Assembly: GCA_951406725.2 (NCBI GenBank)
Contig: OX597836.1
Coordinates: forward strand, 20,708,001-20,772,000
Direction: 5' to 3'
Origin: Octopus vulgaris
Lineage: Eukaryota
Length of the DNA: 64,000 nucleotides
The notes under the pieces were generated by a model. That model was not told the origin of the DNA, searched no databases, and worked only from the letters and a program-made list of their open reading frames with translations. How positions within the stretch are numbered: position 1 is the stretch's first letter; each line of letters starts with the position of its first letter. The translations under genes were made by a program, and so were the position numbers. Positions 1 through 64,000 of the stretch are shown here, piece after piece.

Positions 1-995
1 CCTCCACTGGTCAAAGTTAACCAAGTATTTGTACTTATATGTGCAAGTTGGTGGTGGGTGAGGTGAAGACTAGCAGTGGCTTAATGTGTAAATCTCCCTT
101 CATTATGTCACCAGTGTTGTCCAAGGAAAAGGCTAGCCTTAAAGACTAAAACACCTGTAATTGACTAACAGGTGGGTCAATGTTTATTGACTAAATCCCT
201 CCCACTAAAATTAGCGGCCTTGTACTAAAATTTGAAACTATTATCATAGTTGTGAAGAAATGTTAGAATGTTCTTAAGTTTAGTTTAGCCATCATGGTTA
301 AGACCATGATACAGCACCTGAATTAAATATTTTTTATGTTAGAGTGTGTGTCCCTTGCTGGGTATGCACCTGAATTCTAAATTTTACCTAAGGATTATGC
401 TGTCTTCTCATGCTTCCTTTTACTATTGTATTTACACTATGATTATCTATATTTATAAAATATATATGATATATATATATATGAATACATGTAGGTATGT
501 GTATAAATGTATCATTTATAATATAACATATACAAGCATATATTCATAGTATATATATTCTCCTGTCTAATGTATGTAATGTATATACATTATATATGAC
601 AAATGTACACTAATATCAATGGGTATGTGTATATACATTAATCTATGTGTGTATGTGTATAAATAAACACACTAACACACACACAGAGATTAATGTATAT
701 ACTGCTACCTAAATACATTATTTATATATACATATGATATATACAGCCCTATGTCTGCAACTTTGATGCCTTGCATATGACTAAAGAGAATCAATACACT
801 GTTTTTCCCAAAAGGTTCAGAGAGAGAGGGAAAGAAAAAAGAGATAGATAGAGAGACAAAGAAGAGAGAGAGACAAAGACAAAGAGGAGAGAGACAAAGA
901 CAAAGAGGAGAGAGAGAGAGAGAGGAAGAGTTCATACAGAAAGCCATAACAAGTAGAAATATATATCTATATATATATATTATATTCATACATAC

Positions 996-1070
<75 letters not shown>

Positions 1071-1154
1071 TACACACACGTATAAATGTATATATAAAAT
1101 GTGTAAAGCATAAAACAAAATTTCATGGTAAAATGAGAAGAGAAGCCAACTTAC

Positions 1155-1397
1155 ATCCTGATCTGCTGGGGGTATATTGGCCGACAACGGTAATGGTTTT
1201 GCTACACCGATGACAACAGTTCCTCTTGGAGCCCCTTTCAGTGCCTGGACAGCATCATCCAAAGTAGCATGTTCCAAATTGACATCATTAACAAAAACTA
1301 ACCTGTCACCTGGTAACAACCGCCCGTCCAGTTGTGCCACACCACCAGGGACAAGACTTTTGATCACAATTACTGTCTCAGCAGGGTTTACGGGGTC
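1155..1397 (-). CDS. Patj: Patj/MPDZ-like multi-PDZ protein, internal exon D (C-terminal part of the second PDZ in the window)
   Basis: 243 nt, phase 0-0, acceptor ccaaatccag| and donor |gtaagt. Translates DPVNPAETVIVIKSLVPGGVAQLDGRLLPGDRLVFVNDVNLEHATLDDAVQALKGAPRGTVVIGVAKPLPLS..., closely matching the MPDZ PDZ5 / Patj PDZ pattern. In frame with exon C. Confidence 0.95.
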
Positions 1398-1556
1398 CTG
1401 GATTTGGCAAGAAAAGAAAATAGATATATATATATGAAAATGGCACCGAATACACCTTGATTGTGTAAAGAGCTGTTTGCAAGCATTTGGTTTAAATCAC
1501 TAGAATTGTGTGTTTGAGCATGTGTTCATACACACACATCTATATTATAAAAAATA

Positions 1557-1958
1557 TGGCTGTGTGGTAAGTAGCATGCTTACCAACCACATGGTTCCGG
1601 GTTCAGTCCCACTGCATGGCACCTTGGGAAAGTGCCTTCTACTATAGCCTCGGGCTGACCAAAGCCCTGTGAGTGGATTTGGTAGACGGAAACTGAAAGA
1701 AATCCGTCGTATATATGTATATATATGTATGCATGTGTGTATATGTTTGTGTGTCTGTGTTTGTCCCCCAAACATCGCTTGACAACCGATGGTGGTGGGT
1801 TTACATCCCCGTAACTTAGCGGTTCGGCAAAAAGCAACCGATAGAATAAGTACTAGGCTTACAAAGAATAAGTCCTGGGATCGATTTGCTCGACCAAAGA
1901 CGGTGCTCCAACATGGCCACAGTCAAGTGACTGAAACAAGTAAAAGAGTAAAGAGTAT
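1557..1958 (+). mobile_element. tRNA-derived SINE family 1 (about 400 bp, central microsatellite, (GTAAAAGA)n tail), subtype A
   Basis: Head TGGCTGTGTGGTAAG...GGGTTCAGTCCC with Pol III A/B-box-like motifs, a CORE-like CCTTGGG(C/A)AAGTG segment, and more than 10 homologous copies in the window. Confidence 0.85.
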
Positions 1959-1984
1959 TAGTGATAGGGGCAATATTAATACTA

Positions 1985-2188
1985 AGAGATAATATTTATC
2001 CCCACTTAAAAGTGGATGTTCTGTTAGAACAATCTATACTGCAGAAGAAAGCGTGAGAGAAACTTGAGAGATACCATGAAGGCAGTTTGCCCCAAAAGCC
2101 TATATGAGAGTTTCTCTCATGGTATCAACCACAGTATAGTTTGTTCTAACAGACCATCTATGTTTAAGTGGACATAAATATTACCTCT
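1985..2188. mobile_element. Fold-back MITE (about 200 bp)
   Basis: About 80-bp imperfect terminal inverted repeats (AGAGATAATATTTATCCCCACTTAAA...CTGTTAGAACAA / TTGTTCTAACAG...TTTAAGTGGACATAAATATTACCTCT) in TA-rich flanks. Confidence 0.7.
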
Positions 2189-2471
2189 CTATATATTATA
2201 AAATTTTGTTTGGATCGGGGCTTGTAAGTTTTACTTCACAAGTTGACTAAGCTGTCAGATGAAATTTAGAAGTCCATGTGAAATGAATTTTCAAATATAT
2301 TTGACGCTACTTTCAGCATAAGTATCCTGGACCTCAGTTAATATTCTGTTATTCTTTAAAACTTACTCTAAAATGATTACCTGAAATTAACACACACACA
2401 CATGTTTGCTGTTGCTGCCACCACAATCATTTAATGTATGCTTTCCATACTGGTATGAGTTGGACAATTAA

Positions 2472-2691
2472 CCCATTCGTTACTGTAATTATTTTGAGAT
2501 GCTCTGTGTTTCTTTCAATTACTTTAAATATAACAAAGAATTTAGTAAAATAGCTTGGTTATCATTCAGCTAGTGTTAAGAACATAAATTGTGACTAAGG
2601 TTTGGTGGAAGATTTTAATTCAAAACTTATGAGAACAAGATATTTGTACTCAGAGCCAGAACCGGTTTCAGCCGGGTTGGTAATGAAAGGG
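2472..2691 (+). mobile_element. piggyBac-type MITE family P1 (220 bp)
   Basis: TTAA on both sides, TIR CCCATTCGTTAC / GTAATGAAAGGG, and a near-identical copy at 59478-59697. Confidence 0.85.
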
Positions 2692-3508
2692 TTAAACAGG
2701 ATTTGGTTAAGCTGCAAGGCTGAAATTGTACTCCATGTCAGCTCCATGTATATTTTGGCACAAGACCAGCAATTTCGGGGGAAAAGGATAAGTTGATTAC
2801 ATAAACCCTAGTGTTCAACTGGTACTTATTTTATTAACAACTGAAAAGATGAAAGGCAAAGTCGAACCTGGTGGCATTTCAACTCAGAACATAAAAGTTG
2901 GAAGAAATTCCACTAAGCATTTTTCCAACACAGTAATGATTCAGCCTGGCCATTTGACATTTCTTAATTTATTTTCAACTATGTAGGGTTGATTTAAGCA
3001 TACAAAGAATTTAAAGAGGCTCTTCTGTTGATTAAGCTACATTGAGACACATTTTGGCTGTTTATTTTTTTGCTTTCTTTCATAATCATAGGGCTGTTTT
3101 AAATGTTTAATCCTTTTACATTTAATCTGACCCCTACCTGGCCAAAATATTCTACCTCTTTTATGTTAAAACTGACCAGATCCAACCTCTTACACCTACT
3201 CTACAATGTCATTCTAATAACATACAAACACACCATTAAAATCTTGAAGTTATAGGATAACATGTAATTAATTCAAAACAATGTGAATAAATAAGCAATA
3301 CATTTGACAAAGAAATTTGAATGCGAAGGTCTTCGTGTGTATTTGAATGGCTGGTATGTGCCTTCCATGCTGTTTTAATTTCAATACATGGTCTCACATA
3401 AAATCGCTTGATTAGCAAGTAAACCTCCCAAACATTGAAAAAAAGAGAAGAAAAAAAAAAGAATCACGTAAATAAGCAAAATATTACAATGTCCAGATCA
3501 ATAGTTAC

Positions 3509-3892
3509 CTGATAATCAAGAATGCTAAATCCAAGGCCTTTGTCAAGCTTCTTCAATTCTATAACAACAGGTTCACTACTCCACATAGCAAGCCCCGTTA
3601 AGGGCTCAAGGGATCGTGACCGATTTAGGAGGTTCTTCTCAGCAGTCCATTCTTGTGATGTTAATGTAACTTCTGATTTAGCTTTTACGAGCCGGTCTGT
3701 ACATGGTGAGTTGGGAATCACTCCAGAATTGAGTAGTGAAGGGCTTTGAAAGACATCTTGTTCTTTGCTGGCAAAGTTTTCTAATTTACTTTTCTTTGGA
3801 CGAGCGCAGACCAACCGAACATGTTGCGGCAGCTCTTTTAATATACTCACAACCTCTTTATGATTCAATCCCAGGAGGCGTTTACCATTAAC
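3509..3892 (-). CDS. Patj: Patj/MPDZ-like multi-PDZ protein, internal exon C (end of first PDZ, linker, start of next PDZ)
   Basis: 384 nt, phase 0-0, tccttcag| ... |gtaact. Translates VNGKRLLGLNHKEVVSILKELPQHVRLVCAR...LVKAKSE...RSRSLEPLTGLAMWSSEPVVIELKKLDKGLGFSILDYQ, including the GLGF carboxylate loop. Confidence 0.95.
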
Positions 3893-4221
3893 CTGAAGGA
3901 GTAGGAAAAGGTAGAATTATAATCATTGATGAATTAATAGAAATAATAATACAACTGAAACATGCTCAATAACTATAGATACACACACACACACACAAGT
4001 ATAATATATATCATTGTGTGATGTAAATGTTTTTAATTTTTGTTTTTTAAAAGCAAAGCAATGTAAATTATAACAAAAAATACAAGTTGATGGTTTTGTA
4101 TTTTTAAACTGTATTTCAACATCCCAGGGTTAGGACTCCTCCTTTGAGAAATCTTTGAAGATTTGGAGTTGTGTACTGGTTTTTCTGTTCTGCAGAGTGT
4201 GGGTGAGTAAATTAAAAACGT

Positions 4222-4296
<75 letters not shown>

Positions 4297-4321
4297 TACA
4301 TACATACATACATACATACAT

Positions 4322-4382
<61 letters not shown>

Positions 4383-4448
4383 CTGGAGTAAGCACATAAA
4401 TGTGAAACATGGTGGAAAAAAGAGTACTCAAATACCAGATGTAGAGTA

Positions 4449-4574
4449 ATATGCTTTATTAATAGCAGCAGAAACATCCCAAAAACTGTTACTCAGAGTT
4501 TCATGTTGCCATTTGGCAGGAACATGAAACTCTGAGTAACAGTTTTTATGATGTTTCTGCTGTTTTTAATAAAG

Positions 4575-4579
<5 letters not shown>
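4449..4579. repeat. 59-bp-arm inverted repeat (long hairpin)
   Basis: Arms 4449-4507 and 4521-4579 with about 5 mismatches. The 27 bp next to the 13-nt loop are perfectly paired. Confidence 0.9.
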
Positions 4580-4606
<27 letters not shown>

Positions 4607-5031
4607 CTATGCAGTATCTTAGGTAAATGTCTTCCATTACAACCTGGGTTTGGCAATTACTTTGTGAATGAATTTGGTTGGTTGATGGAAACTGTGGGAA
4701 ACCTATCTCATATATATCTAGATAGCTACATATATACATACACATTCACAAAAGTACATGTATGTGTGTGTGTGAATGTGTGACAGTCACTGTTGGAATG
4801 AAACAGTGATGATATTTATGTCTCTTATTGACACTAGAGCCAGTTACTCTGCACTTTCAAACACCTGAGGGAAAAAAAAAACTTGAAGAACAGTTTAGTG
4901 TTGGTAATAGAAAAAGCATCATGTTGCAAATGCTGGCTCTCTCACAGGCTGTCAAGGAAAAAAGTTAAAGACTTGTTTAACGTCTTCTATATATGTGTAT
5001 ATGTATCTGCATGTGTGTGTATATATATATA

Positions 5032-5427
5032 TTCTCTTGTTTCAGTCATTTGAAGCACTGCCTTTAGTCAAGCAAATCGACCCCAGGACTTACTCTTTGT
5101 AAGCCTAGTACTTATTCTATCAGTCTCTTTTGCCGAACCGCTAAGTTATGGGGATGTAAACACACCAGCATTGGTTGACAAACACAGAAACACAAACATA
5201 TACACACACATACAAACATATACACATACATACATACATATATATATATATATACACACATAAACAACGGGCTTCTTTCAGTTTCCGTCAACCAAATCCA
5301 CTCACAAGGCTTTGGTCGGCCTGAGGCTATAGTAGAAGACACTTGCCCAAGGTGCCATGCAGTGGGAGTGAACCTGGAACCATGTGGTTGGTAAGCAAGC
5401 TACTTACCATACAGCCACTCCTGCACC

Positions 5428-5428
<1 letters not shown>
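5032..5428 (-). mobile_element. SINE family 1, subtype A
   Basis: Reverse-complement homolog of 1557-1958. Confidence 0.85.
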
Positions 5429-5468
<40 letters not shown>

Positions 5469-5608
5469 ATATATATATATATATGCATGTATATATAGCA
5501 TGGAAAACAAACAGTAAAGGATGACTGTCATTATTGTCAACGTTTAATGTCTGTCAAGAGCTGGCCAGGCCAAAGCCTGCACCAAACTTCTGTGACTGAT
5601 GATTATAC

Positions 5609-5643
<35 letters not shown>

Positions 5644-6631
5644 GTTAAGAATGCCATCAACTATGCTTGCTAAAATTAGATTCCCATTTGGAAATGTTAG
5701 CATTACAATTTGGGGTAAGGAAGAAAAAAAATAAAAGACCTGATAAAAGTACAGCTGTTGAAAATAATCTCTAACATTCAAGCTTATAACAAGGCAAAAC
5801 AAATAAATAAGTAAAGAGAGAAACTGAGACGGAAGGCATAAAGATAGTAAACCTTATCTACTTTATGGTCTCAACTAACTAATTCATATGCTAGACTGAG
5901 CAACAAATAAAGAAGAAAAATATTTGGAAGATAGAAAAGAAAATTGGTTTCTAGGCATGCCAAAAAATGTAATCTGTCTATAGAAAGGGGACATAGTTAA
6001 CCCTAAGCACAGATGTAGGTGTATGGTAAGAAGTTTGCTTCTGAAATACATGGTGCTGGGTTCAGTCCTACTGTATGGCACACATTGGGCTAATGCCTTC
6101 TACTATAGTCCTGGGTTGACCATCACACACACACACACACACAGAGGAGTGTGTCTTTTTTCACACTGCTGCTTAACAACCAGTGTTAGTTTGTTTACAT
6201 CCCTGTAACTTAGTGGCTCAGGAGAAGAGACTGATAGAATAAGTATCAGGCTGGGATTAATTTGTTTGACTTAACCCTTCTAGGTAGTGCTCCAACATGG
6301 CCTCAGTTCAATGACTGAAACAAATAAAAGAAAACATAAATGATAAACTGAACCCCTCCCCCCTGAAAAAAAAACAAAAAAACAAGGACATCATCTATTG
6401 ACCCATTTCAGTTAATTTAAGAGTAAATGAATATGTGTGAGGTAAAAATATTAATTTTCTTAAATTTTTTACTGGTTTCAGTCACTGGATTGCAGCTAGG
6501 CTGGGGCAGCACCTTCAAGAACTTTAGTTAATCATTTCGACCCCAGTACCTATTAGAGTTTGGTAATTCTAGTTTCCATCTACCAATTTCATTCACAAGG
6601 CATTGATCAGCTTGAGGTTAGAGTAACAAAT

Positions 6632-6810
6632 TACGAGGTGCATTTCAGAAGTTTTGACACTTTTTCAGAGTGACATTCACTTCAAAGAAGTACAAAACTC
6701 TGATCTCCTTCAGCATAGGAATCTTTGACTTCAATGCACTTGTTGCAGTGCTCCAGCCACTTCATGAATTCCCCCATGGAAGTGCCCCAAAGTGATGATG
6801 TCCAGAACGA
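6632..6810 (-). mobile_element. mariner-type transposase C-terminal fossil with terminal TIR
   Basis: Minus strand reads FMKWLEHCNKCIEVKDSYAEGD, resembling the mariner C-terminus 'W..R..KCI...GDY.EGD'. Ends in a TACGAGG terminus. Confidence 0.65.
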
Positions 6811-7107
6811 GGCTATAGTAGAAGACATTTGCCCCAGGTGCCACGCAGTGAGACTGAACCTGGAACCATGTGGTTGGTAAGCAAGCTACTTACCACACAG
6901 CCACTCCTGCACTCATAATGATTCTGAAGGAATTGGTTGAAGTAGCTTGTGTACATCATATACATAATGTTTAGGCAAGCAATGAGCCTACAGTTTTCTG
7001 CCAACTTAGTTTCATTCTTGGCTACAAGATTTGCCTGTGTTATAGCAAACCAATTTGGGATGTCAATCTGGCCTTCCATAGTTCTTTTGATAATACATAC
7101 AAATGGC

Positions 7108-7393
7108 TTTCTGTAAGAAGTCAGCCTCTTGTACACATGTGTCTGTGAGTGTGTTTGCCTGTGTCTTCCTGTCTTAATTTTGCATGATAGTTGTAAATGA
7201 TTGTCACTGTCATACAGTGTCATTCATTTCCAATATTCCACAACAACATTTCTGGCCTTGGGGAAATATTACTTTGATTGGAAACAGGTGAAAGTTGGGG
7301 ACAACAAGGGTATTTGACTGTACAAAATCAGTCTCAATAAACTTTGTCTGACCAATGCAAATCATGGAAAAGTGGATGTTGTGATGATGATGA
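7108..7393 (+). mobile_element. Chimeric SINE (family-1 body plus family-3-like (GAT)n tail), decayed
   Basis: Homologous to 34375-34735 and ends CATGGAAAAGTGGATGTT(GAT)n. Confidence 0.6.
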
Positions 7394-7510
7394 AATAAAG
7401 TGACACAGTGTAGTATTATTTTCAATGACTATATACAATTAACAAGTGATTCATTAATTACTATATAAAGTCCAGAAGCCCTTTTGTGCAAGAAGGATGG
7501 TGGCTGTAAG

Positions 7511-7544
<34 letters not shown>

Positions 7545-7850
7545 GTTTAACGTCCATTCTCCATGCTAGCATGGGTTGGACGGTTCGACCGGGGATCTGG
7601 GAAGCCAGAAGGCTGCACCAGGCTCCAGTCTAATCTGGCAATGTTTCTACAGCTGGATGCCCTTCCTAACGCCAACCACTCCGTGAGTGTAGTGGGTGCT
7701 TTTTACGTGCCACCTGCACAGGTGCCAGGCGAGGCTGGCAACGGCCACGGTCGGATTGGTGTATTTTATGTGCCACCGGCACGGAAGCCAGTCGAGGCGG
7801 TGCTGGCATCGGCCACGAGTCGGAAAGTGCTTTTTACGTACCACCAGACC
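7511..7850 (-). mobile_element. Family 3 (GAT)n-tailed retroposon 3' end
   Basis: (CAT)n-CGTTTAACGTCC...CCATGCTAGCATGGGTTGGACG...GGATGCCCTTCCTAACGCCAACCACTCC, with many copies in the window. Confidence 0.8.
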
Positions 7851-8926
7851 AGGGATCCTGGCTGAAGAAATACTATAAGCTTCATGTGGAAGTGAAGATT
7901 ACTTAGTAGCATGTCTTAGGTGCCTGTTGTCTTTTTCTAGTTGTCTTAGGTGCCTGTAGAGTCATCAGAAAATACGGACAGCTTGGCTTACTCATGGATG
8001 TGACAGCTGGAGGGAGATAAGGCTGCACGAGCAGTGCAACTGGCAGGTAATCATGTTCAGTCAGGTAGATAGAGGCAAGATAAACAGAGCTGTCTTGTTT
8101 AAAGACACAATGCACTATCTAGTCAAAGACTCAAATCCAATCCCCTATCCACTAAGACAACATGCTTTCCACACTACTATAACTTCTTTAAATAACAGGC
8201 AAATGGAATAAATGCTCTTGACCATAAATATCTTCCCTGAAGTTTCTAAATTTTAACTATTATCAACAGTTATTTTTTTAACACCCAAGTCAACCCCTCC
8301 AAGCCAAACCCATGATCAAAAGCATTCTAGCTACGACCACCCTATCCTTAATTTATTTATTTTTATCTTTCAGGAAGAGAACTAAAATGTGTTCTTCCTT
8401 TTTATAAAATAGTAAGGTGTAATTTGCGAGTGATTTTGCAGCTATTTTTAGCAGGTCAAGTGACAGTAGAGATGCTCAAAAGTCTTGTGAGAAATACTTG
8501 CTTGTTAAGATTCTTCACCATCCTAGTGGCTCTATTTTGGGAATTAATTAAATTTTACAAGTTGTCTGCACCTTTTAAAGATACAGTCAAATCCTGACAG
8601 CCCAATTTGCCAAAATATCATTTCAATATTCAATATTCTGGTTACATTTATGAAGCACCAAGATAAATTTGGATTCTTTCAAGGAATTCTACTTTCATAA
8701 GTTAGATCACTTTACAGTAGAGTGATGCCATCATAGACACAGCATTAAGAACCACTGCTATTGCGAAGATTGCCACAGTAATCAAATAATTATTTTTTAT
8801 TTAAAATTTTGGTAGGAATTCTTTAATTCTTTATTTAATTTTGGCATTTCTCATTGGTTTAGATTTTTTTTAAAATTATTTTGAAGGGTATGAATTGTGT
8901 AATGTGTGTGCATGCATACATTTATG

Positions 8927-8969
<43 letters not shown>

Positions 8970-9228
8970 TCATCATCATCATCATCATCATCGTTTAGCG
9001 TCCGTTTTCCATGCTAGCATATATATATATATAATACAAAATGGGACAAGAACGCAAAACATCTGCAATACATAGATTCACAGAATCATGTAGCTCTCAT
9101 GAAAAGCTCTTCTAGTGGGCCCAGCTAGCAGACCACAGTAATTCAATATGGTTAAGTATAATGTAGAGTTCTATGCAGTTGAAACCCAGGAGACTCACCC
9201 AATGAAATCATTTCATGAGTAATATACA

Positions 9229-10051
9229 AACCCTAAAAAGTCAGGAGGTTTGAGAGGTAAATATATTTATTTAACCACTTGTTATCCTTGGGGTTATGGT
9301 CATTTCACAGCCTCTATCATGTAATAATAATTTCAGAGTGTAATAAATTATTTGACATGTCTGCACTAATATGCATTCTACACATTGTACAATGCAATTG
9401 TATATTTACAAATTAATGAAGATAAAAGAAGCCAACTCAAGCATTGGGGTTATCATCATGTTTTAGTGATCTGATGACCTAGCTTTATCAGCATTGATTT
9501 GTAAATAAATAATTGTATCATATGCATAGCATGCATATTAGTGCAGACATGTAAAATAATTTATTATACGCTGAAATTATTACATGAAAGGAAGCTGTGA
9601 AATGACAGTAGTCTTAAGGATAACAAGTGGTTAAATAAATATCAGGAAGTGGTTAAATATTTAACAAGTGGTTAAATATAAGTAAGAAAACAGCACAGCT
9701 CCCATGACTTTCGGAAACATTTTTTCACGCTGAGAGTTGCTGAAGTATGGAACAAACTGCCGACATCAGTTGTTAGTTGTCAGAGCACTGCATCCTTCAA
9801 AACTTCCATGCTTCCTGAGATTCGCCAACACTACACCTGATTTTCTCCCCTCCATACACACGCAAGCATGTATCTGACTCATACACTGTTCGCTTTCCAG
9901 ACATTTGTACATTACTTCATATGCTTTATACGTACTTTTGACAAGTTGTGGTGCACCTGAGCACTGTATACAATAATTTCATTATTATTATTATTATTAT
10001 CATTATTATTATTATATATTCACCTCTCAAACCTCTTGACATTTTATGGCT
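9229..10051. mobile_element. Fold-back element (about 200-bp arms) interrupted by a CR1 3' end
   Basis: Left arm 9229-9426 is the reverse complement of 9483-9642 plus 10015-10051. Confidence 0.75.
9680..10014 (+). mobile_element. CR1-clade LINE, 5'-truncated 3' end with (ATT)n tail
   Basis: Reads VRKQHSSHDFRKHFFTLRVAEVWNKLPTSVVSCQSTASFK, the CR1 ORF2 C-terminal 'FF..RV...WN.LP..VV...S...FK' motif. A second copy is at 46894-47254. Confidence 0.85.
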
Positions 10052-10069
10052 AATATACATACATACATG

Positions 10070-10370
10070 TGAGGATGCATGGCCTAGTGGTTAGGGTGTT
10101 GCACTCATGATTGTGAGCTTGTGTAGTTTCAATTCCTAGACCAGGGGGTGAGTTGTGTTATTGAGCAAAACACTTCATCTCACGTTACTCTGTGATAACT
10201 TCAACACCTGATGTGTGGTACACCATGCTCCTGTTCAGGGTATGTTGATTTGATGGAGGATGTGAGCTAAAGTACAGTACACACATTTCATCACTATAAA
10301 CAAATCACTTGTGCAGGATGTTCAGCAAAAGCTGAACACCCATACGTCATCTTTGATGGGAGAGTCCATC
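10070..10370 (+). mobile_element. Old tRNA-derived SINE family 4
   Basis: Head TGGCCTAGTGGTTAGGGTG...GTTTCAATTCC. A diverged homolog is at 52020-52318, with related heads at 10676 and 27055. Confidence 0.65.
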
Positions 10371-11502
10371 ATATATAAATAAATGAAAGTGTTTATGGAA
10401 CAGATGCACACGGGTACATATACACCCCAGCCACTGCACGCTACTGTGTAAATTCACTCTGTACTCAGAACAATTCAGAGCTGGAGCATTTTGTTTCTTT
10501 GTTTCCGTCTACCAAATCCACTCACAAGGCTTTGGTTGGCCTGAGGCTATAGTAGAAGACACTCGCCCAAGGTGCCACACAGTGGGACTGAACCTGGAAT
10601 CATGTGGTTGGTAAGCAAGCTACTTACCACACAGCCACTCCTATAAAATTTTTGTTTATTTATCTCAGGTCTCTGTGAAGGCACATGATCTAGCGGTTAG
10701 GTGTTGCACTTATGAGATTGTAGATTTGATTTCCAGACCAGTAGCAATCTTGAGCAAAACACTTTATTTACACGCTCCAGTTCACTCACCATTCAATCTG
10801 CTGAAAATAACAGCTAAATCTCCATATTACACACTATTATCTAAACAAAGACAGGAAGCATTGTATAATGTGGCCCAAGGTACACTACAAGCACCCTTCC
10901 ATATTGCCATCATTTTATGCTTTTTTTCCAGTCTGGCATGGGTTGGATGAGTTATGACAGTCCATTTTATTCAAAGTTACTGCCATCCTAGACAGGTCAG
11001 AGAACCATGTTTTGCTCATATGTTTAAATTTTGGTTTGCTTTCTATGACTGGATGCCCATATTATCACCAATCATTCTACAAAATGTACTGGCTGTGTTT
11101 TATCAATGGCACTAGCATTAAAGAGGTTAAGTCTTTGCCAAGATCAAAGGGTTTTCTTAACCCTTCATTTTCTCTTCTTATTCCCTAACCATTATATAGG
11201 GTGGACTGGGTGTATTCTGTTTGAGAGGTTGTCATGTGAAGATTTGAATGCTTTTGGTCATATATTTCCTCAATCAGGGCTGCCCTGGGACTAAACAATA
11301 ACAAAAAATACTTACATGCACATGTGTGTGCATACACACATGTTTGGAAGTGTGTTACACACATGTCAGTGTTTCAGTTTAAACTGTTCAACTATTGATT
11401 ACACAAATGTTAAAACTAAATGTCAACTCTTCCGATCTCTCTGGTTTTGTAGGCTTTATGAAGGTCATAGCTACTGCCCTTACCCTTACTAGTAAACCTT
11501 AA

Positions 11503-11720
11503 CCTTGTAACATTTATACCAGTCATATCCAGCCCAAATATTCTACCTGTTTTATGTTCAAACTGGCCAGATCTGGTCTCTCACACTAACCTTACAATGT
11601 CATTGTAAAAACAACAATCACATCATCAAAATATCAACACTACAAGATAATGCAAGATAGATTCAAAGCAACATAAATAAATAAGCATTACATTTGACAG
11701 AGTAATCTGGATGCTAAAGG
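11503..11720 (+). mobile_element. piggyBac-type MITE family P2
   Basis: TTAA flanks, decayed CCCTTTAGCATT TIRs, homologous to 54460-54679. Confidence 0.75.
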
Positions 11721-12726
11721 TTAAATAAACTCTATTTTTAGACTGAGCTGCCAGTGATATTATCAGTGTGCAAGGGTAGATATGCTTGACTGGTTCTCCA
11801 AGTAAACTTATTGCCTTGGAATATTAAATAAAAGGTAAATTTATGCCATTCATTAATTTTAATATCCTTTGAGTTATCATAAGGATTTTTAGCAACTTCA
11901 GCAAGGGACATTTGAAATTTAAATTCAGGTGAAATTTAATTCAAAACGTTGTTCACCCACTCACTCCTCTATGCACGTGCTTGATTTGCAAGAAATAGCA
12001 ACAAAATATCCTTCAAATCAATACTTTATAAAAATACAAAAAAGGGTCAAATTAGATAATGTAGTGCCTGTGCCTGTTGATTCCTAGTTTTTTACAATAG
12101 GTACACCATATCCCTGCATGTCACAATAGTTAACTAAAGGGATTCATGTCAAGAACGGTATTCAACTGTAAAGTACTCCTCAAAAACTTCTGGCTAATCC
12201 ATGCCAGTGTAGTATAGAGGGCATAAAAAGAAGGATGAGTCCCAAACACAGATCTTAAAAGTGAAGATAAAAAGCTCACAGCTGAGATATCTTTAGCTAG
12301 TGAGATAAAAGCAACTGATTATCACTACAAGGATAAAAGGTAGGTTAGCATGTTGTGGAATTTGAATTCAGAATAGAGCAAAACTAATAATAATAATAAT
12401 ATATTGCTTTCCATGTATAACATTTAGACCAGTGTTCTCTCTATCAGTTTCTAATTCTATAAATTTGAAGCCTAAGCCAAGAAAACCAAATAATTGATGA
12501 TTTAATTCATCTTCTTAGAAGATGCAATTAATCTATAAACCAATGGTTGGATGAGAGCTATGACGAAAACAAAAGAAAATCAAAAGCAGATATAAGAATA
12601 AGGGCATGTCTACTGGGAGGGAAAGGAGATTAAATCTCCTTATGGCTTATCTTAAACAGATTCCAGCAGAATATTGAGAAAGATAATTCATCAATGTAGA
12701 TATGTACCACACACACAAATGTACAT

Positions 12727-12763
<37 letters not shown>

Positions 12764-12810
12764 CAAACACACAGACACACACACACACACACACAGACAC
12801 ACACACACAC

Positions 12811-12859
<49 letters not shown>

Positions 12860-12946
12860 TACATACATAAATACACACGCATCAAGGTGGTGTTCCAGCA
12901 TGGTTGCAGTCAAATGACAAGTAAAAAAATAAAAGTATATATATAT

Positions 12947-12979
<33 letters not shown>

Positions 12980-14566
12980 CATATATATACATGTATATAC
13001 ACATCTGTGTGCATACATATATATGTGTGTTTGTATATATATATATATATATATACATACGTGCACAAATAATGTATTTGTTTATATGCATATACATTTA
13101 TATCTGCTTGTATACATATGCATGCACCCACACACACACTCCTTTGAATTGATGCACACATGCATTCCAATCAAAATCTAAACATTGATTGCTGTACAAA
13201 AGAACAGACTCACTTCTATTTTATATTAATTAGATCTTCATTAACTCACACAATGACAATGCTAACGAGGAAACTAACACAAAAACAGAAGATAAATAAC
13301 TACATTTTGTTTCTTCATATATAACATATTATATTAATTAAAGCTAAAAAAAAAATAAATTGCACAATTAGATTTTTTTTTCTCCTCCCGATAAGATGAG
13401 GATGGATGCTAATATGTAAAGTTAATGAAAAGAAAATATTAATAAACACAAGGTAACAGTAAATTAATTGACCTGAAGGTCAAATATACAAACCTCAATA
13501 CAGTTAGATTCCTAAACACATTGCAATAGCTGTCTTTCAAGTTTGTTTTTTTGTTGGTAAATTTTTAAATTAGAAGTAATTAATTAGAAAGTTGATTTGA
13601 TAGAAACAATCTCTATCTCTCTCCCTATTTCATTTTCTCTTTTTATATATTATTATTATTGTTATATATATGTATTTTTTCTTCACATTTTGATTGAGTA
13701 TGTGTTTAAAAATTCAGATATTTGTTGACAACCATAAAAGATCCGTGGTTAGAGAAAAAAAAAATACGGTAGGAAAAAGACAAATATAAAAAAAAAAGAC
13801 CAAAATGAGGAGGGGGAAAATTAGCGAAGAAGAGCAAAAAAAATCTACTTTGGCATAATTAAACTATGTAAAAAAAAAAAAAAGAAGAAGAAGAGAAAAC
13901 AAAAACAAAGTGCCCGAAGCAATTAAATGGTGATTGGTAATTAGTTATATGTTAGAGAAGGAGGGACTAGTAATTAGTACAGGAATTGTGTCATATACAT
14001 CTTCATCGAAATCAAATAAGCTTAAACAAACCACCAATGAGAGAGAGATAAGTTAATCCTTTAGGAGTTCAAACTAGCTGGCTAATGCGTGTGTGTGTGT
14101 GAGGTCGGTATGCAAATATGAAGAGTTTAATTATTCACATTCATTTCCACTTTCAAATCAAATAATTTTATCTGTTTCTTTACATTCATTAATAATTTGG
14201 TTTGTTTTTTTTTAATTTAAGGATTCTTTTTATTCGTTATTACACCTGTACACTTTTACTATTAATGCTATATATTCTCATTGCTTATTACTGTACATGT
14301 ATGCTCTAATACATTACACCAAGATTTTGAGGTCCTGTACACTCTTATTGTTCATTTCTGTACAGGTGTATAAAAAAAGTTAAGTACAAGTATACCTACT
14401 ACCAAATAGTGTAAACCTGTAACCATCTGTTTAATACTGTATACCTGTACAACTATATATTCCTATTATTTATTGCTGCACACCTGTAAAAGAACCAGAA
14501 AGAACAGCTACCACAAGGCATTTGATCTGATGTTTCAACAATTCTGCCAATCCACTGTCCTGAGTG

Positions 14567-14623
<57 letters not shown>

Positions 14624-14633
14624 GTTCTTATAA

Positions 14634-14800
14634 TTGTTTCAGTCATTTGACTGCAGCCATACTGGAGCACCGCCTTTAGTTGAGCAAATCGACCCCAGGA
14701 CTTATTCTTTGTAAGCCTAGAACTTATTCTATCGGTGTCTTTAGCCGAACCAGCATCAGTTTTCAAGCGATGTTGGGGGGACAAACACAGACACACAAAC

Positions 14801-14843
<43 letters not shown>

Positions 14844-15013
14844 CACACATACACAATGGGCTTCTTTCAGTTTCCATCTACCAAATCCACTCACAAGGCT
14901 TGGTTGGCCCGAGGCTATAGTAGAAGACATTTGCCCAAGGTGCCATGCAGTGGGACTGAACCCAGAACCATGTGGTTGGTAAGCAAGCTACTTACCACAC
15001 AGCCACTCCTACG
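14634..15013 (-). mobile_element. SINE family 1, subtype A (small internal deletion)
   Basis: Homology to other family-1 copies. Confidence 0.85.
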
Positions 15014-15137
15014 CTTATATATATATTTCTTATCAATCCTGAAAGGATGAAAAACTATTTGGCCTTAGTGGGGCCTGAATCTAGAGTACAGAAAGTGGAA
15101 ATGAATCCTATGAGGAAGTCTATCCAATGCTCTACAT

Positions 15138-15385
15138 CAATGGTTCTCAACTAGGAGCCATATGGCCCTTAGGGGTCCATATAAGATTTAACTGTTAAAA
15201 TTTATGTGTAATAATTTGATTATACTTCTACAAGACACAAAATATTAAAAAAATTTTTAATACAATTCCTAATAATATTTGATTATAAAAATACAGTAGG
15301 ACTTCTTTTTCAAATACAGTGAATGGTTCTGGAGGGCCAGTAGAGTATAATAGAAATGAAAGGGGTCCTTATGTCAAAAATGGAC
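15138..15385 (+). mobile_element. Probable hAT/Charlie-type MITE remnant
   Basis: Starts CAATGGTTCTCAAC (Charlie-like TIR) and has GGGGTCC subterminal repeats. The right end is decayed. Confidence 0.45.
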
Positions 15386-16250
15386 ATGAAGAGCAAGTAT
15401 ACAGTGCATGTATTTAATTGGCAAAATATGACCATCCCCAGGTATAATGATATTATTTTTTTAATTATTCACTTATAAGGGGACAATTACTGGTTCAGTG
15501 AACATTTGATGGCAGCACCAGCCTCTAACTCTGGCAGAATAAATAATATCACTTTTTTGATGGTCTGATTTATTGGGAGTTTGTTCATGATGTGTATACA
15601 AGTACAAAACCATAAAAAAAGAGATGCCACAGCAGAGACAAGTTTTAACAAATGTTTAATATTTAAAGAGATGAGAAAGAATCTATCTTTCATTATATGC
15701 ATACATGTACATATATATATGTGTATGTTGGCCTGCTCGCTTAGCCAGCGGGGTGGCGTCATTTGAAGGCTAAAACTATGTGAAGCACATTGTGACCAGC
15801 GATGTGTAGCAACATCTGATAGCCTGGTACGTCATGTGATATGTGTATCTATGTAGGCATGTGTGTGTATGTAATATGCACACCCAAACACCCAATTGGC
15901 TTTTCTCCCACAGTTTACTGTCTACAAAATTTCATTCACAAAATAGAACTGGTATACTCAAAACTATGGTAGAAAAAACCCTCTTTTTTTTAACATGTTG
16001 AGATTGATGAGGTTGTGTTAATGTTTTCTGTAAAGTGTTGCAGGTGAATACCACAAGGAAAGAAATTCAAGAAGGCTGGTGCTCTTAGGAAGAAGGGCCA
16101 AGAATAGTGTTGTGAGCAGGGTGTGTGTGTGTGTGGGGGGCACAAGGCTGGCTAGAAGAAAAGAGAGGAGTGGAGTAGAGGTGCCTGAATGGAGGAGGTA
16201 CAGGTCAGTCTGCTTGGATAAACAGAGACCATTGTAGTAGCAACAGAAGA

Positions 16251-16308
<58 letters not shown>

Positions 16309-17339
16309 TGGATGGATGAATGGATGGATAGTTGGATATCATGCCTTATAGGCATGGTTTCACGCAATAGGATTAATTTTGGAATCTCTACACTTCTCCA
16401 GCAAACTTTCAGGCCACACAGCTAAGCCTATATATCGATGCAACCATTTCGTGTAGCTCTCTCTCTGTTCTATACACATTTTTAATGTAGAATATACAGT
16501 TACAATATTAATTTAGGACAAAATATATAGATGAAAGAACAGCAAGGAAACAAGTGTTTAAACATATCAAAAGCAGTCAACGGATTTAATTGATTATTTA
16601 TGGTTCAGTTAACATTTTTTTTTTTTTTGCTAATAAATTAAAAATTTTCTGCTTTAATAACAAAAATCAATCGGAATCTAGTTACATGGTCGTATAAGCA
16701 GGACCGTGTTGTGTGACTGAGATCTAAGTCTAAGGGACATAATCCTAATTTTTACTCGACTTCACACTAAAAGTTATTAACACTTAAAAGAAAAAAATCA
16801 CTAGCTGGATCTCTTAAATCTGTCTTTCCATGGTCTGCCAACTCTCATGGCTGGTACATTTTTCTGCTTTTTGGTGGGGGTGTTGTTTTAGAATTTATAC
16901 CAAATAATACAATAAACACTTTGTTTGGAAACATTAGTTGTATTCCTGTTTTAAGTTGTGTTATTTTAACATTGATAACATGTTTGTTAACATATATATA
17001 CACACATATAGCAACTATATTGTGGAAGGCACCTTTAATAAATGACAAGCTGTTAAATTCACTGTAAAATATATAATTATTTTAAAAAAGAACCAAATTT
17101 TTTGTTGTACACTGTAAGCTGGTCACCAAGAGAGAATCCCTTGCAATAAACTGACCCCTTACAAGAGGAGCCTCTATGTAAAAGGTTAATTACTAAAGGT
17201 GAGGATTCGTAGAATGAAATTATATTGGGTTTCGATACACCATCAATCATGTTTTCTACTCAATGAGAACACAATGTCCAGTTCATATTCTAATCCAACA
17301 AAGATTATTTTTGAAAATGTATTTAAAATATACATATTT

Positions 17340-17535
17340 ATTTCTTTACAACCCACAAGGGGCTAAACATAGAGGGGACAAACAAGGACAGACAAACGGA
17401 TTAAGTCGATTACATCGACTCCAGTGTGTAACTGGTACTTAATTCATCGACCCCAGAATTTGAACTCAGAACGTAACAGCAGATGAAATACGGCTACGCA
17501 TTTTGCCCGACATGCTAACGTTTCTACCAGCTCGC
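17340..17535 (-). mobile_element. SINE family 2 with internal deletion
   Basis: Homolog of 36213-36438 that lacks the GAAAGGATGAAAGGCAAAGTCGACC segment between two TCGACC repeats. Confidence 0.8.
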
Positions 17536-17539
17536 AGGA

Positions 17540-18073
17540 GGAGACACATGGGATAGAGAGTTACTGAAGAGGTCACAGGATGTGTGAAAAAAGATTTCCA
17601 GACAAAGGCTACTAAAATAAGAAGTACAGAATCCTGCTTATCATCCAGTGCCCCTTGTAGCAAATCTTTGTAAGCTCAACCTTAAAAAAGGTGTGGCTAC
17701 ATTGGTGTTAGAGAACATTTACAAATAATTGTATTAAATCAAGTATTTTAATATGCAAAATGAATTATTGTAAAAAGATTATATATTTTTACATTTATGA
17801 TTTTGTTTTGCATGATTCTTGATGTGAAATAGTGTGTTGAAAAAGATATTGTTATATTTGGGGATGGTTTTATTTTTGCCAATTAAACACACACACTACA
17901 TATTCATTCTTCACTTCAGTTTTATTATTATTCTTATTTTTTAGTGTGTCTTTTGTCACACATCCTGTGACCTCATCAATGACTCTCTATCTCACGTGTC
18001 TAATCTTGTTCTGCTTATTCCATATTGTTTTTCTGTCGGGTGTCTCTATTTGTTCATGTGTTTGCATCTGTAT

Positions 18074-18114
<41 letters not shown>

Positions 18115-18312
18115 CACGACAGAATGAACTAAACAACAGGATGAGACACATGGGATAGAGAGTTACTGAAGAGGTCACAGGGTGTGTGACAAAAGATTTC
18201 CAGACAAAGGCCACTAAAATAAGAATAACAATAAAGCTGAAGTGAAGACTAAGTATATATAATGCCTGTGGTGAACCGCTAAAAATAAGACCATCCTCAA
18301 ATATAACAGTAT
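17540..18312. mobile_element. Penelope-like remnant with direct and inverted copies of a hammerhead-like unit
   Basis: Direct copies near 17541-17624 and 18143-18312, and an inverted copy at 17846-18012. The unit contains CTGAAGA-G-GTCACA...TGTGAC-AAA-AGATTT-C. Confidence 0.55.
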
Positions 18313-18938
18313 TATATATTTATCCAGATTATTAATAAGTTTGTTTTGTGGGGATTAAAACTTTTTCTTTGCACCAGTCATAATTATTATCCTTCAGTTA
18401 GGAGAAAAAGATTAACAAGTTTTTTCCTGCATATCAACAATTCTGATATAAAGTTTATAACAAAAGCATTTATAGATAGTTTTTATAGACTTAACGAAAC
18501 CAAAGGGAAAATTTTATAATAAAAACAACGAATCTTGCCAAATTTTGTAAAATTTCTATTGAAGACAACAAATCGAGGGGGGAAAAAAATTAAATAGGAA
18601 AACTGAGTTATTTCCCTTAGACTGTAAACAGGATGCTAAATCAATGCTGAGATAGTTAAAAGGAGCAATTCAAACTTGTGATTCCTTTCAAGGTAGATAA
18701 AATATGATAGTAGGCGTCGTTGCTGTAATTTTAATCTCAGATGAGCTCACATAATCAGTTTTCACTTTGCCCTTCTTTCTCAGACATAAACAAGGATGCG
18801 CGCGCGCACACACAGACACACAAGCACACACACATGGATGTGTGGTTAAGAAGGTCACTTTACAACCACATGGTTTCAGGTTCAGTTCCACTGCATGGTA
18901 CCTTGGGGAAGCATCTTCTATTGTAATCAAAGGATACC

Positions 18939-19166
18939 TATTTCTTTACTACCCACAAGGGGCTAAACACAGAGGAGACAAACAAGGACAGACAAACGGA
19001 TTAAGTCGATTATACTGACCCAGTGCCTAACTGGTACTTAATTTATCGACCCCGAAAGGATGAAAGGCAAAGTCGACCTCGGCGGAATTTGAACTCAGAA
19101 CGTAACAGCAGACGAAATACCGCAAAGCATTTCACCCGGTGTGCTAATGTTTCTGCCAGCTCGCCA
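18939..19166 (-). mobile_element. SINE family 2 (about 230 bp)
   Basis: tRNA-like head GGCGAGCTGGCAGAA...GAGTTCAAATTCC, central GGTCGACTTTGCCTTTCATCCTTTCGGGGTCGATAAA, and tail ...GTAGTAAAGAAATA. Confidence 0.85.
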
Positions 19167-19610
19167 GAGGATACCAACACCTTCCAAGCCAATCTGGCAG
19201 CTGGAAACTGAGTGGAAGCTTGTCACACACAAACACACACATATTTATGGTGGGGTGGATGATCTTTGTGATTGTCTTCCCACTGTTTGTTAACCAGTGA
19301 TGGTTTGTTTGCATTACTGTAAATAAGTAGTTTGATAAAAGAGACCGATAGAATAAGAACCAGACATAAAAGATAAATACCAGGGTCAATTTGACTGACC
19401 AAGCTCTTCAAGGCAGTGTCCCACCATCGCTAAAATCCAATGATTTGTTTTGGTCATTGTCTTGCACCCATGTGCTCACACACACATATTTACCTCAAGT
19501 CACTCTCTTGCTTCTACTAAATATCAATATAAATATCTATACACTCTTCTTTTGAGTGTCATTTTTCCTGTTTGCATCACCATACCTCTGTGTGTGTGTG
19601 TGTAGATATA

Positions 19611-20400
19611 CAGGGTATGATGGGTAAGTTGTCGCCATTTTATATTTTTAATTTCACGCATGTGTATTGTTGATTTTTGATTTTGTTGACAACAAAGTAT
19701 AGTAGGGTCAGTCGGGCACCATCTGTGATAAAAAACATCCCCATGATGCAATTCACTCTGCCAGAAATTTGGAGATGATATGCTGCACTGCTTGGCTTTC
19801 ACGCTGGAAGTTCCAATATGAACATTTCAGTGTATTTGGGTGTCAATCTGAGGACATGTACCGAGAGTGATAAAGATCAAACATCCAGTCAACATCATGG
19901 TGTTTCGAGTGATCACTAGGGCAATGTTATGCTTTCATTCATCTTCCCATACGGCCTCAGTTTCAACACAGAGGCCCTACATCAAATGCCTGGAGGAAGT
20001 AGTGCTGCCCTGGATCAAGAGTTTGGCTGCTGTAAGACCCTATGTCTGACAACAGGACTCTGCACCATGCCACACAAGCAGGAGAACCCAGTCATGGCTG
20101 TCAGACAATTTCTGTGACCACATCACTCCTAACATCTGGCCACCTAATTCCCCAGACTGCAACCCCCTTGATTATTGTGTGGGGTGCAGTTGAGTGAGAG
20201 ACCAACAAAACTCCTTGTAACACCAAAGATGAACTGCAGGTAAGGATTATGGCAGCATTCACCAAGTTAAACAAGGAGACCGTCCTGAAGGGTTGCAGAA
20301 GATTCCAAAGTCGTCTGGAATCTGCTGTAACTCTTGGTTGAAGCCAATTGCGATTTTATTGAATAAATTTACTCCTTAGTATTTCAATGATATTTTTTTG
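19611..20400 (+). mobile_element. Tc1/mariner superfamily DD37D (maT-type) transposon fossil, internally deleted
   Basis: TA-CAGGGTATG 5' end and an HTH-like N-terminus from 19743. Catalytic region QQDSAPCHTSRRTQSWLSDNFCDHITPNIWPPNSPDCNPLDY has 37 residues between the last two Asp. Contains stops and frameshifts. Confidence 0.88.
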
Positions 20401-20535
20401 CAAAGATGCCAATTTTGAAAATTGTGCTCATGGAGAGTTGTCACTTCCCTATAAACTATGCCATCGGAATGAGTTTGTCAACATTTTTACCTAAATAAAA
20501 CAAAAAAGTGTTTGTCCTTCAATTGTGTCTGTCTG

Positions 20536-20572
<37 letters not shown>

Positions 20573-20934
20573 CACACAGATATACACCACATACGTGTAT
20601 GTACTCAATATTTCCACAACATTTGGAAAATCAATTATCAAGAGCCCTCATGATTGCTCAATGTTTGACCTGCTATAAATAGCTCCCAAATTTTCCACAA
20701 ATCACAACTATCTTAAAGTCAAGGAAGAGTATAGCTAGGACTATATTGGTTAATGTAGTCCTAGATACATATAATGTTTGTGAAACAAGAAAACAAAATA
20801 AAGGAAAAAACAGAGAAACGATCATGGCTTGATTGTCTTTCATCAATATGAGTATATGAGTTTCTTCCTGATTAGGCCTGACCTGGGGTTAAATAACAAC
20901 AACAACAATAGCAACAATAACAAAACAGATCTTT

Positions 20935-21277
20935 TATCTTTTATATGTTTTGGTTATTATACTGTGGCCATTTTAGAGTACCGCCTTGAAGAACTTTTAG
21001 CCGAGTGTACTCCAGTACTCTCTTTTAATTTTTTAAGCCTGGTACTTATTCTATCAGTCTCTTTTGTCAAACTGCTAAGTTACAGGGATGTAAACACACC
21101 AACACCAGTTGTCAAACACACACACACATTGGGCTTCTTTCAGTTTCCATCGGCTACTCACAAGGCTTTGCCTGGTCGGAAGCTACAGTAGGAGACACTT
21201 GCCCAAGATGCCATGTAGTGGGACTGAACCCAGAACCATGTGGTTGGGAAGCAAGCTTCTTACCACACAGCCACACC
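20935..21277 (-). mobile_element. SINE family 1, older copy
   Basis: Diverged homology to family 1. Confidence 0.7.
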
Positions 21278-21843
21278 TAGAAAATATTTCCATATTTCAG
21301 AATGGTTAATTGTATTTTTTCTTAGAATAAAATAGAGATAATCTAAATAAATACACACACACATACATACACACAAACACACACATAAACACACAGGCAT
21401 CAAACAATATAGAGACAAAAAAATTACAAGAAAACAAATAAAAAGGTTTAGAAAATCCTCTGATCTGATCGATTGGTGAAAATTAATCTATAATTATAAA
21501 TGTATGTGTGTGTGAGAGTGTCAAGTTCACAAACCAGCTCCAGTGTTACATAACATATGTAAATGCAGTGATCTTACACACACACACACAGAGCTGGATA
21601 ATTAATTATTTAGGAAGCTTAGAGAAGTATTGAGCCACTCAGCTAAATAGTCAAGGTTTTATGGTGGAGCATCTTTTTTTCTTTCTTTTTCTCTCTCTTT
21701 TTTTTTTTTGGTAACCTTCAGTTAATAAGTTATGGAGAGGAAGTGGAAAAGTAGAGGAATAGATGGAGAGAGGGAGAGAGTTGAGAGAGTACAAGATACA
21801 CACATTGATACATACAAATATATATATATATATATATAATGTA

Positions 21844-21893
<50 letters not shown>

Positions 21894-22036
21894 TCTATAT
21901 GAGAATTATATATATATATATATTTACATATATCTATAAATATATATAAGAGAGAATTCACAAAAAACAAGAGACAAAGACAGATGGTGTAGATAACAAA
22001 CAGATGTATTAGTTTAACGCTTGGGAAGTGAAAAAG

Positions 22037-22074
22037 TCTTTAACATTTCGAGCCTTCACTCTTCCACAGAAAGG
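22037..22074 (-). ncRNA. Minimal type-I hammerhead-like motif (A6U core) in a Penelope-like remnant
   Basis: Minus strand CCTTT-CTGTGGA-A-GAGT-gaag-GCTC-GAA-ATGT-T-AAAGA, with the same spacing as 62637-62674. Confidence 0.55.
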
Positions 22075-22944
22075 AACACAGAAAAAAGCAAAGAGAAAAT
22101 GAAGAATGTGTAGTGGCTAGTGATCTGTCATGGCGAAGGTCGAAGAGAAGGGTCATATATATATATATATATATATATATATGGGGAGAGAGAGAGAGGA
22201 GGGAGAGGGAGAGATCTAGTTTTTGGCAAAATTAATTTCAAATTTTGGCATCAGGTTAGCAATTTCAAGTGAGGGAGTAAGTCAATTTCACCAACCTCCA
22301 TGCTCAACTGGTACTTATTTTATCGACTCTGAATGGATGACAGGCAAAGTCGACCTTGAAATTTGAACTCAGAAAGGGATGAAACGTTGCTGAAGAGGGA
22401 TGAAATATTGCTAAATATTTTGTCTGATAAGATAACAATTCTGCCAGTTCACTGCCTTTGTAAGTGAAATTATAAATAAAAACAGCCAAACATTTAATGA
22501 AGGAGCACTCAATATATTTAGGTGGCGTGTCAAATTTATTTTTACAAGAATAAGATGACAGTAACTTGAAAGTTTTTGATGACTGGGACTTCAAAGTCAC
22601 AGTTTTCCTGTTTCCTTGTAAAAAATACATGCCTGCATGTGCATGTGTGTGTGCATGTGTGTGTGTGTGTCAGAGACAGACAGACAGACAGACAGAAAGA
22701 GAGGTGCAAGGTACAGGCATGACCGAGTAGTTAAGAAACTGGCTTTGCAAGCCTGTGCTTGTATATCAGTATGTAGTAATATTGAGTGTTTATAGGATAC
22801 TCATCCACATAACTGATATTTCAATGAGAAATCAGATTGAGCAACTAGAATACTCAACACTGAAAATGGACACTGACAGAGGATCTACTAAAAATCATAG
22901 ATTTATGGGAGTATGCATGTGTGTGTGTATATGCACACGTATAT

Positions 22945-23310
22945 AGTGGCACTCCGTCGGTTATGATGATGAGTGTTCCAGTTGATCCAATCAACGGAAC
23001 AGCCTACTCGTGAAATTAGCATGCAAGTGGCTGAGCACTCCACAGACACGTGTACCCTTAACGTAGTTCTTGGGGAGATTAGGTGTGACACAGAGTGTGA
23101 CAAGGCTGGCTCCTTTGAAATACAGGTACAACAGAAACAGGAAGAAAGAGTGAGAAGTACAGCAGGGTTCACTACCACCCTCTGCCGGAGTCTTGTGAAC
23201 CTTTAGGTGTTTTCGCTCAATAACACTCACAATGCCCAATCTAGGAATCGAAACCGCAATTCTATGACTGCAAGTTCACTGCCCTTATCACTGGGCCATT
23301 GTGCCTCCAC
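22945..23310 (-). mobile_element. tRNA-derived SINE family 5a
   Basis: Head GGAGGCACAATGGCCCAGTGATAAGG...GGTTTCGATTCC. Shares its 5' part with 33628-33939 but has a different 3' half. Confidence 0.75.
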
Positions 23311-23495
23311 ACACACATATACACACAGACATCTATGAATGTAAATGTATGTTTGTACATATGTGTGCACATCTGTTTGTATATACATATATGTGTGTAT
23401 GTGTAGTCAATTCAAATAAACGAGTAAAAATTAATGGGCAACATGAGGACATGCACGAGAAATGTATTAGCTTGATGCTCGGTGAAAAGAGAGGA

Positions 23496-23528
23496 TTTGA
23501 CATTTTGAGCATAGCTCTTCGTCAGAAA
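23496..23528 (-). ncRNA. Minimal type-I hammerhead-like motif with canonical CUGACGA core and a G12A lesion
   Basis: Minus strand TTT-CTGACGA-A-GAGC-tat-GCTC-AAA-ATGT-C-AAA. The flank shares an ATGTATTAG motif with the 22037 and 62637 elements. Confidence 0.6.
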
Positions 23529-24039
23529 GGAGAAAGGGAAAAGTCGAAAGAAAGAAAAGAAATTGCCAACAGCACGTGTGTGTATGTGTACACACAAGCG
23601 CACACACACACAAAAGCACGCACACAAACACATACATTTAAATGGTTTTGTGTGTTGTGCATTTTGTGAATTGGTGGGTGAACAAACAGGGATATCATGG
23701 GGTTGAGGGGAGCCTGAATTGTGTCCTGACAGGTAAGGATATGAGAATCTTACCAGTGGTGTGGCCACGTAGCACATAGAAAAAAAAAACCCTCAGTACA
23801 TTCTAAAATGGTTAACAAGTGTGCAGAGACATTGTAAGACCCAGGAAGATCTTCAGACCATAATTGTGGAGGACGGGACAACTTGCAGTAGTGCTGATGC
23901 CACAAAAAATGAACCTAGTACATTTTGTAAAGTTGTTGGCATTAGGAAGGCTATCCAGTATTAGAAACCATGCAGACTGAAAATGGTCGAAAGGGGTGTG
24001 GTTCCCTGTCCACCCAGAACATGCCAATAGATGGGTGGC

Positions 24040-24458
24040 ACTTGTGCCAGTGAGCAGGTGACACGTAAAAAAAAAAAACCATTTGGGCGTGGTCGTTGCC
24101 AGTACTACCTGACTGGCCCTCGTGTCGGTGGCATGTAAAAGCACCCACTACACTCTCGGAGTGGTTGGCATTAGGAAGGGCATCCAGCTGTAGAAACTCT
24201 GCCAGATCAAGATTGGAGCCTGGCACAGCCATCTGGTTCGCCAGTCCTCAGTCAAATCGTCCAACCCATGCTAGCATGGAAAGCGGACGTTAAACACTCT
24301 CGGAGTGGTTGGCGTTAGGAAGGGCATCCAGCTGTAGAAACTCTACCAGATCAAGATTGGAGCCTGGTGCAGCCATCTGGTTCGCCAGTCCTCAGTCAAA
24401 ATCATCCAACCCATGCTAGCATAGAAAGCGGACGTTAAACGATGTTGATGATGATGAT
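24040..24458 (+). mobile_element. Family 3 retroposon end with a tandemly repeated 144-bp 3' segment
   Basis: Units at 24151-24294 and 24295-24439, followed by (GAT)n. Confidence 0.85.
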
Positions 24459-24653
24459 ATATATGTTCATAATTATAGAACCCAATTTAAGTAGAGCCTG
24501 ATGAGGGTGAGCAAGATAAAACTTTGAAGTCACTGTCTACTTTTATCACATAAAAGTTAATAAATACATATTCAACTAAAAAGTATTCAGCAATTCTTCA
24601 ATTTAATGTATGCAAATAACTTGACATAAAAACAAACATACAAACATTAATAT

Positions 24654-24716
<63 letters not shown>

Positions 24717-24745
24717 TATATATATACACACACACATATATATAT

Positions 24746-24790
<45 letters not shown>

Positions 24791-26830
24791 CATATATATA
24801 TATACATATATATATATTTATATATATTACACACACACTCATGTATATATATATGTTGTTAAATATGCTGTTTTTTTATGTCAAGTTATATGTCTATATA
24901 AACAATAAATCTGTATATATAATAAATGAGAGAATGTTAAAGAGAAGAAAAAGAGAAATGATGGAGATGAGAAATATAGGTCGAATGTTATGAAAAGGAA
25001 GAAAAAGGTGTGATAATGGAGTGAGTGGGTGGAAGGGAAGGAAAGGATAGAAAGGGGGAAGAGGTAGCAAGAGAGAGAGGTGGGACATGGGGGGGGGGTG
25101 AAGGACAAGTCAGAATCTCAGTCACAGATTGAACAATTGAATCAAAAATATGTGCAGGGAATAAATATTTCCCATATACCCATATACACATACATATATT
25201 TGGGCACACACATACACACGCATGCGTAAGCATCATGCTTATACAGACTCGCACAATAAAGAAAAGCGTACATAGAGTTAACACAGATAACAAATATTTC
25301 TTTGCACAGTTTATGGTATTTAATAAAGGATAAATTTAGATTAGTAAACACTGATAGAAAAAACTTTAAGCAATATATTTACGTATGCAGAATACCTACA
25401 TGAATGTCTATATATAACATACATGTGTATGTGTGAATGTATGTAAGTATGTATGTATAAACATACATACAGATATGTGTTTATATTTATACACGCAGAC
25501 GCATTTTTATGTGTATATACACATACATATATTCAGATTCACCATCAATTTTCCAGCTGCGTTGGTTCCATACCCATGTTGGATTGAAAGAAATCACAAA
25601 ACAGTAATTCTGAGAAAATTCCAAGAAGGTTGTTGTCAATGTTATTAATAACTTTTTTCAATACTAAACCTTAAAGCAACACACCTTTGTTCATACGAAA
25701 GAAGCACGTTGTAAAGTTGGAAACATTCTTCCAACCCTTCAACAATGACAATATGACCAAATCTAATGCCACCTGCTAACCCCCTAACAACCACTGGGCC
25801 TCCAGCAGTCCCCGTCTTGTAGTACAATAGTCAAAGACATATTTTCCCCTTTCCTCTTTCATGGAAACATTAGACAAAGTTATGAAAACAGACTGGATAG
25901 CCATGGCTGGAAGAGCTTTTTCTATCATAAGGCAGACTGGCAGCACTGGCAGAGAGTTGGGCAAGATTCCTTCGGCTTCTTGTATTCTAACAGTACCACC
26001 TACAATGGCGCAATGCCAAACTTTACTGGCCGGTGCTGACAGCCTTGCTCTTGTTTAGATATAGGAGACATATTCACAGATAAATGACAGTCTTCCATGG
26101 TAAAAAAAAAAAAATCTCGTCCAGGATTCCACATACATGTGCAGATGGATGGTCAACCTTGACCAACAGAACCCCTTAACGATTTACAGAGGTTCAAAAC
26201 GAATACCATCTGCCTCACCTTCACTATGTTCAAGAATTCCAGGTTTTTTGAGAAGTGTAAAACCACCTCTTAGCCAATATTGTTCCCAGGTCTATCCTGA
26301 TCCAGAGTAGTAGCACCTGTCAAGATCCCAGTTATGGGAAATTAGTATATTAGGGCTTGTATGACAATGCATGTGAAGACTGGATCCAGCAGACTCTACA
26401 GGAAAAAAAAAAAAAACTTCATGGTCCAGTGGAGATGAAGGTGGCTGCATCAAAACATTTTGGAGTGCAGAGAGCAAGATGAGGTCAAGTAAGACATCTT
26501 GGTCAGTCTCTGCCTCCATCTCCATCCCTGGTCATCTTGACCTGATCTTGTCATTGATTGAAGATGGTCATGGTTGATGATGCGCAACTCTTCTTCACTT
26601 TAAACAGAGTCACTGTGCAAGTCATCAGTCATCCTTAACGATGACTAGATGTTCCTCGTTGTTCTGATGAATGAACCTAACATGTGGGTTGTGGGCTTCT
26701 GGCAAAATCCCTAGACACCAGCACTCTTCTCTGACTATATCAAAATAAAACTTCAGTTTACATATATTTTCCAGCAATGCTTATTAACCATCAACATATT
26801 CACAGCACAAGTTTTGATGCAGCACGAAGT

Positions 26831-26881
26831 TTTGTCAGTGAACAGGTCGCGGTCTCAAAGTGATGAAAATATTTTGACAAA
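26831..26881 (+). ncRNA. Minimal type-I hammerhead-like motif, G3-C8 variant
   Basis: TTTGTCA-GTGAACA-G-GTCGC-ggtctcaaa-GTGAT-GAA-AATATT-T-TGACAAA: 7-bp stem I, stem II with G-U wobbles, and palindromic stem III. Confidence 0.65.
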
Positions 26882-27397
26882 TTAAATTCAAATGTTGAAG
26901 TGAATCTAACGGTTTTTGTGTGTTTCTTAAATGGCTTATAAACACCTTCCACGCTGCAATTGTTTTCGTTCCAGCACACGATCTCAGATCAGGTCACTCA
27001 CTATGCAAGTACATCTCCGTAATCCCTTATTAACCATGTCCTAATACTAATGCAAAGGCATGTGGATGTTGCATTCATGATTGCAAGACCATGGTATTGA
27101 TTTCTGGACTGGGCAGTAGCACTGTGTTCTTGGGCAAAACACTTCATTTTCATGTAGTTCCAGTCCACTCATCCGTAGAGGAGTAACCTTGCAACAAACT
27201 GACATCCTGTTCAAGGGCAATGATGTGACCTTGGTCACTGTATGCCACGAAAACTGGGTAACTGGTCCTATGAACCCCACAACTTAAGACAGTACTTAGT
27301 TACTTCTGCTCATGAGAACAGGAATGACGAGTACTCATACATCATATCTGATCTGACTGCCATTATTTTTATTGCCAGTGTATGTGTGTTGCATGTA

Positions 27398-27615
27398 TAC
27401 TCTTTACTCTTTTACTCTTTTACTTGTTTCAGTCATTTGACTGCGGCCATGCTGGAGCACCGCCTTTAGTCGAGCAAATCGACCCCGGGACTTATTCTTT
27501 GTAAGCCCAGTACTTATTCTATCGGTCTCTTTTGCCGAACCGCTAAGTGACGGGGACGTAAACACACCAGCATCGGTTGTCAAGCAATGCTAGGGGGACA
27601 AACACAGACACACAA

Positions 27616-27648
<33 letters not shown>

Positions 27649-27814
27649 CATATATACAACAGGCTTCTTTCAGTTTCCGTCTACCAAATCCACTCACAAA
27701 GCATTAGTCGGCCCGGGGCCATAGCAGAAGACACTTGCCCAAGATGTCACGCAGTGGGACTGAACCCGGAACCATGTGGTTGGTTAGCAAACTACTTACC
27801 ACACAGCCACTCCT
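27398..27814 (-). mobile_element. SINE family 1, subtype B (young)
   Basis: Diagnostic GCAATGCTAGGGGG, AAGCCCAGTAC, ATAGCAG and CCAAGATG segments shared with the 37178 and 51427 copies. Confidence 0.88.
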
Positions 27815-28026
27815 ATGTGTATGTACAAATGGAAAAAAAAGTACTCAATGTCTAGTCAATTTCATCCATCCGATGCTCTTTATTCCTTCTGTTGCTACTC
27901 TGAGTTGTTCACATGTGTGCGTGTGTGCATGCATGCGCATGCACTATTCATTTTAGCTTGAACTAAATAAGCATATGAGAAACTGTGAGTAGCAATAGAG
28001 TGAATGAAAAAACCCTCCAGTTTCAA

Positions 28027-28067
<41 letters not shown>

Positions 28068-29168
28068 TATGCATGTATGTATGTATGTGAGTGTATGTGT
28101 GCACACATTGAAACGCACACAAGCATGCACAGATGCATGTGCTCACTTACACACACACATATTGTACACACAAACACTATAATCCATACATTCTTCATAG
28201 TAAACTATTACACAACAGATGCCTTTATATCATCCACATTTTCTAACAGAATCTCAGAAATAACAAATATTGATTCTGGAATTATTGATTGAATTCTTGC
28301 AGGAGAGACATGTGATGGTGGTGGCGGCGGCGGCGGCGGTATCAATGGTGATGGTGGAGTGGTGATGGTGATGAGGGTGATGATGGCAGAGGTAGGGATA
28401 AGAGTTCAGAGCAATAATTAATGATAAAAGGAAAAACAGTTCTAATAAATTCTTCATTTGCTTTGTTTACTGCGGTTAGTCTCCACTACCACCATCACCA
28501 CCACCACCACCACCACACCACCACCACCACCACCACCAGTACTGCCACCAACATGACATTCCCCCCAATCCTTTCCATTACTACCATCACTATGGTCACC
28601 ATTTAAGATTAAAATACTTAAATTATAACCAAATATAAAAAAATAATTAAAAAAAAAACTTTTTTTTTTTTTAAAAGTCACTTTCAAAAAATAAATATCT
28701 TTAAAATCAGTAATCTAAGTGTAACAGATTTTTTACACTTACAATTAAATGTATACAAACACACATACATGCACAGCATAACATGTTTTGAATAGACTAT
28801 AGCTTATAGTTATAGCTCAACTATTTTGGTCATGAATAGCAACACAATTCAAATATACCACACATGCACACACACACATACACACACACATGCACATACT
28901 TCTATTTAAGGCATATGGTTGGCAATTTTGAGAAGGAAAGGTTACTTGTTGATTGGTACTATATTTCATTGACTCTCCAAAAGGATGAAAGCATAAAGTT
29001 GACCTCAGCAAGATTTGAACTCAGTACACAAAGAAGAGGAACAAATACCGTAAGGCACTTTATGCGCCGCTCGTACAATCAACATTGCCAATACCACAAA
29101 GGCTGGATTTCTTCATCAGGGACAAAATGTATTTAAGACCTGAATAATTGGTGGTGGCATTCATCCAT

Positions 29169-29207
<39 letters not shown>

Positions 29208-29208
<1 letters not shown>

Positions 29209-29367
29209 AAGGGCATTGGCATTAGGAAGGGCATCCAGCTGTAGAAACTCTGCCAGATCAAGATTGGAGCCTGGTGCAGCCATCTGGTTCGCCAGGCCTC
29301 AGTCAAAATCGTCCAACCCATGCTAGCATGGAAAGCGAACGTTAAACGATGATGATGATGATGATGA
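29208..29367 (+). mobile_element. Family 3 retroposon 3' end inserted in (TA)n
   Basis: Homology to family 3 and a (GAT)n tail. Confidence 0.8.
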
Positions 29368-30465
29368 ACATCGCCAAAACAGTATTATAAAGAACAAAAA
29401 CAAATAAACTAGGACTTCTTATTCATGAGCAGAAAATACTTGAGTTCTGATGAGATACCATAGAGATCTATCAAGACTCACATTAGAGTACTTTTCACAA
29501 ACTTTAGATGGTGTTGCTGCTTTGTATGGAGTATGGATCCAGCAACATAAAAAATTCAAAAACAGTAGGTTCAGGCATAGCTGTGTGGTAGGAAGTTCAC
29601 TTCCTAACTGCATGGTTCAAGGTTCAGTACCAGTGAATGGCACTTTGGGCAAGTCTTCTACTATAACCTTGTGAGTGAATTTGAGAGACAGAAACTGAAA
29701 GAAGCCTGTTATGTGTGTGTGTGTATGTGTGTGCACGCATGTGCACATGCGCATGTGTTTGTGTTTGTCCCCCACTGCTTCCACTTGACAATGGTGTTGG
29801 TGTGTTTACATCTTCATAACTTAGCAGTATAGCAAAAGAGACCAATAGAATAAATAACAGAACTATAAGAATGGTTGGTTTGTTTAAACTAAAATTTTTC
29901 AAGTTGGTACCCCCAGCATAACTGCAGTCAAATGACTGAAACAAGTAAAAGACAAAAGTCAGGACTGATATGAGCCACCTTGTTTGGGTCTCGTACATAT
30001 CAAGGGGTTTATCCCACCTTGGTCTCCTTGGGTTAAAGGAAAGTTAAGGCCAGTACATATGAAAAAGACAAGTAGGAACATGTTGCCATGAGAGTCAAAA
30101 ATACTGAATTCAAAAGCCTTGATGTGGTCCTTGCTCCATTTCTAGGTTTGATGGATGTGAGTTACACACACAAATATTCTTGGCAACATCCAAATGAAGG
30201 CTTCATTTGGCTAATTACAATTAATTTACTCATGAGTTTAACCAACATACTGCATATCTCCTCCACTCAGTCCTAGTTAACCTACACTTACATCTTTTCC
30301 TATCACTTCTGCTGTGTCTCATCTCAGAGAATCTCATACAAAACTGTTCACTGAATTTTCCATATTTTTCCAAAATTCTGTCCAAAATGCAACCAACTGG
30401 AAATTCCTTCCTATCCACCCAGTGACCAAGAAAATATTCAAATTAACCACTGACAACACCAATAT

Positions 30466-30692
30466 CTATTTCTTTATTACCCACAAGGGGCTAAACATAG
30501 AGGGGACAAACAAGGACAGACAGACGGATTAAATCGATTATATCGATCCCAGTGCGTAACTGGTACTTAATTTATCGACCCCGAAAGGATGAAAGGCAAA
30601 GTCGACCTCGGCGGAATTTGAACTCAGAATGTAACGACAGGCGAAATACCGCTAAGCATTTCGCCCGGCGTGCTAACGTTTCTGCCAGCTCA
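30466..30692 (-). mobile_element. SINE family 2
   Basis: Near-identical to the 18939 and 36213 copies. Confidence 0.85.
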
Positions 30693-31402
30693 TCCTCCAT
30701 CTGGGGACACAGGCAAACGTTATGAGTACTGTCACCTTACTCTTCTGAAAGAATTTATTAAAAGATTCCTTTAACCAAACTGCCCTCCTGTATGTTGGTG
30801 GTGTTTAAATTTTCCAGAACCCAGGAGAGTGAAATATTAAGCTGATTCCATTTAAGGTTTGAAGTGAGAACAATAAAACTTCAAACTAAATACAAACACA
30901 AATAAAATGGTTCGGTTGCCCTTAATTTGCAATAGTGCTTTTAACTAACTCAAAGCCTTTAACCTGCAAGAAATTAGCTGCCAGATTCCCCTTAAAATGA
31001 CACACACACCTGTCTTTAAAGAGAATATTCACATTGTACTAAACAGAAAAAAAAAAGACAGGTTGGTCATGGTTGGAACACCTTTGATCATAAATTTGTT
31101 CAGAGTTGACAAAAATGAGTCACATGGTTGAGCAGTACAAGTTACAGAATAACATCCCAGAAAGAACAAAGCAAAGCTTGAGATATTTCTTGGAGTTACT
31201 CCCATTCATTCTCAGAGATTAGAATCTTTGGAAAAGCAGGAGCATTATAACCATTCATTTGTTTTCCTAAAGAGGAAACAGTTGGTTGCCCTCAAGGTTC
31301 AATCTCTGTGTGGAACCATAGTAAAGTAACTTCTATAAATGTAGACGGCTACATTGTTAGTGGAATTAACTAGATTGAAATTGTACCTTTGTCTGTGTAC
31401 AT

Positions 31403-31433
<31 letters not shown>

Positions 31434-31880
31434 CATGCAACTGCCTATGTATATCAAAGAATGAACATTCTCTGGTCATTTTTTGTCATTGTAAATGCAA
31501 TGAATCAGTGATTGTGACCTGTTTAGAAACCTGTAACCAATGACAACGTTATTGTTCGCAAATTCGAAAATCTAAAATAAAAATACAATAAAATAAAAAA
31601 AAAATGTAAAAATAAAAACAAAAAAAGAACAGAATAAGAAAAATAAAATAAAATAACAAAACTAAAAACCTGAATTGATTCTGGAAACTAAAAGCAGAAT
31701 CAAGTTCAAACAAAACAGAGGACCATCAACCCTTTTGTGATCCAAGTCCTGTTCAAATGCTTTGTCATAACAGAATGGACGAGAGCAAACATCACAAGTA
31801 GTAACCATAAAAGCCAGAAACCGCTCAACATTAATGCTAGCCATAAATCCAAAGTAGCTGAGAGTCTCATATATGTGTGT

Positions 31881-31926
<46 letters not shown>

Positions 31927-33049
31927 TTGAATGTATGTATAGGTGTACAGATGAAAGGAATAAAAGACTACAAATAGGAGAAATGCATTGAGAGATCTCA
32001 CACAAAGTATTACTATTGCTCAGCTAACGAGCTGCAGTGTAATGAGAAGAATAAACTATATATATATATATATATATATATAAGCAACAACAATACAAAA
32101 GAAAAAGCTAATAATAATCAGAGAACCTCTGCATATAATCTCTTATACACTTCATCCAGAATATTTGATAAGCCAAGGCATCTTGTAAGCTATAGATTCC
32201 AGACAGCAACTAAAACTTCACAGTAAACAGATTCATAAAAGTCAGGCAAGGGTGAAAGAGGTGATGGTGGATTGGCAGAAGTTTTAGAGCATCAGATGGA
32301 AATGCTTTATGGTATTCAGTGATAGTCTTTTTATGTTCTGAGCTCAAATCCAGCCTAAGGGAGTCAAATTTGACTTACTATATTCTGGCGTTTAATAACA
32401 TGAAATAAGTATCTAATATTATGGGGGATTAAATATTCCTGTAAAACGTTAGAAAAAACACTTTGCAGCCACAAGGATCCCAGTTTGAGCCCACTGAGTA
32501 GTCTCTTGGACAAGTTTCTCTTTTAGCTTCAGGTTGACAGTGTCTTGTAAGGGACACTGTACCTTGACCATACATCTCTCTTTCTGTCTTCTTCCAGATG
32601 GGCAAGCCATGTATCCAATGCTTCAGCAAGACACCTGCTCCTACCCCACTATCTAGTTTTTATCCCTCAATTCTATACCCCTACACAGCTGCGGGTGGGG
32701 GTCTTACTTTGTGGATATTTGATGACCTCACTGGTGCTGGTACAATGTAAAATGTAAAGTGATTGATGTGACTGTAAAGTGATTGATGTTAAGAAAGGCA
32801 TCTAGTAGTAAAAACCAGACCAAAGCAGACATTAGAACATGATGCAGTCCTCTGGATTATCTGTTCATATCAAACCATTCAATCCATACCAGCATGGAAA
32901 AGAGGAAGTGAAATAAGGATGATGATGATGATGTAAGTAAAATTAATATGATGATCAAGGACTGGAATGTCTTTGATCATGGATCTGTTTGATTGTGGTT
33001 GACACAGACCTTAACAACAATATCAATAAACGATAAAACAAAGTCTTAC

Positions 33050-33223
33050 CTCAAGGAGCTCATCCCCACTGATGAGTTGACCATTACAACCGACAGGACC
33101 AGCTGGAAGTATTGATCGAATAAAATGATGCGGTCGCATCTCTACACCATTCTCCACGTCTACGGTACCTTCTAAGCTGATACCAAGACCTCCTCCTTCA
33201 CGAAATTTAGATAGCTGAGCAAC
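33050..33223 (-). CDS. Patj: Patj/MPDZ-like multi-PDZ protein, internal exon B (N-terminal part of PDZ)
   Basis: 174 nt, phase 0-0, ttggcag| ... |gtaaga. Translates VAQLSKFREGGGLGISLEGTVDVENGVEMRPHHFIRSILPAGPVGCNGQLISGDELLE and joins exon C as GDELLE|VNG, the canonical PDZ motif. Confidence 0.95.
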
Positions 33224-33627
33224 CTGCCAAGTAATAAAAAATGATTTTTTCAATATTCCATAAAAATGTGATGTACAAAGTGAAAACAACAACAACAACA
33301 ACAGCAATTGATTCTAATTTTGACAGAAGGTTAGTAATTTTCAGAAGAAGGGTGCAGCCAATTACATCATTCCCAGCATTCGACTAGTAGTTTATTTTTA
33401 TTGACCCCGAATAGCTGAAAGGTAAAGTTGACCTCGGTAGTCTTTGAACTCAGAACATATAAAGGGCAGGAGAAATGTGCTTCGTCCAACATACTAATGG
33501 TTCTACTAGCTGGCTGCTTCTTGACAACAACAAAAATAACACATTTGTTTCTAATTTAGGTAGAAGGCTCACAGTTTTGAAGGGAGGAAGTGTTAGTCAA
33601 TTACACTGACTCCAGTACTAGACAGGT

Positions 33628-33939
33628 TTTTTTGTTGTTTGTTCCTTCTCGAGCCATGCCTGGCTCATATAAGGGCCAGTTTCCCGGTTTCTTGGTGTAT
33701 AGGTTCCCCACCTGGATGGGCCGCCGGTCCATCGCTGGTGAGCTGCAAGATGCAGGAGGAAAGAGTGAGAGAAAGCCGTGGCGAAAGAGTCAGCAGAAGT
33801 TTCGCTATTACCTTCTGCCAGAGCCGCATGGAGTTTAGGTGTTTCACTCATAAACACACACATCGCCCGGTCTGAGATTCGAACCCGCGATCACTTGACC
33901 GCGAGTCCACTGCTCTAACCATTAGGCCATGTGCCTCCA
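33628..33939 (-). mobile_element. Full-length tRNA-derived SINE family 5b with 11-bp TSD, nested in an old family-2 SINE
   Basis: TSD ACTAGACAGGT at 33617-33627 and 33940-33950. Head TGGCCTAATGGTTAGAGC...GGGTTCGAATC and an A-rich tail. Confidence 0.9.
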
Positions 33940-34374
33940 ACTAGACAGGTACTTTATGTTATTGACCTTAAAAGGATGAATGGCAAAGCTGATCTTGGCA
34001 GGATTTAAATTCAGAAATTAAAGAACAGGAACAAATATCACAAGATATTTCCTGATTGGAAGTTTAACATGTACATATTTTGTCTTGGTATAAAAGATGG
34101 GCTGCAACAAATATTCTCAATACCACAGATTTGCTAATCAGTTGCTTAAACTTAACCAGTTGAGTATGTCCTTTAGTGGCTGATGATATGTGCATCTCTG
34201 ATCATGAGCAGGCAAATTAGGGGAGCATTAAAGCCATGTGTCAAGAGGAATCCTTTGGGAATTGAATAATTCACTTCTGGAAACATGTATCTTAGTGTGT
34301 TCCCACAGTCTATTGCCTGTAATCTAATATAGGCATCATCAGCACTGCAACTCTCTCTTGCCATACAACTTGAC

Positions 34375-34735
34375 ACCTTGGGCAAGTGCCTTTTATTATA
34401 GTCCTGGGCTGACCAATGCCTCATGAGTGGATTTTGTAGACAGAATCTGAAAGAAGCCCATTGTATACATTTACACACACATATATATATACACGTGTGT
34501 GAGTGTTTCCTTGTTTTGACATTGTATAACAGTTGTAAATGATTGTCACTGCTATACACGCAGTGTCATTCATTTCCAATATTCTGCAAGAACATGTGTG
34601 GCCATGGGGAAGAATTACCTTGCTTAGAAATAGGTGAGGCTTAGCAATAGGAAGGACATCAAGCCATAGATGATCTGCCTCAATAATTTGTCCAATCCAT
34701 GCAAGCATGGAAAAGTGGACATTAAAATAATGAGT
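34375..34735 (+). mobile_element. Chimeric SINE (family-1 body plus family-3-like tail)
   Basis: CACCTTGGGCAAGTG...GAAAGAAGCCC body, then a distinct segment ending CCATGCAAGCATGGAAAAGTGGAC. Confidence 0.7.
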
Positions 34736-34816
34736 ATTTATACAACAGCTGTTTAAATTTTCAACACAACTCAAAACTCACCCCCTTCCCCATGGGTATG
34801 CAAATTCTAGATAAGC

Positions 34817-35032
34817 CAGCTCTGTCTGGCACCAGTGCGGGTGGCACGTAAAAAGCACCCACTACACTCACGGAGTGGTTGGCGTTAGGAAGGGCATCCA
34901 GCCGTAGAAACACTGCCAGATTTGACTGGGCCTGATGAAGCCTTCTGGCTTCACAGACCCCAGTAGAACCGTCCAACCCATGCTAGCATGGAAAACGGAC
35001 GCTAAATGATGATGATGATGATGATGATGATG
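34817..35032 (+). mobile_element. Family 3 retroposon 3' end
   Basis: Homology to family 3 and a (GAT)n tail. Confidence 0.8.
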
Positions 35033-35654
35033 AGCTATTGCACTAAGTTATTATTTAAGGGAAATTTGGCTGTATTTCTAGCATGCCAAGCATCTTATTA
35101 GAGGCTGCTCAGTTTCCATGACTAATGAAGGTGTTGAACGCTTATTAATGCAGTAACTGTAATCAATCTAGATAACAACAATAAACAATGGAAGAGACTA
35201 TAAAAGGGGAATGACACCTTGGAAGAATAAAAATAACACACTTGCCTAATGAAGGGATATTAATTATCTATGAAAAAATCAATCAAAAGAACAATGCAAC
35301 TGCAATTTAGTAAAAATATGCTTCTTTTCATAGGGATGGCATATATAATATTCAATTGACCTTAATTTCAGCTAATTGCTTCTAGAAGGTTATAACTGTA
35401 CGTGTGTATATACATACGTGCACATTATAACTAAACATGTTCACTCAACCGTATCAGCCTTCCTTTTAGGCACAAAATATACTGTCATGTAAGGGATGTA
35501 GTGGGAAACATACAAAAGGTTAATCATGTGTTCATTCTCTACAAACACTTGACAGAAAAATATTCAGGACATTGCTTGTTTGGACTTGTTCAGTCAATAG
35601 TGTCGGCCTTAACTTATGACACTAAAATTTGTCACTTGATATTAATACAGGGAC

Positions 35655-35892
35655 AACCGATCGTGGCCGATGCCAGACCCCTCTGGCACCTGTGCAGGTG
35701 GCACGTAAAAAGCACCCACTACACTCGCGGAGTGGTTGGCATTAGGAAGGGCATCCAGCTGTAGAAACACTGCCAGATCAGACTGGAGCCTGGAGCAGCC
35801 CCTGGCTCCCCAGACCCCGGTCGAACCATCCAACCCGTGCTAGAGCGGAAAACGGACGTTAAACGATGATGATGATGATGATGATGATGATG
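35655..35892 (+). mobile_element. Family 3 retroposon 3' end
   Basis: Homology to family 3 and a (GAT)n tail. Confidence 0.8.
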
Positions 35893-36212
35893 AAGTAGGG
35901 AACCTACAAAAATTTCTAAAACCAGTCATGTGAGTATTCTCTACCAATTAAATCCTATTCCAAACATATATTGAGCCATGAATTCCCTATAAAATTAGAG
36001 CAAGCTTCAAACACTAGTCAGAAGCAAGACAGCTACGACATAAGCCATGTCTTTCTATTTGAACTTTTTGAAAATCAGTATAAACTGTGAAACCAGTTGA
36101 AACTTTAAATATATTAATAGAAAATATTTTAACTATTCTCAGTGTATTTTCACCTTCTAGTTTTCTTATATTTCTACCCGTGTGGAATAAAATAACTTTG
36201 TTATATATATAA

Positions 36213-36433
36213 CGAGCTGGCAGAATCGTTAGCACGCCGGGCGAAATGCGTAGCCGTATTTCGTCTGCTGTTACGTTCTGAGTTCAAATTCCGCCGAAGT
36301 CGACTTTGCCTTTCGTCCTTTCGGGGTCGATAAATTAAGTACCAGTTACGCACTGGGGTCGATGCAATCGACTTAATCCGTTTGTCTGTCCTTGTTTGTC
36401 CCCTCTGTGTTTAGCCCCTTGTGGGTAGTAAAG

Positions 36434-36438
<5 letters not shown>
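36213..36438 (+). mobile_element. SINE family 2
   Basis: CpG-intact young copy, GAGCTGGCAGAATCGTTAGC...GTAGTAAAGAAATA. Confidence 0.88.
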
Positions 36439-36472
<34 letters not shown>

Positions 36473-37177
36473 GGTGCAGGCATAACTATGAGAAATTTGC
36501 TTTGCATTTTCATGGTTTTGGGTTGGGTCCCACTGTGTGGCACCATAAGTGAATGCCTTCCACTGCAACCTTGGGCCAAACACACGTTTGCGCATATGTG
36601 TGTGAGACAGACAGGCATAAATACAGAGAGAGAGAGGGGGGGTGCATGCATGCATCTGTGTATTTATGTACATTAGTGCTTCTCCACACAGCTGCAGAGC
36701 CACAAATAGTGAAGCAGCAATTTCTCCTGTCAAATTATCTGCTGCTTTTGTGCCTTCGAAGACATGTAATAAGAGATCTGTTATTTGAAAATGGATGATA
36801 GAGAGAGAGATGGATGGAGAGAGAGAGAGAGAGGGAGAGAGAGAGAGAGTGTGTGTGTTATTAGATATATATATAACTACATATTTTGCAACAACTTTTT
36901 CTGGCAAAATTAGGAATGGTTTCTCTAAATTTCAGCAAAGAAGTCAAATAAATTTGATGATTTTCTCATATATTTTTACAGCTCACTGCTAGCCTTAATG
37001 ATTCCATTGACTTATTTATATCCACCTTGACCTGACTTTGAAAGATTCGCCACAAGTAGGCTACAGGATTCAAGTTAATCTTATTTCACAGATACATGTA
37101 GAGTTTTATCTTTAATGTTCTTCCACTGTGACATACTTATATGTTTGCTTGTAAGTATATATATATATGTATGTATA

Positions 37178-38309
37178 TACTCTTTACTCCTTTACATGTT
37201 TCAGTCATTTGACTGCGGCCATGCTGGAGCACTGCCTTTAGTCGAGCAAATCAACCCCGGGACTTATTCTTTGTAAGCCCAGTACTTATTCTATCGGTCT
37301 CTTTTGCCGAACCACTAAGTGATGGGGACGTAAACACACCAGCATCGGTTGTCAAGCAATGCTAGGGGTACAAACACAGACACACAAACACATACATAGA
37401 TATACATATATACGACAGGCTTCTTTCAGTTTCCGTCTACCAAATCCACTCACAAGGCATTGGTCGGCCCGGGGCTATAGCAGAGGACACTTGTCCAAGA
37501 TGCCACGCAGTGGGACTGAACCCGGCACCATGTGGTTGGTTAGCAAGCTACTTACCACACAGCCACTCCTGCGCCTATATAACTTTTTTTTTTTACTCTT
37601 TTCAGTCATTTGACTGCAGCCATGCTGGAGCACCACCTTTAAGTGAATATATCAACCCCAGGATTTATTCTTTGTAAGCCTAGTACTTATTCTATTGGTC
37701 TCTTTTGCTGAACTGTCAAGTTACGGGGACATAAACACACCAACATCAGTTGTCATGTTATGGTGTGTATGTGTGTGTGTGTGGGGGGGAAACAAACACA
37801 GACATATATATATATACACACGACAGGCTTCTCTCAATTTCCATCTACCAAATCCACTCACAAGGCTTTGGTTGGCCAAGGTGCCATGCAGTGGGACTGA
37901 ACCCGGAGCCATGTGGTTGGTAAGCAAGCTACTTATCACACAGCTACTCCTGCACCTATATATAAAAATTTTACTAGTTTTAGTCATCAGACTGTGGCCA
38001 TGCTTGGGCACCGCATTGAAGAAATTTTAGTTGAACAAACCAACTCCAGTACTTATATTTTTAAAAGCCTAGTACTTATTCTATTCATCACTTTAGCTGA
38101 GCTGCTAAGATATGGGGATATAAACACACCAACACCAGTTGTCATGCAGTGGGAAGGGGGACAAACATAGACACAAAGACATACACACATAAATATGATG
38201 GGCTTCTTTTAGTTTCCGCTTACCAAATCCACTCACAAGGCTTTCATTGGCTCAAGGCTATAGTAGAAGACACTTGTCCAAGGTGCCACCACACAGCCAT
38301 ACTTGTGCC
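37178..38309 (-). mobile_element. Three head-to-tail family-1 SINEs (37178-37576, 37592-37957, 37972-38309)
   Basis: Three successive same-orientation copies of differing divergence, separated by about 15 bp. Confidence 0.85.
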
Positions 38310-39494
38310 TATATATTTTCTTTGATTTTTAATTATTTGAAATTTTCCTGTAAAGAAGGAGTTGGTTTCTAATAAAAATACAAAACCCCATTATTGGAAC
38401 ATTGATAATAAAAACAATGTCACATTTTGAACTTGAGAAAAAGTCTTGCATATCTTTACTGTTCCACTTACAGATTGTATTTGCAATGTACAGCTATAAG
38501 ACTAACACATATACAAAAAACACTAGAGAATGTTTATGTCCTCGGGTAATTTGAATAATTAAAAGAAAAATAAACTAAAAGAATCAATTTGAAGTGACCA
38601 AAAGATAAAGAAAGATAATAAATATTGTACAAGATGAATTCTTGACCTATTGAAATTATTTTTGCTTTGAGAGAAGGTAAACAAATACCCAAGCAGCTAT
38701 AAAGTAAAGTCTATAGCGATAAACAGATAAAGAATAAAGTATTCTACTATACTTAACTATCCTGATGGAACAAAATAGAAGAAGTGAATGCGAGATTTCA
38801 TTATTAATCATCCTTGGTGCAAATAAATAAAGGTTAGTGGAGCTGTAATTAACTTCCATTCATATTAAACTGTCTCGTTAACTTGTTGACACACAGAAAC
38901 TTAAGTAATTAATAGAAAGTTGTAACTAATAGTTGTATGTTACAGTGAGTACCAACTTTGTGTGTGCATGTAACTAGTGACTGTATGTGCTTGTGTGAGC
39001 ATCAATGCACGTGTGTATTTGAATGCTGAAGACTTGCATATGAGCTGATGGTACAAACAACCAAATGGAACGATGATGAATGAAAACAAGCAACAATGTG
39101 GGGAAATTTAATTCTCTTGTTTTCATTCACTGCACTTGGCTCTTTGATTACATAGGAGCTTCACTCTTTCATCAAAGACAGTAATGGAGTAGCGAGTGAG
39201 TGAGTGAGTTCGGTGATGTGAAAAGTCACATTGATAACACTAGAACTATACAGAAACAGGCATAAACAATAGTCACAGCTGAATAATATGTCTGTCATTG
39301 AAGAATAGAAGGAAGAGGAGGGATGACCACAGCAGAAGACAGAAGCCAAAAGAAGGGAGGAGAAAAAAAAAGTGAGAAAGGAGGGGAAGAGAAGACAGAA
39401 AGGTGCGATGATCTGGAGAAGACAGAAAAAAAGAACACAGAGTAGAAAGGAAGAAGAATTTTGAAGTTGTAGGAAGCCGATAGAATATGATAAA

Positions 39495-40025
39495 GTTCAA
39501 AGGATTATTTACCTAATTTCAGTGGAATACATCCACTGGTTCGTGTGTTATATAGCTAGCTAGAGGCGATGGCCTCTTGGAGCTAATCAACGGCAGCTTC
39601 CGTCCTATATTTATGGACTGCCATATTAGCTTGGCGATAACTGTTAATATCCAGTATCGCTGCCGTAGTCTCCTTTAGAGAGACTTAGAAATAATAATAT
39701 TTCTATTTTTGAAAACCAGTGGATGTATTCAACTGAAATTCGGTAAATAATCCTTTGAACAGATGGTCAGCAGTGACACCTGCTGGGTCTGGCTACTCGG
39801 CATTGATAAAGGGCAAATACCCTGAAACATGTCTGCAGAGGCCTGACCAGCAAGGGGAAGCAGCTCACCTCCCCTGTTCGAAGGTTATAATGGTCACAGG
39901 TTTGCGTGTCATATAGCTAGCTAGAAGCAATGGCCTCTTGGAGCTAATCAACAGCAGTTTTCATCCTATATTTATGGACTGCCATGTTAGCTTGGTGATA
40001 TCTATTAATGATAATAATAATAATA
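39495..40025 (+). mobile_element. Penelope-like remnant (tandem terminal repeat, inverted 5' piece and hammerhead)
   Basis: Direct repeat 39542-39648 / 39905-40009, inverted repeat 39495-39541 / 39714-39760, and a hammerhead at 39781-39852. A related unit is near 51315-51410. Confidence 0.7.
39781..39852 (+). ncRNA. Type-I hammerhead-like motif, U3-A8 variant with extended bulged stem I
   Basis: CTCGGCA-TTGATAA-AGGG-caaata-CCCT-GAA-ACATGT-C-TGCAGAG. Stem I extends TGCTGG.TC.GGC / GCC.GACCAGCA past a TA bulge, and the cleavage triplet is GUC. Confidence 0.7.
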
Positions 40026-40939
40026 ATGATTTCAAATATTGGTACAGGGCCAGTAGTTTCTGAGGGAGGGGCAAGTCGATAACAGTGAACCCCAGTACTT
40101 GACTGGTACTAATTTTATCAATCCTGAAAGGATGAAAGGCAAATTTGACTTTTGTAGAATTTGAGCTCAGAATGTAGATAGACAAAATTCTTAACAGCTT
40201 TTTGTCTAGCATGTTAATAGTCCTGCCAGCTTACCATCTTAATAATGTCCTGAAATTTTGGGGAAGATGGCTAGTTGATTACATTAACCTCAGTGTTTCA
40301 CTAATAATCTTCTCTACTATAGGTAAAAGGCTTGATTTTTCAGGGAAGGGGACTAGTTGATTACAGAGACCTTGAAAGGATGAAAGGAAAAATTGGCTTT
40401 GGCAAAATTTGAACTCAGAACGTAAAAACAGATGAAACACTGATAAGCATTTCGTCTGGCATGCTCGCAATTCTGGAAGCTCACAGTGTTAATAATAACA
40501 ATAATAGTGATAATTCATAGGTGTTGTTTCCTGAGTTAAAACTTAATTAATCGATCCATTTATCTACAAATTTACTCTCTCTCTCTTACACACACATATG
40601 GACACGTACATAGATTTTACAAATACGAAACAATAAAAAATACAAAGAAAGCTTCACACAAGTAATTAGGTTTAGAAAAATATATTTACATGTCTACTCT
40701 CTCTCTCATATAAAATGTATTATTTAGGAAGCAAATCATTTACGTGAAAAATAGAAAAATTTTGCTGGAATTGGAAAAACAAATGTCAGTTTTAGATCAG
40801 ACTGTGTGGAACCATGCAAACCATTTCAAAATCATGGCATTAGTTTAGAGAAATCTTTTAATTTTCTTCGGCTACCTACTTTATAACCAATCTACCTATT
40901 TACCTACTTGCACATAAACCTTTCTTTTTATCTACCTGT

Positions 40940-40977
<38 letters not shown>

Positions 40978-41725
40978 GTGATTTCAAACAATATACCTAT
41001 TTTTACCTGTATATCTATCTTGCACGTAATCCTAACAATATGTCAGTGTAAATATGTCCGTCTGTTTATCTATCTAACCATCTATCTACCTACATACCTG
41101 ATTTATCTGTAATTATTACAATCACAAAACACAGGGGAAAATACAAACAAAAACTGAACACAAACATATATATATATATATAAAGCAACAACAAAAACTT
41201 GCAGATACATTTTAATCTCCAGAACATTTGCTTGGCAGCAAAAATAATTGTATGTGTCTCTAATTTCATTTAACACGCATGTCTTTGCATGACAGTGAAA
41301 TACGTGCTGTTAAGTTAAACAACAATGTATTTTGCAAATTGCTTTGGTGGAGAAAAAAAAAAAAAAAAAAAAGAGAGAAATTACAATGTTTCAAACTACA
41401 TATCTCAATTAATCTGAAAGCTTTGTCTCAGTATTGATTTCAAGGTGTGTTATGTTGTATCTGTTGTGATGTATCAGTTGTTTTCAATTCACATTAACAC
41501 AAACAACAGGTGGAACGACGTAGCTTTTCTATCATTTTCTGCTGTCAATATCCATGAAATGTCGATCCTTCATGTTGGTATTTAACCAACACGTTTTAAA
41601 TTTAGACAACTAAAACTTAAAAGACTCCCAATAGATTTTATTCTCAGATATAATTTCGTAATTTAAAGCACACACTACAATCATGTATAGACACAACACA
41701 CACATCTTTTATCACTTTTTTTAAT

Positions 41726-42090
41726 CTTTTACTTATTTCAGTCATTAGACTGTGGCCATGCTAGGGCACTGCTTTGAAGAGCTTTTAGTTGAATGAATCA
41801 ATCCCACTATCTTTTTTAAAACCTGGTACTTATTCAATCAGTCTCTCTTGCTGAACTGCCAAGTTATGGGAACATTACCAAACCAACACCAGTTGTCAAG
41901 CAGCGGTGGGGGAACAAACACACACAAATATATATATGATAGGCTTTTTTCAATTTCCATCTACTAAACCCACTTTGATCAACCCAAGACTATAATAGAA
42001 GGCACTTAGCCAAAGAGCTACTCAGTGGGGCTGACCCTGGAACCAAGTGGCCGAGAAGCAAGCTTCTTACCACACAGCCATGCCTGCACC
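41726..42090 (-). mobile_element. SINE family 1, older copy
   Basis: Diverged homology to family 1. Confidence 0.7.
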
Positions 42091-42349
42091 TATTGTCACT
42101 TTTATGTCTGTTATTCCATGCTTTCACAGCTTGGAAGCATCTTCTCTAACCCACCATCCTACAACTTCTCACATTCATTTGTCATCTCCTCTGAAATTCA
42201 GTATCCTGAGATCAACTTGCACCATTTCCAGTGACTCCAATAACCTGGTTTCACACCCCACTACCAAGTACCTTAGGTGCTTTTAGCTGTGTCAACTCTG
42301 TTGCAAATATTCAAGCTAGGTTTCTAGTTTGATAGAAAACCTTTATTAA

Positions 42350-42830
42350 CCCTTTAACATTTGGATCACTCAAATGCAATGCTTATTTCATCACATTGTT
42401 TTGAATTAAACAGGCATCATCTCATAACTTTGAGATTTCAATAATGTAATTGTTTTATTTTTAAAATGCGCCTGGCCCCCATGCTGGTGGCACGTAAAAA
42501 GCACCATCCGATCGTGGCTGGCTGCCAGCCTTGTCTGGCACCAGTGCCGGTGGCATATAAAAAGCACCCACTACACTCACGGAAGGGTTGGCGTTAGGAA
42601 GGGCATCCAGCTGTTGAAACACTGCCAGATCAGACTGGGCCTGGTTCAGCCTTCTGGCTTCCCAGACCCCAATTGAACCGTCCAACACATGCCAGCATGG
42701 AAAGCGGATGCTAAATGATGATGATGATGATGATTGGAGGATCGGTGTGAGAAACTAGATCTGGCCCATTTGAACATAAGGCAAGGTAGAATATCTGGGT
42801 AGAATGGGACCAATTTAGGTGCTAAAAGAT
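42350..42830 (-). mobile_element. piggyBac-type MITE P2 interrupted by a family-3 insertion (about 42470-42733)
   Basis: TTAA-CCCTTTAACATT end, with the P2 internal sequence resuming after the (GAT)n tail. Confidence 0.7.
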
Positions 42831-43695
42831 TAGATAAGTTATAAAGGTACTGTAAATGTTCATGGCCACTGCTGTTTCCCTCCTAATTAAATGGTAAAGA
42901 ATAATGAACACACACATTTATGGTCAAGTAGAACCTAAGGTTGTTAAAATGTTTATTAATATAGGGAGTATTAATAAATATAACTTGAAATAAAAACATA
43001 GTGAGGAAAAAAACAAAAGTGAAAGCAAATCTGTATTACTAATATTATGTAAATTACTTTGGCAGGTGTGGGGGACAACTCTCTATGTGTTTTGATATTA
43101 TTGCAATCTCATCAATAAAGCATAGACTTCACTATTTTACTTTTGCACTATGGATTTTGCAGACTCTTAAAAATTGGTGAGATGGAAGCCTTTTGAATTG
43201 TTATGAGTCAATACTTGCAGGGAGAAAGACACAATTTGTAAAAAGCTCTTAATGATATGTGTAAAATTTGATGTCCTTTCATACAAGTATGGAATATATG
43301 TATAAGTCTTTAATTTGTCTTTTCATGCAATAATGGCAATATAATATATTAGTTGCAAATTTTGGCACAAGGACATCAATTTCTGGGGAGGGATAAGCTG
43401 ATTACAGTGATACCAAAGTGCAACTGGTACTTATTTTATTGACCCCAAAAGGATGAAAGGCAGTCGACCTCACTGGAATTTGAACACAGAATGCAAAGAC
43501 AGATGAAAAGCTGTTCAGCCTTTACCTTGTGTGGTAATGGATACTGCTTTGTGTATACGCGTGTGTATGTTGTATATGTATAGTGTGTGTATTGTGCCTG
43601 TGTGTGTGAGTATATGGTGAAAGTGCTTGCAATGTATGTGAAATAGGGACAGGTAGAGCTTTTTGAGAAGCACTAAAGGATGTAAGTGTACTTAC

Positions 43696-43775
43696 CACAA
43701 CTTCAAAATCATTGCCAACAATTGGTTCCCAGGTTGCTTTAATTGCCGCCTCCACTCCAGGCAACAAATCACCAC
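43696..43775 (-). CDS. Patj: Patj/MPDZ-like multi-PDZ protein, internal exon A (pre-PDZ segment)
   Basis: 80 nt, phase 1-0, tgtttgtttag| ... |gtaagt. Translates GDLLPGVEAAIKATWEPIVGNDFEVV, which continues into VAQLSKF and resembles the 'W..I.G..YEIVVA..SKF' segment of MPDZ/Patj. Confidence 0.88.
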
Positions 43776-44326
43776 CTAAACAAACAACAAACAAGTTTAG
43801 TAATAAGGACTACCATGAAATACATAAGAATGCAGAACAATTTGGCCACAGTCAAATTATTGAAACAAGTAAAGGATAAAAGAATAATAAGTCTTGTCCA
43901 ACCTAGGCCAGAAGGTATGAGTGTGTGGTTAAGAAGTTCACCTCTCAAGTTATGGATTCAATCACATTATGCAGTACCTTGGTCAAGTATCTTTTACTGT
44001 TACCCAGGGGCTGCTAATACCTTGAGAGAATTCCGTAGCGAGAAACTGCATGAAGATGGTCATATATACAAGTCTCATTCAACCCATCCAAGCATGGAGC
44101 AAAAGAAAAAAAAGGGGACATGAAAATCAACCATCACTATTATCATGCATACAAGGATAATGTAAAACAAATATTCTGATGAAAACATTGCTAACATGTA
44201 AGAACTTAAACCATAATGACAACAACAACATCGTGTTTCTTATGAAAAAAGAATCTGCTTTTGATATGATTACGAGTATTTATGTTTTACAAAATCTAAC
44301 CATTTACATCACACACAATGCATATA

Positions 44327-44380
<54 letters not shown>

Positions 44381-44699
44381 TATGTATATATCACAGATAC
44401 ACATTTACATTGATTCTTGTAAACAGTTTTACATATGCACAAAAAGTGTTTTTATAGACACATACCTAAATACATGATAGTTACATGTCTGTACATACAC
44501 ACATGCACATCTGTGTGTGTGTATACATATGGTTATGTATACATATGGTTATGTATACATATACAAACAAATATTATAAAATATGTATATTTATTTCATA
44601 AAAGCACTTATAAATAGAAAAGTCTTTACCTAAAAAAATAATTACAAATACACGCATAAAACACATAGATACACACAGACACACAGACAAACACACACA

Positions 44700-44742
<43 letters not shown>

Positions 44743-45083
44743 AAACACATTTCATGTGGATTACTGGAAAACTTAAAATATATTTAACCATCAAAATGGA
44801 ACGAAATTTTTTTTTAAAAAAAGATTCAGAAAATAAAATAAATCATTAACATTAGAGAAAATATGGCAGGTAGGGGAGAAAAAAAAAGCTGTGTGTGTGG
44901 AGTGGAATACAGTCTGGGAAGTTATGTGTCTTTGAAATGATCAAAAGTATTTATCTGTTAAAATAAAAGTCCATTTTAGCTTGAACTATCATTAAATGGA
45001 AAGCTTTCATTGTAATCGTCTTCTGTCCCATCAATATTGCCGAAACAATAAGCATGTTGTAATAATGGCTTGTTTCATAATGA

Positions 45084-45368
45084 ATATGTGTGTGTGTGTG
45101 TGTGTGTGTGAGAGAAAGGGAAGTGAGGGAGAGAGAAATAGCTACACAGATAAGTAGATAGACTGATACACACACACACACCACATATGTGTGTGTGTGA
45201 GAGAGAAAGGGAAGTGAGGGAGAGAGAAATAGCTACACAGATAAGTAGATAGACTGATACACACACACACACCACATATGTGTGTGTGTGAGAGAGAAAG
45301 GGAAGTGAGGGAGAGAGAAATAGCTACACAGATAAGTAGATAGACTGATACACACACACACACACCAC

Positions 45369-45375
<7 letters not shown>
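45084..45375. repeat. Tandem triplication of a unit of about 91 bp
   Basis: Three copies of (TG)n-AGAGAAAGGGAAGTGAGGGAGAGAGAAATAGCTACACAGATAAGTAGATAGACTGATA-(CA)n-CCAC, identical outside the microsatellites. Confidence 0.95.
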
Positions 45376-45419
<44 letters not shown>

Positions 45420-45582
45420 TGTTTGTATGTGCATATATATATGTATATATACATATATAATCATATATATATGTATGTATGTTTGAATGTGTATGTGTGT
45501 GAATTTATGTTTGTATATTTGTGTGTGCATGTATATATAAACAGATGGATGAATAGATAGATAGATAAAGAGACAGAATGAT

Positions 45583-45620
<38 letters not shown>

Positions 45621-46231
45621 CTGTCTGCACCTCTTTCTCTATCTCAATACACACCCAGTTTGGCAGCTAGATAGATAAATATGTTTACATGCTATATTAG
45701 GCAGGAAAAAAGTCTGCATATATATATACATATATATAAGTCACTGCTATTTAAAAGAGTAGAAGGAAAAGCTAGAAAGCGTATTTGAATAAAATATTTT
45801 GAAAAAAATCTTTAAAATAATAATATAAAAATATTCCTTTTGAAAAACTAAATAATTTGAAGAAGAAACTATTTTACCCAATTTCATGAAAAATTGATTA
45901 TTAGAAAACAAAAATATTTTTGTTCAACTGAAAAAAATAGTTCTTTTGATTTTCATTCAAACTTTCCTCATTTCGTATCTTTGCCTCCAGTTATCTATTG
46001 ATGGCACAAACACTAGATCAAAATGTGCAAAAGTACTGGTTTCAAATTTTGCTACAAGGCCAGCAATTTCAGAGAGGGGGCAAGTTGATTGCATCAACCT
46101 CAGTGCTCGTCTAGTATTTATTTTATCGACCCTGGAAGGATGAAAGGCAAAGTCAACCCTGGCAGAATTTGAACTCAGAATGGATGGAATGCTGCTAAGT
46201 ATGCTAACAATTCTGCTAGCTTGCTGCCTTA

Positions 46232-46528
46232 TCTTTATATATAAAAGTGAAGTTGTGTGTCTGTCTCCTATGATTTATATTCCTAACTACTCCCACATTT
46301 TGCGGTGCAGTTTAACCAAAACCGGGTATCTTATAGTCGTGATTTATATCGAGCCCTTCTGGGTATTAGCGCGCGTCTACGATGAGTCTACGATTTAAAA
46401 AAAAATTTACCATCATTTTTTTCCCATTTTTAATGCATTTTTTTGCTATTTTTTGGCTATAACTCTCTAAAAATGCTTATATAGTTATTTCCCTTACAAA
46501 CCCGAGCAACGCCAGGCGATACTGCTAG
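46232..46528 (+). mobile_element. Non-autonomous Helitron (297 bp)
   Basis: Inserted between A and T with no TSD. 5' end TCTTTATATATAAAAG, 3' GC-rich imperfect hairpin CCCGAGCAACGCCAGG shortly before a terminal CTAG. Confidence 0.8.
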
Positions 46529-46893
46529 TTCTTATAATAAAGCAAAGATAAATTGAAGTCCTATGCCACAAAAGTATACATATAACTGGATTGCTTTTGA
46601 TCAGTGGTCTTCTTGGTAGGAACATATCTGAAGCTAAACAACACCATTTTGTGGGTTTTCTGGACCCAAGTTGTTCAAATTATTTCGATTGTTTCGTTTG
46701 AGATGAGGGAAGTTGGTATGTGTGATTGAGACATTTAACACCAACTTCCAAAACCTTATAACTTGCTTGATCCTGATCCAATTCCATGTCACAGATTCAT
46801 CTGTGACAACGAAGGTAGTATCAACTACAATAAGTTGCCAAGCAATCAGTTCGTTGAATGTCACTTTGCTTTTGAGCCCACTTAGTAGCACTG

Positions 46894-47254
46894 GAGCACC
46901 TTTTCAAACTCCACCCATCTAACACCCGTGGACATATTTACAAAGTAAGAAAACAGCACAGCTCCCATGACTTCAGGAAACATTTTTTCACGCTGAGAGT
47001 TGCTGAAGCATGGAACAAACTGCCGGCATCAGTTGTTAGTGGTTGAAGCACTGCATCCTTCAAAACTTCCATGCTTTCTGAGATTCGCCAACACTACACC
47101 TGATTTCCTCCCCTCCATACACACACAAGCATGTATCTGACTCATACATTGTTCGCTTTCCAGACATTTGTACATTACTGCATGTACTTTATATGCACTT
47201 TCTGACAAGTTGTGGTGCACTTGAGCACTGTATACAATAATTTCATTATTATTA
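46894..47254 (+). mobile_element. CR1-clade LINE 3' end
   Basis: Reads EHLFKLHPSNTRGHIYKVRKQHSSHDFRKHFFTLRVAEAWNKLPASVV with an (ATT)n tail. Matches 9680-10014. Confidence 0.88.
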
Positions 47255-47954
47255 CAGAGTCAAAATTTAAGATTACAGGCTTGGCCCTGCTGCTCTGTAG
47301 CTACCAGTAGCCAGGTAGTTTGGCTCTCCTACCATCTACAGATATTAGTATAGCTGTTACACTACATTAGGAATGTATTAATGGCATTAACAACAAACAC
47401 AATACATCCATTGTGTTTTTTAACACCTTCAGCTCTGTAATTGGGGATTTCTTTGATCATACGAATGATCGATTGATCACTCTGTCTGTCTGTCTGTGTG
47501 TCTGTGTGTGCGTGTGTGTGTGTGTGTGTGTGCGCGTGCGTGTGTGTGTGTGTATCAAAACATACACCCATACACACAAATCTGGAACTTCCCCAAATTG
47601 TTATTCATCCATAAATCATATTATTGTTTTTGTCCCATTTTTCAATAAACATCTGAAGATTGATGAGAAACTCGATTTAATGATTTGCAGAGTTCATTTT
47701 TTTCTCCTTTTTCATCACTTTGCAATAAATTACAAATCACACTTCTAATAATATCAAGTACTTTCTTCCTGTCATTTGTTTACAATCACATCTATCCATC
47801 CATCTACTGATTTATCTAGATATCTACTAGCTATGTACGTATTTATTTATTTCTCCATCTATCTGTTTACCTAGCTATATACATCTCTATCTATCTACTA
47901 TATCTGTCTGTCTGTCTGCCTGCCTGCCTGCCTGTCTGTCTGCTTATCTGTCTG

Positions 47955-47995
<41 letters not shown>

Positions 47996-48742
47996 ATCTA
48001 TCTATCTATCTATCTATCTCAGTGTTATAGTATTATGTCTATCTACGTATGTGAAGTGTATAAAAAAAAAAGATGGAAAAATAAATGAAAAAAAAAACTG
48101 GAAAAAATAATATAAGTATTGATAGAAATCTCTGACACCTTCTTTAGGGTTTACAAGATTAGCTAAAACATAGCGATTGGGAATTCTCTGATAATTGCAA
48201 AATTCTTCTGAAGAAAACAGAAACACACACACACACACACACACAAACAAACAAAACAGAAGTGATTGATATACAAAGAAAATTTTGTTCTTGTATTTGG
48301 TTTGACAGACTCTTGATGTGGACTTAGGTGTCGAAACATATTTTTGCGTATCTTGGGAAGGTGACTATGCTAATAACTTTCAGACACTGGAGTAAAAAAG
48401 ACATTAAAATGTCATTAAACTGTAATCTGATTTGTACCATCCCATAACAAAAAAAAAACACAGCTAGAGGCCAGAATACACATACATACCTAGATCCTGA
48501 TGCACACAGTCTCACCTCACTCCTTAAGCAGAGTCCAGTCAAAAAGACAAGTGCTTACCATACAATAAAGATGTAAAGAAATATACGTTTTACCATCCAC
48601 ACCTTTCACAAAATCCTCACCATACACCCACACATACATTCTCTCTAATACACTTGCAGGGTCAACTATAAGACACAATCCACAAACCTGAGTGCACATG
48701 TGCATAAACATGCACTCACACACAAACACACACTAACACACA

Positions 48743-48799
<57 letters not shown>

Positions 48800-49492
48800 C
48801 TGACACACATTCTTACCCAGATCCATCCAGCTATATAAATATAAAACTTAAAAACCAAAAGATTGGAAGACCTGAAGCAGACCCTGAGTAGAGAGGGGAT
48901 TTCACTGGGGAGGTTGTGAATGGCTATAACAGGACTTTAACAAACCTAAATGATTGATTAATCAAAATGAATGATTAACCAATTGTTTAGTTGATTGGTT
49001 AAATAGTCAACCAGTTAATGAATAAATAATAAAGCAGTGAAATAGAACCAGTGTATGTATTTATTATTGGCATAATGACCTCAATTAAGTACCAGTTGCG
49101 TACTAGGGTCAATCTAATTGACTAGCCTCCTCCCCCAAAATTTCAGGCCTTGTGCCTAGAGTAGAAACGATTAATTTTGCAAGATTCTTAATCTAAACTC
49201 AAATGTTGAAATGAACTGTGTAGTATCATGGGAAGCTCATCACCCCAAAATAAATACAAATACACTAGTCCAAATTCACTTCTTTCTTATTAGTTAACTG
49301 GTCAATTGTTAACAAACTGACTAATAATATTGATAAAAGAAGTGAAATTGAACCAGTGTGTGTCAATCACTGGCATAATGACCCTCTCAAAATACAAGAT
49401 ACAACAAAATTATGAAAGATATCGATTCAAACATGAACATTTAAAAATCAATGGACTTTATGTCATAGAACAGAAACTGGGTTAAAAAATAT

Positions 49493-50160
49493 GTAGACCT
49501 AACTCTCATCACTGGGGATAATTCTAGACAGGAAGGATGGGTCATCAGTGGTATGCTGACAGTGATAGTGACAGACTTCGACATGATGTTCTTTCTGCTC
49601 AGTGATCAGCAGGTAGGGGACAAACTTGGCAGAGACACACTGCATGTTCAATTCAGACATTAAGATTTGCCTGCATGAACCCATAGGACAGACCAACAAC
49701 ATCAGCAATGTCGTTAATTATCTTCTGAAGGTCCTCATGTACAAGCTGGTGAATTTTCTAAACATTACCGGGGGTGACAATCATGGTAGGTCTTCCAGGG
49801 ACATTCTACCTTTTTTCCAAGTGCCTGTGCCACTCAAAACATTGCATATGGCCCATTGCTTCTTCGCTGTTAGCTTACTGAAGCATGTTCAATGTTGTTG
49901 TAGCAGACTTCCCAAGTTTAACACAAAATTTCACATTGGTCTTTTGTTCCAACTTCCTGTCCATGACAAAATCACAGACTACAGGCCGAAACATGATCAC
50001 AAAAAACACAAATTTCACAACTTGCAAAGTAAACACAGCAACATCACTCAGTGCACTGCTACACTCAGAGCACTACTGTCCCTCACTGTGCATGCAACTG
50101 TGCTGCCATCTGTTGGCACACTACAGAACCAGTCCGAGAATTTTTTGATACCACCTTGTG
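49493..50160 (-). mobile_element. mariner transposon 5' half, pseudogenised
   Basis: TA-CACAAGGTGGTATCAAAAA terminus. From the ATG at 49964 it reads MDRKLEQKTNVKFCVKLGKSATTT...GRP...VSAKFVPYLL...FLSRIIPSDES, with stops and frameshifts. Confidence 0.88.
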
Positions 50161-50187
50161 TATATATATTTGTGTGTGTTTGTGTGT

Positions 50188-50220
<33 letters not shown>

Positions 50221-50932
50221 TGTATGCATGTATGTGTGTGTGTGTGTGTGTGCATGTACATGTAACTAACCAAACCAAAGAGTGGTTTTGTCACAACAGT
50301 AAATACTATGAGAGGTGATGAGGCTGTTAACATAAAGGTCAACTCCCAGTTGACCTTTTATGCCAACAGTCTTGATCTAATTTCTTTATTATATGAGATT
50401 GTCCACCTTTTTTTTTTCACAACCTCAAGCTATGTCATATTTTCTTTCAGAAAAAAAATCTAGTGCAGTATTTCTTTTAAAATATATTAAAAGGAAAAGG
50501 GCAAGATGTGTAACGCTACCTGTGATTCACCCCAGAATGAGTCAATTGATTTTATGAATAGCTTGCTAATTACATTTATTTTATTTATTTATCCTTATTT
50601 ATTCGTTTTCTTCTTTTATTTAAGACAGTTTTTTTTCCCCTGAAGTTTTAATAAATTTATTTGGCATTTTTCAGTCAAGAAAGAAAAAAAGAGAAATTCT
50701 TAAAATTCAAGCTAGTTCGAAAATCATTAACAAAAGTTACATGTTTTGCTTCTAGTGAAGGTTATGTAGGTTACTATGGAAACTGATATCATACACTAAA
50801 CATAGATGGTACTATACACACACATATATACATGGTTCAAATATACAGAAAACATACACACTTTGGTAACTAATATCTTACACTAAACATAGATGGTATC
50901 ATACACACACACACACATATATATGATGTTTT

Positions 50933-50975
50933 CAAAGCGATGAATAGCTTTTTGCAGAAACCATGGTTCGCTTTG
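50933..50975 (+). ncRNA. Minimal type-I hammerhead-like motif, A3-U8 variant
   Basis: CAAAGCG-ATGAATA-GC-ttttt-GC-A-GAA-ACCATGGT-T-CGCTTTG: perfect 7-bp stem I and 8-nt palindromic stem III, but weak stem II. Confidence 0.6.
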
Positions 50976-51175
50976 TTTTCTTACATTATTATCATCTTAT
51001 AATCATCTCATAATAATGACTCTTATGACTAGCTCAGTCCATCTAATTGTATATATTTGTCGTTACCTGTCATAAAAAGCCTTTTTTTATTTGCAATGTG
51101 CATTTTCGTTGATTTTTTATATTTTACCCTTACATTTCCACGTGTATTTTACGTTTTCTTTTTGTAACATGTTTC

Positions 51176-51218
<43 letters not shown>

Positions 51219-51426
51219 AAAGCGGGACACTCAGTAACACTTCTTTAAAGTAATGGCTATTTGTGCAAAGTGGGAGTGTTGAACTCTCTATTTGAAAATA
51301 TAAGGACACAGATATTGTCGTATAGCCAGCTAGAAATGATGTTTCTTGGGGCTAAAACAACAGTAACATCATCCCTTCCAGGACAGCCACATTATGTTGG
51401 CAGATAGCTTCTACTATATATATATA

Positions 51427-51828
51427 TACTCTTTTACTTGTTTCAGTCATTTGACAGCAGCCATGCTGGAGCACCGCCTTTAATCAAGCAACTCGACCCT
51501 GGGACTTATTCTTTTGTAAGCCCAGTACTTATTCTATTGGTCTCTTTTGCCGAACTGCTAAGTGATGGGGACGTAAACACACCAGCATCGGTTGTCAAGC
51601 AATGCTAGGGGGACAAACACAGACACACAAACACACACACATACATATATATATATATACATATATACGACAGGCTTCTTTCAGTTTCCATCTACCAAAT
51701 CCACTCACAAGGCATTGGTCGGCCCGGGGCTATAGCAGAAGACACTTGCCCAAGATGCCATGCAGTGGGACTGAACCCGGAACCATGTGGTTGGTTAGCA
51801 AGCTACTTACCACACAGCCACTCCTGCG

Positions 51829-51831
<3 letters not shown>
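51427..51831 (-). mobile_element. SINE family 1, subtype B
   Basis: Subtype-B diagnostic positions throughout. Confidence 0.88.
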
Positions 51832-51889
<58 letters not shown>

Positions 51890-52539
51890 TTGTAATGAGA
51901 TAAAAAACCAAGGCTGTGTAGATTTTAGAACATTTATAGACAGAAGGTCTTACAGCTTTTTCCAGGATATTTATTATATCCTTTCACACACACACACATG
52001 TATATATGATACCATGATGTGAAGGCACCTGACTGAAAGGTTAGGGTGTTGTTCTCACAACTGCGAGATTGTGGTTTTGATTCCTAGGCTGAGTGTTATG
52101 TTGTGTTCTTTAGTCAAACACTTCATGTCATGTTGCATCACAATCATTTTGTCATCTGACCTGTTGCACGTCATGCATCTGTACAGGTAATGTCAATTTG
52201 ATGGAGAGAGTGAGTTTATGTGAAAACAAACATTTGATGCCTATAAGCAAATCAACTGTGTCATTGTTCAGCCAGAAATTGCAAAACCCTCATACATCAT
52301 CTAATGATAGGAGTGTCCGTGGTGTGTGCATTTTCTTTTTGAGTGCACAGCTTGATGGGGACAGCTAATGTATTTAATTGGGACTGTGGGTCCAGCCATA
52401 TGTACATTTTTCTGATAGGGGTGGGTATGGGAGAAGAATCATGTAGTACACAGCATTAAGATTTGTTTAAGTGTGATTAATGTAGTCATACTACAGCAGA
52501 ATGATATTAGGGATAAACCTTTAATTTCAAGAATTTTAA

Positions 52540-53066
52540 CCCTTTAACATTTAGACCCGCCACATCTGGTTAAAATATTCTACCTGGTTTATCTTCCAAC
52601 TGGTCAAATCTCGCCTGTTACATCTAGCCTACAGTATCATTTTAAAAATAAACAATCACATTATTGGAATCTCAAAGATTTGAAATAAAGCATGATTTAT
52701 TTAAAATGGTGATGATGGTAATGATCATTCGAGCGTGATTGTTACCAGCGTCGCCTTACTGGAACTTGTGCCGGTGGCATGTGTAAAAACATTTGAGCGA
52801 GGTCATTGCCAGTACCGCCTGAATGGCCCCCATGCCGGTGGCATGTAAAAGCACCCACTACACTCTTGGAGTGGTTGGCATTAGGAAGGCCATCCAGCTG
52901 TAGAAACTCTGCCAAATCAAGATTGGAGCCTGGTGCAGCCATCTGGTTCACCAGCCCTCAGTCAAATCGTCCAACCCATGCTAGCATGGAAAGCAGAGAT
53001 GAAACGATGATGATGATGTGAATACATAAGTATTACATTTGACAGACTAATCTGAATGCTAAAGGG
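52540..53066 (+). mobile_element. piggyBac-type MITE P2 interrupted by a family-3 insertion (about 52707-53017)
   Basis: TTAA-CCCTTTAACATT ... AATGCTAAAGGG-TTGA, with a family-3 sequence and (GAT)n tail inside. Confidence 0.75.
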
Positions 53067-54459
53067 TTGATATGATAGTCATTATGGCAAAGTAAAGGCA
53101 AATGAATCAGTATTTTCTTATGGATAACTGTAGTTCTTTCTGTAAAAAACAGTAGATAACTCATAGTAGGAGTGCTAAGTGCATAACAATGACTATAATT
53201 TTCAACAATGTTTCCCTTCTATGACAGCACATCTTTCATTTTAAAGGTAGCATAGAATCATTTGAGGAAAATATGGTTGTTATTTCTATCAGGTCATGTG
53301 GCAAAGTAGAAATTTCCTTGTTAACTTATTTGCAACTGTTGCTGTTGTTGTCACTGTTTAACCCCAGGTCTGTTCTGATTGAGTAGGCCTATAATCAAGT
53401 ATTCCAGACATGACAATCCTGTCTCCCCTCCACCAGACATCAGACAGAGTGGATCTATGACAAGAAGCAGATTTAGCTGCTATTTCTTGCTGATTGAGCA
53501 ACCACATAGAAGGCTCCCCTTCTATGTCCTGTTGATTCTCATCATTATCTCAGTGATTCCTCATCATTACTAGGTTGACTGACTGTGGCTTACCATAAAA
53601 CTTAAGCAGAATCTAATTGTTTATTAATGAAATTGAATTTTCACTCTGAGACAAAATAAAACAAAAAAAAGATAAAAATAAAAATTACAATCCAGTAATT
53701 AGTCCAATCAATCATTTCACTCAAGACTTTCTCAATCAAATAGTCACACTACATCAAGAAACATACAGAAATCTTCAGTCAATAAATAATTAAAAATATA
53801 AATTAAAAAATTTAGGTCAGTGATTTGAAAAAGGTATTTGGGAAGCAAATTGAATTTATCTATAGAAAAAGTAAAATAAATAAATCTATTGAAACTGGAA
53901 TATTTTAAAAATTAGGTTTTCCAACATTATTGATGATTGATTATATAAAATATTGGATTTTCAGACAATAGTTATGGCTCAGCATTTCAAACTATGGCTG
54001 CTACCATTCATTATATATCTCTTATAGGCTAAGGCATGGTTGTGTTGTTAAGATTCTCACTTTGCAACCCTGTGGTTTTGGGATCAATCCCACTGTGTGG
54101 CATTTTGGACAAGTGTATTCTACTACCGCCTTGGACCAACCAATGTCTTGTGAGTCAATTTGGTAATTGGAAACTGTGCAGAAGCCCATTTGTACATAGA
54201 TGCATATATATCATCATCATCATTTAATGTCTGCTTTCCATGCCAGTATAAGGCTGGATGTTTCAACAGGGGCTGGAGAGTCGGAGAGCTACATCAGACC
54301 CCAATTGTCTGTATCGGCATGGTTTCTACAGCTGGACACCCTTCTTAATGCCAACCACTTTACAGAGTGTACTGGGTGCCTTTTACATAATGTGTATGTT
54401 TTACATAATGTGCGTGTGCCCTTTCCATCATCACTTGACAACTGGTTTGGTTTGTTTAA

Positions 54460-54679
54460 CCCTTTAGCATTCAAACTGGCCATATCCGGCCAAAATATTT
54501 AACCTGTTTTATATTGAAACTGACCAGATCTCGCCTCTCACCTCAGCCCTACCATGTCATTCTAAAACTAAAAAATCACATCACTGAAATCTCTAAACTA
54601 AAAGATAATGCATGATTAATTCAAAACAATATAAACAAACAAATATCACATTTGACAGAATAATCTGAACACAAAAGGG
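54460..54679 (+). mobile_element. piggyBac-type MITE P2 (220 bp) inside a decayed family-1 SINE
   Basis: TTAA flanks at 54456-54459 and 54680-54683, and CCCTTTAGCATTCA / TGAACACAAAAGGG ends. Confidence 0.8.
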
Positions 54680-55505
54680 TTAAATCAGCAAAAAAGACCA
54701 ACAGAATTAGTACCAAATTAAAAACAGTAAATACTGGTACAGATTTGTTTCACTAAACTTTTTCAATGACAGAAACAATAAATAGATAAAAGATCTAAAA
54801 AGAAAAACAGAAAGAAAAATGTTAAATGAATTGAATAAGTCTTTTTAGCAGTTTCTTTTCCAATATGTACATTGTGAGTGGATTTGGAAAACAGAAACTG
54901 AGAGAAGCCTGTCGTATATATATATATATATATATGTATATATTAATGTGTGCCTGTGTTCACTGATTCTTGATCTCTCACCAAATATTTGGTGGCCTTA
55001 CTAGCTGATGTCAGAAAAACCAGCACAATAAAAAAACTTAGCTGTGTGTGGGTCAAGGAAGGCATAGAGGCCTTTAGTATTTAGGTATGGCACATGAAGA
55101 GGAATAAGATCGTTCAACACAGAAACTTGCAGTAGCAGCAGATTAAAGACTCTTAATGGATATCTGACCTGTCAGAGCAGTGAAACTGGCATTTTCCTGT
55201 CTTAAAAACAACAGGTGCACGTTGGATAGTGTAATCTTAGATACCATCTGAAACGACACACATTTAAGTGCCATTGATGATAAGCTAGGCCAATCAGGGT
55301 TGACCAGGAGGTAAACAGTCAATCAGCAATAACAAATACTTCTCTAAACCAAACTTATTCTCTTTATTGAATAAACCAAGAATTCTCTAGCAAATATTCC
55401 AGCAATCGATTTGGCTTGGGAATTGAATACAAAGTTCTGCTGAATCAAGAAAAATTGCCTACTTTATATATACACACACACTCATATACACCTAAGTATA
55501 TATAG

Positions 55506-55537
<32 letters not shown>

Positions 55538-55663
55538 CCATACATAAATACAGAAACAACAAACTTCGAAAAGTGGGCCTTAAAACGATAACGAGGATAT
55601 AATTTCAATAACTTTGGTTTTGGCCATTATTAGCCCAGACCATGTCTAACTTAATACATACAA

Positions 55664-55714
<51 letters not shown>

Positions 55715-57011
55715 TCTATATACAAAGACAAACTTCTATATTTATAATATACACAGACACACAATCAATATACATATACACATATATATACACACATGTC
55801 TATATATGATATCACATACACACATCTATATACATATATGTATGGAATTGAGTAACGTAATGTAATTCGTTGTGTATGTATGTATATAATTTCTGAAATA
55901 TTCTTAGTCAAAATACATTTTCGGGATGGGTGAATGAATGGATGAGTGTGTGGGCGAAGATCCCTCTCCCTACCCACTTCCTTACTTTTCCTTTTTTTTA
56001 TTTATTTCTTTTTTTTTTTGATTTTTCAAAATCTTTCAAAAAATTTGCATTAAAAAATACAGAATAAGTTAAAAATGAAAGACAAAAAGGAAATAAAAAA
56101 ATTCATCCATTTCTTAAAAATTTGCAAACATAAATCAATAAATTATTTGCTGGCTGGTGACTAAAAATGCTGTAGGCTGTGAGAAACAACTACATTATGA
56201 CTATTGACTAAACAAGCAGAAGAGATCACACAGAATATTATAGATATTCCAAGAGGAAACTTTCCTCTGATGAGGCTTAGAGTAAATATGGCTTTTGTGG
56301 TATTTTTTGCTTTGTTTGTACAGGCTTTTGTTACACTATTTTTGCTCATTTTCTTCTCTCTCTTTTTAAAAAAATTCTTTCTTCCTTTCTAACTCTCTGT
56401 CTCTTTTCTGAAATGGTTTTTACATGAGGGGGGAAAAAAAAATGGGTGACTTGTATCCTACTAGCCTCACTGAAAATAACCAAAGTAGATATCAGCCATC
56501 ACAGTTAATCATTTCATAAGTACTACCTTCTGCTATATTTGTAAGTACTATCCTCATTTATGCACACACACATAAAAGGGGGGGGAAAAAAAGACCCTTC
56601 CTTTAACAACCCCCATAATACTTAAGCTTATGAAAGAAATAAAAAGAAAAAAAGGAGAAAAAAGATTCTATTAGGAAGATCAATACATGCACAAGTTTTA
56701 GGAAATGCACAGAAAGTAATTTTATTTTATTCAGGTGTTGTATATATAGGATAGCCAAAAGAATAGAAAATTTAAAATGAGGGTATTGTTATTGTTGTTT
56801 AGCTAAAATCTGAGCCTGATTGAGCAAGCATATATTCAAAAGTGTTCCAGTCATGCTCATCCTGTGTTTTTATATATCAGAGATTATATTGTCTAATGTA
56901 TACTTAAGTAGGGTGTAAATTGAGGGAGATTTAGCAGCAATTTCTAACAATCAACGCAACTACATAGAGGCTCTCCTCACTGGATCCATTTTGTATCATG
57001 GTCTTTGGTCT

Positions 57012-57235
57012 GAACTGGCAGAATCGTTAGCATGCCAGGTGAAATGCTTAGCGGTATTTCGTCTGCCGTTACATTCTGAGTTCAAATTCCGCCGAGGTCG
57101 ACTTAGCCTTTCATCCTTTCGGGTTCGATAAATTAAGTACCAGTTACACACTGGGGTCGATATAATCGACTTAATCCATCTGTCTGTCCTTGTTTGTCTC
57201 CTCTATGTTTAGCCCATTGTGGGCAATAAAGAAAT
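57012..57235 (+). mobile_element. SINE family 2
   Basis: Homology to 36213-36438. Confidence 0.85.
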
Positions 57236-57876
57236 ATTTATATATTTTAGCACTTGAGCTATTGCAGTTATTAAGTATTCCACTTGAGTTGGGACAGGAG
57301 ACTGCCATGCCTGCATATGTGAATGTTGTTGTTGTTATGGTATCAGATTCATCAGAAATTAAATGAGCAGCAATATTCTAGAAAAGTACCAATTCAGAGC
57401 AAATTGGTGGGATTGCAATCCAACACCAGAAGAAGCAAGACCAATAAGGGTCTCTTGTCACTGGATCTTTTTTCAGTGAAGTTGAAGCTTAGCTCTGGCA
57501 TGGATCAAGGCCATTTGGTATCTGAAATGCTGCCAGGTACTCATGGCATTCTACCAGTTGGTTGGTAGAACATCAAATCTTGCACTCTATAATGAGTTGA
57601 GGGTGTGAATGATGATTGCATAGGAACTATTCATGACAACAGAAGTTAATATGGGAGATCACGACCAGAGACTTCAAGGTCAGTATTTTTGAGCTGTATT
57701 CTTCACCTGGTTGTCGTGGTGGTGGTACAAGTGGGGTGGTGGCTTAGCTTGTTTTGGATTAACTTCACAGGCGAAGCCATGTTGGAGATATCAGCAATAT
57801 AACTTGTTCAAATGTGCCCAGGTTCACAAAACAGTTTTGACAGGCCTTTTCCTTCACTCATGTCCTTGATCACCTT

Positions 57877-58195
57877 AGCTACTATCTATGTAGCTATCTA
57901 TTCACTCAGTCGAAGTTGACTCTCGGTCACTCGTTGGATCAGTGTCCTCCAGTCAGTTCTATCCTGGGCCGCTTCTTTCAGATTGGCTATGTCCACTCCG
58001 GTATCACTCTTGATGGTGTCAAGCCAGTGGGTTCTTGGTCGGCCTCTTCCTCTCTTGCCACTGACCATTCCGAGCATGATGTCCTTCTCCAGGGATTTTC
58101 TCCGCATAATATGACCGAAATATGCCAATCTATGCTTGGTGATCCTAGCTTCTAGCGACATTTTCAGCCTGATCTGCTTAAGAACTTCTCTATTA
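57877..58195 (-). mobile_element. RTE-clade LINE 3' end
   Basis: Reads SLEARITKHRLAYFGHIMRRKSLEKDIMLGMVSGKRGRGRPRTHWLDTIKSD...AAQDRTDWR, the typical RTE ORF C-terminus, followed by a short-repeat tail. Confidence 0.9.
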
Positions 58196-58873
58196 GCTAT
58201 TAGGCTGCTGTCAAATTGAACTGCTAGTCACTCTGTAGAGTCAGCAGAAAGTAGCCCCTCTTTATTCCATGCATTCTCTACACTCAGCAGCCACTCATAA
58301 TAACACTTCCATGCCACTTTCTAGTCTTTCATATTGATGGTGAGTATGCCTTCATCATTCTGCATAAACTTCTCACCAATGACATCTCAGTTCACCTCAT
58401 GCCTCCGATCCTTATGCTGCAAGACATGTGCAAATTTTTCTCTCCTTCACCTTTGGTCAAACATACCTGTTGCCATGCTGCTCTCCAAACCATTTGGTAA
58501 CACTACCACACAACACACACTAGATGTTTTATGGCATGTAATTTAGCAGTTAACCATTTATTGGCTCATTTTCTTTTTTTTTTCTTTCTTTTTGTTTTGC
58601 ATCATATATTATCTGTTACTTTGACATCATGGTTGAGTTGGTGGTTTAAGTTATATAAAGAACAAAATACTTCATTCCAGCTATAAAATGTCTACTCAGA
58701 AAATTCAGATAAATTTATAAATCCCCCTTTTATCTACCCTGGCAATGCTTCACCCCATCTGCTCCCATAATACCTTCACCTATACCTTCACTTTCCTGTT
58801 GACCTATGCATGCATGCATAAAGAAACAACTAGAAAATAGTGAATAATAAACATACACACATTCATATAAATA

Positions 58874-58910
<37 letters not shown>

Positions 58911-59477
58911 GAAAGGCAAAATATGAATAAATTACTGTGAAATACAATAATAACATCAAAGGAGAGAAATACTAAAGGTAGTTTCATAAACAACTTGAAA
59001 GAAATGAAAATATTAATTCACACACACACTTCCCATATATGTATGTTTATATCTATGTTCTAAGATGCTTACAGTATGTGTGTATATGTGCGTGCATGCG
59101 TGCATGCATAAAAGAGACACAAATAGATAATGAGGGACACTATATGTATATGCATGTGTTTTTCAATACATATGTATAAAAAAAGAGATAATGATAAATG
59201 GTGAAAGAGATATCAGGCTCTGGGATAAGTACATTTTATTTGTAAACATCTGTTTCACATAGGACAGATATATGGAAAACTGAAATACACACACACACAC
59301 ATGCAAATGTCATTTTTCAAGAAGCTCAAAAGACTTATTTTCAAACTTCTCAACAAACTTCAAACAAGCTAAACATACACATACAACACAACACACACAT
59401 TGTTTTCGTATGGAGACAAGCATATATGTGTGGTAAAAAAAGTTTGCTTTGCATCCATAGGTTCAAACTCACTTTAA

Positions 59478-59697
59478 CCCTTTCGTTACTGTATTTATTT
59501 TGAGATGCTCATTGTTTCTTTCAATTACTTCAAATATAACAAAGAATTTAGTAAAATAACTTGGTTATCATTAAGCTAGTGTTAGGAACATAAAGTGTGA
59601 CTAAGGTTTGGTGGAAGATTTTAATTCAAAACTTATGGAAACAAAACATTTGTACTCGGAGCCAGAGCCGGTTTCAGCTGGGTTGGTAACGAAAGGG
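59478..59697 (+). mobile_element. piggyBac-type MITE P1 (220 bp)
   Basis: Perfect 12-bp TIR CCCTTTCGTTAC / GTAACGAAAGGG with TTAA TSD. Confidence 0.9.
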
Positions 59698-61427
59698 TTA
59701 AACAATTGTCTTCTACCATGCGATACGAAATGAGAACCAGCACATTCAAACTGAAAATGTTCCACTGGTATTTATGCCAAGATGAATTATCTCCATCTGG
59801 AAAGCCCTCCTTTCCCATGTTCTTCCTGCAACATTAGATAGTTGTTTTAGATAGCCCTGGGTCGAGTCCCTTTCACCAGCAAAACCAATGGCACATATTT
59901 TAATTCTCAACACAATCATACACATTCAACTCAAATAATTACAACACATGGTATCTATTTAATCTATCAAGATTCCATGAAGAGTATTTACCATGATTTT
60001 TGGCTACTCTGTAGATGTCAACCCCAAATGCTAGTCATAAATCTTTAAATACAACAAAGTATTAATTTCATTTCACTTTTATTCCAATTACATCCACGCT
60101 CCCGACCTGTTTGTTGGTCTGTCCATCAATGTTCTGTAGAATCTGTCACTAACATAAATATCGGTAGTTCCAGTTCTTTGGAGCTACAAGATCTAATGCG
60201 AATATAAACAGATTGGATATTTGTTTCCCTGTGATTTCGTCAACAGATATAGACACCTCTGATGATGAAACCTCAATAAGGGTTGGAAAGTGATTATGGT
60301 AGGTCACTTTTTTTATCTATAGAGAAATAGGTAAATTCAATATTTGTATGTCACCTATGTATGTTTATATGTGTGTGGGGGGTGTATATGTGTACACACA
60401 CACACACACAGAGGCAAGTTTCATACCACACAGCCACACACACCTGTACAAACATACATAGATTTATCAGTCTTGGTTCCCAGCATTTGATTAATTAGTC
60501 AAATGTCTAAGTCAACTTCTTAATTTCATCACCATCAACAACAACAACAACATTCTTATTATTATTATTATCATTATTAATATTCTTATTTCTGTGTTTA
60601 GCACTAACTAGAGACTTAATGAAAGAGAATGGCTGACCACCAATTCTGAATCTTAATTGGCATCGGTGCTAGAACTGTACAAAAGAAAAATCTGTATTTC
60701 CAGGCAGCCAACCAACCTGATAGCATCATACGGTTTTATATCATCACTCATCTTCCTCCCACATCATTCTTTCTATTCTTATCCCTCTACCCCACTCCGT
60801 TACCTTTCTTCCTTGTTAGGCGGAATTTTCACAAAGTGATCAAAATTAACTCCAACTTAGACTCTCCCCTTCCAACACTGTGCTTCTCCACGAGACCAAC
60901 CCCCCAACAACCTTGCCCTGCCCCACTCACTAACCTGCTGTTCGCTCTATTTTACGACTTCATTCATTACTAAGCTAATCAACTGATCTCTAAAATGGCT
61001 TAATAATAATTGCTCATTCTCATTGTTGTTAGTCACTGCTGGAAAGTAAACCAATCAGTAGAATCTGTTCTATTTAGCAATTCTTATTTTTAAATCTAAT
61101 TTCATTTCATTTGTCTTGTTCCTATTATTGTTGCTACTATTTTGTTATTTTTCTTCTTCCACATCCCTAACCAATAACAGAAAAAAAAAGAAGCAAAAAA
61201 AAGAAGAATGGATAAAAAAAGACACATTTACCTTCTATGATTCCGGAAGATTTAAGAACTATTGAATTACTTTTATCTTCATGTATTTCTTTATTTAGTT
61301 AGCTACACTCCACCCCTGCTGTTCCATATCTATTGCCCTACATCCGACTGCTAGCAATACCTGTGGTTTGTAGTCAATATCTCAAAAAGTTGTGATAGCA
61401 GAGAAGTAGCAACATGTAGAGCATTTC

Positions 61428-61812
61428 TGGCTGTGTGGTAAGTAGCTTGTTTACCAACCACATGGTTCCGGGTTCAGTCCCACTGCGTGGCACCTTGGGC
61501 AAGTGTCTTCTACTATAGCCTCGAGCCGACCAAAGCCTTGTGAGTGGATTTGGTAGACGGAAACTGAAAGAAGCCTGTCGTATATATGTATATATATGTG
61601 TGTGCGTGTATGTTTGTATGTCTGTGTTTGTCCCCCTAGCATTGCTTGACAACCGATGCTGGTGTGTTTATGTCCCCATCACTTAGTGGTTCGGCAAAAG
61701 AGACCGATAGAATAAGTACTGGGCTTACAAAGAATAAGTCCCGGGGTCGAGTTGCTCGATTAAAGGCAGTGCTCCAGCATGGCCGCAGTCAAAATGACTG
61801 AAACAAGTAAAA
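61428..61812 (+). mobile_element. SINE family 1, A/B mosaic
   Basis: The 5' half carries subtype-A diagnostics and the 3' half carries subtype-B diagnostics. Confidence 0.85.
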
Positions 61813-62155
61813 AGAAAAAGAAAAGAAAGAATCTACTTCCATCCATCTAGATTCTGAGTTCAAGTGACACTAGAGTAAACAGATAAAAATACTTTGTGGT
61901 ATTTTCCTTGGTTACATCCCTGTATGTTCTCAGCCTCCCCCCACCCCCGTTTATCTCTCTCTGCTCTGAGATGGACAAAACAAGCATCAGCTGGTGAAAT
62001 AATTGTTAGCCAAGTACAAAGGACTTTTAGGATTGTCACTTGACAAGCTAGAAATGACAGCCACTAAATTTCCCACAAATTTAACTCATCACAGGCAGAA
62101 ATCCATTAACTAAAAATCTGCTTGGTCAGAGCTAACTTGGGGCAAAACAATAATA

Positions 62156-62372
62156 CTGGGTGGCCCAAAAGTAGGTTTACAGTTGTCACATCGGCACTTT
62201 AAAATTTCTCTTAAAACATTTCATTACATTTAAATTTCTATCTTATAAACCGAAAAGGGAGCTTGACAAAATTAGCTAAATTAGCATTTCATATTTTTTG
62301 TAATTAAGATCTAAACTGTTAATATATGAATGCAAAAGAGATAGTTGAATAACTGTAAACCTACTTTTGGGC
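62156..62372. mobile_element. Tc1/mariner-type MITE
   Basis: TA-CTGGGTGG start and a perfect 22-bp inverted repeat GCCCAAAAGTAGGTTTACAGTT (62163-62184 / 62351-62372). Confidence 0.8.
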
Positions 62373-62466
62373 AACTGTCTTCTACTACTTTGGGCTGACC
62401 AAAGACTTGTAAGTGGATTTGGTAGATGGAAACTGAAAGAAGCTAATCTTTGTTAGCCCCCCCCCC

Positions 62467-62502
<36 letters not shown>

Positions 62503-62636
62503 CGCTTGACAACCGGCAAAAGAGATTGATAGAATAAATAACGGGAAGGTTTACGAAAATAAACAAAAGACGAAGGCAGGTGGAGTACAAACAAACAATG
62601 TATTAGTATGGCACTCAGGAATAGAAATAAAACAAG

Positions 62637-62674
62637 TCTTTTACGTTTCGAGCCTACGCTCTTCGACAGAAAGA
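62637..62674 (-). ncRNA. Minimal type-I hammerhead-like motif (A6U core) in a Penelope-like insert within a family-1 SINE
   Basis: Minus strand TCTTT-CTGTCGA-A-GAGC-gtag-GCTC-GAA-ACGT-A-AAAGA. All stems are perfect and the cleavage triplet is GUA. Confidence 0.68.
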
Positions 62675-62930
62675 TACACAGAAAAGAAACAAGGAGAGAA
62701 AAAAATTGCGTGTAGGGGCTAATGTACCAGACTTGAGAACAAAAAAAAATAATTTGATTCAACTAAAACAAAATTCAAAGTGGTGTCCCAGCATGGCCAT
62801 GGTCAAATAACTGAAACAAGTAAAAGATAAAGGTTTGTACATCTGTCTGTCTGTATCTGTCTATCTATATGTGTGTGTGTGTGCATGTACATACATTTAA
62901 AACATTCACCAAACCAACAGAAGGCAGAAG

Positions 62931-63180
62931 GGCGGCGAGCTGGCAGAAGGGCGGCGAGCTTGCAGAAACGTTGGCACGCTAGACGAAATGCGTAGCCGTA
63001 TTTCGTCTGTCGTTACGTTCCAAGTTCAAATTCCGCCAAGGTCGACTTTGCCTTTCATCATTTCGGTGTCGATAAATTAAGTACCAGTTACGCACTGGGG
63101 TCGATGTAATCGACTTAATCCGTTTGTCTGTCCTTGCTGGTCCCCTCTGTGTTTAGCCCCTTGTGGGTAGTAAAGAAATA
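62931..63180 (+). mobile_element. SINE family 2 with duplicated head
   Basis: Family-2 homology, with a 19-nt tandem duplication at the 5' end. Confidence 0.85.
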
Positions 63181-63937
63181 TATATATACACTCTCTCTCT
63201 CTCTCTCTCTCCAACTCTCCCACACACAACTCTGGTAATTCACGAAGAATTACAAACAAGATTATTTTGGAAACTGAAATAAAGACAGAAAAACTCCACC
63301 CACCCTGTCCTCACCAGGGTGGGTGTGGTCTGTCTTTGTTTCATATCAATTACAATGAACAATAAACACAAGTCTCGAAAGTTGCTTACATCATAGAAGC
63401 TTGAAAATAATTCATTTTAATTGATGTGAAATAAAGACAGCAAAACCAGACATCGAAACGTCTAAAAATCAAGCAACAGTAATTTCAAACGTATGCTACT
63501 TCTAACGATTTATATTATATTTTCTTTATTCCATTTATTAATTTTAAGTTTTATTTATTTACGTTTTGTGTAAGGGTGGGGGGGTAGGAGGGCAGCTATT
63601 TGAAGAAAGCACCATGCTCAATGAAGATGTCAGAATATTTTCATTTGTCTGCGAGTGAGAGGTGTTAGTTTGGATCATTCTACAGAAAGTGTTTTTTAAG
63701 TATGGAGCAAGCATGTTATCCTGACATTTGCTTTTAAAACTTCTTTCAACTTTTCAGCAGATGTATATATAAAAAAAACAAAAAAAAACAAAGAAATAAT
63801 TGATTGAAGAAGAGAAAATAAAAATAACAATAATTTCTGGTCTTAACTGATTGAAAATGTTAACATATACAAAAGAAATGTAGCTAAGCACTTTGTCAGG
63901 TGTAATGATTCTGCCAGTTTGCTGCCTTAAATAATAA

Positions 63938-64000
63938 CATCATCATCATCATCATCATCATCATCGTTTAACGTCCATTTTCCATGCTAGCATGGGTTCG
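63938..64000 (-). mobile_element. Family 3 retroposon 3' end (truncated by window edge)
   Basis: (CAT)n-CGTTTAACGTCCATTTTCCATGCTAGCATGGGTT. Confidence 0.75.

Follow-up and report, generated by a model that had tools for sequence, protein, structure and literature searches.

Hammerhead motifs of the window

The window, that is, the whole stretch of 64,000 nucleotides of Octopus vulgaris DNA that was analyzed, contains a host multi-PDZ (MPDZ/Patj-like) gene on the minus strand, whose four detected exons (43675-43773, 33047-33223, 3509-3895, and 1155-1418) span 1155-43773 and are not part of the repeat elements. The preliminary description had reported at least seven hammerhead motifs within the introns of one gene. 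All seven (7/7) were present at the sites cited, and the motifs from 17564 to 39803 were bracketed by the exons, but those at 50940 and 62669 could only be inferred to be intronic because neither the window nor the next 60 kb yielded an exon farther upstream. The coordinates held for the plus-strand motifs, whereas 22037, 23496, and 62637 were the low ends of minus-strand motifs and not position 3. For the C3-G8 motifs, position 3 lies at 18166 on the plus strand and at 22069, 23525, and 62669 on the minus strand; the remaining plus-strand motifs have it at 39803 (U3-A8), 26838 (G3-C8), and 50940 (A3-U8). The seven motifs fall into five repeat families.

Family A is represented by a copy at 18111-18308 on the plus strand (C3-G8 core at 18166) and by two further decayed copies, one at 17535-17623 on the plus strand (C3-G8 core at 17564) and an inverted partner at 17850-18034 on the minus strand, where position 3 at 17979 is a U3 with G8. 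All three have lost G12, as has a minus-strand relative of family B at 23496-23528 with C3 at 23525 and A6; A replaces G12 in these four copies. Two other minus-strand copies of family B carry U at position 6, namely, an older copy at 21962-22135 (hammerhead 22038-22073, C3-G8, predicted cut after 22042) and a young copy at 62544-62722, which forms the 3' terminus of a Penelope-like element with GIY-YIG (hammerhead 62637-62674, C3 at 62669 with G8, A9 followed by an additional A, and a cut predicted after A17 at 62642).

The three other families lie on the plus strand. The family F element of about 210 nt at 26812-27022 has a hammerhead at 26831-26881 with G3 (26838) and C8 (26843), an extra G after A9, a stem II of 5 bp, the palindromic stem III AAUAUU, and a predicted cut after U17 (26874). 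The retrozyme-type element of family E at 39538-40008 has a hammerhead at 39800-39836 with U3 (39803) and A8 (39808), stem III ACAUGU, and a predicted cut after C17 (39833). A Neptune-like Penelope element, truncated on its 5' side and represented by its 3' end at 50927-51178 next to (TA)n, has a hammerhead at 50933-50975 with A3 (50940) and U8 (50945), stem III ACCAUGGU, and a predicted cut after U17 (50968). Its stem II is just 2 bp, with one extra base ahead of G12.

The window was scanned with a descriptor that leaves positions 3, 6, 7, and 8 free and that was tuned once the motifs were known. Five matches scored at least 10, and all of them (5/5) were Watson-Crick at 3-8, with no non-Watson-Crick match; the 18166 motif did not match the descriptor. 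In 200 local dinucleotide shuffles of the window, the mean number of Watson-Crick matches was 0.135 (maximum, 2) and that of non-Watson-Crick matches was 0.41, so that the motif matches exceeded those in shuffled sequence. Of 187 matches in an Rfam scan of the window, the best 150 included no hammerhead and were nearly all microsatellite noise.

Repeat families and their open reading frames

The preliminary description had inferred several Penelope or retrozyme families with diverged cores, and multicopy families, links to open reading frames (ORFs), and the family E monomer bore this out. We observed the Penelope traits of 5' truncation, partial tandem and inverted copies, two 3' ends (tail), and microsatellite targets. 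The expected link to Penelope ORFs was established for the families of 50940 and 62669, two of the five, which are 3' ends of Penelope-like elements with a reverse transcriptase (RT) and GIY-YIG. The hammerheads lie about 150 to 300 nt behind RT and GIY-YIG ORFs on the same strand and farther behind in family B, in which, at 12 of 30 loci, a motif scan placed them 270 to 660 nt past a piece of ORF resembling GIY-YIG. This piece was recognized by eye and by a weak tblastn match (E, 5e-4).

In the 50940 clade, a single ORF with Pfam RVT_1 plus GIY-YIG at its C terminus lies upstream of the hammerhead. A young U3-A8 family, found in tandem and inverted copies, has an open ORF of 811 aa with RVT_1 (E, 2.9e-7), and one A3-U8 copy has a stop-free frame of 635 aa with RVT_1 and GIY-YIG that is 63% identical to it. 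Both ORFs carry a C-X4-C-X2-C linker. A CX2-5CxxC linker between RT and EN is described as the mark of the Neptune clade (PMC8557442), and on this linker the 50940 element is labeled Neptune-like. A protein tree was built from 46 ORF fragments out of 63 rows; 17 rows were left out (in 3 the motif call was mistaken or uncertain, and 14 were duplicates or near-identical U-A copies), and 2 labels were corrected. Support was 99/92 for the U-A clade and 98/96 and 100/100 for the A-U clades. Three G-C rows were grouped (91/83) inside the 100/100 A-U clade, such that G3-C8 is nested in A3-U8, beside the young intact U3-A8 family, with the C-G family B outside; this amounts to three changes. The tree also holds A.C and A.A rows at 3-8, as well as one A3-U8 subclade with an insertion adjoining G12.

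Families A and F have a Penelope-like insertion structure, and no linked ORF was found in the loci retrieved. The flanks of elements with different pairs had been described as unrelated; however, 18166 (C-G, family A) and 26838 (G-C, family F) share one scaffold, and 22069, 23525, and 62669 belong to one family. Family A is old, with a median pairwise identity of 0.87, and most of its aligned copies have lost G12. One copy of family A (L223) lies downstream of a Poseidon-like ORF, which was rejected as the ORF of this family because its 29 other loci were without family A sequence, many of them with a different canonical hammerhead. In family F, an inverted partner was present in 28 of 51 loci, and a look-up of recorded RNAs listed none for the family F stretch. 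A circularly permuted monomer was rejected for this family, as no 3' end followed by a 5' start was seen in the loci shown.

The proposed retrozyme link was found in family E, a noncoding monomer in tandem with a type-I hammerhead and a period of 361 nt. The window element comprises about 1.3 copies. In RNA reads of a related organism, head-to-tail joints stepped back by 362 nt (56, 49, and 28 reads), a joint that genomic tandems give as well. In this RNA, a compensatory stem III change was present in all covering reads (36/36, 19/19, and 21/21). No read pile-ups were seen at the predicted cut site, at a depth too low to discriminate.

Core letters and covariation at positions 3 and 8

Stems I, II, and palindromic III surround the core in type-I order, with stem I weak and the palindrome of wobble type in family A, and G12-A13-A14, A15.1-U16.1, and H17 were kept in the majorities of families F, G, E, and B. 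The canonical letters C3, A6, and G8 were not conserved: there are G3-C8, A3-U8, and U3-A8 families, and in family B, the most abundant one, U6 was found in 77 of 100 listed copies. G5, left free in the family B pattern, was G in 100 of 100 listed copies. An alternative family B register with A6 was rejected since it breaks stems I and II; the U6 register, in which position 7 varies freely, was retained. Judged from sequence, the motifs are minimal type-I hammerheads, and the noncanonical letters at 3, 6, and 8 make them variant rather than canonical members of this class.

The covariation of positions 3 and 8, first noticed in single copies of the window, also holds inside homologous families that occur in many genomic copies, and the majority cores of these families retain the unusual pairs and the stems. 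Exact genomic matches of three scaffolds numbered 4,068, 6,402, and 25,660, against 6, 0, and 0 in controls. With positions 3 and 8 left free, the first 100 matches listed for each pattern were counted by hand. A pattern with 130 matches (0 in the control) gave 81 A-U, 12 G-C, 1 G-U, and 6 mismatched; that with 6,402 matches gave 82 G-C, 12 C-G, 1 G-U, and 5 mismatched; that with 4,068 matches gave 63 U-A, 30 A-U, 4 U-G, and 3 mismatched; and the family B pattern with 25,660 matches gave 95 C-G, 3 U-G, and 2 C.A. Watson-Crick pairs thus made up 93, 94, 93, and 95 of the first 100 listed, respectively. Because copies inherit the pair from few masters, about four independent double changes, not hundreds, lie behind these tallies, and the Fisher P values overstate the support.

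Among 26 hand-picked copies of one clade, 3-8 was A-U in 14, U-A in 7, G-C in 4, and other in 1, and all five stem I pairs varied on both sides. The covariation score was 0.68, compared with at most 0.22 for slid controls. Stems I and II covary as do positions 3 and 8, and stem III is palindromic. The window A3-U8 subfamily, with its short stem II and extra base by G12, also has a U17 that could pair with A3; pairing of position 3 with 17 to lengthen stem I was rejected, since the 26 copies showed no 3-17 covariation. No A3-U8 family was very young (median pairwise identity, 0.88 to 0.94, versus 0.98 to 0.99 for U3-A8 and family B). On this sequence evidence, the 3-8 pair is a family trait that covaries within homologous elements.

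Interpretation and comparison with known systems

We consider it probable, at roughly 80%, that these motifs are minimal type-I hammerheads at the ends of Penelope elements and retrozymes, in which the 3-8 pair was swapped by double substitutions among C-G, U-A, G-C, and A-U, which likely cut as dimers or with protein, and in which selection likely keeps the pair. In tandem or inverted element transcripts, two motifs would meet through the stem III palindrome, and the RNA would be cut as dimers or with help of the element's protein. Cofolding favored dimers by 3.0 to 10.4 kcal/mol in 7 of 7 copies, and the stem III palindrome was paired between strands in 5 of 7. Cleavage may trim the precursor and, in family E, may release monomers of about 361 nt. 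The 3-8 pair would form only in the active fold, and its covariation would therefore record how selection has acted, in master elements, on the active conformation. More tentatively, and with slightly less than even confidence, we propose that Penelope hammerheads evolve through core states scored as poor in mutagenesis of free RNA (A3-U8, U6), that these natural variants are active, probably because the element's protein chaperones the fold, that the repeated compensatory 3-8 swaps in one clade are direct evolutionary evidence for a need of the catalytic conformation in Penelope transposition in vivo, and that A3-U8, G3-C8, and U6 are the first such natural families.

Alternatively, the fold may have been selected as a signal for protein binding or folding in the Penelope ribonucleoprotein, with some variants (A3-U8 with a 2-bp stem II, U6) cutting little or not at all. 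This agrees with the PAc hammerhead, described as cleaving only with protein and as dispensable for in vitro insertion (PMC11167929), with the weak cleavage described for metazoan minimal hammerheads (PMC4209133), with the insertion by G12 in one A3-U8 subclade, and with the prevalence of U6, given the slowness of the natural variant A6C. We regard it as unlikely, since the unconstrained G5 was kept throughout the listed family B copies and since the covarying pair is a tertiary one that descriptions assign to the active structure and that a pure binding signal would not obviously require. It is much less likely that the cores are decaying relics hitch-hiking on successful masters, with the Watson-Crick pattern arising from a few chance double changes and from the picking of paired-looking families. 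The independent events are few, the starting families had been chosen for being paired, and 3 to 6 per 100 listed copies were mismatched, but searches by ORF similarity and with patterns that ignore 3-8 led to the G-C subfamily and the U-A family, and ORFs about 60% identical to one another keep A3-U8, with compensatory changes in stem I. Regulation of the host MPDZ-like pre-mRNA, suggested by the location of the motifs in or near its introns and by the family B copies on its strand, is highly improbable, given that exact matches to the three scaffolds alone number 36,130 in the 2.8-Gb genome, or about 0.8 per 64 kb, that the U-A, G-C, and A-U motifs run antisense to the gene, and that several copies have decayed and a lone copy requires a partner. 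The sharing of one gene by seven motifs is incidental, and the window copies would be passive insertions; of these, the three with unusual pairs run antisense to the host pre-mRNA.

Under the hammerhead reading, evolution appears to keep the cutting fold even in forms poorly tolerated by laboratory mutants of another hammerhead. In the single in vitro system of Penelope-like elements, insertion proceeds without the hammerhead; that a pair of the active fold changed by compensation, in elements that later spread, is evolutionary evidence that the fold matters. Natural test cases exist in the U3-A8 element, which is young and intact, and in the U6 family, which is likewise young. Searches based on CUGANGA miss a large share of such motifs, since most listed matches of the three scaffolds are noncanonical. 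Any Watson-Crick 3-8 pair can reportedly work, depending on context (Przybilski and Hammann, 2007).

The metazoan Penelope pLTR hammerheads of Cervera and De la Pena (2014; PMC4209133) are described with the same helix order, a short or palindromic stem III, an extra base between 9 and 10.1, G10.1-C11.1, a predominance of solo truncated copies, and inverted neighbors. U3-A8 in Penelope hammerheads was already published, with about 1,300 matches in S. mansoni (PMC4209133). The 56 representatives of that paper, whose descriptors required such cores, comprise 53 C-G, 2 U-A, and 1 U-G, all with A6. In contrast, G3-C8, A3-U8, and U6 are family states here, and three pairs occur in one ORF-defined clade. 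Perreault et al. (2011; PMC3088659) list as natural a covarying U3-A8 pair, a stem II of 2 bp, and an insertion within the GAAA strand; the pertinent section mentions neither G3-C8 nor A3-U8 among natural cores, and the change it gives for A6 is A6C, not A6U. The small Penelope hammerhead variants cleaving as dimers of Lünse, Weinberg, and Breaker (2017) are, by title, the same motif class and may already include these cores. No natural G3-C8, A3-U8, or U6 (A6U) family was found in the literature compared; as the 2017 paper is the largest survey, the novelty is provisional.

Family E, with about 361 nt, falls in the range of 170 to 400 nt given for animal non-LTR retrozymes, which likewise carry a type-I hammerhead and are arranged in partial tandems (Cervera and de la Pena, 2020; PMC7229834); those of Li et al. 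(bioRxiv 10.64898/2026.07.22.740005) are a further comparison system. Family E differs in its U3-A8 core and is called retrozyme-type here from its sequence. In the Anolis PAc element, a C3G/G8C swap is described to rescue cleavage partly through G3-C8, hammerhead mutants left in vitro insertion unaffected, and no reads ended at the site (PMC11167929). In pairwise mutagenesis of one type III hammerhead, only the G-C swap is reported to have restored activity (PMC9901934). Whereas these laboratory swaps were engineered, the swaps described here are carried by elements that have spread to hundreds or thousands of sites.

Hammerhead motifs in the window and their host gene

All seven hammerhead motifs of the preliminary description are present in the window, with position 3 at 18166, 26838, 39803, and 50940 on the plus strand and at 22069, 23525, and 62669 on the minus strand. 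Two more copies, both decayed, have position 3 at 17564 (plus) and 17979 (minus). With positions 3, 6, 7, and 8 left free, the descriptor gave five hits at a score of ≥10, all Watson-Crick at the tertiary 3-8 core pair, compared with a mean of 0.135 Watson-Crick hits (maximum, 2) in 200 shuffles, which yielded more non-Watson-Crick than Watson-Crick hits; this comparison should be read as that of a descriptor tuned post hoc with motifs already known. G12 was lost in four window copies, which looks like CpG decay.

The motifs had been assigned to a single gene. An MPDZ/Patj-like gene does have four minus-strand exons between 1155 and 43773; neither the window nor the next 60 kb yielded its N-terminal ~550 residues. 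However, the shared gene is incidental, because the unusual motifs run antisense to it and three scaffolds (genome patterns with positions 3 and 8 free) by themselves already account for ~0.8 exact matches in every 64 kb of this 2.8-Gb genome. The window also holds a fragment resembling the C terminus of an RTE-type LINE ORF (57898-58227, minus strand; by eye, no Pfam match) and three tandem copies, 98% alike, of a 91-nt unit of microsatellite pieces (45097-45383).

Repeat families and covariation of positions 3 and 8

The families are multicopy. DNA searches returned 1,868 first-look candidates for 18166 (family A), 1,906 for 26838 (family F), 1,818 for 39803 (family E), 548 for 50940, and 1,304 for 62669 (family B, with 22069 and 23525); 40 were scored per motif, a sample biased to the best hits. 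Family majorities retained the unusual pairs, with A3 in 31/32 and U8 in 32/32 rows of the 50940 family, U3-A8 in 34/34 rows of family E, and G3-C8 in at least 90% of 42 rows of family F, and family B showed C3 in 32/33 and G8 in 33/33 rows, some aligned rows deriving from overlapping loci. In the 26838 family majority, the wobbles of the window copy are mended to a 5-bp stem II.

The elements are 5' truncated and have fixed 3' end points, often abutting (TA)n, and inverted partners are frequent (28/51 loci in family F). Family F (26812-27022 in the window; genome loci L007 and L235) has a 5' end fixed ~25 nt ahead of the core and complementary over 6 nt to its own 3' end, and head-to-head copies often join at this 5' end; both features are unexplained for a 5'-truncating element. 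At a single locus (L221, minus strand, ~1500), a sequence labeled by eye as the C-terminal part of an RTE-like LINE immediately precedes a family F relative carrying A3.C8.

Four scaffolds were searched genome-wide, and the first 100 listed matches of each were tallied by hand. One pattern (130 matches, 0 control) gave A-U 81, G-C 12, G-U 1, A.C 4, C.C 1, and U.C 1; the scaffold common to 18166 and 26838 (6,402 matches, 0 control) gave G-C 82, C-G 12, G-U 1, and 5 mismatched; the U-A/A-U scaffold (4,068 matches, 6 control) gave U-A 63, A-U 30, U-G 4, and 3 mismatched; and the family B scaffold (25,660 matches, 0 control) gave C-G 95, U-G 3, and C.A 2. Of 26 hand-picked copies spanning the subfamilies of the 4,068-match clade, 25 had a paired 3-8, in three different types, and changes on both sides were seen at every one of the five pairs of stem I and at one pair of stem II. 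The shuffle test on these copies is inflated by kinship of the rows, and slid controls stay below the observed covariation.

At locus L254, two inverted copies that are otherwise nearly identical (1493-1531 minus and 1613-1651 plus) have both letters of the core pair changed, with U3-A8 in one and A3-U8 in the other. Small U3-G8 wobble groups stand beside the U3-A8 and C3-G8 families (C1 rows 21474846, 34574029, and 34574431 of the 4,068-match scaffold; family B rows), and A3.C8 copies occur beside A-U and G-C copies; both are possible intermediates of 3-8 swaps.

In the same first 100 family B matches, position 6 was U in 77, A in 20, and C in 3, position 5 was always G, and position 7 took all four letters. 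The window carries this U6 core at 62637-62674 and 22038-22073 (minus strand). The U6 rows include a very young subfamily (median pairwise identity, 0.986), and among listed rows loop II is 4 nt in U6 rows and 3 nt in most A6 rows.

Association with Penelope-like ORFs

At A3-U8 loci, RT-thumb and GIY-YIG sequence lies upstream on the same strand. A search with this family's ORF scored 117 of 25,199 candidates, and in the different subfamilies the hammerhead follows the ORF at the equivalent position. A young U3-A8 family, with tandem and inverted copies 99% alike, has an open 811-aa ORF (RVT_1, E = 2.9e-7; GIY-YIG, E = 0.068, below the cutoff), and a stop-free frame of 635 aa in one A3-U8 copy contains RVT_1 and GIY-YIG and is 63% identical to that ORF. 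Both ORFs share the C-X4-C-X2-C linker ascribed to Neptune elements (PMC8557442). A GIY-YIG-like ORF piece lies upstream of the hammerhead at 12/30 family B loci. Family E is a monomer of 361 nt, of which the window holds 1.3 copies; RNA reads from a related organism, mostly <95% alike and on both strands, jump back 362 nt, and all covering reads alter the stem III palindrome on both sides. The observation of the preliminary description is real and its inference largely right: Penelope or retrozyme affiliation holds for the 50940 family and families B and E, but no ORF was tied to A or F at the loci examined. In a Poseidon-like family (L306-L334), a canonical C3-G8 hammerhead lies ~280-470 nt behind the query. 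Canonical cores coexist with variant cores in this genome.

A tree was built from 46 ORF fragments, after 17/63 rows were dropped (3 wrong or doubtful motif calls and 14 duplicates or near-identical U-A copies). The four 3-8 states need three changes, and G3-C8 rows are nested among A3-U8 rows. Because the branch joining the A-U clades has only 94/79 support, either U-A or A-U may have come first. Together with the A/F scaffold, these changes amount to about four independent double changes. A 17-row A3-U8 subclade (100/94; L142-L149, L152, L166, and L170) has an extra base (U, G, A, or C) beside G12, which recalls the active GAAA-strand insertion of Perreault 2011 (PMC3088659).

Possible function and comparison with known hammerheads

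Cofolding predicted dimer formation via stem III. Master elements would retain the 3-8 pair because selection acts on their active fold, and cleavage would process their precursor or multimer RNA. This reading is suggested because metazoan minimal hammerheads are described as inactive monomers and weak dimers (PMC4209133), the PAc ribozyme of an Anolis Penelope element needs protein and is partially rescued by C3G/G8C (PMC11167929), and the pair is part of the active structure (PMC3884650). Against it, G-C was the sole rescuing swap in one pairwise screen (PMC9901934), and PAc insertion in vitro proceeds without its ribozyme (PMC11167929). In addition, stem II is 2 bp long in the window's A3-U8 subfamily, where an additional base also sits next to G12 and A3 may mispair with U17; A3-U8 families as a group are older than those with U3-A8 or U6.

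The U3-A8 core was already published (PMC4209133; PMC3088659). In the 2014 survey (PMC4209133), the 56 representatives lack G3-C8, A3-U8, and U6, which its descriptors excluded. No natural hammerhead with these features was found in the literature searched; Lunse 2017, beyond that scope, may contain them. The motifs here are variant members of the minimal Penelope class and probably work in the same way. Przybilski and Hammann reportedly found in 2007 that, depending on context, cleavage is possible with any Watson-Crick 3-8 pair. Three features go beyond a routine Penelope hammerhead: covariation within a clade, a lineage with A3-U8, and a U6 core that is abundant.

What the first reader, a model, noticed from the sequence alone, without database searches (positions are those of the whole stretch)
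26831..26881. G3-C8 hammerhead variant (GUGAACA core)
A perfect 7-bp stem I (TTTGTCA/TGACAAA) closes exactly on GTGAACA and GAA-AATATT-T. Stem II GTCGC/GTGAT looks like CpG-decayed GTCGC/GCGAC. Both departures from CUGANGA are transversions that together restore the 3-8 pair, which random decay would rarely produce. The motif sits in a CpG-containing island (about 26800-27020) that looks like a repeat end, antisense to the host gene.
Basis: partly seen in the sequence, partly recalled or inferred. Interest (0 to 1): 0.75.

Follow-up and report, generated by a model that had tools for sequence, protein, structure and literature searches.

The report
Swapped-core hammerhead in Penelope-like retrotransposon
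This stretch is a worn copy of a hammerhead-shaped RNA motif in the end piece of a very abundant jumping gene, with two paired core letters swapped throughout the family, a natural form I did not find in the papers searched; the intact family RNA likely cuts itself only slowly, which is untested, and this lone copy is probably inactive.

Summary
The motif is real and is a family trait, not decay. It lies in a 208-bp insertion (26816-27023) flanked by a 12-bp target-site duplication. The insertion is the 5'-truncated end of a Penelope-like element (PLE): its last 93 bp encode the N-terminus of an octopus PLE protein. It sits antisense in a 29-kb intron of an MPDZ-like gene. In the two DNA runs re-laid on the motif alone, no other letter reached 4% at G3; the same held at C8 except for two unlisted C>G places in one run. 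Cleavage is unshown: RNA reads from two runs show no ends at 26874. Natural U3-A8 is published and engineered G3-C8 is partly active, but I found no natural G3-C8 in eight searches (two key papers were not available). This scan noted swapped-core PLE hammerheads before, in this genome and others. Verdict: new variant of a known kind; this copy is likely a fossil.

The parts
26816..27023 (+). 5'-truncated end piece (pseudo-LTR plus tail) of a C-terminal-endonuclease Penelope-like element; one copy of a very high-copy family
   Evidence: Summed contig depth rises from about 60 to millions between 26816 and 27023 in run X1, likewise in X4, X5, X15; loose ends pile at 26816 and 27022/27023; ORF homology
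26780..26791 (+). Left target-site duplication (12 bp exact; 13 bp with one mismatch)
   Evidence: Identical to 27026-27037; a contig of organism B appears to carry only one copy (inferred)
27026..27037 (+). Right target-site duplication
26792..26815 (+). 24 bp inside the duplications but not shared by the family; 26803-26819 is a near-duplicate of 26820-26837 (likely junction filler or local duplication)
   Evidence: Depth about 92 at 26806-26810 against more than 200,000 from 26816 in X1; sequence comparison
26816..26819 (+). 5' end of this copy; in longer family copies this G ends a branch-point/pyrimidine/CAG-like motif (putative 3' splice site of the pLTR intron) directly followed by ATG
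   Evidence: Loose-end majority before 26816 in X21 (210 reads, agreement 0.74), X22 (147, 0.66), X1, X4; splice role inferred, no spliced read seen
26831..26837 (+). Hammerhead stem I, 5' strand
26838..26844 (+). Core strand G3 U4 G5 A6 A7 C8 A9 (swapped 3-8 pair)
   Evidence: family state tables 1 and 3
26845..26845 (+). Extra unpaired G between A9 and 10.1
   Evidence: G>A below 1% in DNA contigs, 12-13% in RNA reads; an extra nucleotide here is conserved in PLE minimal hammerheads (PMC4209133), usually not G
26846..26864 (+). Stem II (5 bp) and 9-nt loop; this copy has two CpG transitions (26861, 26864) that turn G-C pairs, including 10.1-11.1, into G-U
   Evidence: hairpin -3.1 against -6.3 kcal/mol with majority letters
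26865..26867 (+). G12 A13 A14
   Evidence: no variant at 4% or more in X4
26868..26873 (+). A15.1 to U16.1: self-complementary 6-mer, predicted intermolecular helix III of a double hammerhead
   Evidence: Palindrome and dimer energies
26874..26874 (+). U17; predicted cleavage 3' of this base
   Evidence: Position by hammerhead numbering; cleavage not observed
26875..26881 (+). Stem I, 3' strand; the family variant 26877 A>G keeps a U-G pair
26931..27023 (+). First 31 codons of the PLE ORF, open to the end of the insertion
   Evidence: 28 of 31 identical to the N-terminus of P0122; only hit among 1.84 billion representatives is P0121, residues 1-25
26966..27023 (+). 58-bp optional 3' extension between two family 3' ends (ORF +35 and +93), likely the PLE tail
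   Evidence: Loose ends behind 26964/26965 and 27022/27023 with AT-rich, low-agreement flanks; offsets; comparison with PMC11167929
3896..33046 (-). Host intron of an MPDZ/PATJ-like multi-PDZ gene; the motif is antisense to it
   Evidence: tblastn of P0001 and P0003 maps consecutive residues to 33256-33047 and 3895-3509 on the minus strand; names

Best explanation
The 51 bases are a CpG-worn copy of a minimal type I hammerhead-shaped motif with a reversed G3-C8 core pair, carried in the 5'-truncated end piece (26816-27023) of an abundant Penelope-like retrotransposon; the intact family RNA likely self-cleaves slowly after position 26874 as a dimer, while this lone antisense intronic copy is likely inert. 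Shown: the fold, the family state of G3, C8 and stem II, the element ends, the duplication, and the ORF start. Inferred mechanism: tandem elements are transcribed into a more-than-unit RNA with two hammerheads. The AU palindrome lets the two pair into a double hammerhead, probably with help from the element's protein. G3-C8 keeps the geometry that positions the 2'-OH of nucleotide 8, so cleavage would occur but more slowly than with C3-G8. Reverse transcription would start inside the ORF (+35 or +93) on mostly uncut RNA and run back through the hammerhead; early termination leaves short copies such as this one. Step probabilities: PLE end piece 0.95; G3-C8 in the founding element 0.95; descent from a hammerhead 0.9; measurable cleavage by the family RNA 0.6; this copy inert 0.9.
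For: Only descriptor hit in the window, 0 of 200 shuffles at the observed stem lengths. Family majority restores a perfect G-C stem II in 4 of 4 contig runs. In X4 all 10 places with a variant at 4% or more are listed and none is a conserved core position; in X1 G3 has none. The only common stem I variant in DNA contigs keeps pairing (26877 A>G). Extra nucleotide after A9, G10.1-C11.1, palindromic helix III, U-rich upstream and AU-rich downstream flanks all match the published PLE minimal-hammerhead consensus. Modelled double hammerhead -25.4 kcal/mol against -14.0 for two closed monomers (majority letters). Peptide chain to RT plus C-terminal GIY-YIG proteins. Target-site duplication, two 3' ends inside the ORF and head-to-head inverted copies are described PLE traits. 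Engineered C3G/G8C partly restores cleavage in an Anolis PLE hammerhead, which is protein-assisted and not needed for insertion in vitro (PMC11167929).
Against: No cleavage evidence: no pile-up of read ends in 1217 and 1007 RNA reads (table 6), and 26875 is not among the listed 5' loose ends in DNA (24 of 2222 rows shown; 24 of 440). No Rfam hammerhead model matches, even at E 10. Copies are too uniform in depth-weighted contigs to show the core more conserved than its flanks, and I saw no two-sided compensatory change within the family. Two C>G places in X1 and two G>C places in X22 are counted but not listed, so a minor C8>G or G3>C class is not excluded there. The modelled dimer is no more stable than two open monomers (-25.4 against -24.8). 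The motif stacks several likely slowing features (G3-C8, U17, all-AU helix III). Pfam RT and GIY-YIG hits in the long relatives are all below the curated cut-offs (3 and 2 of 15 proteins). I never saw the hammerhead and a full-length ORF in one DNA record.
Confidence: 0.6

Rival explanations
1. Dead ribozyme, live structure: the PLE lineage lost cleavage, and the fold is kept (or merely carried) as a protein-binding, splicing or translation signal in the leader; G3-C8 is a frozen accident of the founding element.
For: No read ends at the cut; copies commonly contain the whole hammerhead, so templates were uncut; hammerhead mutants do not affect PAc insertion in vitro; Naiad PLEs spread without canonical hammerheads.
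Against: All other 9 fixed core positions and the Watson-Crick 3-8 pair are intact; P about 0.006 for two random core hits giving this result; PAc also lacks read ends at its cut yet cleaves in vitro.
Confidence: 0.27
2. The family is a non-autonomous retrozyme or SINE-like derivative of the pLTR that replicates through a small circular RNA made by double self-cleavage.
For: Unit length about 200 bp and tens of thousands of copies; animal retrozymes are reported to derive from pLTRs (10.64898/2026.07.22.740005); an unchecked scan note describes a swapped-core 166-bp satellite in this genome.
Against: This copy is single, with no second copy in 64 kb; it ends inside the PLE ORF and begins by variable truncation; no head-to-tail (back) joint for the unit among the joints shown (15 of 214, 15 of 33).
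Confidence: 0.09
3. This particular copy has been co-opted by the host and acts on the MPDZ-like locus (antisense RNA processing).
For: It lies in a gene intron and appears shared by organisms A and C.
Against: Wrong strand for the pre-mRNA; both stem II CpG pairs decayed, including 10.1-11.1; no partner for dimerisation; the site appears empty in organism B.
Confidence: 0.02
4. Chance resemblance, or private mutations of one decayed canonical hammerhead.
For: Folding z-score is unremarkable; no Rfam match.
Against: G3 and C8 are the family state; descriptor shuffles; PLE context.
Confidence: 0.02

Closest known systems
Minimal type I hammerheads of metazoan Penelope-like elements (Cervera and de la Pena 2014, PMC4209133; read: main text parts 1-2 of 4, supplement file 2 parts 2-3 of 3)
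   Same: Type I topology, extra nucleotide after A9, G10.1-C11.1 (family), GAAA, short palindromic helix III as in Drosophila virilis, NUH site, position in the pLTR just after a putative intron end, mostly single dispersed copies.
   Different: Core is GUGAACA. Of the 44 alignment rows I read, 41 have C3-G8, 3 have U3-A8 and none G3-C8. The extra nucleotide is G (1 of 44 rows). The published descriptor (cuganga; gaaannuh) would miss it twice.
Natural U3-A8 core variants (Perreault et al. 2011, PMC3088659, section 8 and passages read; also PMC4209133)
   Same: Natural covariation of the 3-8 Watson-Crick pair.
   Different: U3-A8 needs two transitions and keeps pyrimidine-3/purine-8; G3-C8 needs two transversions and reverses the polarity.
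PAc (Poseidon of Anolis carolinensis) hammerhead and its engineered C3G/G8C double mutant (PMC11167929, main text read)
   Same: Hammerhead near the ORF start in the pLTR; genomic copies end about 100 nt into the ORF at two sites; no RNA-seq ends at the cut; the double swap is partly active.
   Different: In PAc the swap is a laboratory mutant and the ORF starts in stem II; here it is the natural state, the ORF starts 56 nt after the cut, the optional tail is 58 nt, and the protein is of the linker-zinc-finger type.
Neptune/Nematis-type C-terminal-endonuclease PLEs (as described in Craig et al. 2021, PMC8557442; passages read)
   Same: [quoted passage not shown]
   Different: Clade not resolved (no reference sequences, no tree); only 31 codons are in the window.
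Non-LTR retrozymes of animals (PMC7229834; bioRxiv 10.64898/2026.07.22.740005; passages read)
   Same: Short, high-copy, type I hammerhead, pLTR ancestry.
   Different: Retrozymes are tandem 170-400 nt units with canonical cores and circular RNAs; this is a single truncated copy ending in an ORF.

Membership tests
PLE minimal type I hammerhead | Stem I of 3-7 bp closing the motif (type I) | tested here: met
   7 bp
PLE minimal type I hammerhead | Core CUGANGA (or published UUGANAA) | tested here: not met
   GUGAACA in this copy and in the family
PLE minimal type I hammerhead | Watson-Crick pair between 3 and 8 | tested here: met
   G3-C8 complementary; pairing in 3D inferred
PLE minimal type I hammerhead | Extra nucleotide between 9 and 10.1 | tested here: met
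   G26845; published consensus has H, G in 1 of 44 rows
PLE minimal type I hammerhead | Stem II of 3-7 bp starting G10.1-C11.1 | tested here: met
   Met in the family majority; G-U in this copy
PLE minimal type I hammerhead | GAAA, palindromic 15.2-16.2/loop III, NUH site | tested here: met
PLE minimal type I hammerhead | Located in a PLE pseudo-LTR | tested here: met
   56 nt upstream of a PLE ORF start at the insertion's 3' end
PLE minimal type I hammerhead | Self-cleavage, dimer-dependent | not testable with these tools
   Energy model favours the dimer over the closed monomer; no read ends at the site
Rfam hammerhead families | Match to a covariance model | tested here: not met
   0 hits at gathering score in the window; no hammerhead among 10 hits at E up to 10 in 26000-28000
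C-terminal EN+ PLE (Neptune/Nematis type) | Single ORF with RT then GIY-YIG bearing CCHH, and a CX2-5CxxC linker | tested here: met
   Met in relatives linked by homology, not in the window itself; Pfam hits below cut-off
C-terminal EN+ PLE (Neptune/Nematis type) | Insertion ends inside the ORF start, with an optional tail | tested here: met
   Ends at +35 and +93; 58 nt against the usual 30-40
C-terminal EN+ PLE (Neptune/Nematis type) | Target-site duplication; inverted 5'-truncated copies | tested here: met
   12-bp duplication; joint 26815/26826 on opposite strands in 12+5 contigs and 65+35 reads
C-terminal EN+ PLE (Neptune/Nematis type) | Spliceosomal intron in the leader | tested here: inconclusive
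   Acceptor-like motif in loose-end majorities; no spliced form seen
C-terminal EN+ PLE (Neptune/Nematis type) | Clade placement by RT phylogeny | not tested
   No named reference PLE proteins were in hand
Non-LTR retrozyme | Tandem head-to-tail units | tested here: not met
   Single copy in 64 kb; no back joint among joints shown
Non-LTR retrozyme | Abundant circular RNA | tested here: inconclusive
   About 84-94 reads per million, both orientations about equal; libraries not designed for circles

The most novel reading that the evidence does not exclude
A whole PLE lineage runs on a deliberately slowed hammerhead: the reversed G3-C8 pair, U17 and an all-AU dimer helix keep most transcripts uncut as templates, and cleavage fires only when two copies pair on the element's own protein. 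Swapped-core hammerheads would then be a hidden class of tens of thousands of genomic copies, invisible to CUGANGA-based searches, and some PLE families scored as hammerhead-free would carry them.
Probability: 0.3. Interest if true: 0.65.

Novelty: new variant of a known kind. Interest (0 to 1): 0.42.

Why it matters
The C3-G8 pair is among the most invariant features of natural hammerheads. G3-C8 is known as a partly active laboratory rescue, and I found only U3-A8 reported in nature. A G3-C8 core fixed in a successful retrotransposon family across four organisms would be natural confirmation that the pair, not the letters, is what matters. It shows that standard descriptors and Rfam models miss a large family. 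It also offers a natural test of an open question, what hammerheads do for Penelope-like elements, by comparing a likely slow natural core with its C3-G8 counterpart. The individual copy has no evident function.

Tried and rejected
No whole genome is held for this window, so copies could not be aligned one by one; family statements rest on two read/contig lays. Rfam: nothing relevant. Self-BLAST: no second copy in the window. Pattern scans: 4 viral-contig matches to a 17-mer are chance; the fixed-loop pattern gave 0 in viral, genome and metagenome contigs; the variable-loop pattern gave 67 metagenome matches, 0 of 67 with a blastn hit to the element, nearly all in GC-rich contigs and none with both a palindrome and a stem I above 2 bp. 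Related PLE loci: 0 in viral contigs, 1 in genome contigs (L072) with no hammerhead by my descriptor. No RNA holder was listed as on record in the run index. ESM Atlas: P0121 uninformative (0.75); P0123 matches unnamed eukaryotic clusters with DUF8422 on a minority of members. PDB profile search gave only weak RT matches. Whole-element fold is not more stable than shuffles (z +1.35), so no support for a rod-like retrozyme RNA. Coding explanation for the core: the frame from ATG 26817 stops at 26883-26885 and has no Pfam hit; rejected as the reason for conservation. The idea that copies preferentially start at 26816 was dropped: loose ends there are explained by longer copies running on upstream of this truncated one. 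Scan look-ups by sequence, relatives and near place were empty. Lunse et al. 2017 (PMC5785218) and Przybilski and Hammann 2007 (PMC1986816) were not held and could contain natural or kinetic data on G3-C8.

Full report
Observation. The letters are as described. Stem I (26831-26837 with 26875-26881) and stem II (26846-26850 with 26860-26864) are the minimum-energy fold, though the energy alone is unremarkable (z -1.46). A descriptor for type I hammerheads with any Watson-Crick 3-8 pair finds only this site in 64 kb on both strands. It finds 0.02 hits per shuffled window at loose settings and none in 200 shuffles at the observed stem lengths (descriptor written after seeing the motif). Two details were missed: an unpaired G at 26845 between A9 and stem II, and the fact that 26868-26873 is a perfect palindrome. 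No Rfam family matches at gathering score, and no hammerhead appears among 10 weak hits at E up to 10.

The motif belongs to a very abundant repeat. No genome is held, so I laid public contigs and reads on the region. On 26300-27400, four contig runs from four coded organisms gave 20,018, 6,084, 14,404 and 8,009 laid contigs. Summed depth jumps from tens to hundreds of thousands or millions between about 26816 and 27023. Element-to-flank depth ratios are 22,000-101,000; the tool warns that summed depth is no copy number, so I read this only as order 10^4 or more.

Family state. At 26861 and 26864 the family has C in 90-96% and 84-96% of depth in 4 of 4 contig runs, so stem II is GTCGC/GCGAC and this copy has two CpG transitions, one at the conserved 10.1-11.1 pair. 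In raw RNA reads the shares are 57-65% and 81%, so such decay is common. A second lay on 26806-26945 counted variants at 4% or more (40 of 69 rows shown, the rest reconstructed from the per-kind counts). In X4 all 10 places are listed (26826, 26827, 26829, 26854, 26861, 26864, 26877, 26889, 26911, 26913) and none is a conserved core position. In X1 there is no G>C or G>T place and all six G>A places are listed, so G3 has no alternative at 4%. One A>T and two C>G places in X1 are unlisted; they may be the low-depth positions 26806-26810, but C8 is not formally excluded. In both RNA runs all C changes are listed and none is C8; G3 cannot be fully cleared there (two or three unlisted G>A, one or two G>T, and two G>C in X22). 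The conclusion is that G3-C8 was in the element that amplified. The data do not show the core more conserved than its flanks, and the only common stem I change in DNA is one-sided (26877 A>G, a U-G pair).

The carrier is a Penelope-like element. An ATG at 26931 opens 31 codons that run to the element's end. This peptide has one hit among 1.84 billion representatives, an uncharacterised Octopus bimaculoides protein starting at the same Met, and is 28 of 31 identical to the N-terminus of an Octopus sinensis model, P0122. P0122 is 78% identical over 151 residues to an Octopus vulgaris protein, P0123, which hits 29 of 4,420 candidate long proteins. P0122 also aligns from residue 11 to one of these directly (27% over 215, E 2e-18). 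[quoted passage not shown] Pfam agrees only weakly: RVT_1 in 3 of 15 and GIY-YIG in 2 of 15, all below cut-off. The octopus origin of the window is inferred from these names.

Insertion anatomy. A 12-bp direct repeat flanks the insertion (26780-26791, 27026-27037). In organism B a contig of depth 15.2 stops at 26792, and a piece with the same depth starts at 27038/27039 by the distance-to-end column. I infer an empty site; the joint itself was not among the 15 of 214 shown. Organism C has contigs over both junctions (33 and 30 letters inside the element; the second is just under the tool's 31-letter rule). Family copies end at two places, 26964/26965 and 27022/27023, followed by AT-rich unrelated sequence, that is 35 and 93 nt into the ORF. 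In the Anolis element PAc, reverse transcription starts 111-118 nt into the ORF and the tail lies between two start sites (PMC11167929). A recurrent opposite-strand joint at 26815/26826 (12 and 5 contigs; 65 and 35 reads) shows head-to-head copies, another described PLE arrangement. Longer copies continue upstream of 26816 with a branch-point-like CTAAC, a pyrimidine run and CAG. This recalls the D. virilis intron that ends at helix I; splicing is not shown. The insertion lies in a 29-kb intron of an MPDZ-like gene on the minus strand, with no second copy in the window.

How it most likely works. The anatomy matches the published minimal PLE hammerheads in everything but the 3-8 letters. With majority letters, a nearest-neighbour model gives -25.4 kcal/mol for a double hammerhead joined through the palindrome, -14.0 for two monomers with helix III closed and -24.8 for two open monomers; the window copy gives -17.4, -6.0 and -18.0 (core tertiary contacts are not modelled). 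G8C alone costs about 10^5-fold and C3G partly rescues it (review PMC8495972); the same rescue was seen in PAc, whose hammerhead needs protein to cleave and is dispensable for insertion in vitro. I infer a slow, dimer- and probably protein-assisted ribozyme in tandem transcripts, with uncut RNA as the usual template. This fits copies that contain the whole motif. Against activity: 1,217 and 1,007 reads from about 6% of two RNA runs lie in both orientations about equally and show no pile-up of ends. PAc shows the same blank, so this weighs little. This copy is single, antisense to its host and decayed in stem II, and is likely inert.

Comparison and novelty. Natural 3-8 covariation is reported as U3-A8 (PMC3088659 section 8; PMC4209133). 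Of 44 alignment rows read in the PMC4209133 supplement, 41 are C3-G8, 3 U3-A8 and 0 G3-C8, and its descriptor would miss this motif (file 1 was not searchable and part 1 of file 2 was only term-searched). Eight literature searches showed G3-C8 only as an engineered variant. A 2026 Octopus vulgaris repeat annotation has no occurrence of hammerhead or ribozyme in its main text (PMC13282606). Other papers seen as passages only: PMC6765202, PMC7229834, Craig et al. preprint and PMC8557442 (supplement term search 87), 10.64898/2026.07.22.740005 (supplements not seen), PMC3884650, PMC6962438, PMC6155905. Lunse et al. 2017, which surveyed PLE hammerhead variants, and Przybilski and Hammann 2007 were not held, so absence from print is not established. 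Hammerhead numbering and the role of the G8 2'-OH are established knowledge. Earlier scan notes report swapped-core PLE hammerheads on other pieces of this genome and in other genomes; they are unchecked, and sequence look-ups did not show whether they concern this family.

Verdict. It works like a PLE minimal hammerhead and sits where one should, but it fails the literal core consensus and has no cleavage test, so I file it as a new variant, not a plain member. Interest 0.42.

Noticed in passing
window 26817-26885 (+): A 22-codon upstream ORF starts right after the putative splice acceptor, runs through the hammerhead and is in frame with the PLE ORF start at 26931; no Pfam hit.
   Followed up: partly
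window 26806-26945, RNA runs X21 and X22: A>G at 11-18 places and T>C at 15 places in RNA reads against 2 and 2-4 in DNA contigs. Could be A-to-I editing of double-stranded repeat RNA, but contigs hide rare variants and no DNA of the same individual was laid.
   Followed up: no
window 26874-26876, RNA runs X21 and X22: About 10% of reads have A at the predicted cleavage nucleotide and 5-7% carry a 2-base insertion behind 26876; both are rare in DNA contigs. Possibly a transcribed subfamily or a few expressed copies.
   Followed up: no
window 26847, RNA runs X21 and X22: 96 and 41 reads leave the alignment here with 95-97% agreement: probably one well-expressed decayed copy inside a host transcript.
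   Followed up: no
window 25788-26670: Middle-repetitive sequence (depth up to about 7,000 in X1 over 26300-26670); the frame at 25788-26036 (+) has a YHKADW stretch that I recall from LINE ORF2 proteins; no useful Pfam hit.
   Followed up: partly
window 27077-27295 and 27379-27816: A second high-copy repeat (depth up to 433,000 at 27114-27150 in X1) and a SINE-like repeat with up to 17 matches in the window; organism C's contig stops matching at 27389.
   Followed up: no
window 20050-20190 (+): Fragment with a weak DDE_3 transposase match (E 4.4e-4, below cut-off).
   Followed up: no
P0122: The Octopus sinensis gene model joins the PLE N-terminus to a methyltransferase domain; likely a chimeric annotation, possibly exon capture.
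   Followed up: no
L072:11-2295: A PLE ORF fragment in a bacterial metagenome-assembled genome, probably host-animal contamination; no hammerhead found in the contig by my descriptor.
   Followed up: partly
window 26803-26837: A 17-bp near-tandem duplication at the 5' junction; organism C's junction contig has 17 gaps and may lack it.
   Followed up: partly

What the first reader, a model, noticed from the sequence alone, without database searches (positions are those of the whole stretch)
39781..39852. U3-A8 hammerhead with extended, bulged stem I
The motif has core TTGATAA, stem II AGGG/CCCT with a 6-nt loop, palindromic ACATGT stem III and a GUC site. Stem I is about 17 bp with a TA bulge positioned where type-I hammerheads make loop II-stem I tertiary contacts. 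This is the most complete fold in the window. Caveat: U3 and A8 are both transitions from C3 and G8 and could be copy-specific decay that happens to pair.
Basis: partly seen in the sequence, partly recalled or inferred. Interest (0 to 1): 0.7.

Follow-up and report, generated by a model that had tools for sequence, protein, structure and literature searches.

The report
Decayed copy of U3-A8 hammerhead retrozyme
This is one mutated, predicted-to-misfold copy of a protein-free repeat, present over a thousand times in this animal genome, that carries a predicted self-cutting RNA with an already known base swap and is likely copied by Penelope-type jumping genes; it is a new member of a known kind of element.

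Summary
The motif is real (39781-39852, +; predicted cut after C39833) and U3-A8 is not decay: 63 of 66 copies picked without regard to the core have it, none has C3; genome-wide 1,164 U3 matches against 22 C3-G8 matches of an unrelated old family. Stems I and II show compensatory changes, stem III stays palindromic in 61 of 66, and the three Schistosoma-type tertiary-contact bases are fixed in six subfamilies. The ribozyme sits in a ~361-bp ORF-less unit, inserted as 5'-truncated head-to-tail pieces with two fixed 3' ends, inverted arms and (TA)n targets: a non-LTR retrozyme with Penelope footprints. Natural U3-A8 cores (2011, 2014) and the retrozyme-Penelope link (2020, 2026 preprint) are published. 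The scan already noted what looks like this family elsewhere in this genome and similar ones in other genomes. New member of a known kind; interest 0.3.

The parts
39534..40009 (+). Retrozyme insertion, about 1.3 head-to-tail units of a 361-bp ORF-less monomer; 39534-39648 repeats at 39895-40009 (88%); ends at the family's 'short' fixed 3' end (monomer position ~117)
39495..39541 (-). Inverted 5' arm (47 bp, 96% identical to 39714-39760); its outer end is not at either of the family's fixed ends
39781..39802 (+). Stem I, 5' strand, including the UAC side of internal loop 1 (39794-39796; C39796 matches the extrahelical C of the Schistosoma loop)
39799..39799 (+). Private T>G substitution (0 of 66 sampled copies have G); breaks a proximal stem I pair and lets 39799-39803 pair with 39829-39833 in the predicted fold
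39803..39809 (+). Catalytic core 5' half with U3-A8 (family consensus)
39810..39823 (+). Stem II (A10.1-U11.1 closing pair; G-C or G.U in older subfamilies) with loop 2 CAAAUA, identical to the Schistosoma loop 2
39824..39833 (+). G12 A13 A14, palindromic stem III hexamer (39827-39832) and C17; predicted cleavage after 39833
39834..39852 (+). Stem I, 3' strand
39840..39840 (+). Private T>G substitution (65 of 66 copies have T, 1 has A) at the loop 1 U that pairs with the last A of loop 2 in the Schistosoma structure; creates the apparent 'TA bulge'
39487..39493 (+). Possible 7-bp target-site duplication, matching 40008-40014 at the start of an (AAT)n run; weak, AT-rich
   Evidence: read from the sequence

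Best explanation
This is a mutated, predicted-to-misfold copy of a ~361-bp protein-free repeat family (a non-LTR retrozyme) whose type I hammerhead has a family-wide U3-A8 core and likely cuts itself in intact copies, and which is likely copied into DNA by a Penelope-like element's enzymes. Shown: family-wide U3-A8, covarying stems, palindromic stem III, fixed tertiary-contact bases, head-to-tail units without ORF, random 5' truncation, two fixed 3' ends 56 bp apart, inverted arms, (TA)n targets, and an intact (TA)n-targeting RT+GIY-YIG element in the same genome. Inferred: multimeric transcripts are cut at each hammerhead (probably as double hammerheads through the palindrome), monomers are ligated into circles by a host ligase, and the Penelope RT primes at a nicked AT-rich target from one of two fixed points and runs round the circle, often a second time from the other point to give the inverted arm. 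Inserted copies such as this one then decay neutrally.
For: U3-A8 in 63 of 66 full-core copies among 93 anchored 3' of the core, U3.G8 in 2, C3 in 0; 135 of 143 copies over six subfamilies of 2.7-11% divergence. 1,164 vs 22 genome matches; the 22 share no detectable similarity with the monomer. 10 of 25 pairs have two-sided changes, 92.8% of cells pair vs 26-45% in slid controls. Stem III hexamer takes four palindromic forms, 61 of 66 palindromic. 0 of 12 core and 0 of 3 tertiary columns differ between subfamily majorities vs 39 of 152 columns outside. Loop 2 and the U, C, A contact bases match Schistosoma. 79 of 93 copies read across the cut site and 30 of 93 are longer than one unit, with no pile-up of 5' ends at the cut; no shared coding 5' flank. 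Circular monomers fold at z -2.5 (window) and -5.9 to -6.8 (three natural tandem units). 72 of 85 loci end at one of two fixed points, 40 of 85 have an inverted arm, and 20 of 24 with both ends fixed have one short and one long end. (TA)n next to the 3' end in 58 of 93 vs 3.8% background. Intact 1,177-1,181-aa RT+GIY-YIG frames whose copies also end in (TA)n.
Against: No cleavage assay, no direct sign of circular RNA: RNA reads from a related-label organism are few (300-337 of about 12 million records), mostly 85-95% alike, of both orientations, with no pile-up of ends; wrap-around reads are also expected from tandem DNA copies. Rfam hammerhead models do not score the motif, not even an intact copy. 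The one Penelope-like family examined shares no sequence with the monomer, so the carrier is not identified. The core-versus-outside contrast is inflated (clusters were built on outside columns; part of the sample was chosen by its core); two-sided pair counts alone do not beat the shuffle (89 of 500), and related copies are not independent. One large young subfamily has a G.A mismatch at the sixth pair of stem I. RNAalifold on the alignment recovers only stem I, not stem II. In the 2026 preprint only 1 of 9 predicted retrozymes cleaved in vitro.
Confidence: 0.8

Rival explanations
1. The unit is simply the terminal repeat (pLTR) of an autonomous Penelope-like element whose full-length copies were not sampled; the hammerhead processes that element's RNA.
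For: Inversions, a one-sided tail and microsatellite targets are Penelope features; U3-A8 was first seen in animals in Penelope pLTR hammerheads; Xenopus retrozymes are related to pLTRs.
Against: All 30 of 93 copies longer than one unit wrap into the previous unit, up to 894 bp, rather than run into coding sequence; shared 5' flanks were few and not coding; the hammerhead is the full tertiary-contact type, whereas metazoan pLTR motifs are mostly minimal; the Penelope family examined has a different, minimal motif.
Confidence: 0.08
2. The family is real and mobile, but its hammerhead is a weak or vestigial cutter; copies come from multimeric read-through transcripts, not circles.
For: U3-A8 plus A10.1-U11.1 are two departures from consensus in the young subfamilies; stem III cannot form well in a monomer; no 5' ends or read ends pile up at the cut site; most tested Xenopus retrozymes did not cleave.
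Against: Core, tertiary bases and palindromy are kept across six successive subfamilies while the rest changes; U3-A8 ribozymes are reported active in vitro; dispersed copies are mostly under two units, so long multimer templates are rare among those sampled.
Confidence: 0.1
3. U3 and A8 are copy-specific decay of a canonical C3-G8 hammerhead.
For: Both are transitions; this copy does carry other private changes.
Against: U3-A8 in 63 of 66 unbiased copies and in the majority of every subfamily, C3 in 1 of 143 and never with G8.
Confidence: 0.01

Closest known systems
Metazoan non-LTR retrozymes (Cervera and de la Pena 2020, PMC7229834; mussel units 350-390 bp, axolotl 330/350 bp)
   Same: Unit of 170-400 nt (361), GC below 50% (43%), no ORF, one type I hammerhead per unit, weak palindromic helix III, highly self-paired predicted circle, co-existence with autonomous PLEs.
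   Different: U3-A8 core; mostly dispersed sub-dimer pieces rather than long arrays in the sample; clear Penelope-type ends (inverted arm, one-sided 56-bp tail, (TA)n target). The words octopus and cephalopod do not occur in that paper's main text. RNA circles not shown here.
Schistosoma mansoni Sm-alpha type I hammerhead (as described in Dufour et al., PMC2632901)
   Same: Loop 2 CAAAUA, internal loop 1 with 5' U and extrahelical C ending a UAC strand, 6-bp proximal stem I, 4-bp stem II.
   Different: U3-A8 instead of C3-G8; A10.1-U11.1 in the young subfamilies; in the window copy the loop 1 U is mutated to G.
Natural U3-A8 hammerheads (Perreault et al. 2011, PMC3088659; S. mansoni Cercyon PLE min-HHRs, about 1,300 hits, Cervera and de la Pena 2014, PMC4209133)
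   Same: The same core covariation.
   Different: The PLE examples are minimal motifs in pLTRs; here it is in a full tertiary-contact hammerhead of an ORF-less unit.
Retrozymes as non-autonomous PLE derivatives (Li, Clavereau, Pollet 2026, bioRxiv 10.64898/2026.07.22.740005)
   Same: Same proposed carrier.
   Different: Their evidence is co-occurrence and pLTR homology in vertebrates (no mollusc in the main text); here it is insertion anatomy, and no pLTR homology was found with the one PLE family compared.

Membership tests
Type I hammerhead ribozyme | Core N3 U4 G5 A6 N7 N8 A9 / G12 A13 A14 with a Watson-Crick 3-8 pair, A15.1-U16.1 and H17 | tested here: met
   all present; 3-8 is U-A, a published natural variant
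Type I hammerhead ribozyme | Three helices, ends in stem I, supported by covariation | tested here: met
   (family); stem III only as 2 bp in a monomer or 6 bp in a dimer. For the window copy alone proximal stem I is predicted not to form
Type I hammerhead ribozyme | Loop 1-loop 2 contact bases (U, extrahelical pyrimidine, 3' A of loop 2) | tested here: met
   fixed in all six subfamily majorities, compared; not met in the window copy (G39840)
Type I hammerhead ribozyme | Match to Rfam hammerhead models | tested here: not met
   no hammerhead hit at E up to 10; 6 matches among 73 scored candidates, none of this family
Type I hammerhead ribozyme | Self-cleavage 3' of H17 | not testable with these tools
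   no assay; read and copy ends show no pile-up at the site
Non-LTR retrozyme | Non-coding unit of 170-400 nt with one type I hammerhead, head-to-tail, no LTR | tested here: met
Non-LTR retrozyme | Highly self-paired predicted circle, GC below 50% | tested here: met
   (z -2.5 to -6.8 against 40 shuffles each, GC 0.42-0.43)
Non-LTR retrozyme | [quoted passage not shown] | tested here: inconclusive
   family-like RNA reads exist, low level, both orientations, wrap-around joints not separable from tandem DNA copies
Autonomous Penelope-like element | RT and GIY-YIG open reading frame between pLTRs | tested here: not met
   no such frame attached to 60 core-selected loci or in the shared 5' flanks of 93 anchored copies; the one GIY-YIG frame seen belongs to a different, opposite-strand element
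Penelope-mobilised sequence | 5' truncation, partial tandems, inverted 5' copy, tail at one end only, microsatellite target | tested here: met
   against the description in PMC8557442
Penelope-mobilised sequence | Sequence homology to the pLTR of a resident PLE | tested here: inconclusive
   none with the one family compared (33 loci); other PLE families not compared

The most novel reading that the evidence does not exclude
The family is a 361-nt circular RNA parasite that shares no sequence with its carrier yet is primed twice by a Penelope RT, once from each of two fixed points 56 nt apart (20 of 24 double-ended insertions have one short and one long end). It would be a minimal natural substrate that explains the Penelope 'tail' and inverted arm by twin priming on a circle, and its U3-A8 core, kept through six subfamilies in an otherwise textbook hammerhead, may be a tuned, slower cutter that lets the circle persist.
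Probability: 0.4. Interest if true: 0.6.

Novelty: new member of a known kind. Interest (0 to 1): 0.3.

Why it matters
The finding as posed (a U3-A8 hammerhead) is a known variant and this copy is probably dead. The family is useful for two open points: which enzymes move animal retrozymes, and how Penelope elements make their inverted arms and one-sided tails. A short ORF-less unit with two fixed priming points and an intact candidate carrier in the same genome makes both testable in cells or in vitro. It also offers a natural series of hammerhead variants (U3-A8 with G-C, G.U or A-U at 10.1-11.1) that each spread in a genome.

Tried and rejected
Rfam scans of the window, of 39000-41000 and of an intact copy: no hammerhead hit; RF00163 over the genome scored only 73 of 263,217 candidates, so it says little. 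Search for a C3-G8 ancestor: the L065-type pattern found only L065; the general C3-G8 pattern gave 22 old motifs with short stem I and no similarity to the monomer; relatives of the most divergent copy form an older subfamily that is also U3-A8. Test for linear, cleaved templates: 5' ends do not pile up at the cut site. Search for an autonomous parent: no coding flank; the resident RT+GIY-YIG family is not homologous to the unit. Sequencing-run search: no RNA holder listed, all shares under 0.2; the dip in RNA depth over the hammerhead is also seen in contigs of a run of unrecorded kind and is explained by divergence, so it was not taken as cleavage. RNAalifold found only stem I. A paper on exchanges of the 3-8 pair was not held, so no rate for U3-A8 is cited. 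Literature searches for a description of this family in cephalopods found none: hammerhead, Penelope, octopus; retrozyme with octopus, cephalopod or squid: none of the 20 listed of 4,965 held 'retrozyme'; a weak search; repeat libraries and supplements were not seen.

Full report
1. The observation. On its own the fold is modest (z -1.99) and Rfam finds no hammerhead in the window at gathering score, in 39000-41000 at E up to 10, or in an intact copy. The case rests on the family.

2. U3-A8 is the family state. A DNA search gave 1,658 candidates, 40 scored, 42 matches. To avoid choosing by the core I anchored on a 20-mer 3' of it (886 exact genome matches), took the first 100 listed places (30 loci from the search, 58 stretches fetched; a few listed places were not fetched) and obtained 93 distinct copies. 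Of these 66 cover the whole core: U3-A8 in 63, U3.G8 in 2, A3-A8 in 1, C3 in none. A pattern with U3 matches 1,164 times, the same pattern with C3-G8 22 times, reversed controls 0. The 22 are an old, short-stemmed family with no BLAST similarity to this unit. Relatives of the most divergent copy form an older subfamily that also has U3-A8, with G10.1-C11.1. Over 143 copies in six clusters (2.7-11% from their majorities) U3-A8 stands in 135.

3. Selection on the fold. On 55 aligned sequences (the window plus 54 of 55 copies with an intact distal stem; L108, which has a deletion, was left out), 92.8% of cells pair, against 26-45% for slid controls; 10 of 25 pairs change on both sides, in distal stem I, proximal stem I, stem II and the palindrome. 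The count of such pairs does not beat the shuffle (89 of 500) and copies are related, so this is support, not proof. The stem III hexamer occurs in four palindromic forms, 61 of 66 palindromic, as expected for a double hammerhead. Between subfamily majorities 0 of 12 core and 0 of 3 tertiary columns change, against 39 of 152 outside; five of six variable stem pairs always pair, one passes through G.A. This contrast is inflated, because clusters were built on outside columns and part of the sample was chosen by its core. Single copies decay almost neutrally (2.7% in the 5' core, 3.7% outside). Loop 2 is the Schistosoma CAAAUA and the loop 1 U and extrahelical C are in place (PMC2632901, passages).

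4. The window copy is damaged. It has G at 39799 and at 39840, seen in 0 of 66 sampled copies. It is a poor choice for an assay.

5. The element. The motif lies in a 361-bp unit: 39534-39648 recurs at 39895-40009 and 39495-39541 is an inverted copy of 39714-39760. Across loci the unit runs head to tail up to 894 bp; 30 of 93 copies exceed one unit and all wrap; 79 of 93 read across the cut site and 5' ends are scattered. No RT or endonuclease frame is attached and shared 5' flanks are few and not coding. Of 85 loci 41 end near monomer position 117, 31 near 173, 13 elsewhere; 40 have an inverted arm; of 24 with both ends at fixed points 20 have one short and one long end (about p 0.001 against an even split, my arithmetic). 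(TA)n follows the 3' end in 58 of 93 copies against 3.8% of window positions. These are the Penelope features described in PMC8557442 (passages). Circular monomers fold well (z -2.5 for the window, -5.9 to -6.8 for three natural tandem units, 40 shuffles each).

6. A candidate carrier. One locus abuts a different element with a GIY-YIG frame. Its family has 16,385 candidates, 150 scored at 96-100% identity; three fetched copies have frames of 1,177-1,181 residues, one scanned with RVT_1 over the cut-off and GIY-YIG below it, a cysteine linker of the Neptune type (inferred, no tree), a minimal hammerhead-like motif in repeats on both sides (two of three), and all 30 loci end in (TA)n. It shares no sequence with the retrozyme unit. 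It is a plausible carrier, not a proven one; other PLE families were not compared.

7. RNA. No RNA holder was listed. Three raw RNA runs of one study, organism C, gave 319, 337 and 300 reads among 11.5-12.9 million records, mostly under 95% alike, in both orientations, without pile-ups of ends; 10-20 reads per run wrap by 360 bases (similar, where loose ends show a U3-A8 core with another palindrome). This shows family-like RNA in a related sample; it shows neither circles nor cleavage nor expression of this locus.

8. Mechanism. Most likely: transcripts through tandem units are cut at each hammerhead, probably in pairs through the palindrome (inferred from anatomy and PMC7229834), ligated by a host ligase into a 361-nt circle (inferred from that paper), and reverse-transcribed by a Penelope RT primed at a nicked AT-rich target from one of two fixed points (inferred). 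Shown are the DNA anatomy and conservation only. Confidence 0.8; rivals are a weak or vestigial cutter on multimeric templates (0.1) and an unsampled autonomous parent (0.08).

9. What is known. Natural U3-A8 cores, reported active in vitro: PMC3088659 (passages); about 1,300 in S. mansoni PLE hammerheads: PMC4209133 (parts 1-2 of 4 read). Animal non-LTR retrozymes and PLEs as candidate carriers: PMC7229834 (passages and part 3 of 6). Retrozymes as PLE derivatives: bioRxiv 10.64898/2026.07.22.740005 (parts 1-3 of 5; supplements not seen). PMC6155905 and PMC7151607: passages only. Searches showed no paper on this family in cephalopods; repeat databases and supplements could hold it. The scan's own notes describe what looks like the same family twice in this genome and similar ones in three other windows; these are not independent support.

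10. Verdict. Observation confirmed, interpretation partly supported, new member of a known kind, interest 0.3; the most novel reading (twin priming on a circular parasite RNA, with a tuned core) has probability 0.4 and would merit 0.6.

Noticed in passing
L237:1500-1547 (G000:C5:6546758-6546804, -): A near-textbook C3-G8 type I hammerhead scoring 45.5 bits on RF00163, far above the other five hits and unrelated to this family; copy number and context not checked, could be a domesticated or conserved ribozyme.
   Followed up: no
L238, L239, L242: Another hammerhead family with a very long (about 80-nt) stem II insert and a palindromic stem III, passing the RF00163 cut-off.
   Followed up: no
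L204, L205, L206; window 62669 (-) and 22069 (-): A young, high-copy RT+GIY-YIG Penelope-like family with intact frames; its terminal hammerhead-like motif has U at core position 6 in the 30 loci shown. Two decayed relatives lie in the window.
   Followed up: partly
L152-L173: An old, heavily decayed C3-G8 hammerhead family with short stem I and the same ACATGT-type palindrome, unrelated in flanking sequence to the retrozyme.
   Followed up: partly
window 40023-40250 and at least ten other places: An abundant dispersed SINE-like repeat directly 3' of the retrozyme.
   Followed up: no
window 1068-1496 and 3464-3916 (-): Exon-like frames of a multi-PDZ protein (PF00595 over the cut-off in the first); whether the retrozyme lies in an intron of this gene, antisense to it, was not established.
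   Followed up: partly
window 51299-51364 (+): A weak (74%, E 0.001) match to the 3' part of the retrozyme unit, perhaps an older relative.
   Followed up: no
L097 and L145: Copies on different contigs share 400 bp of 5' flank at 94%, suggesting a chimera with another repeat that spread as a unit, or a segmental duplication.
   Followed up: no
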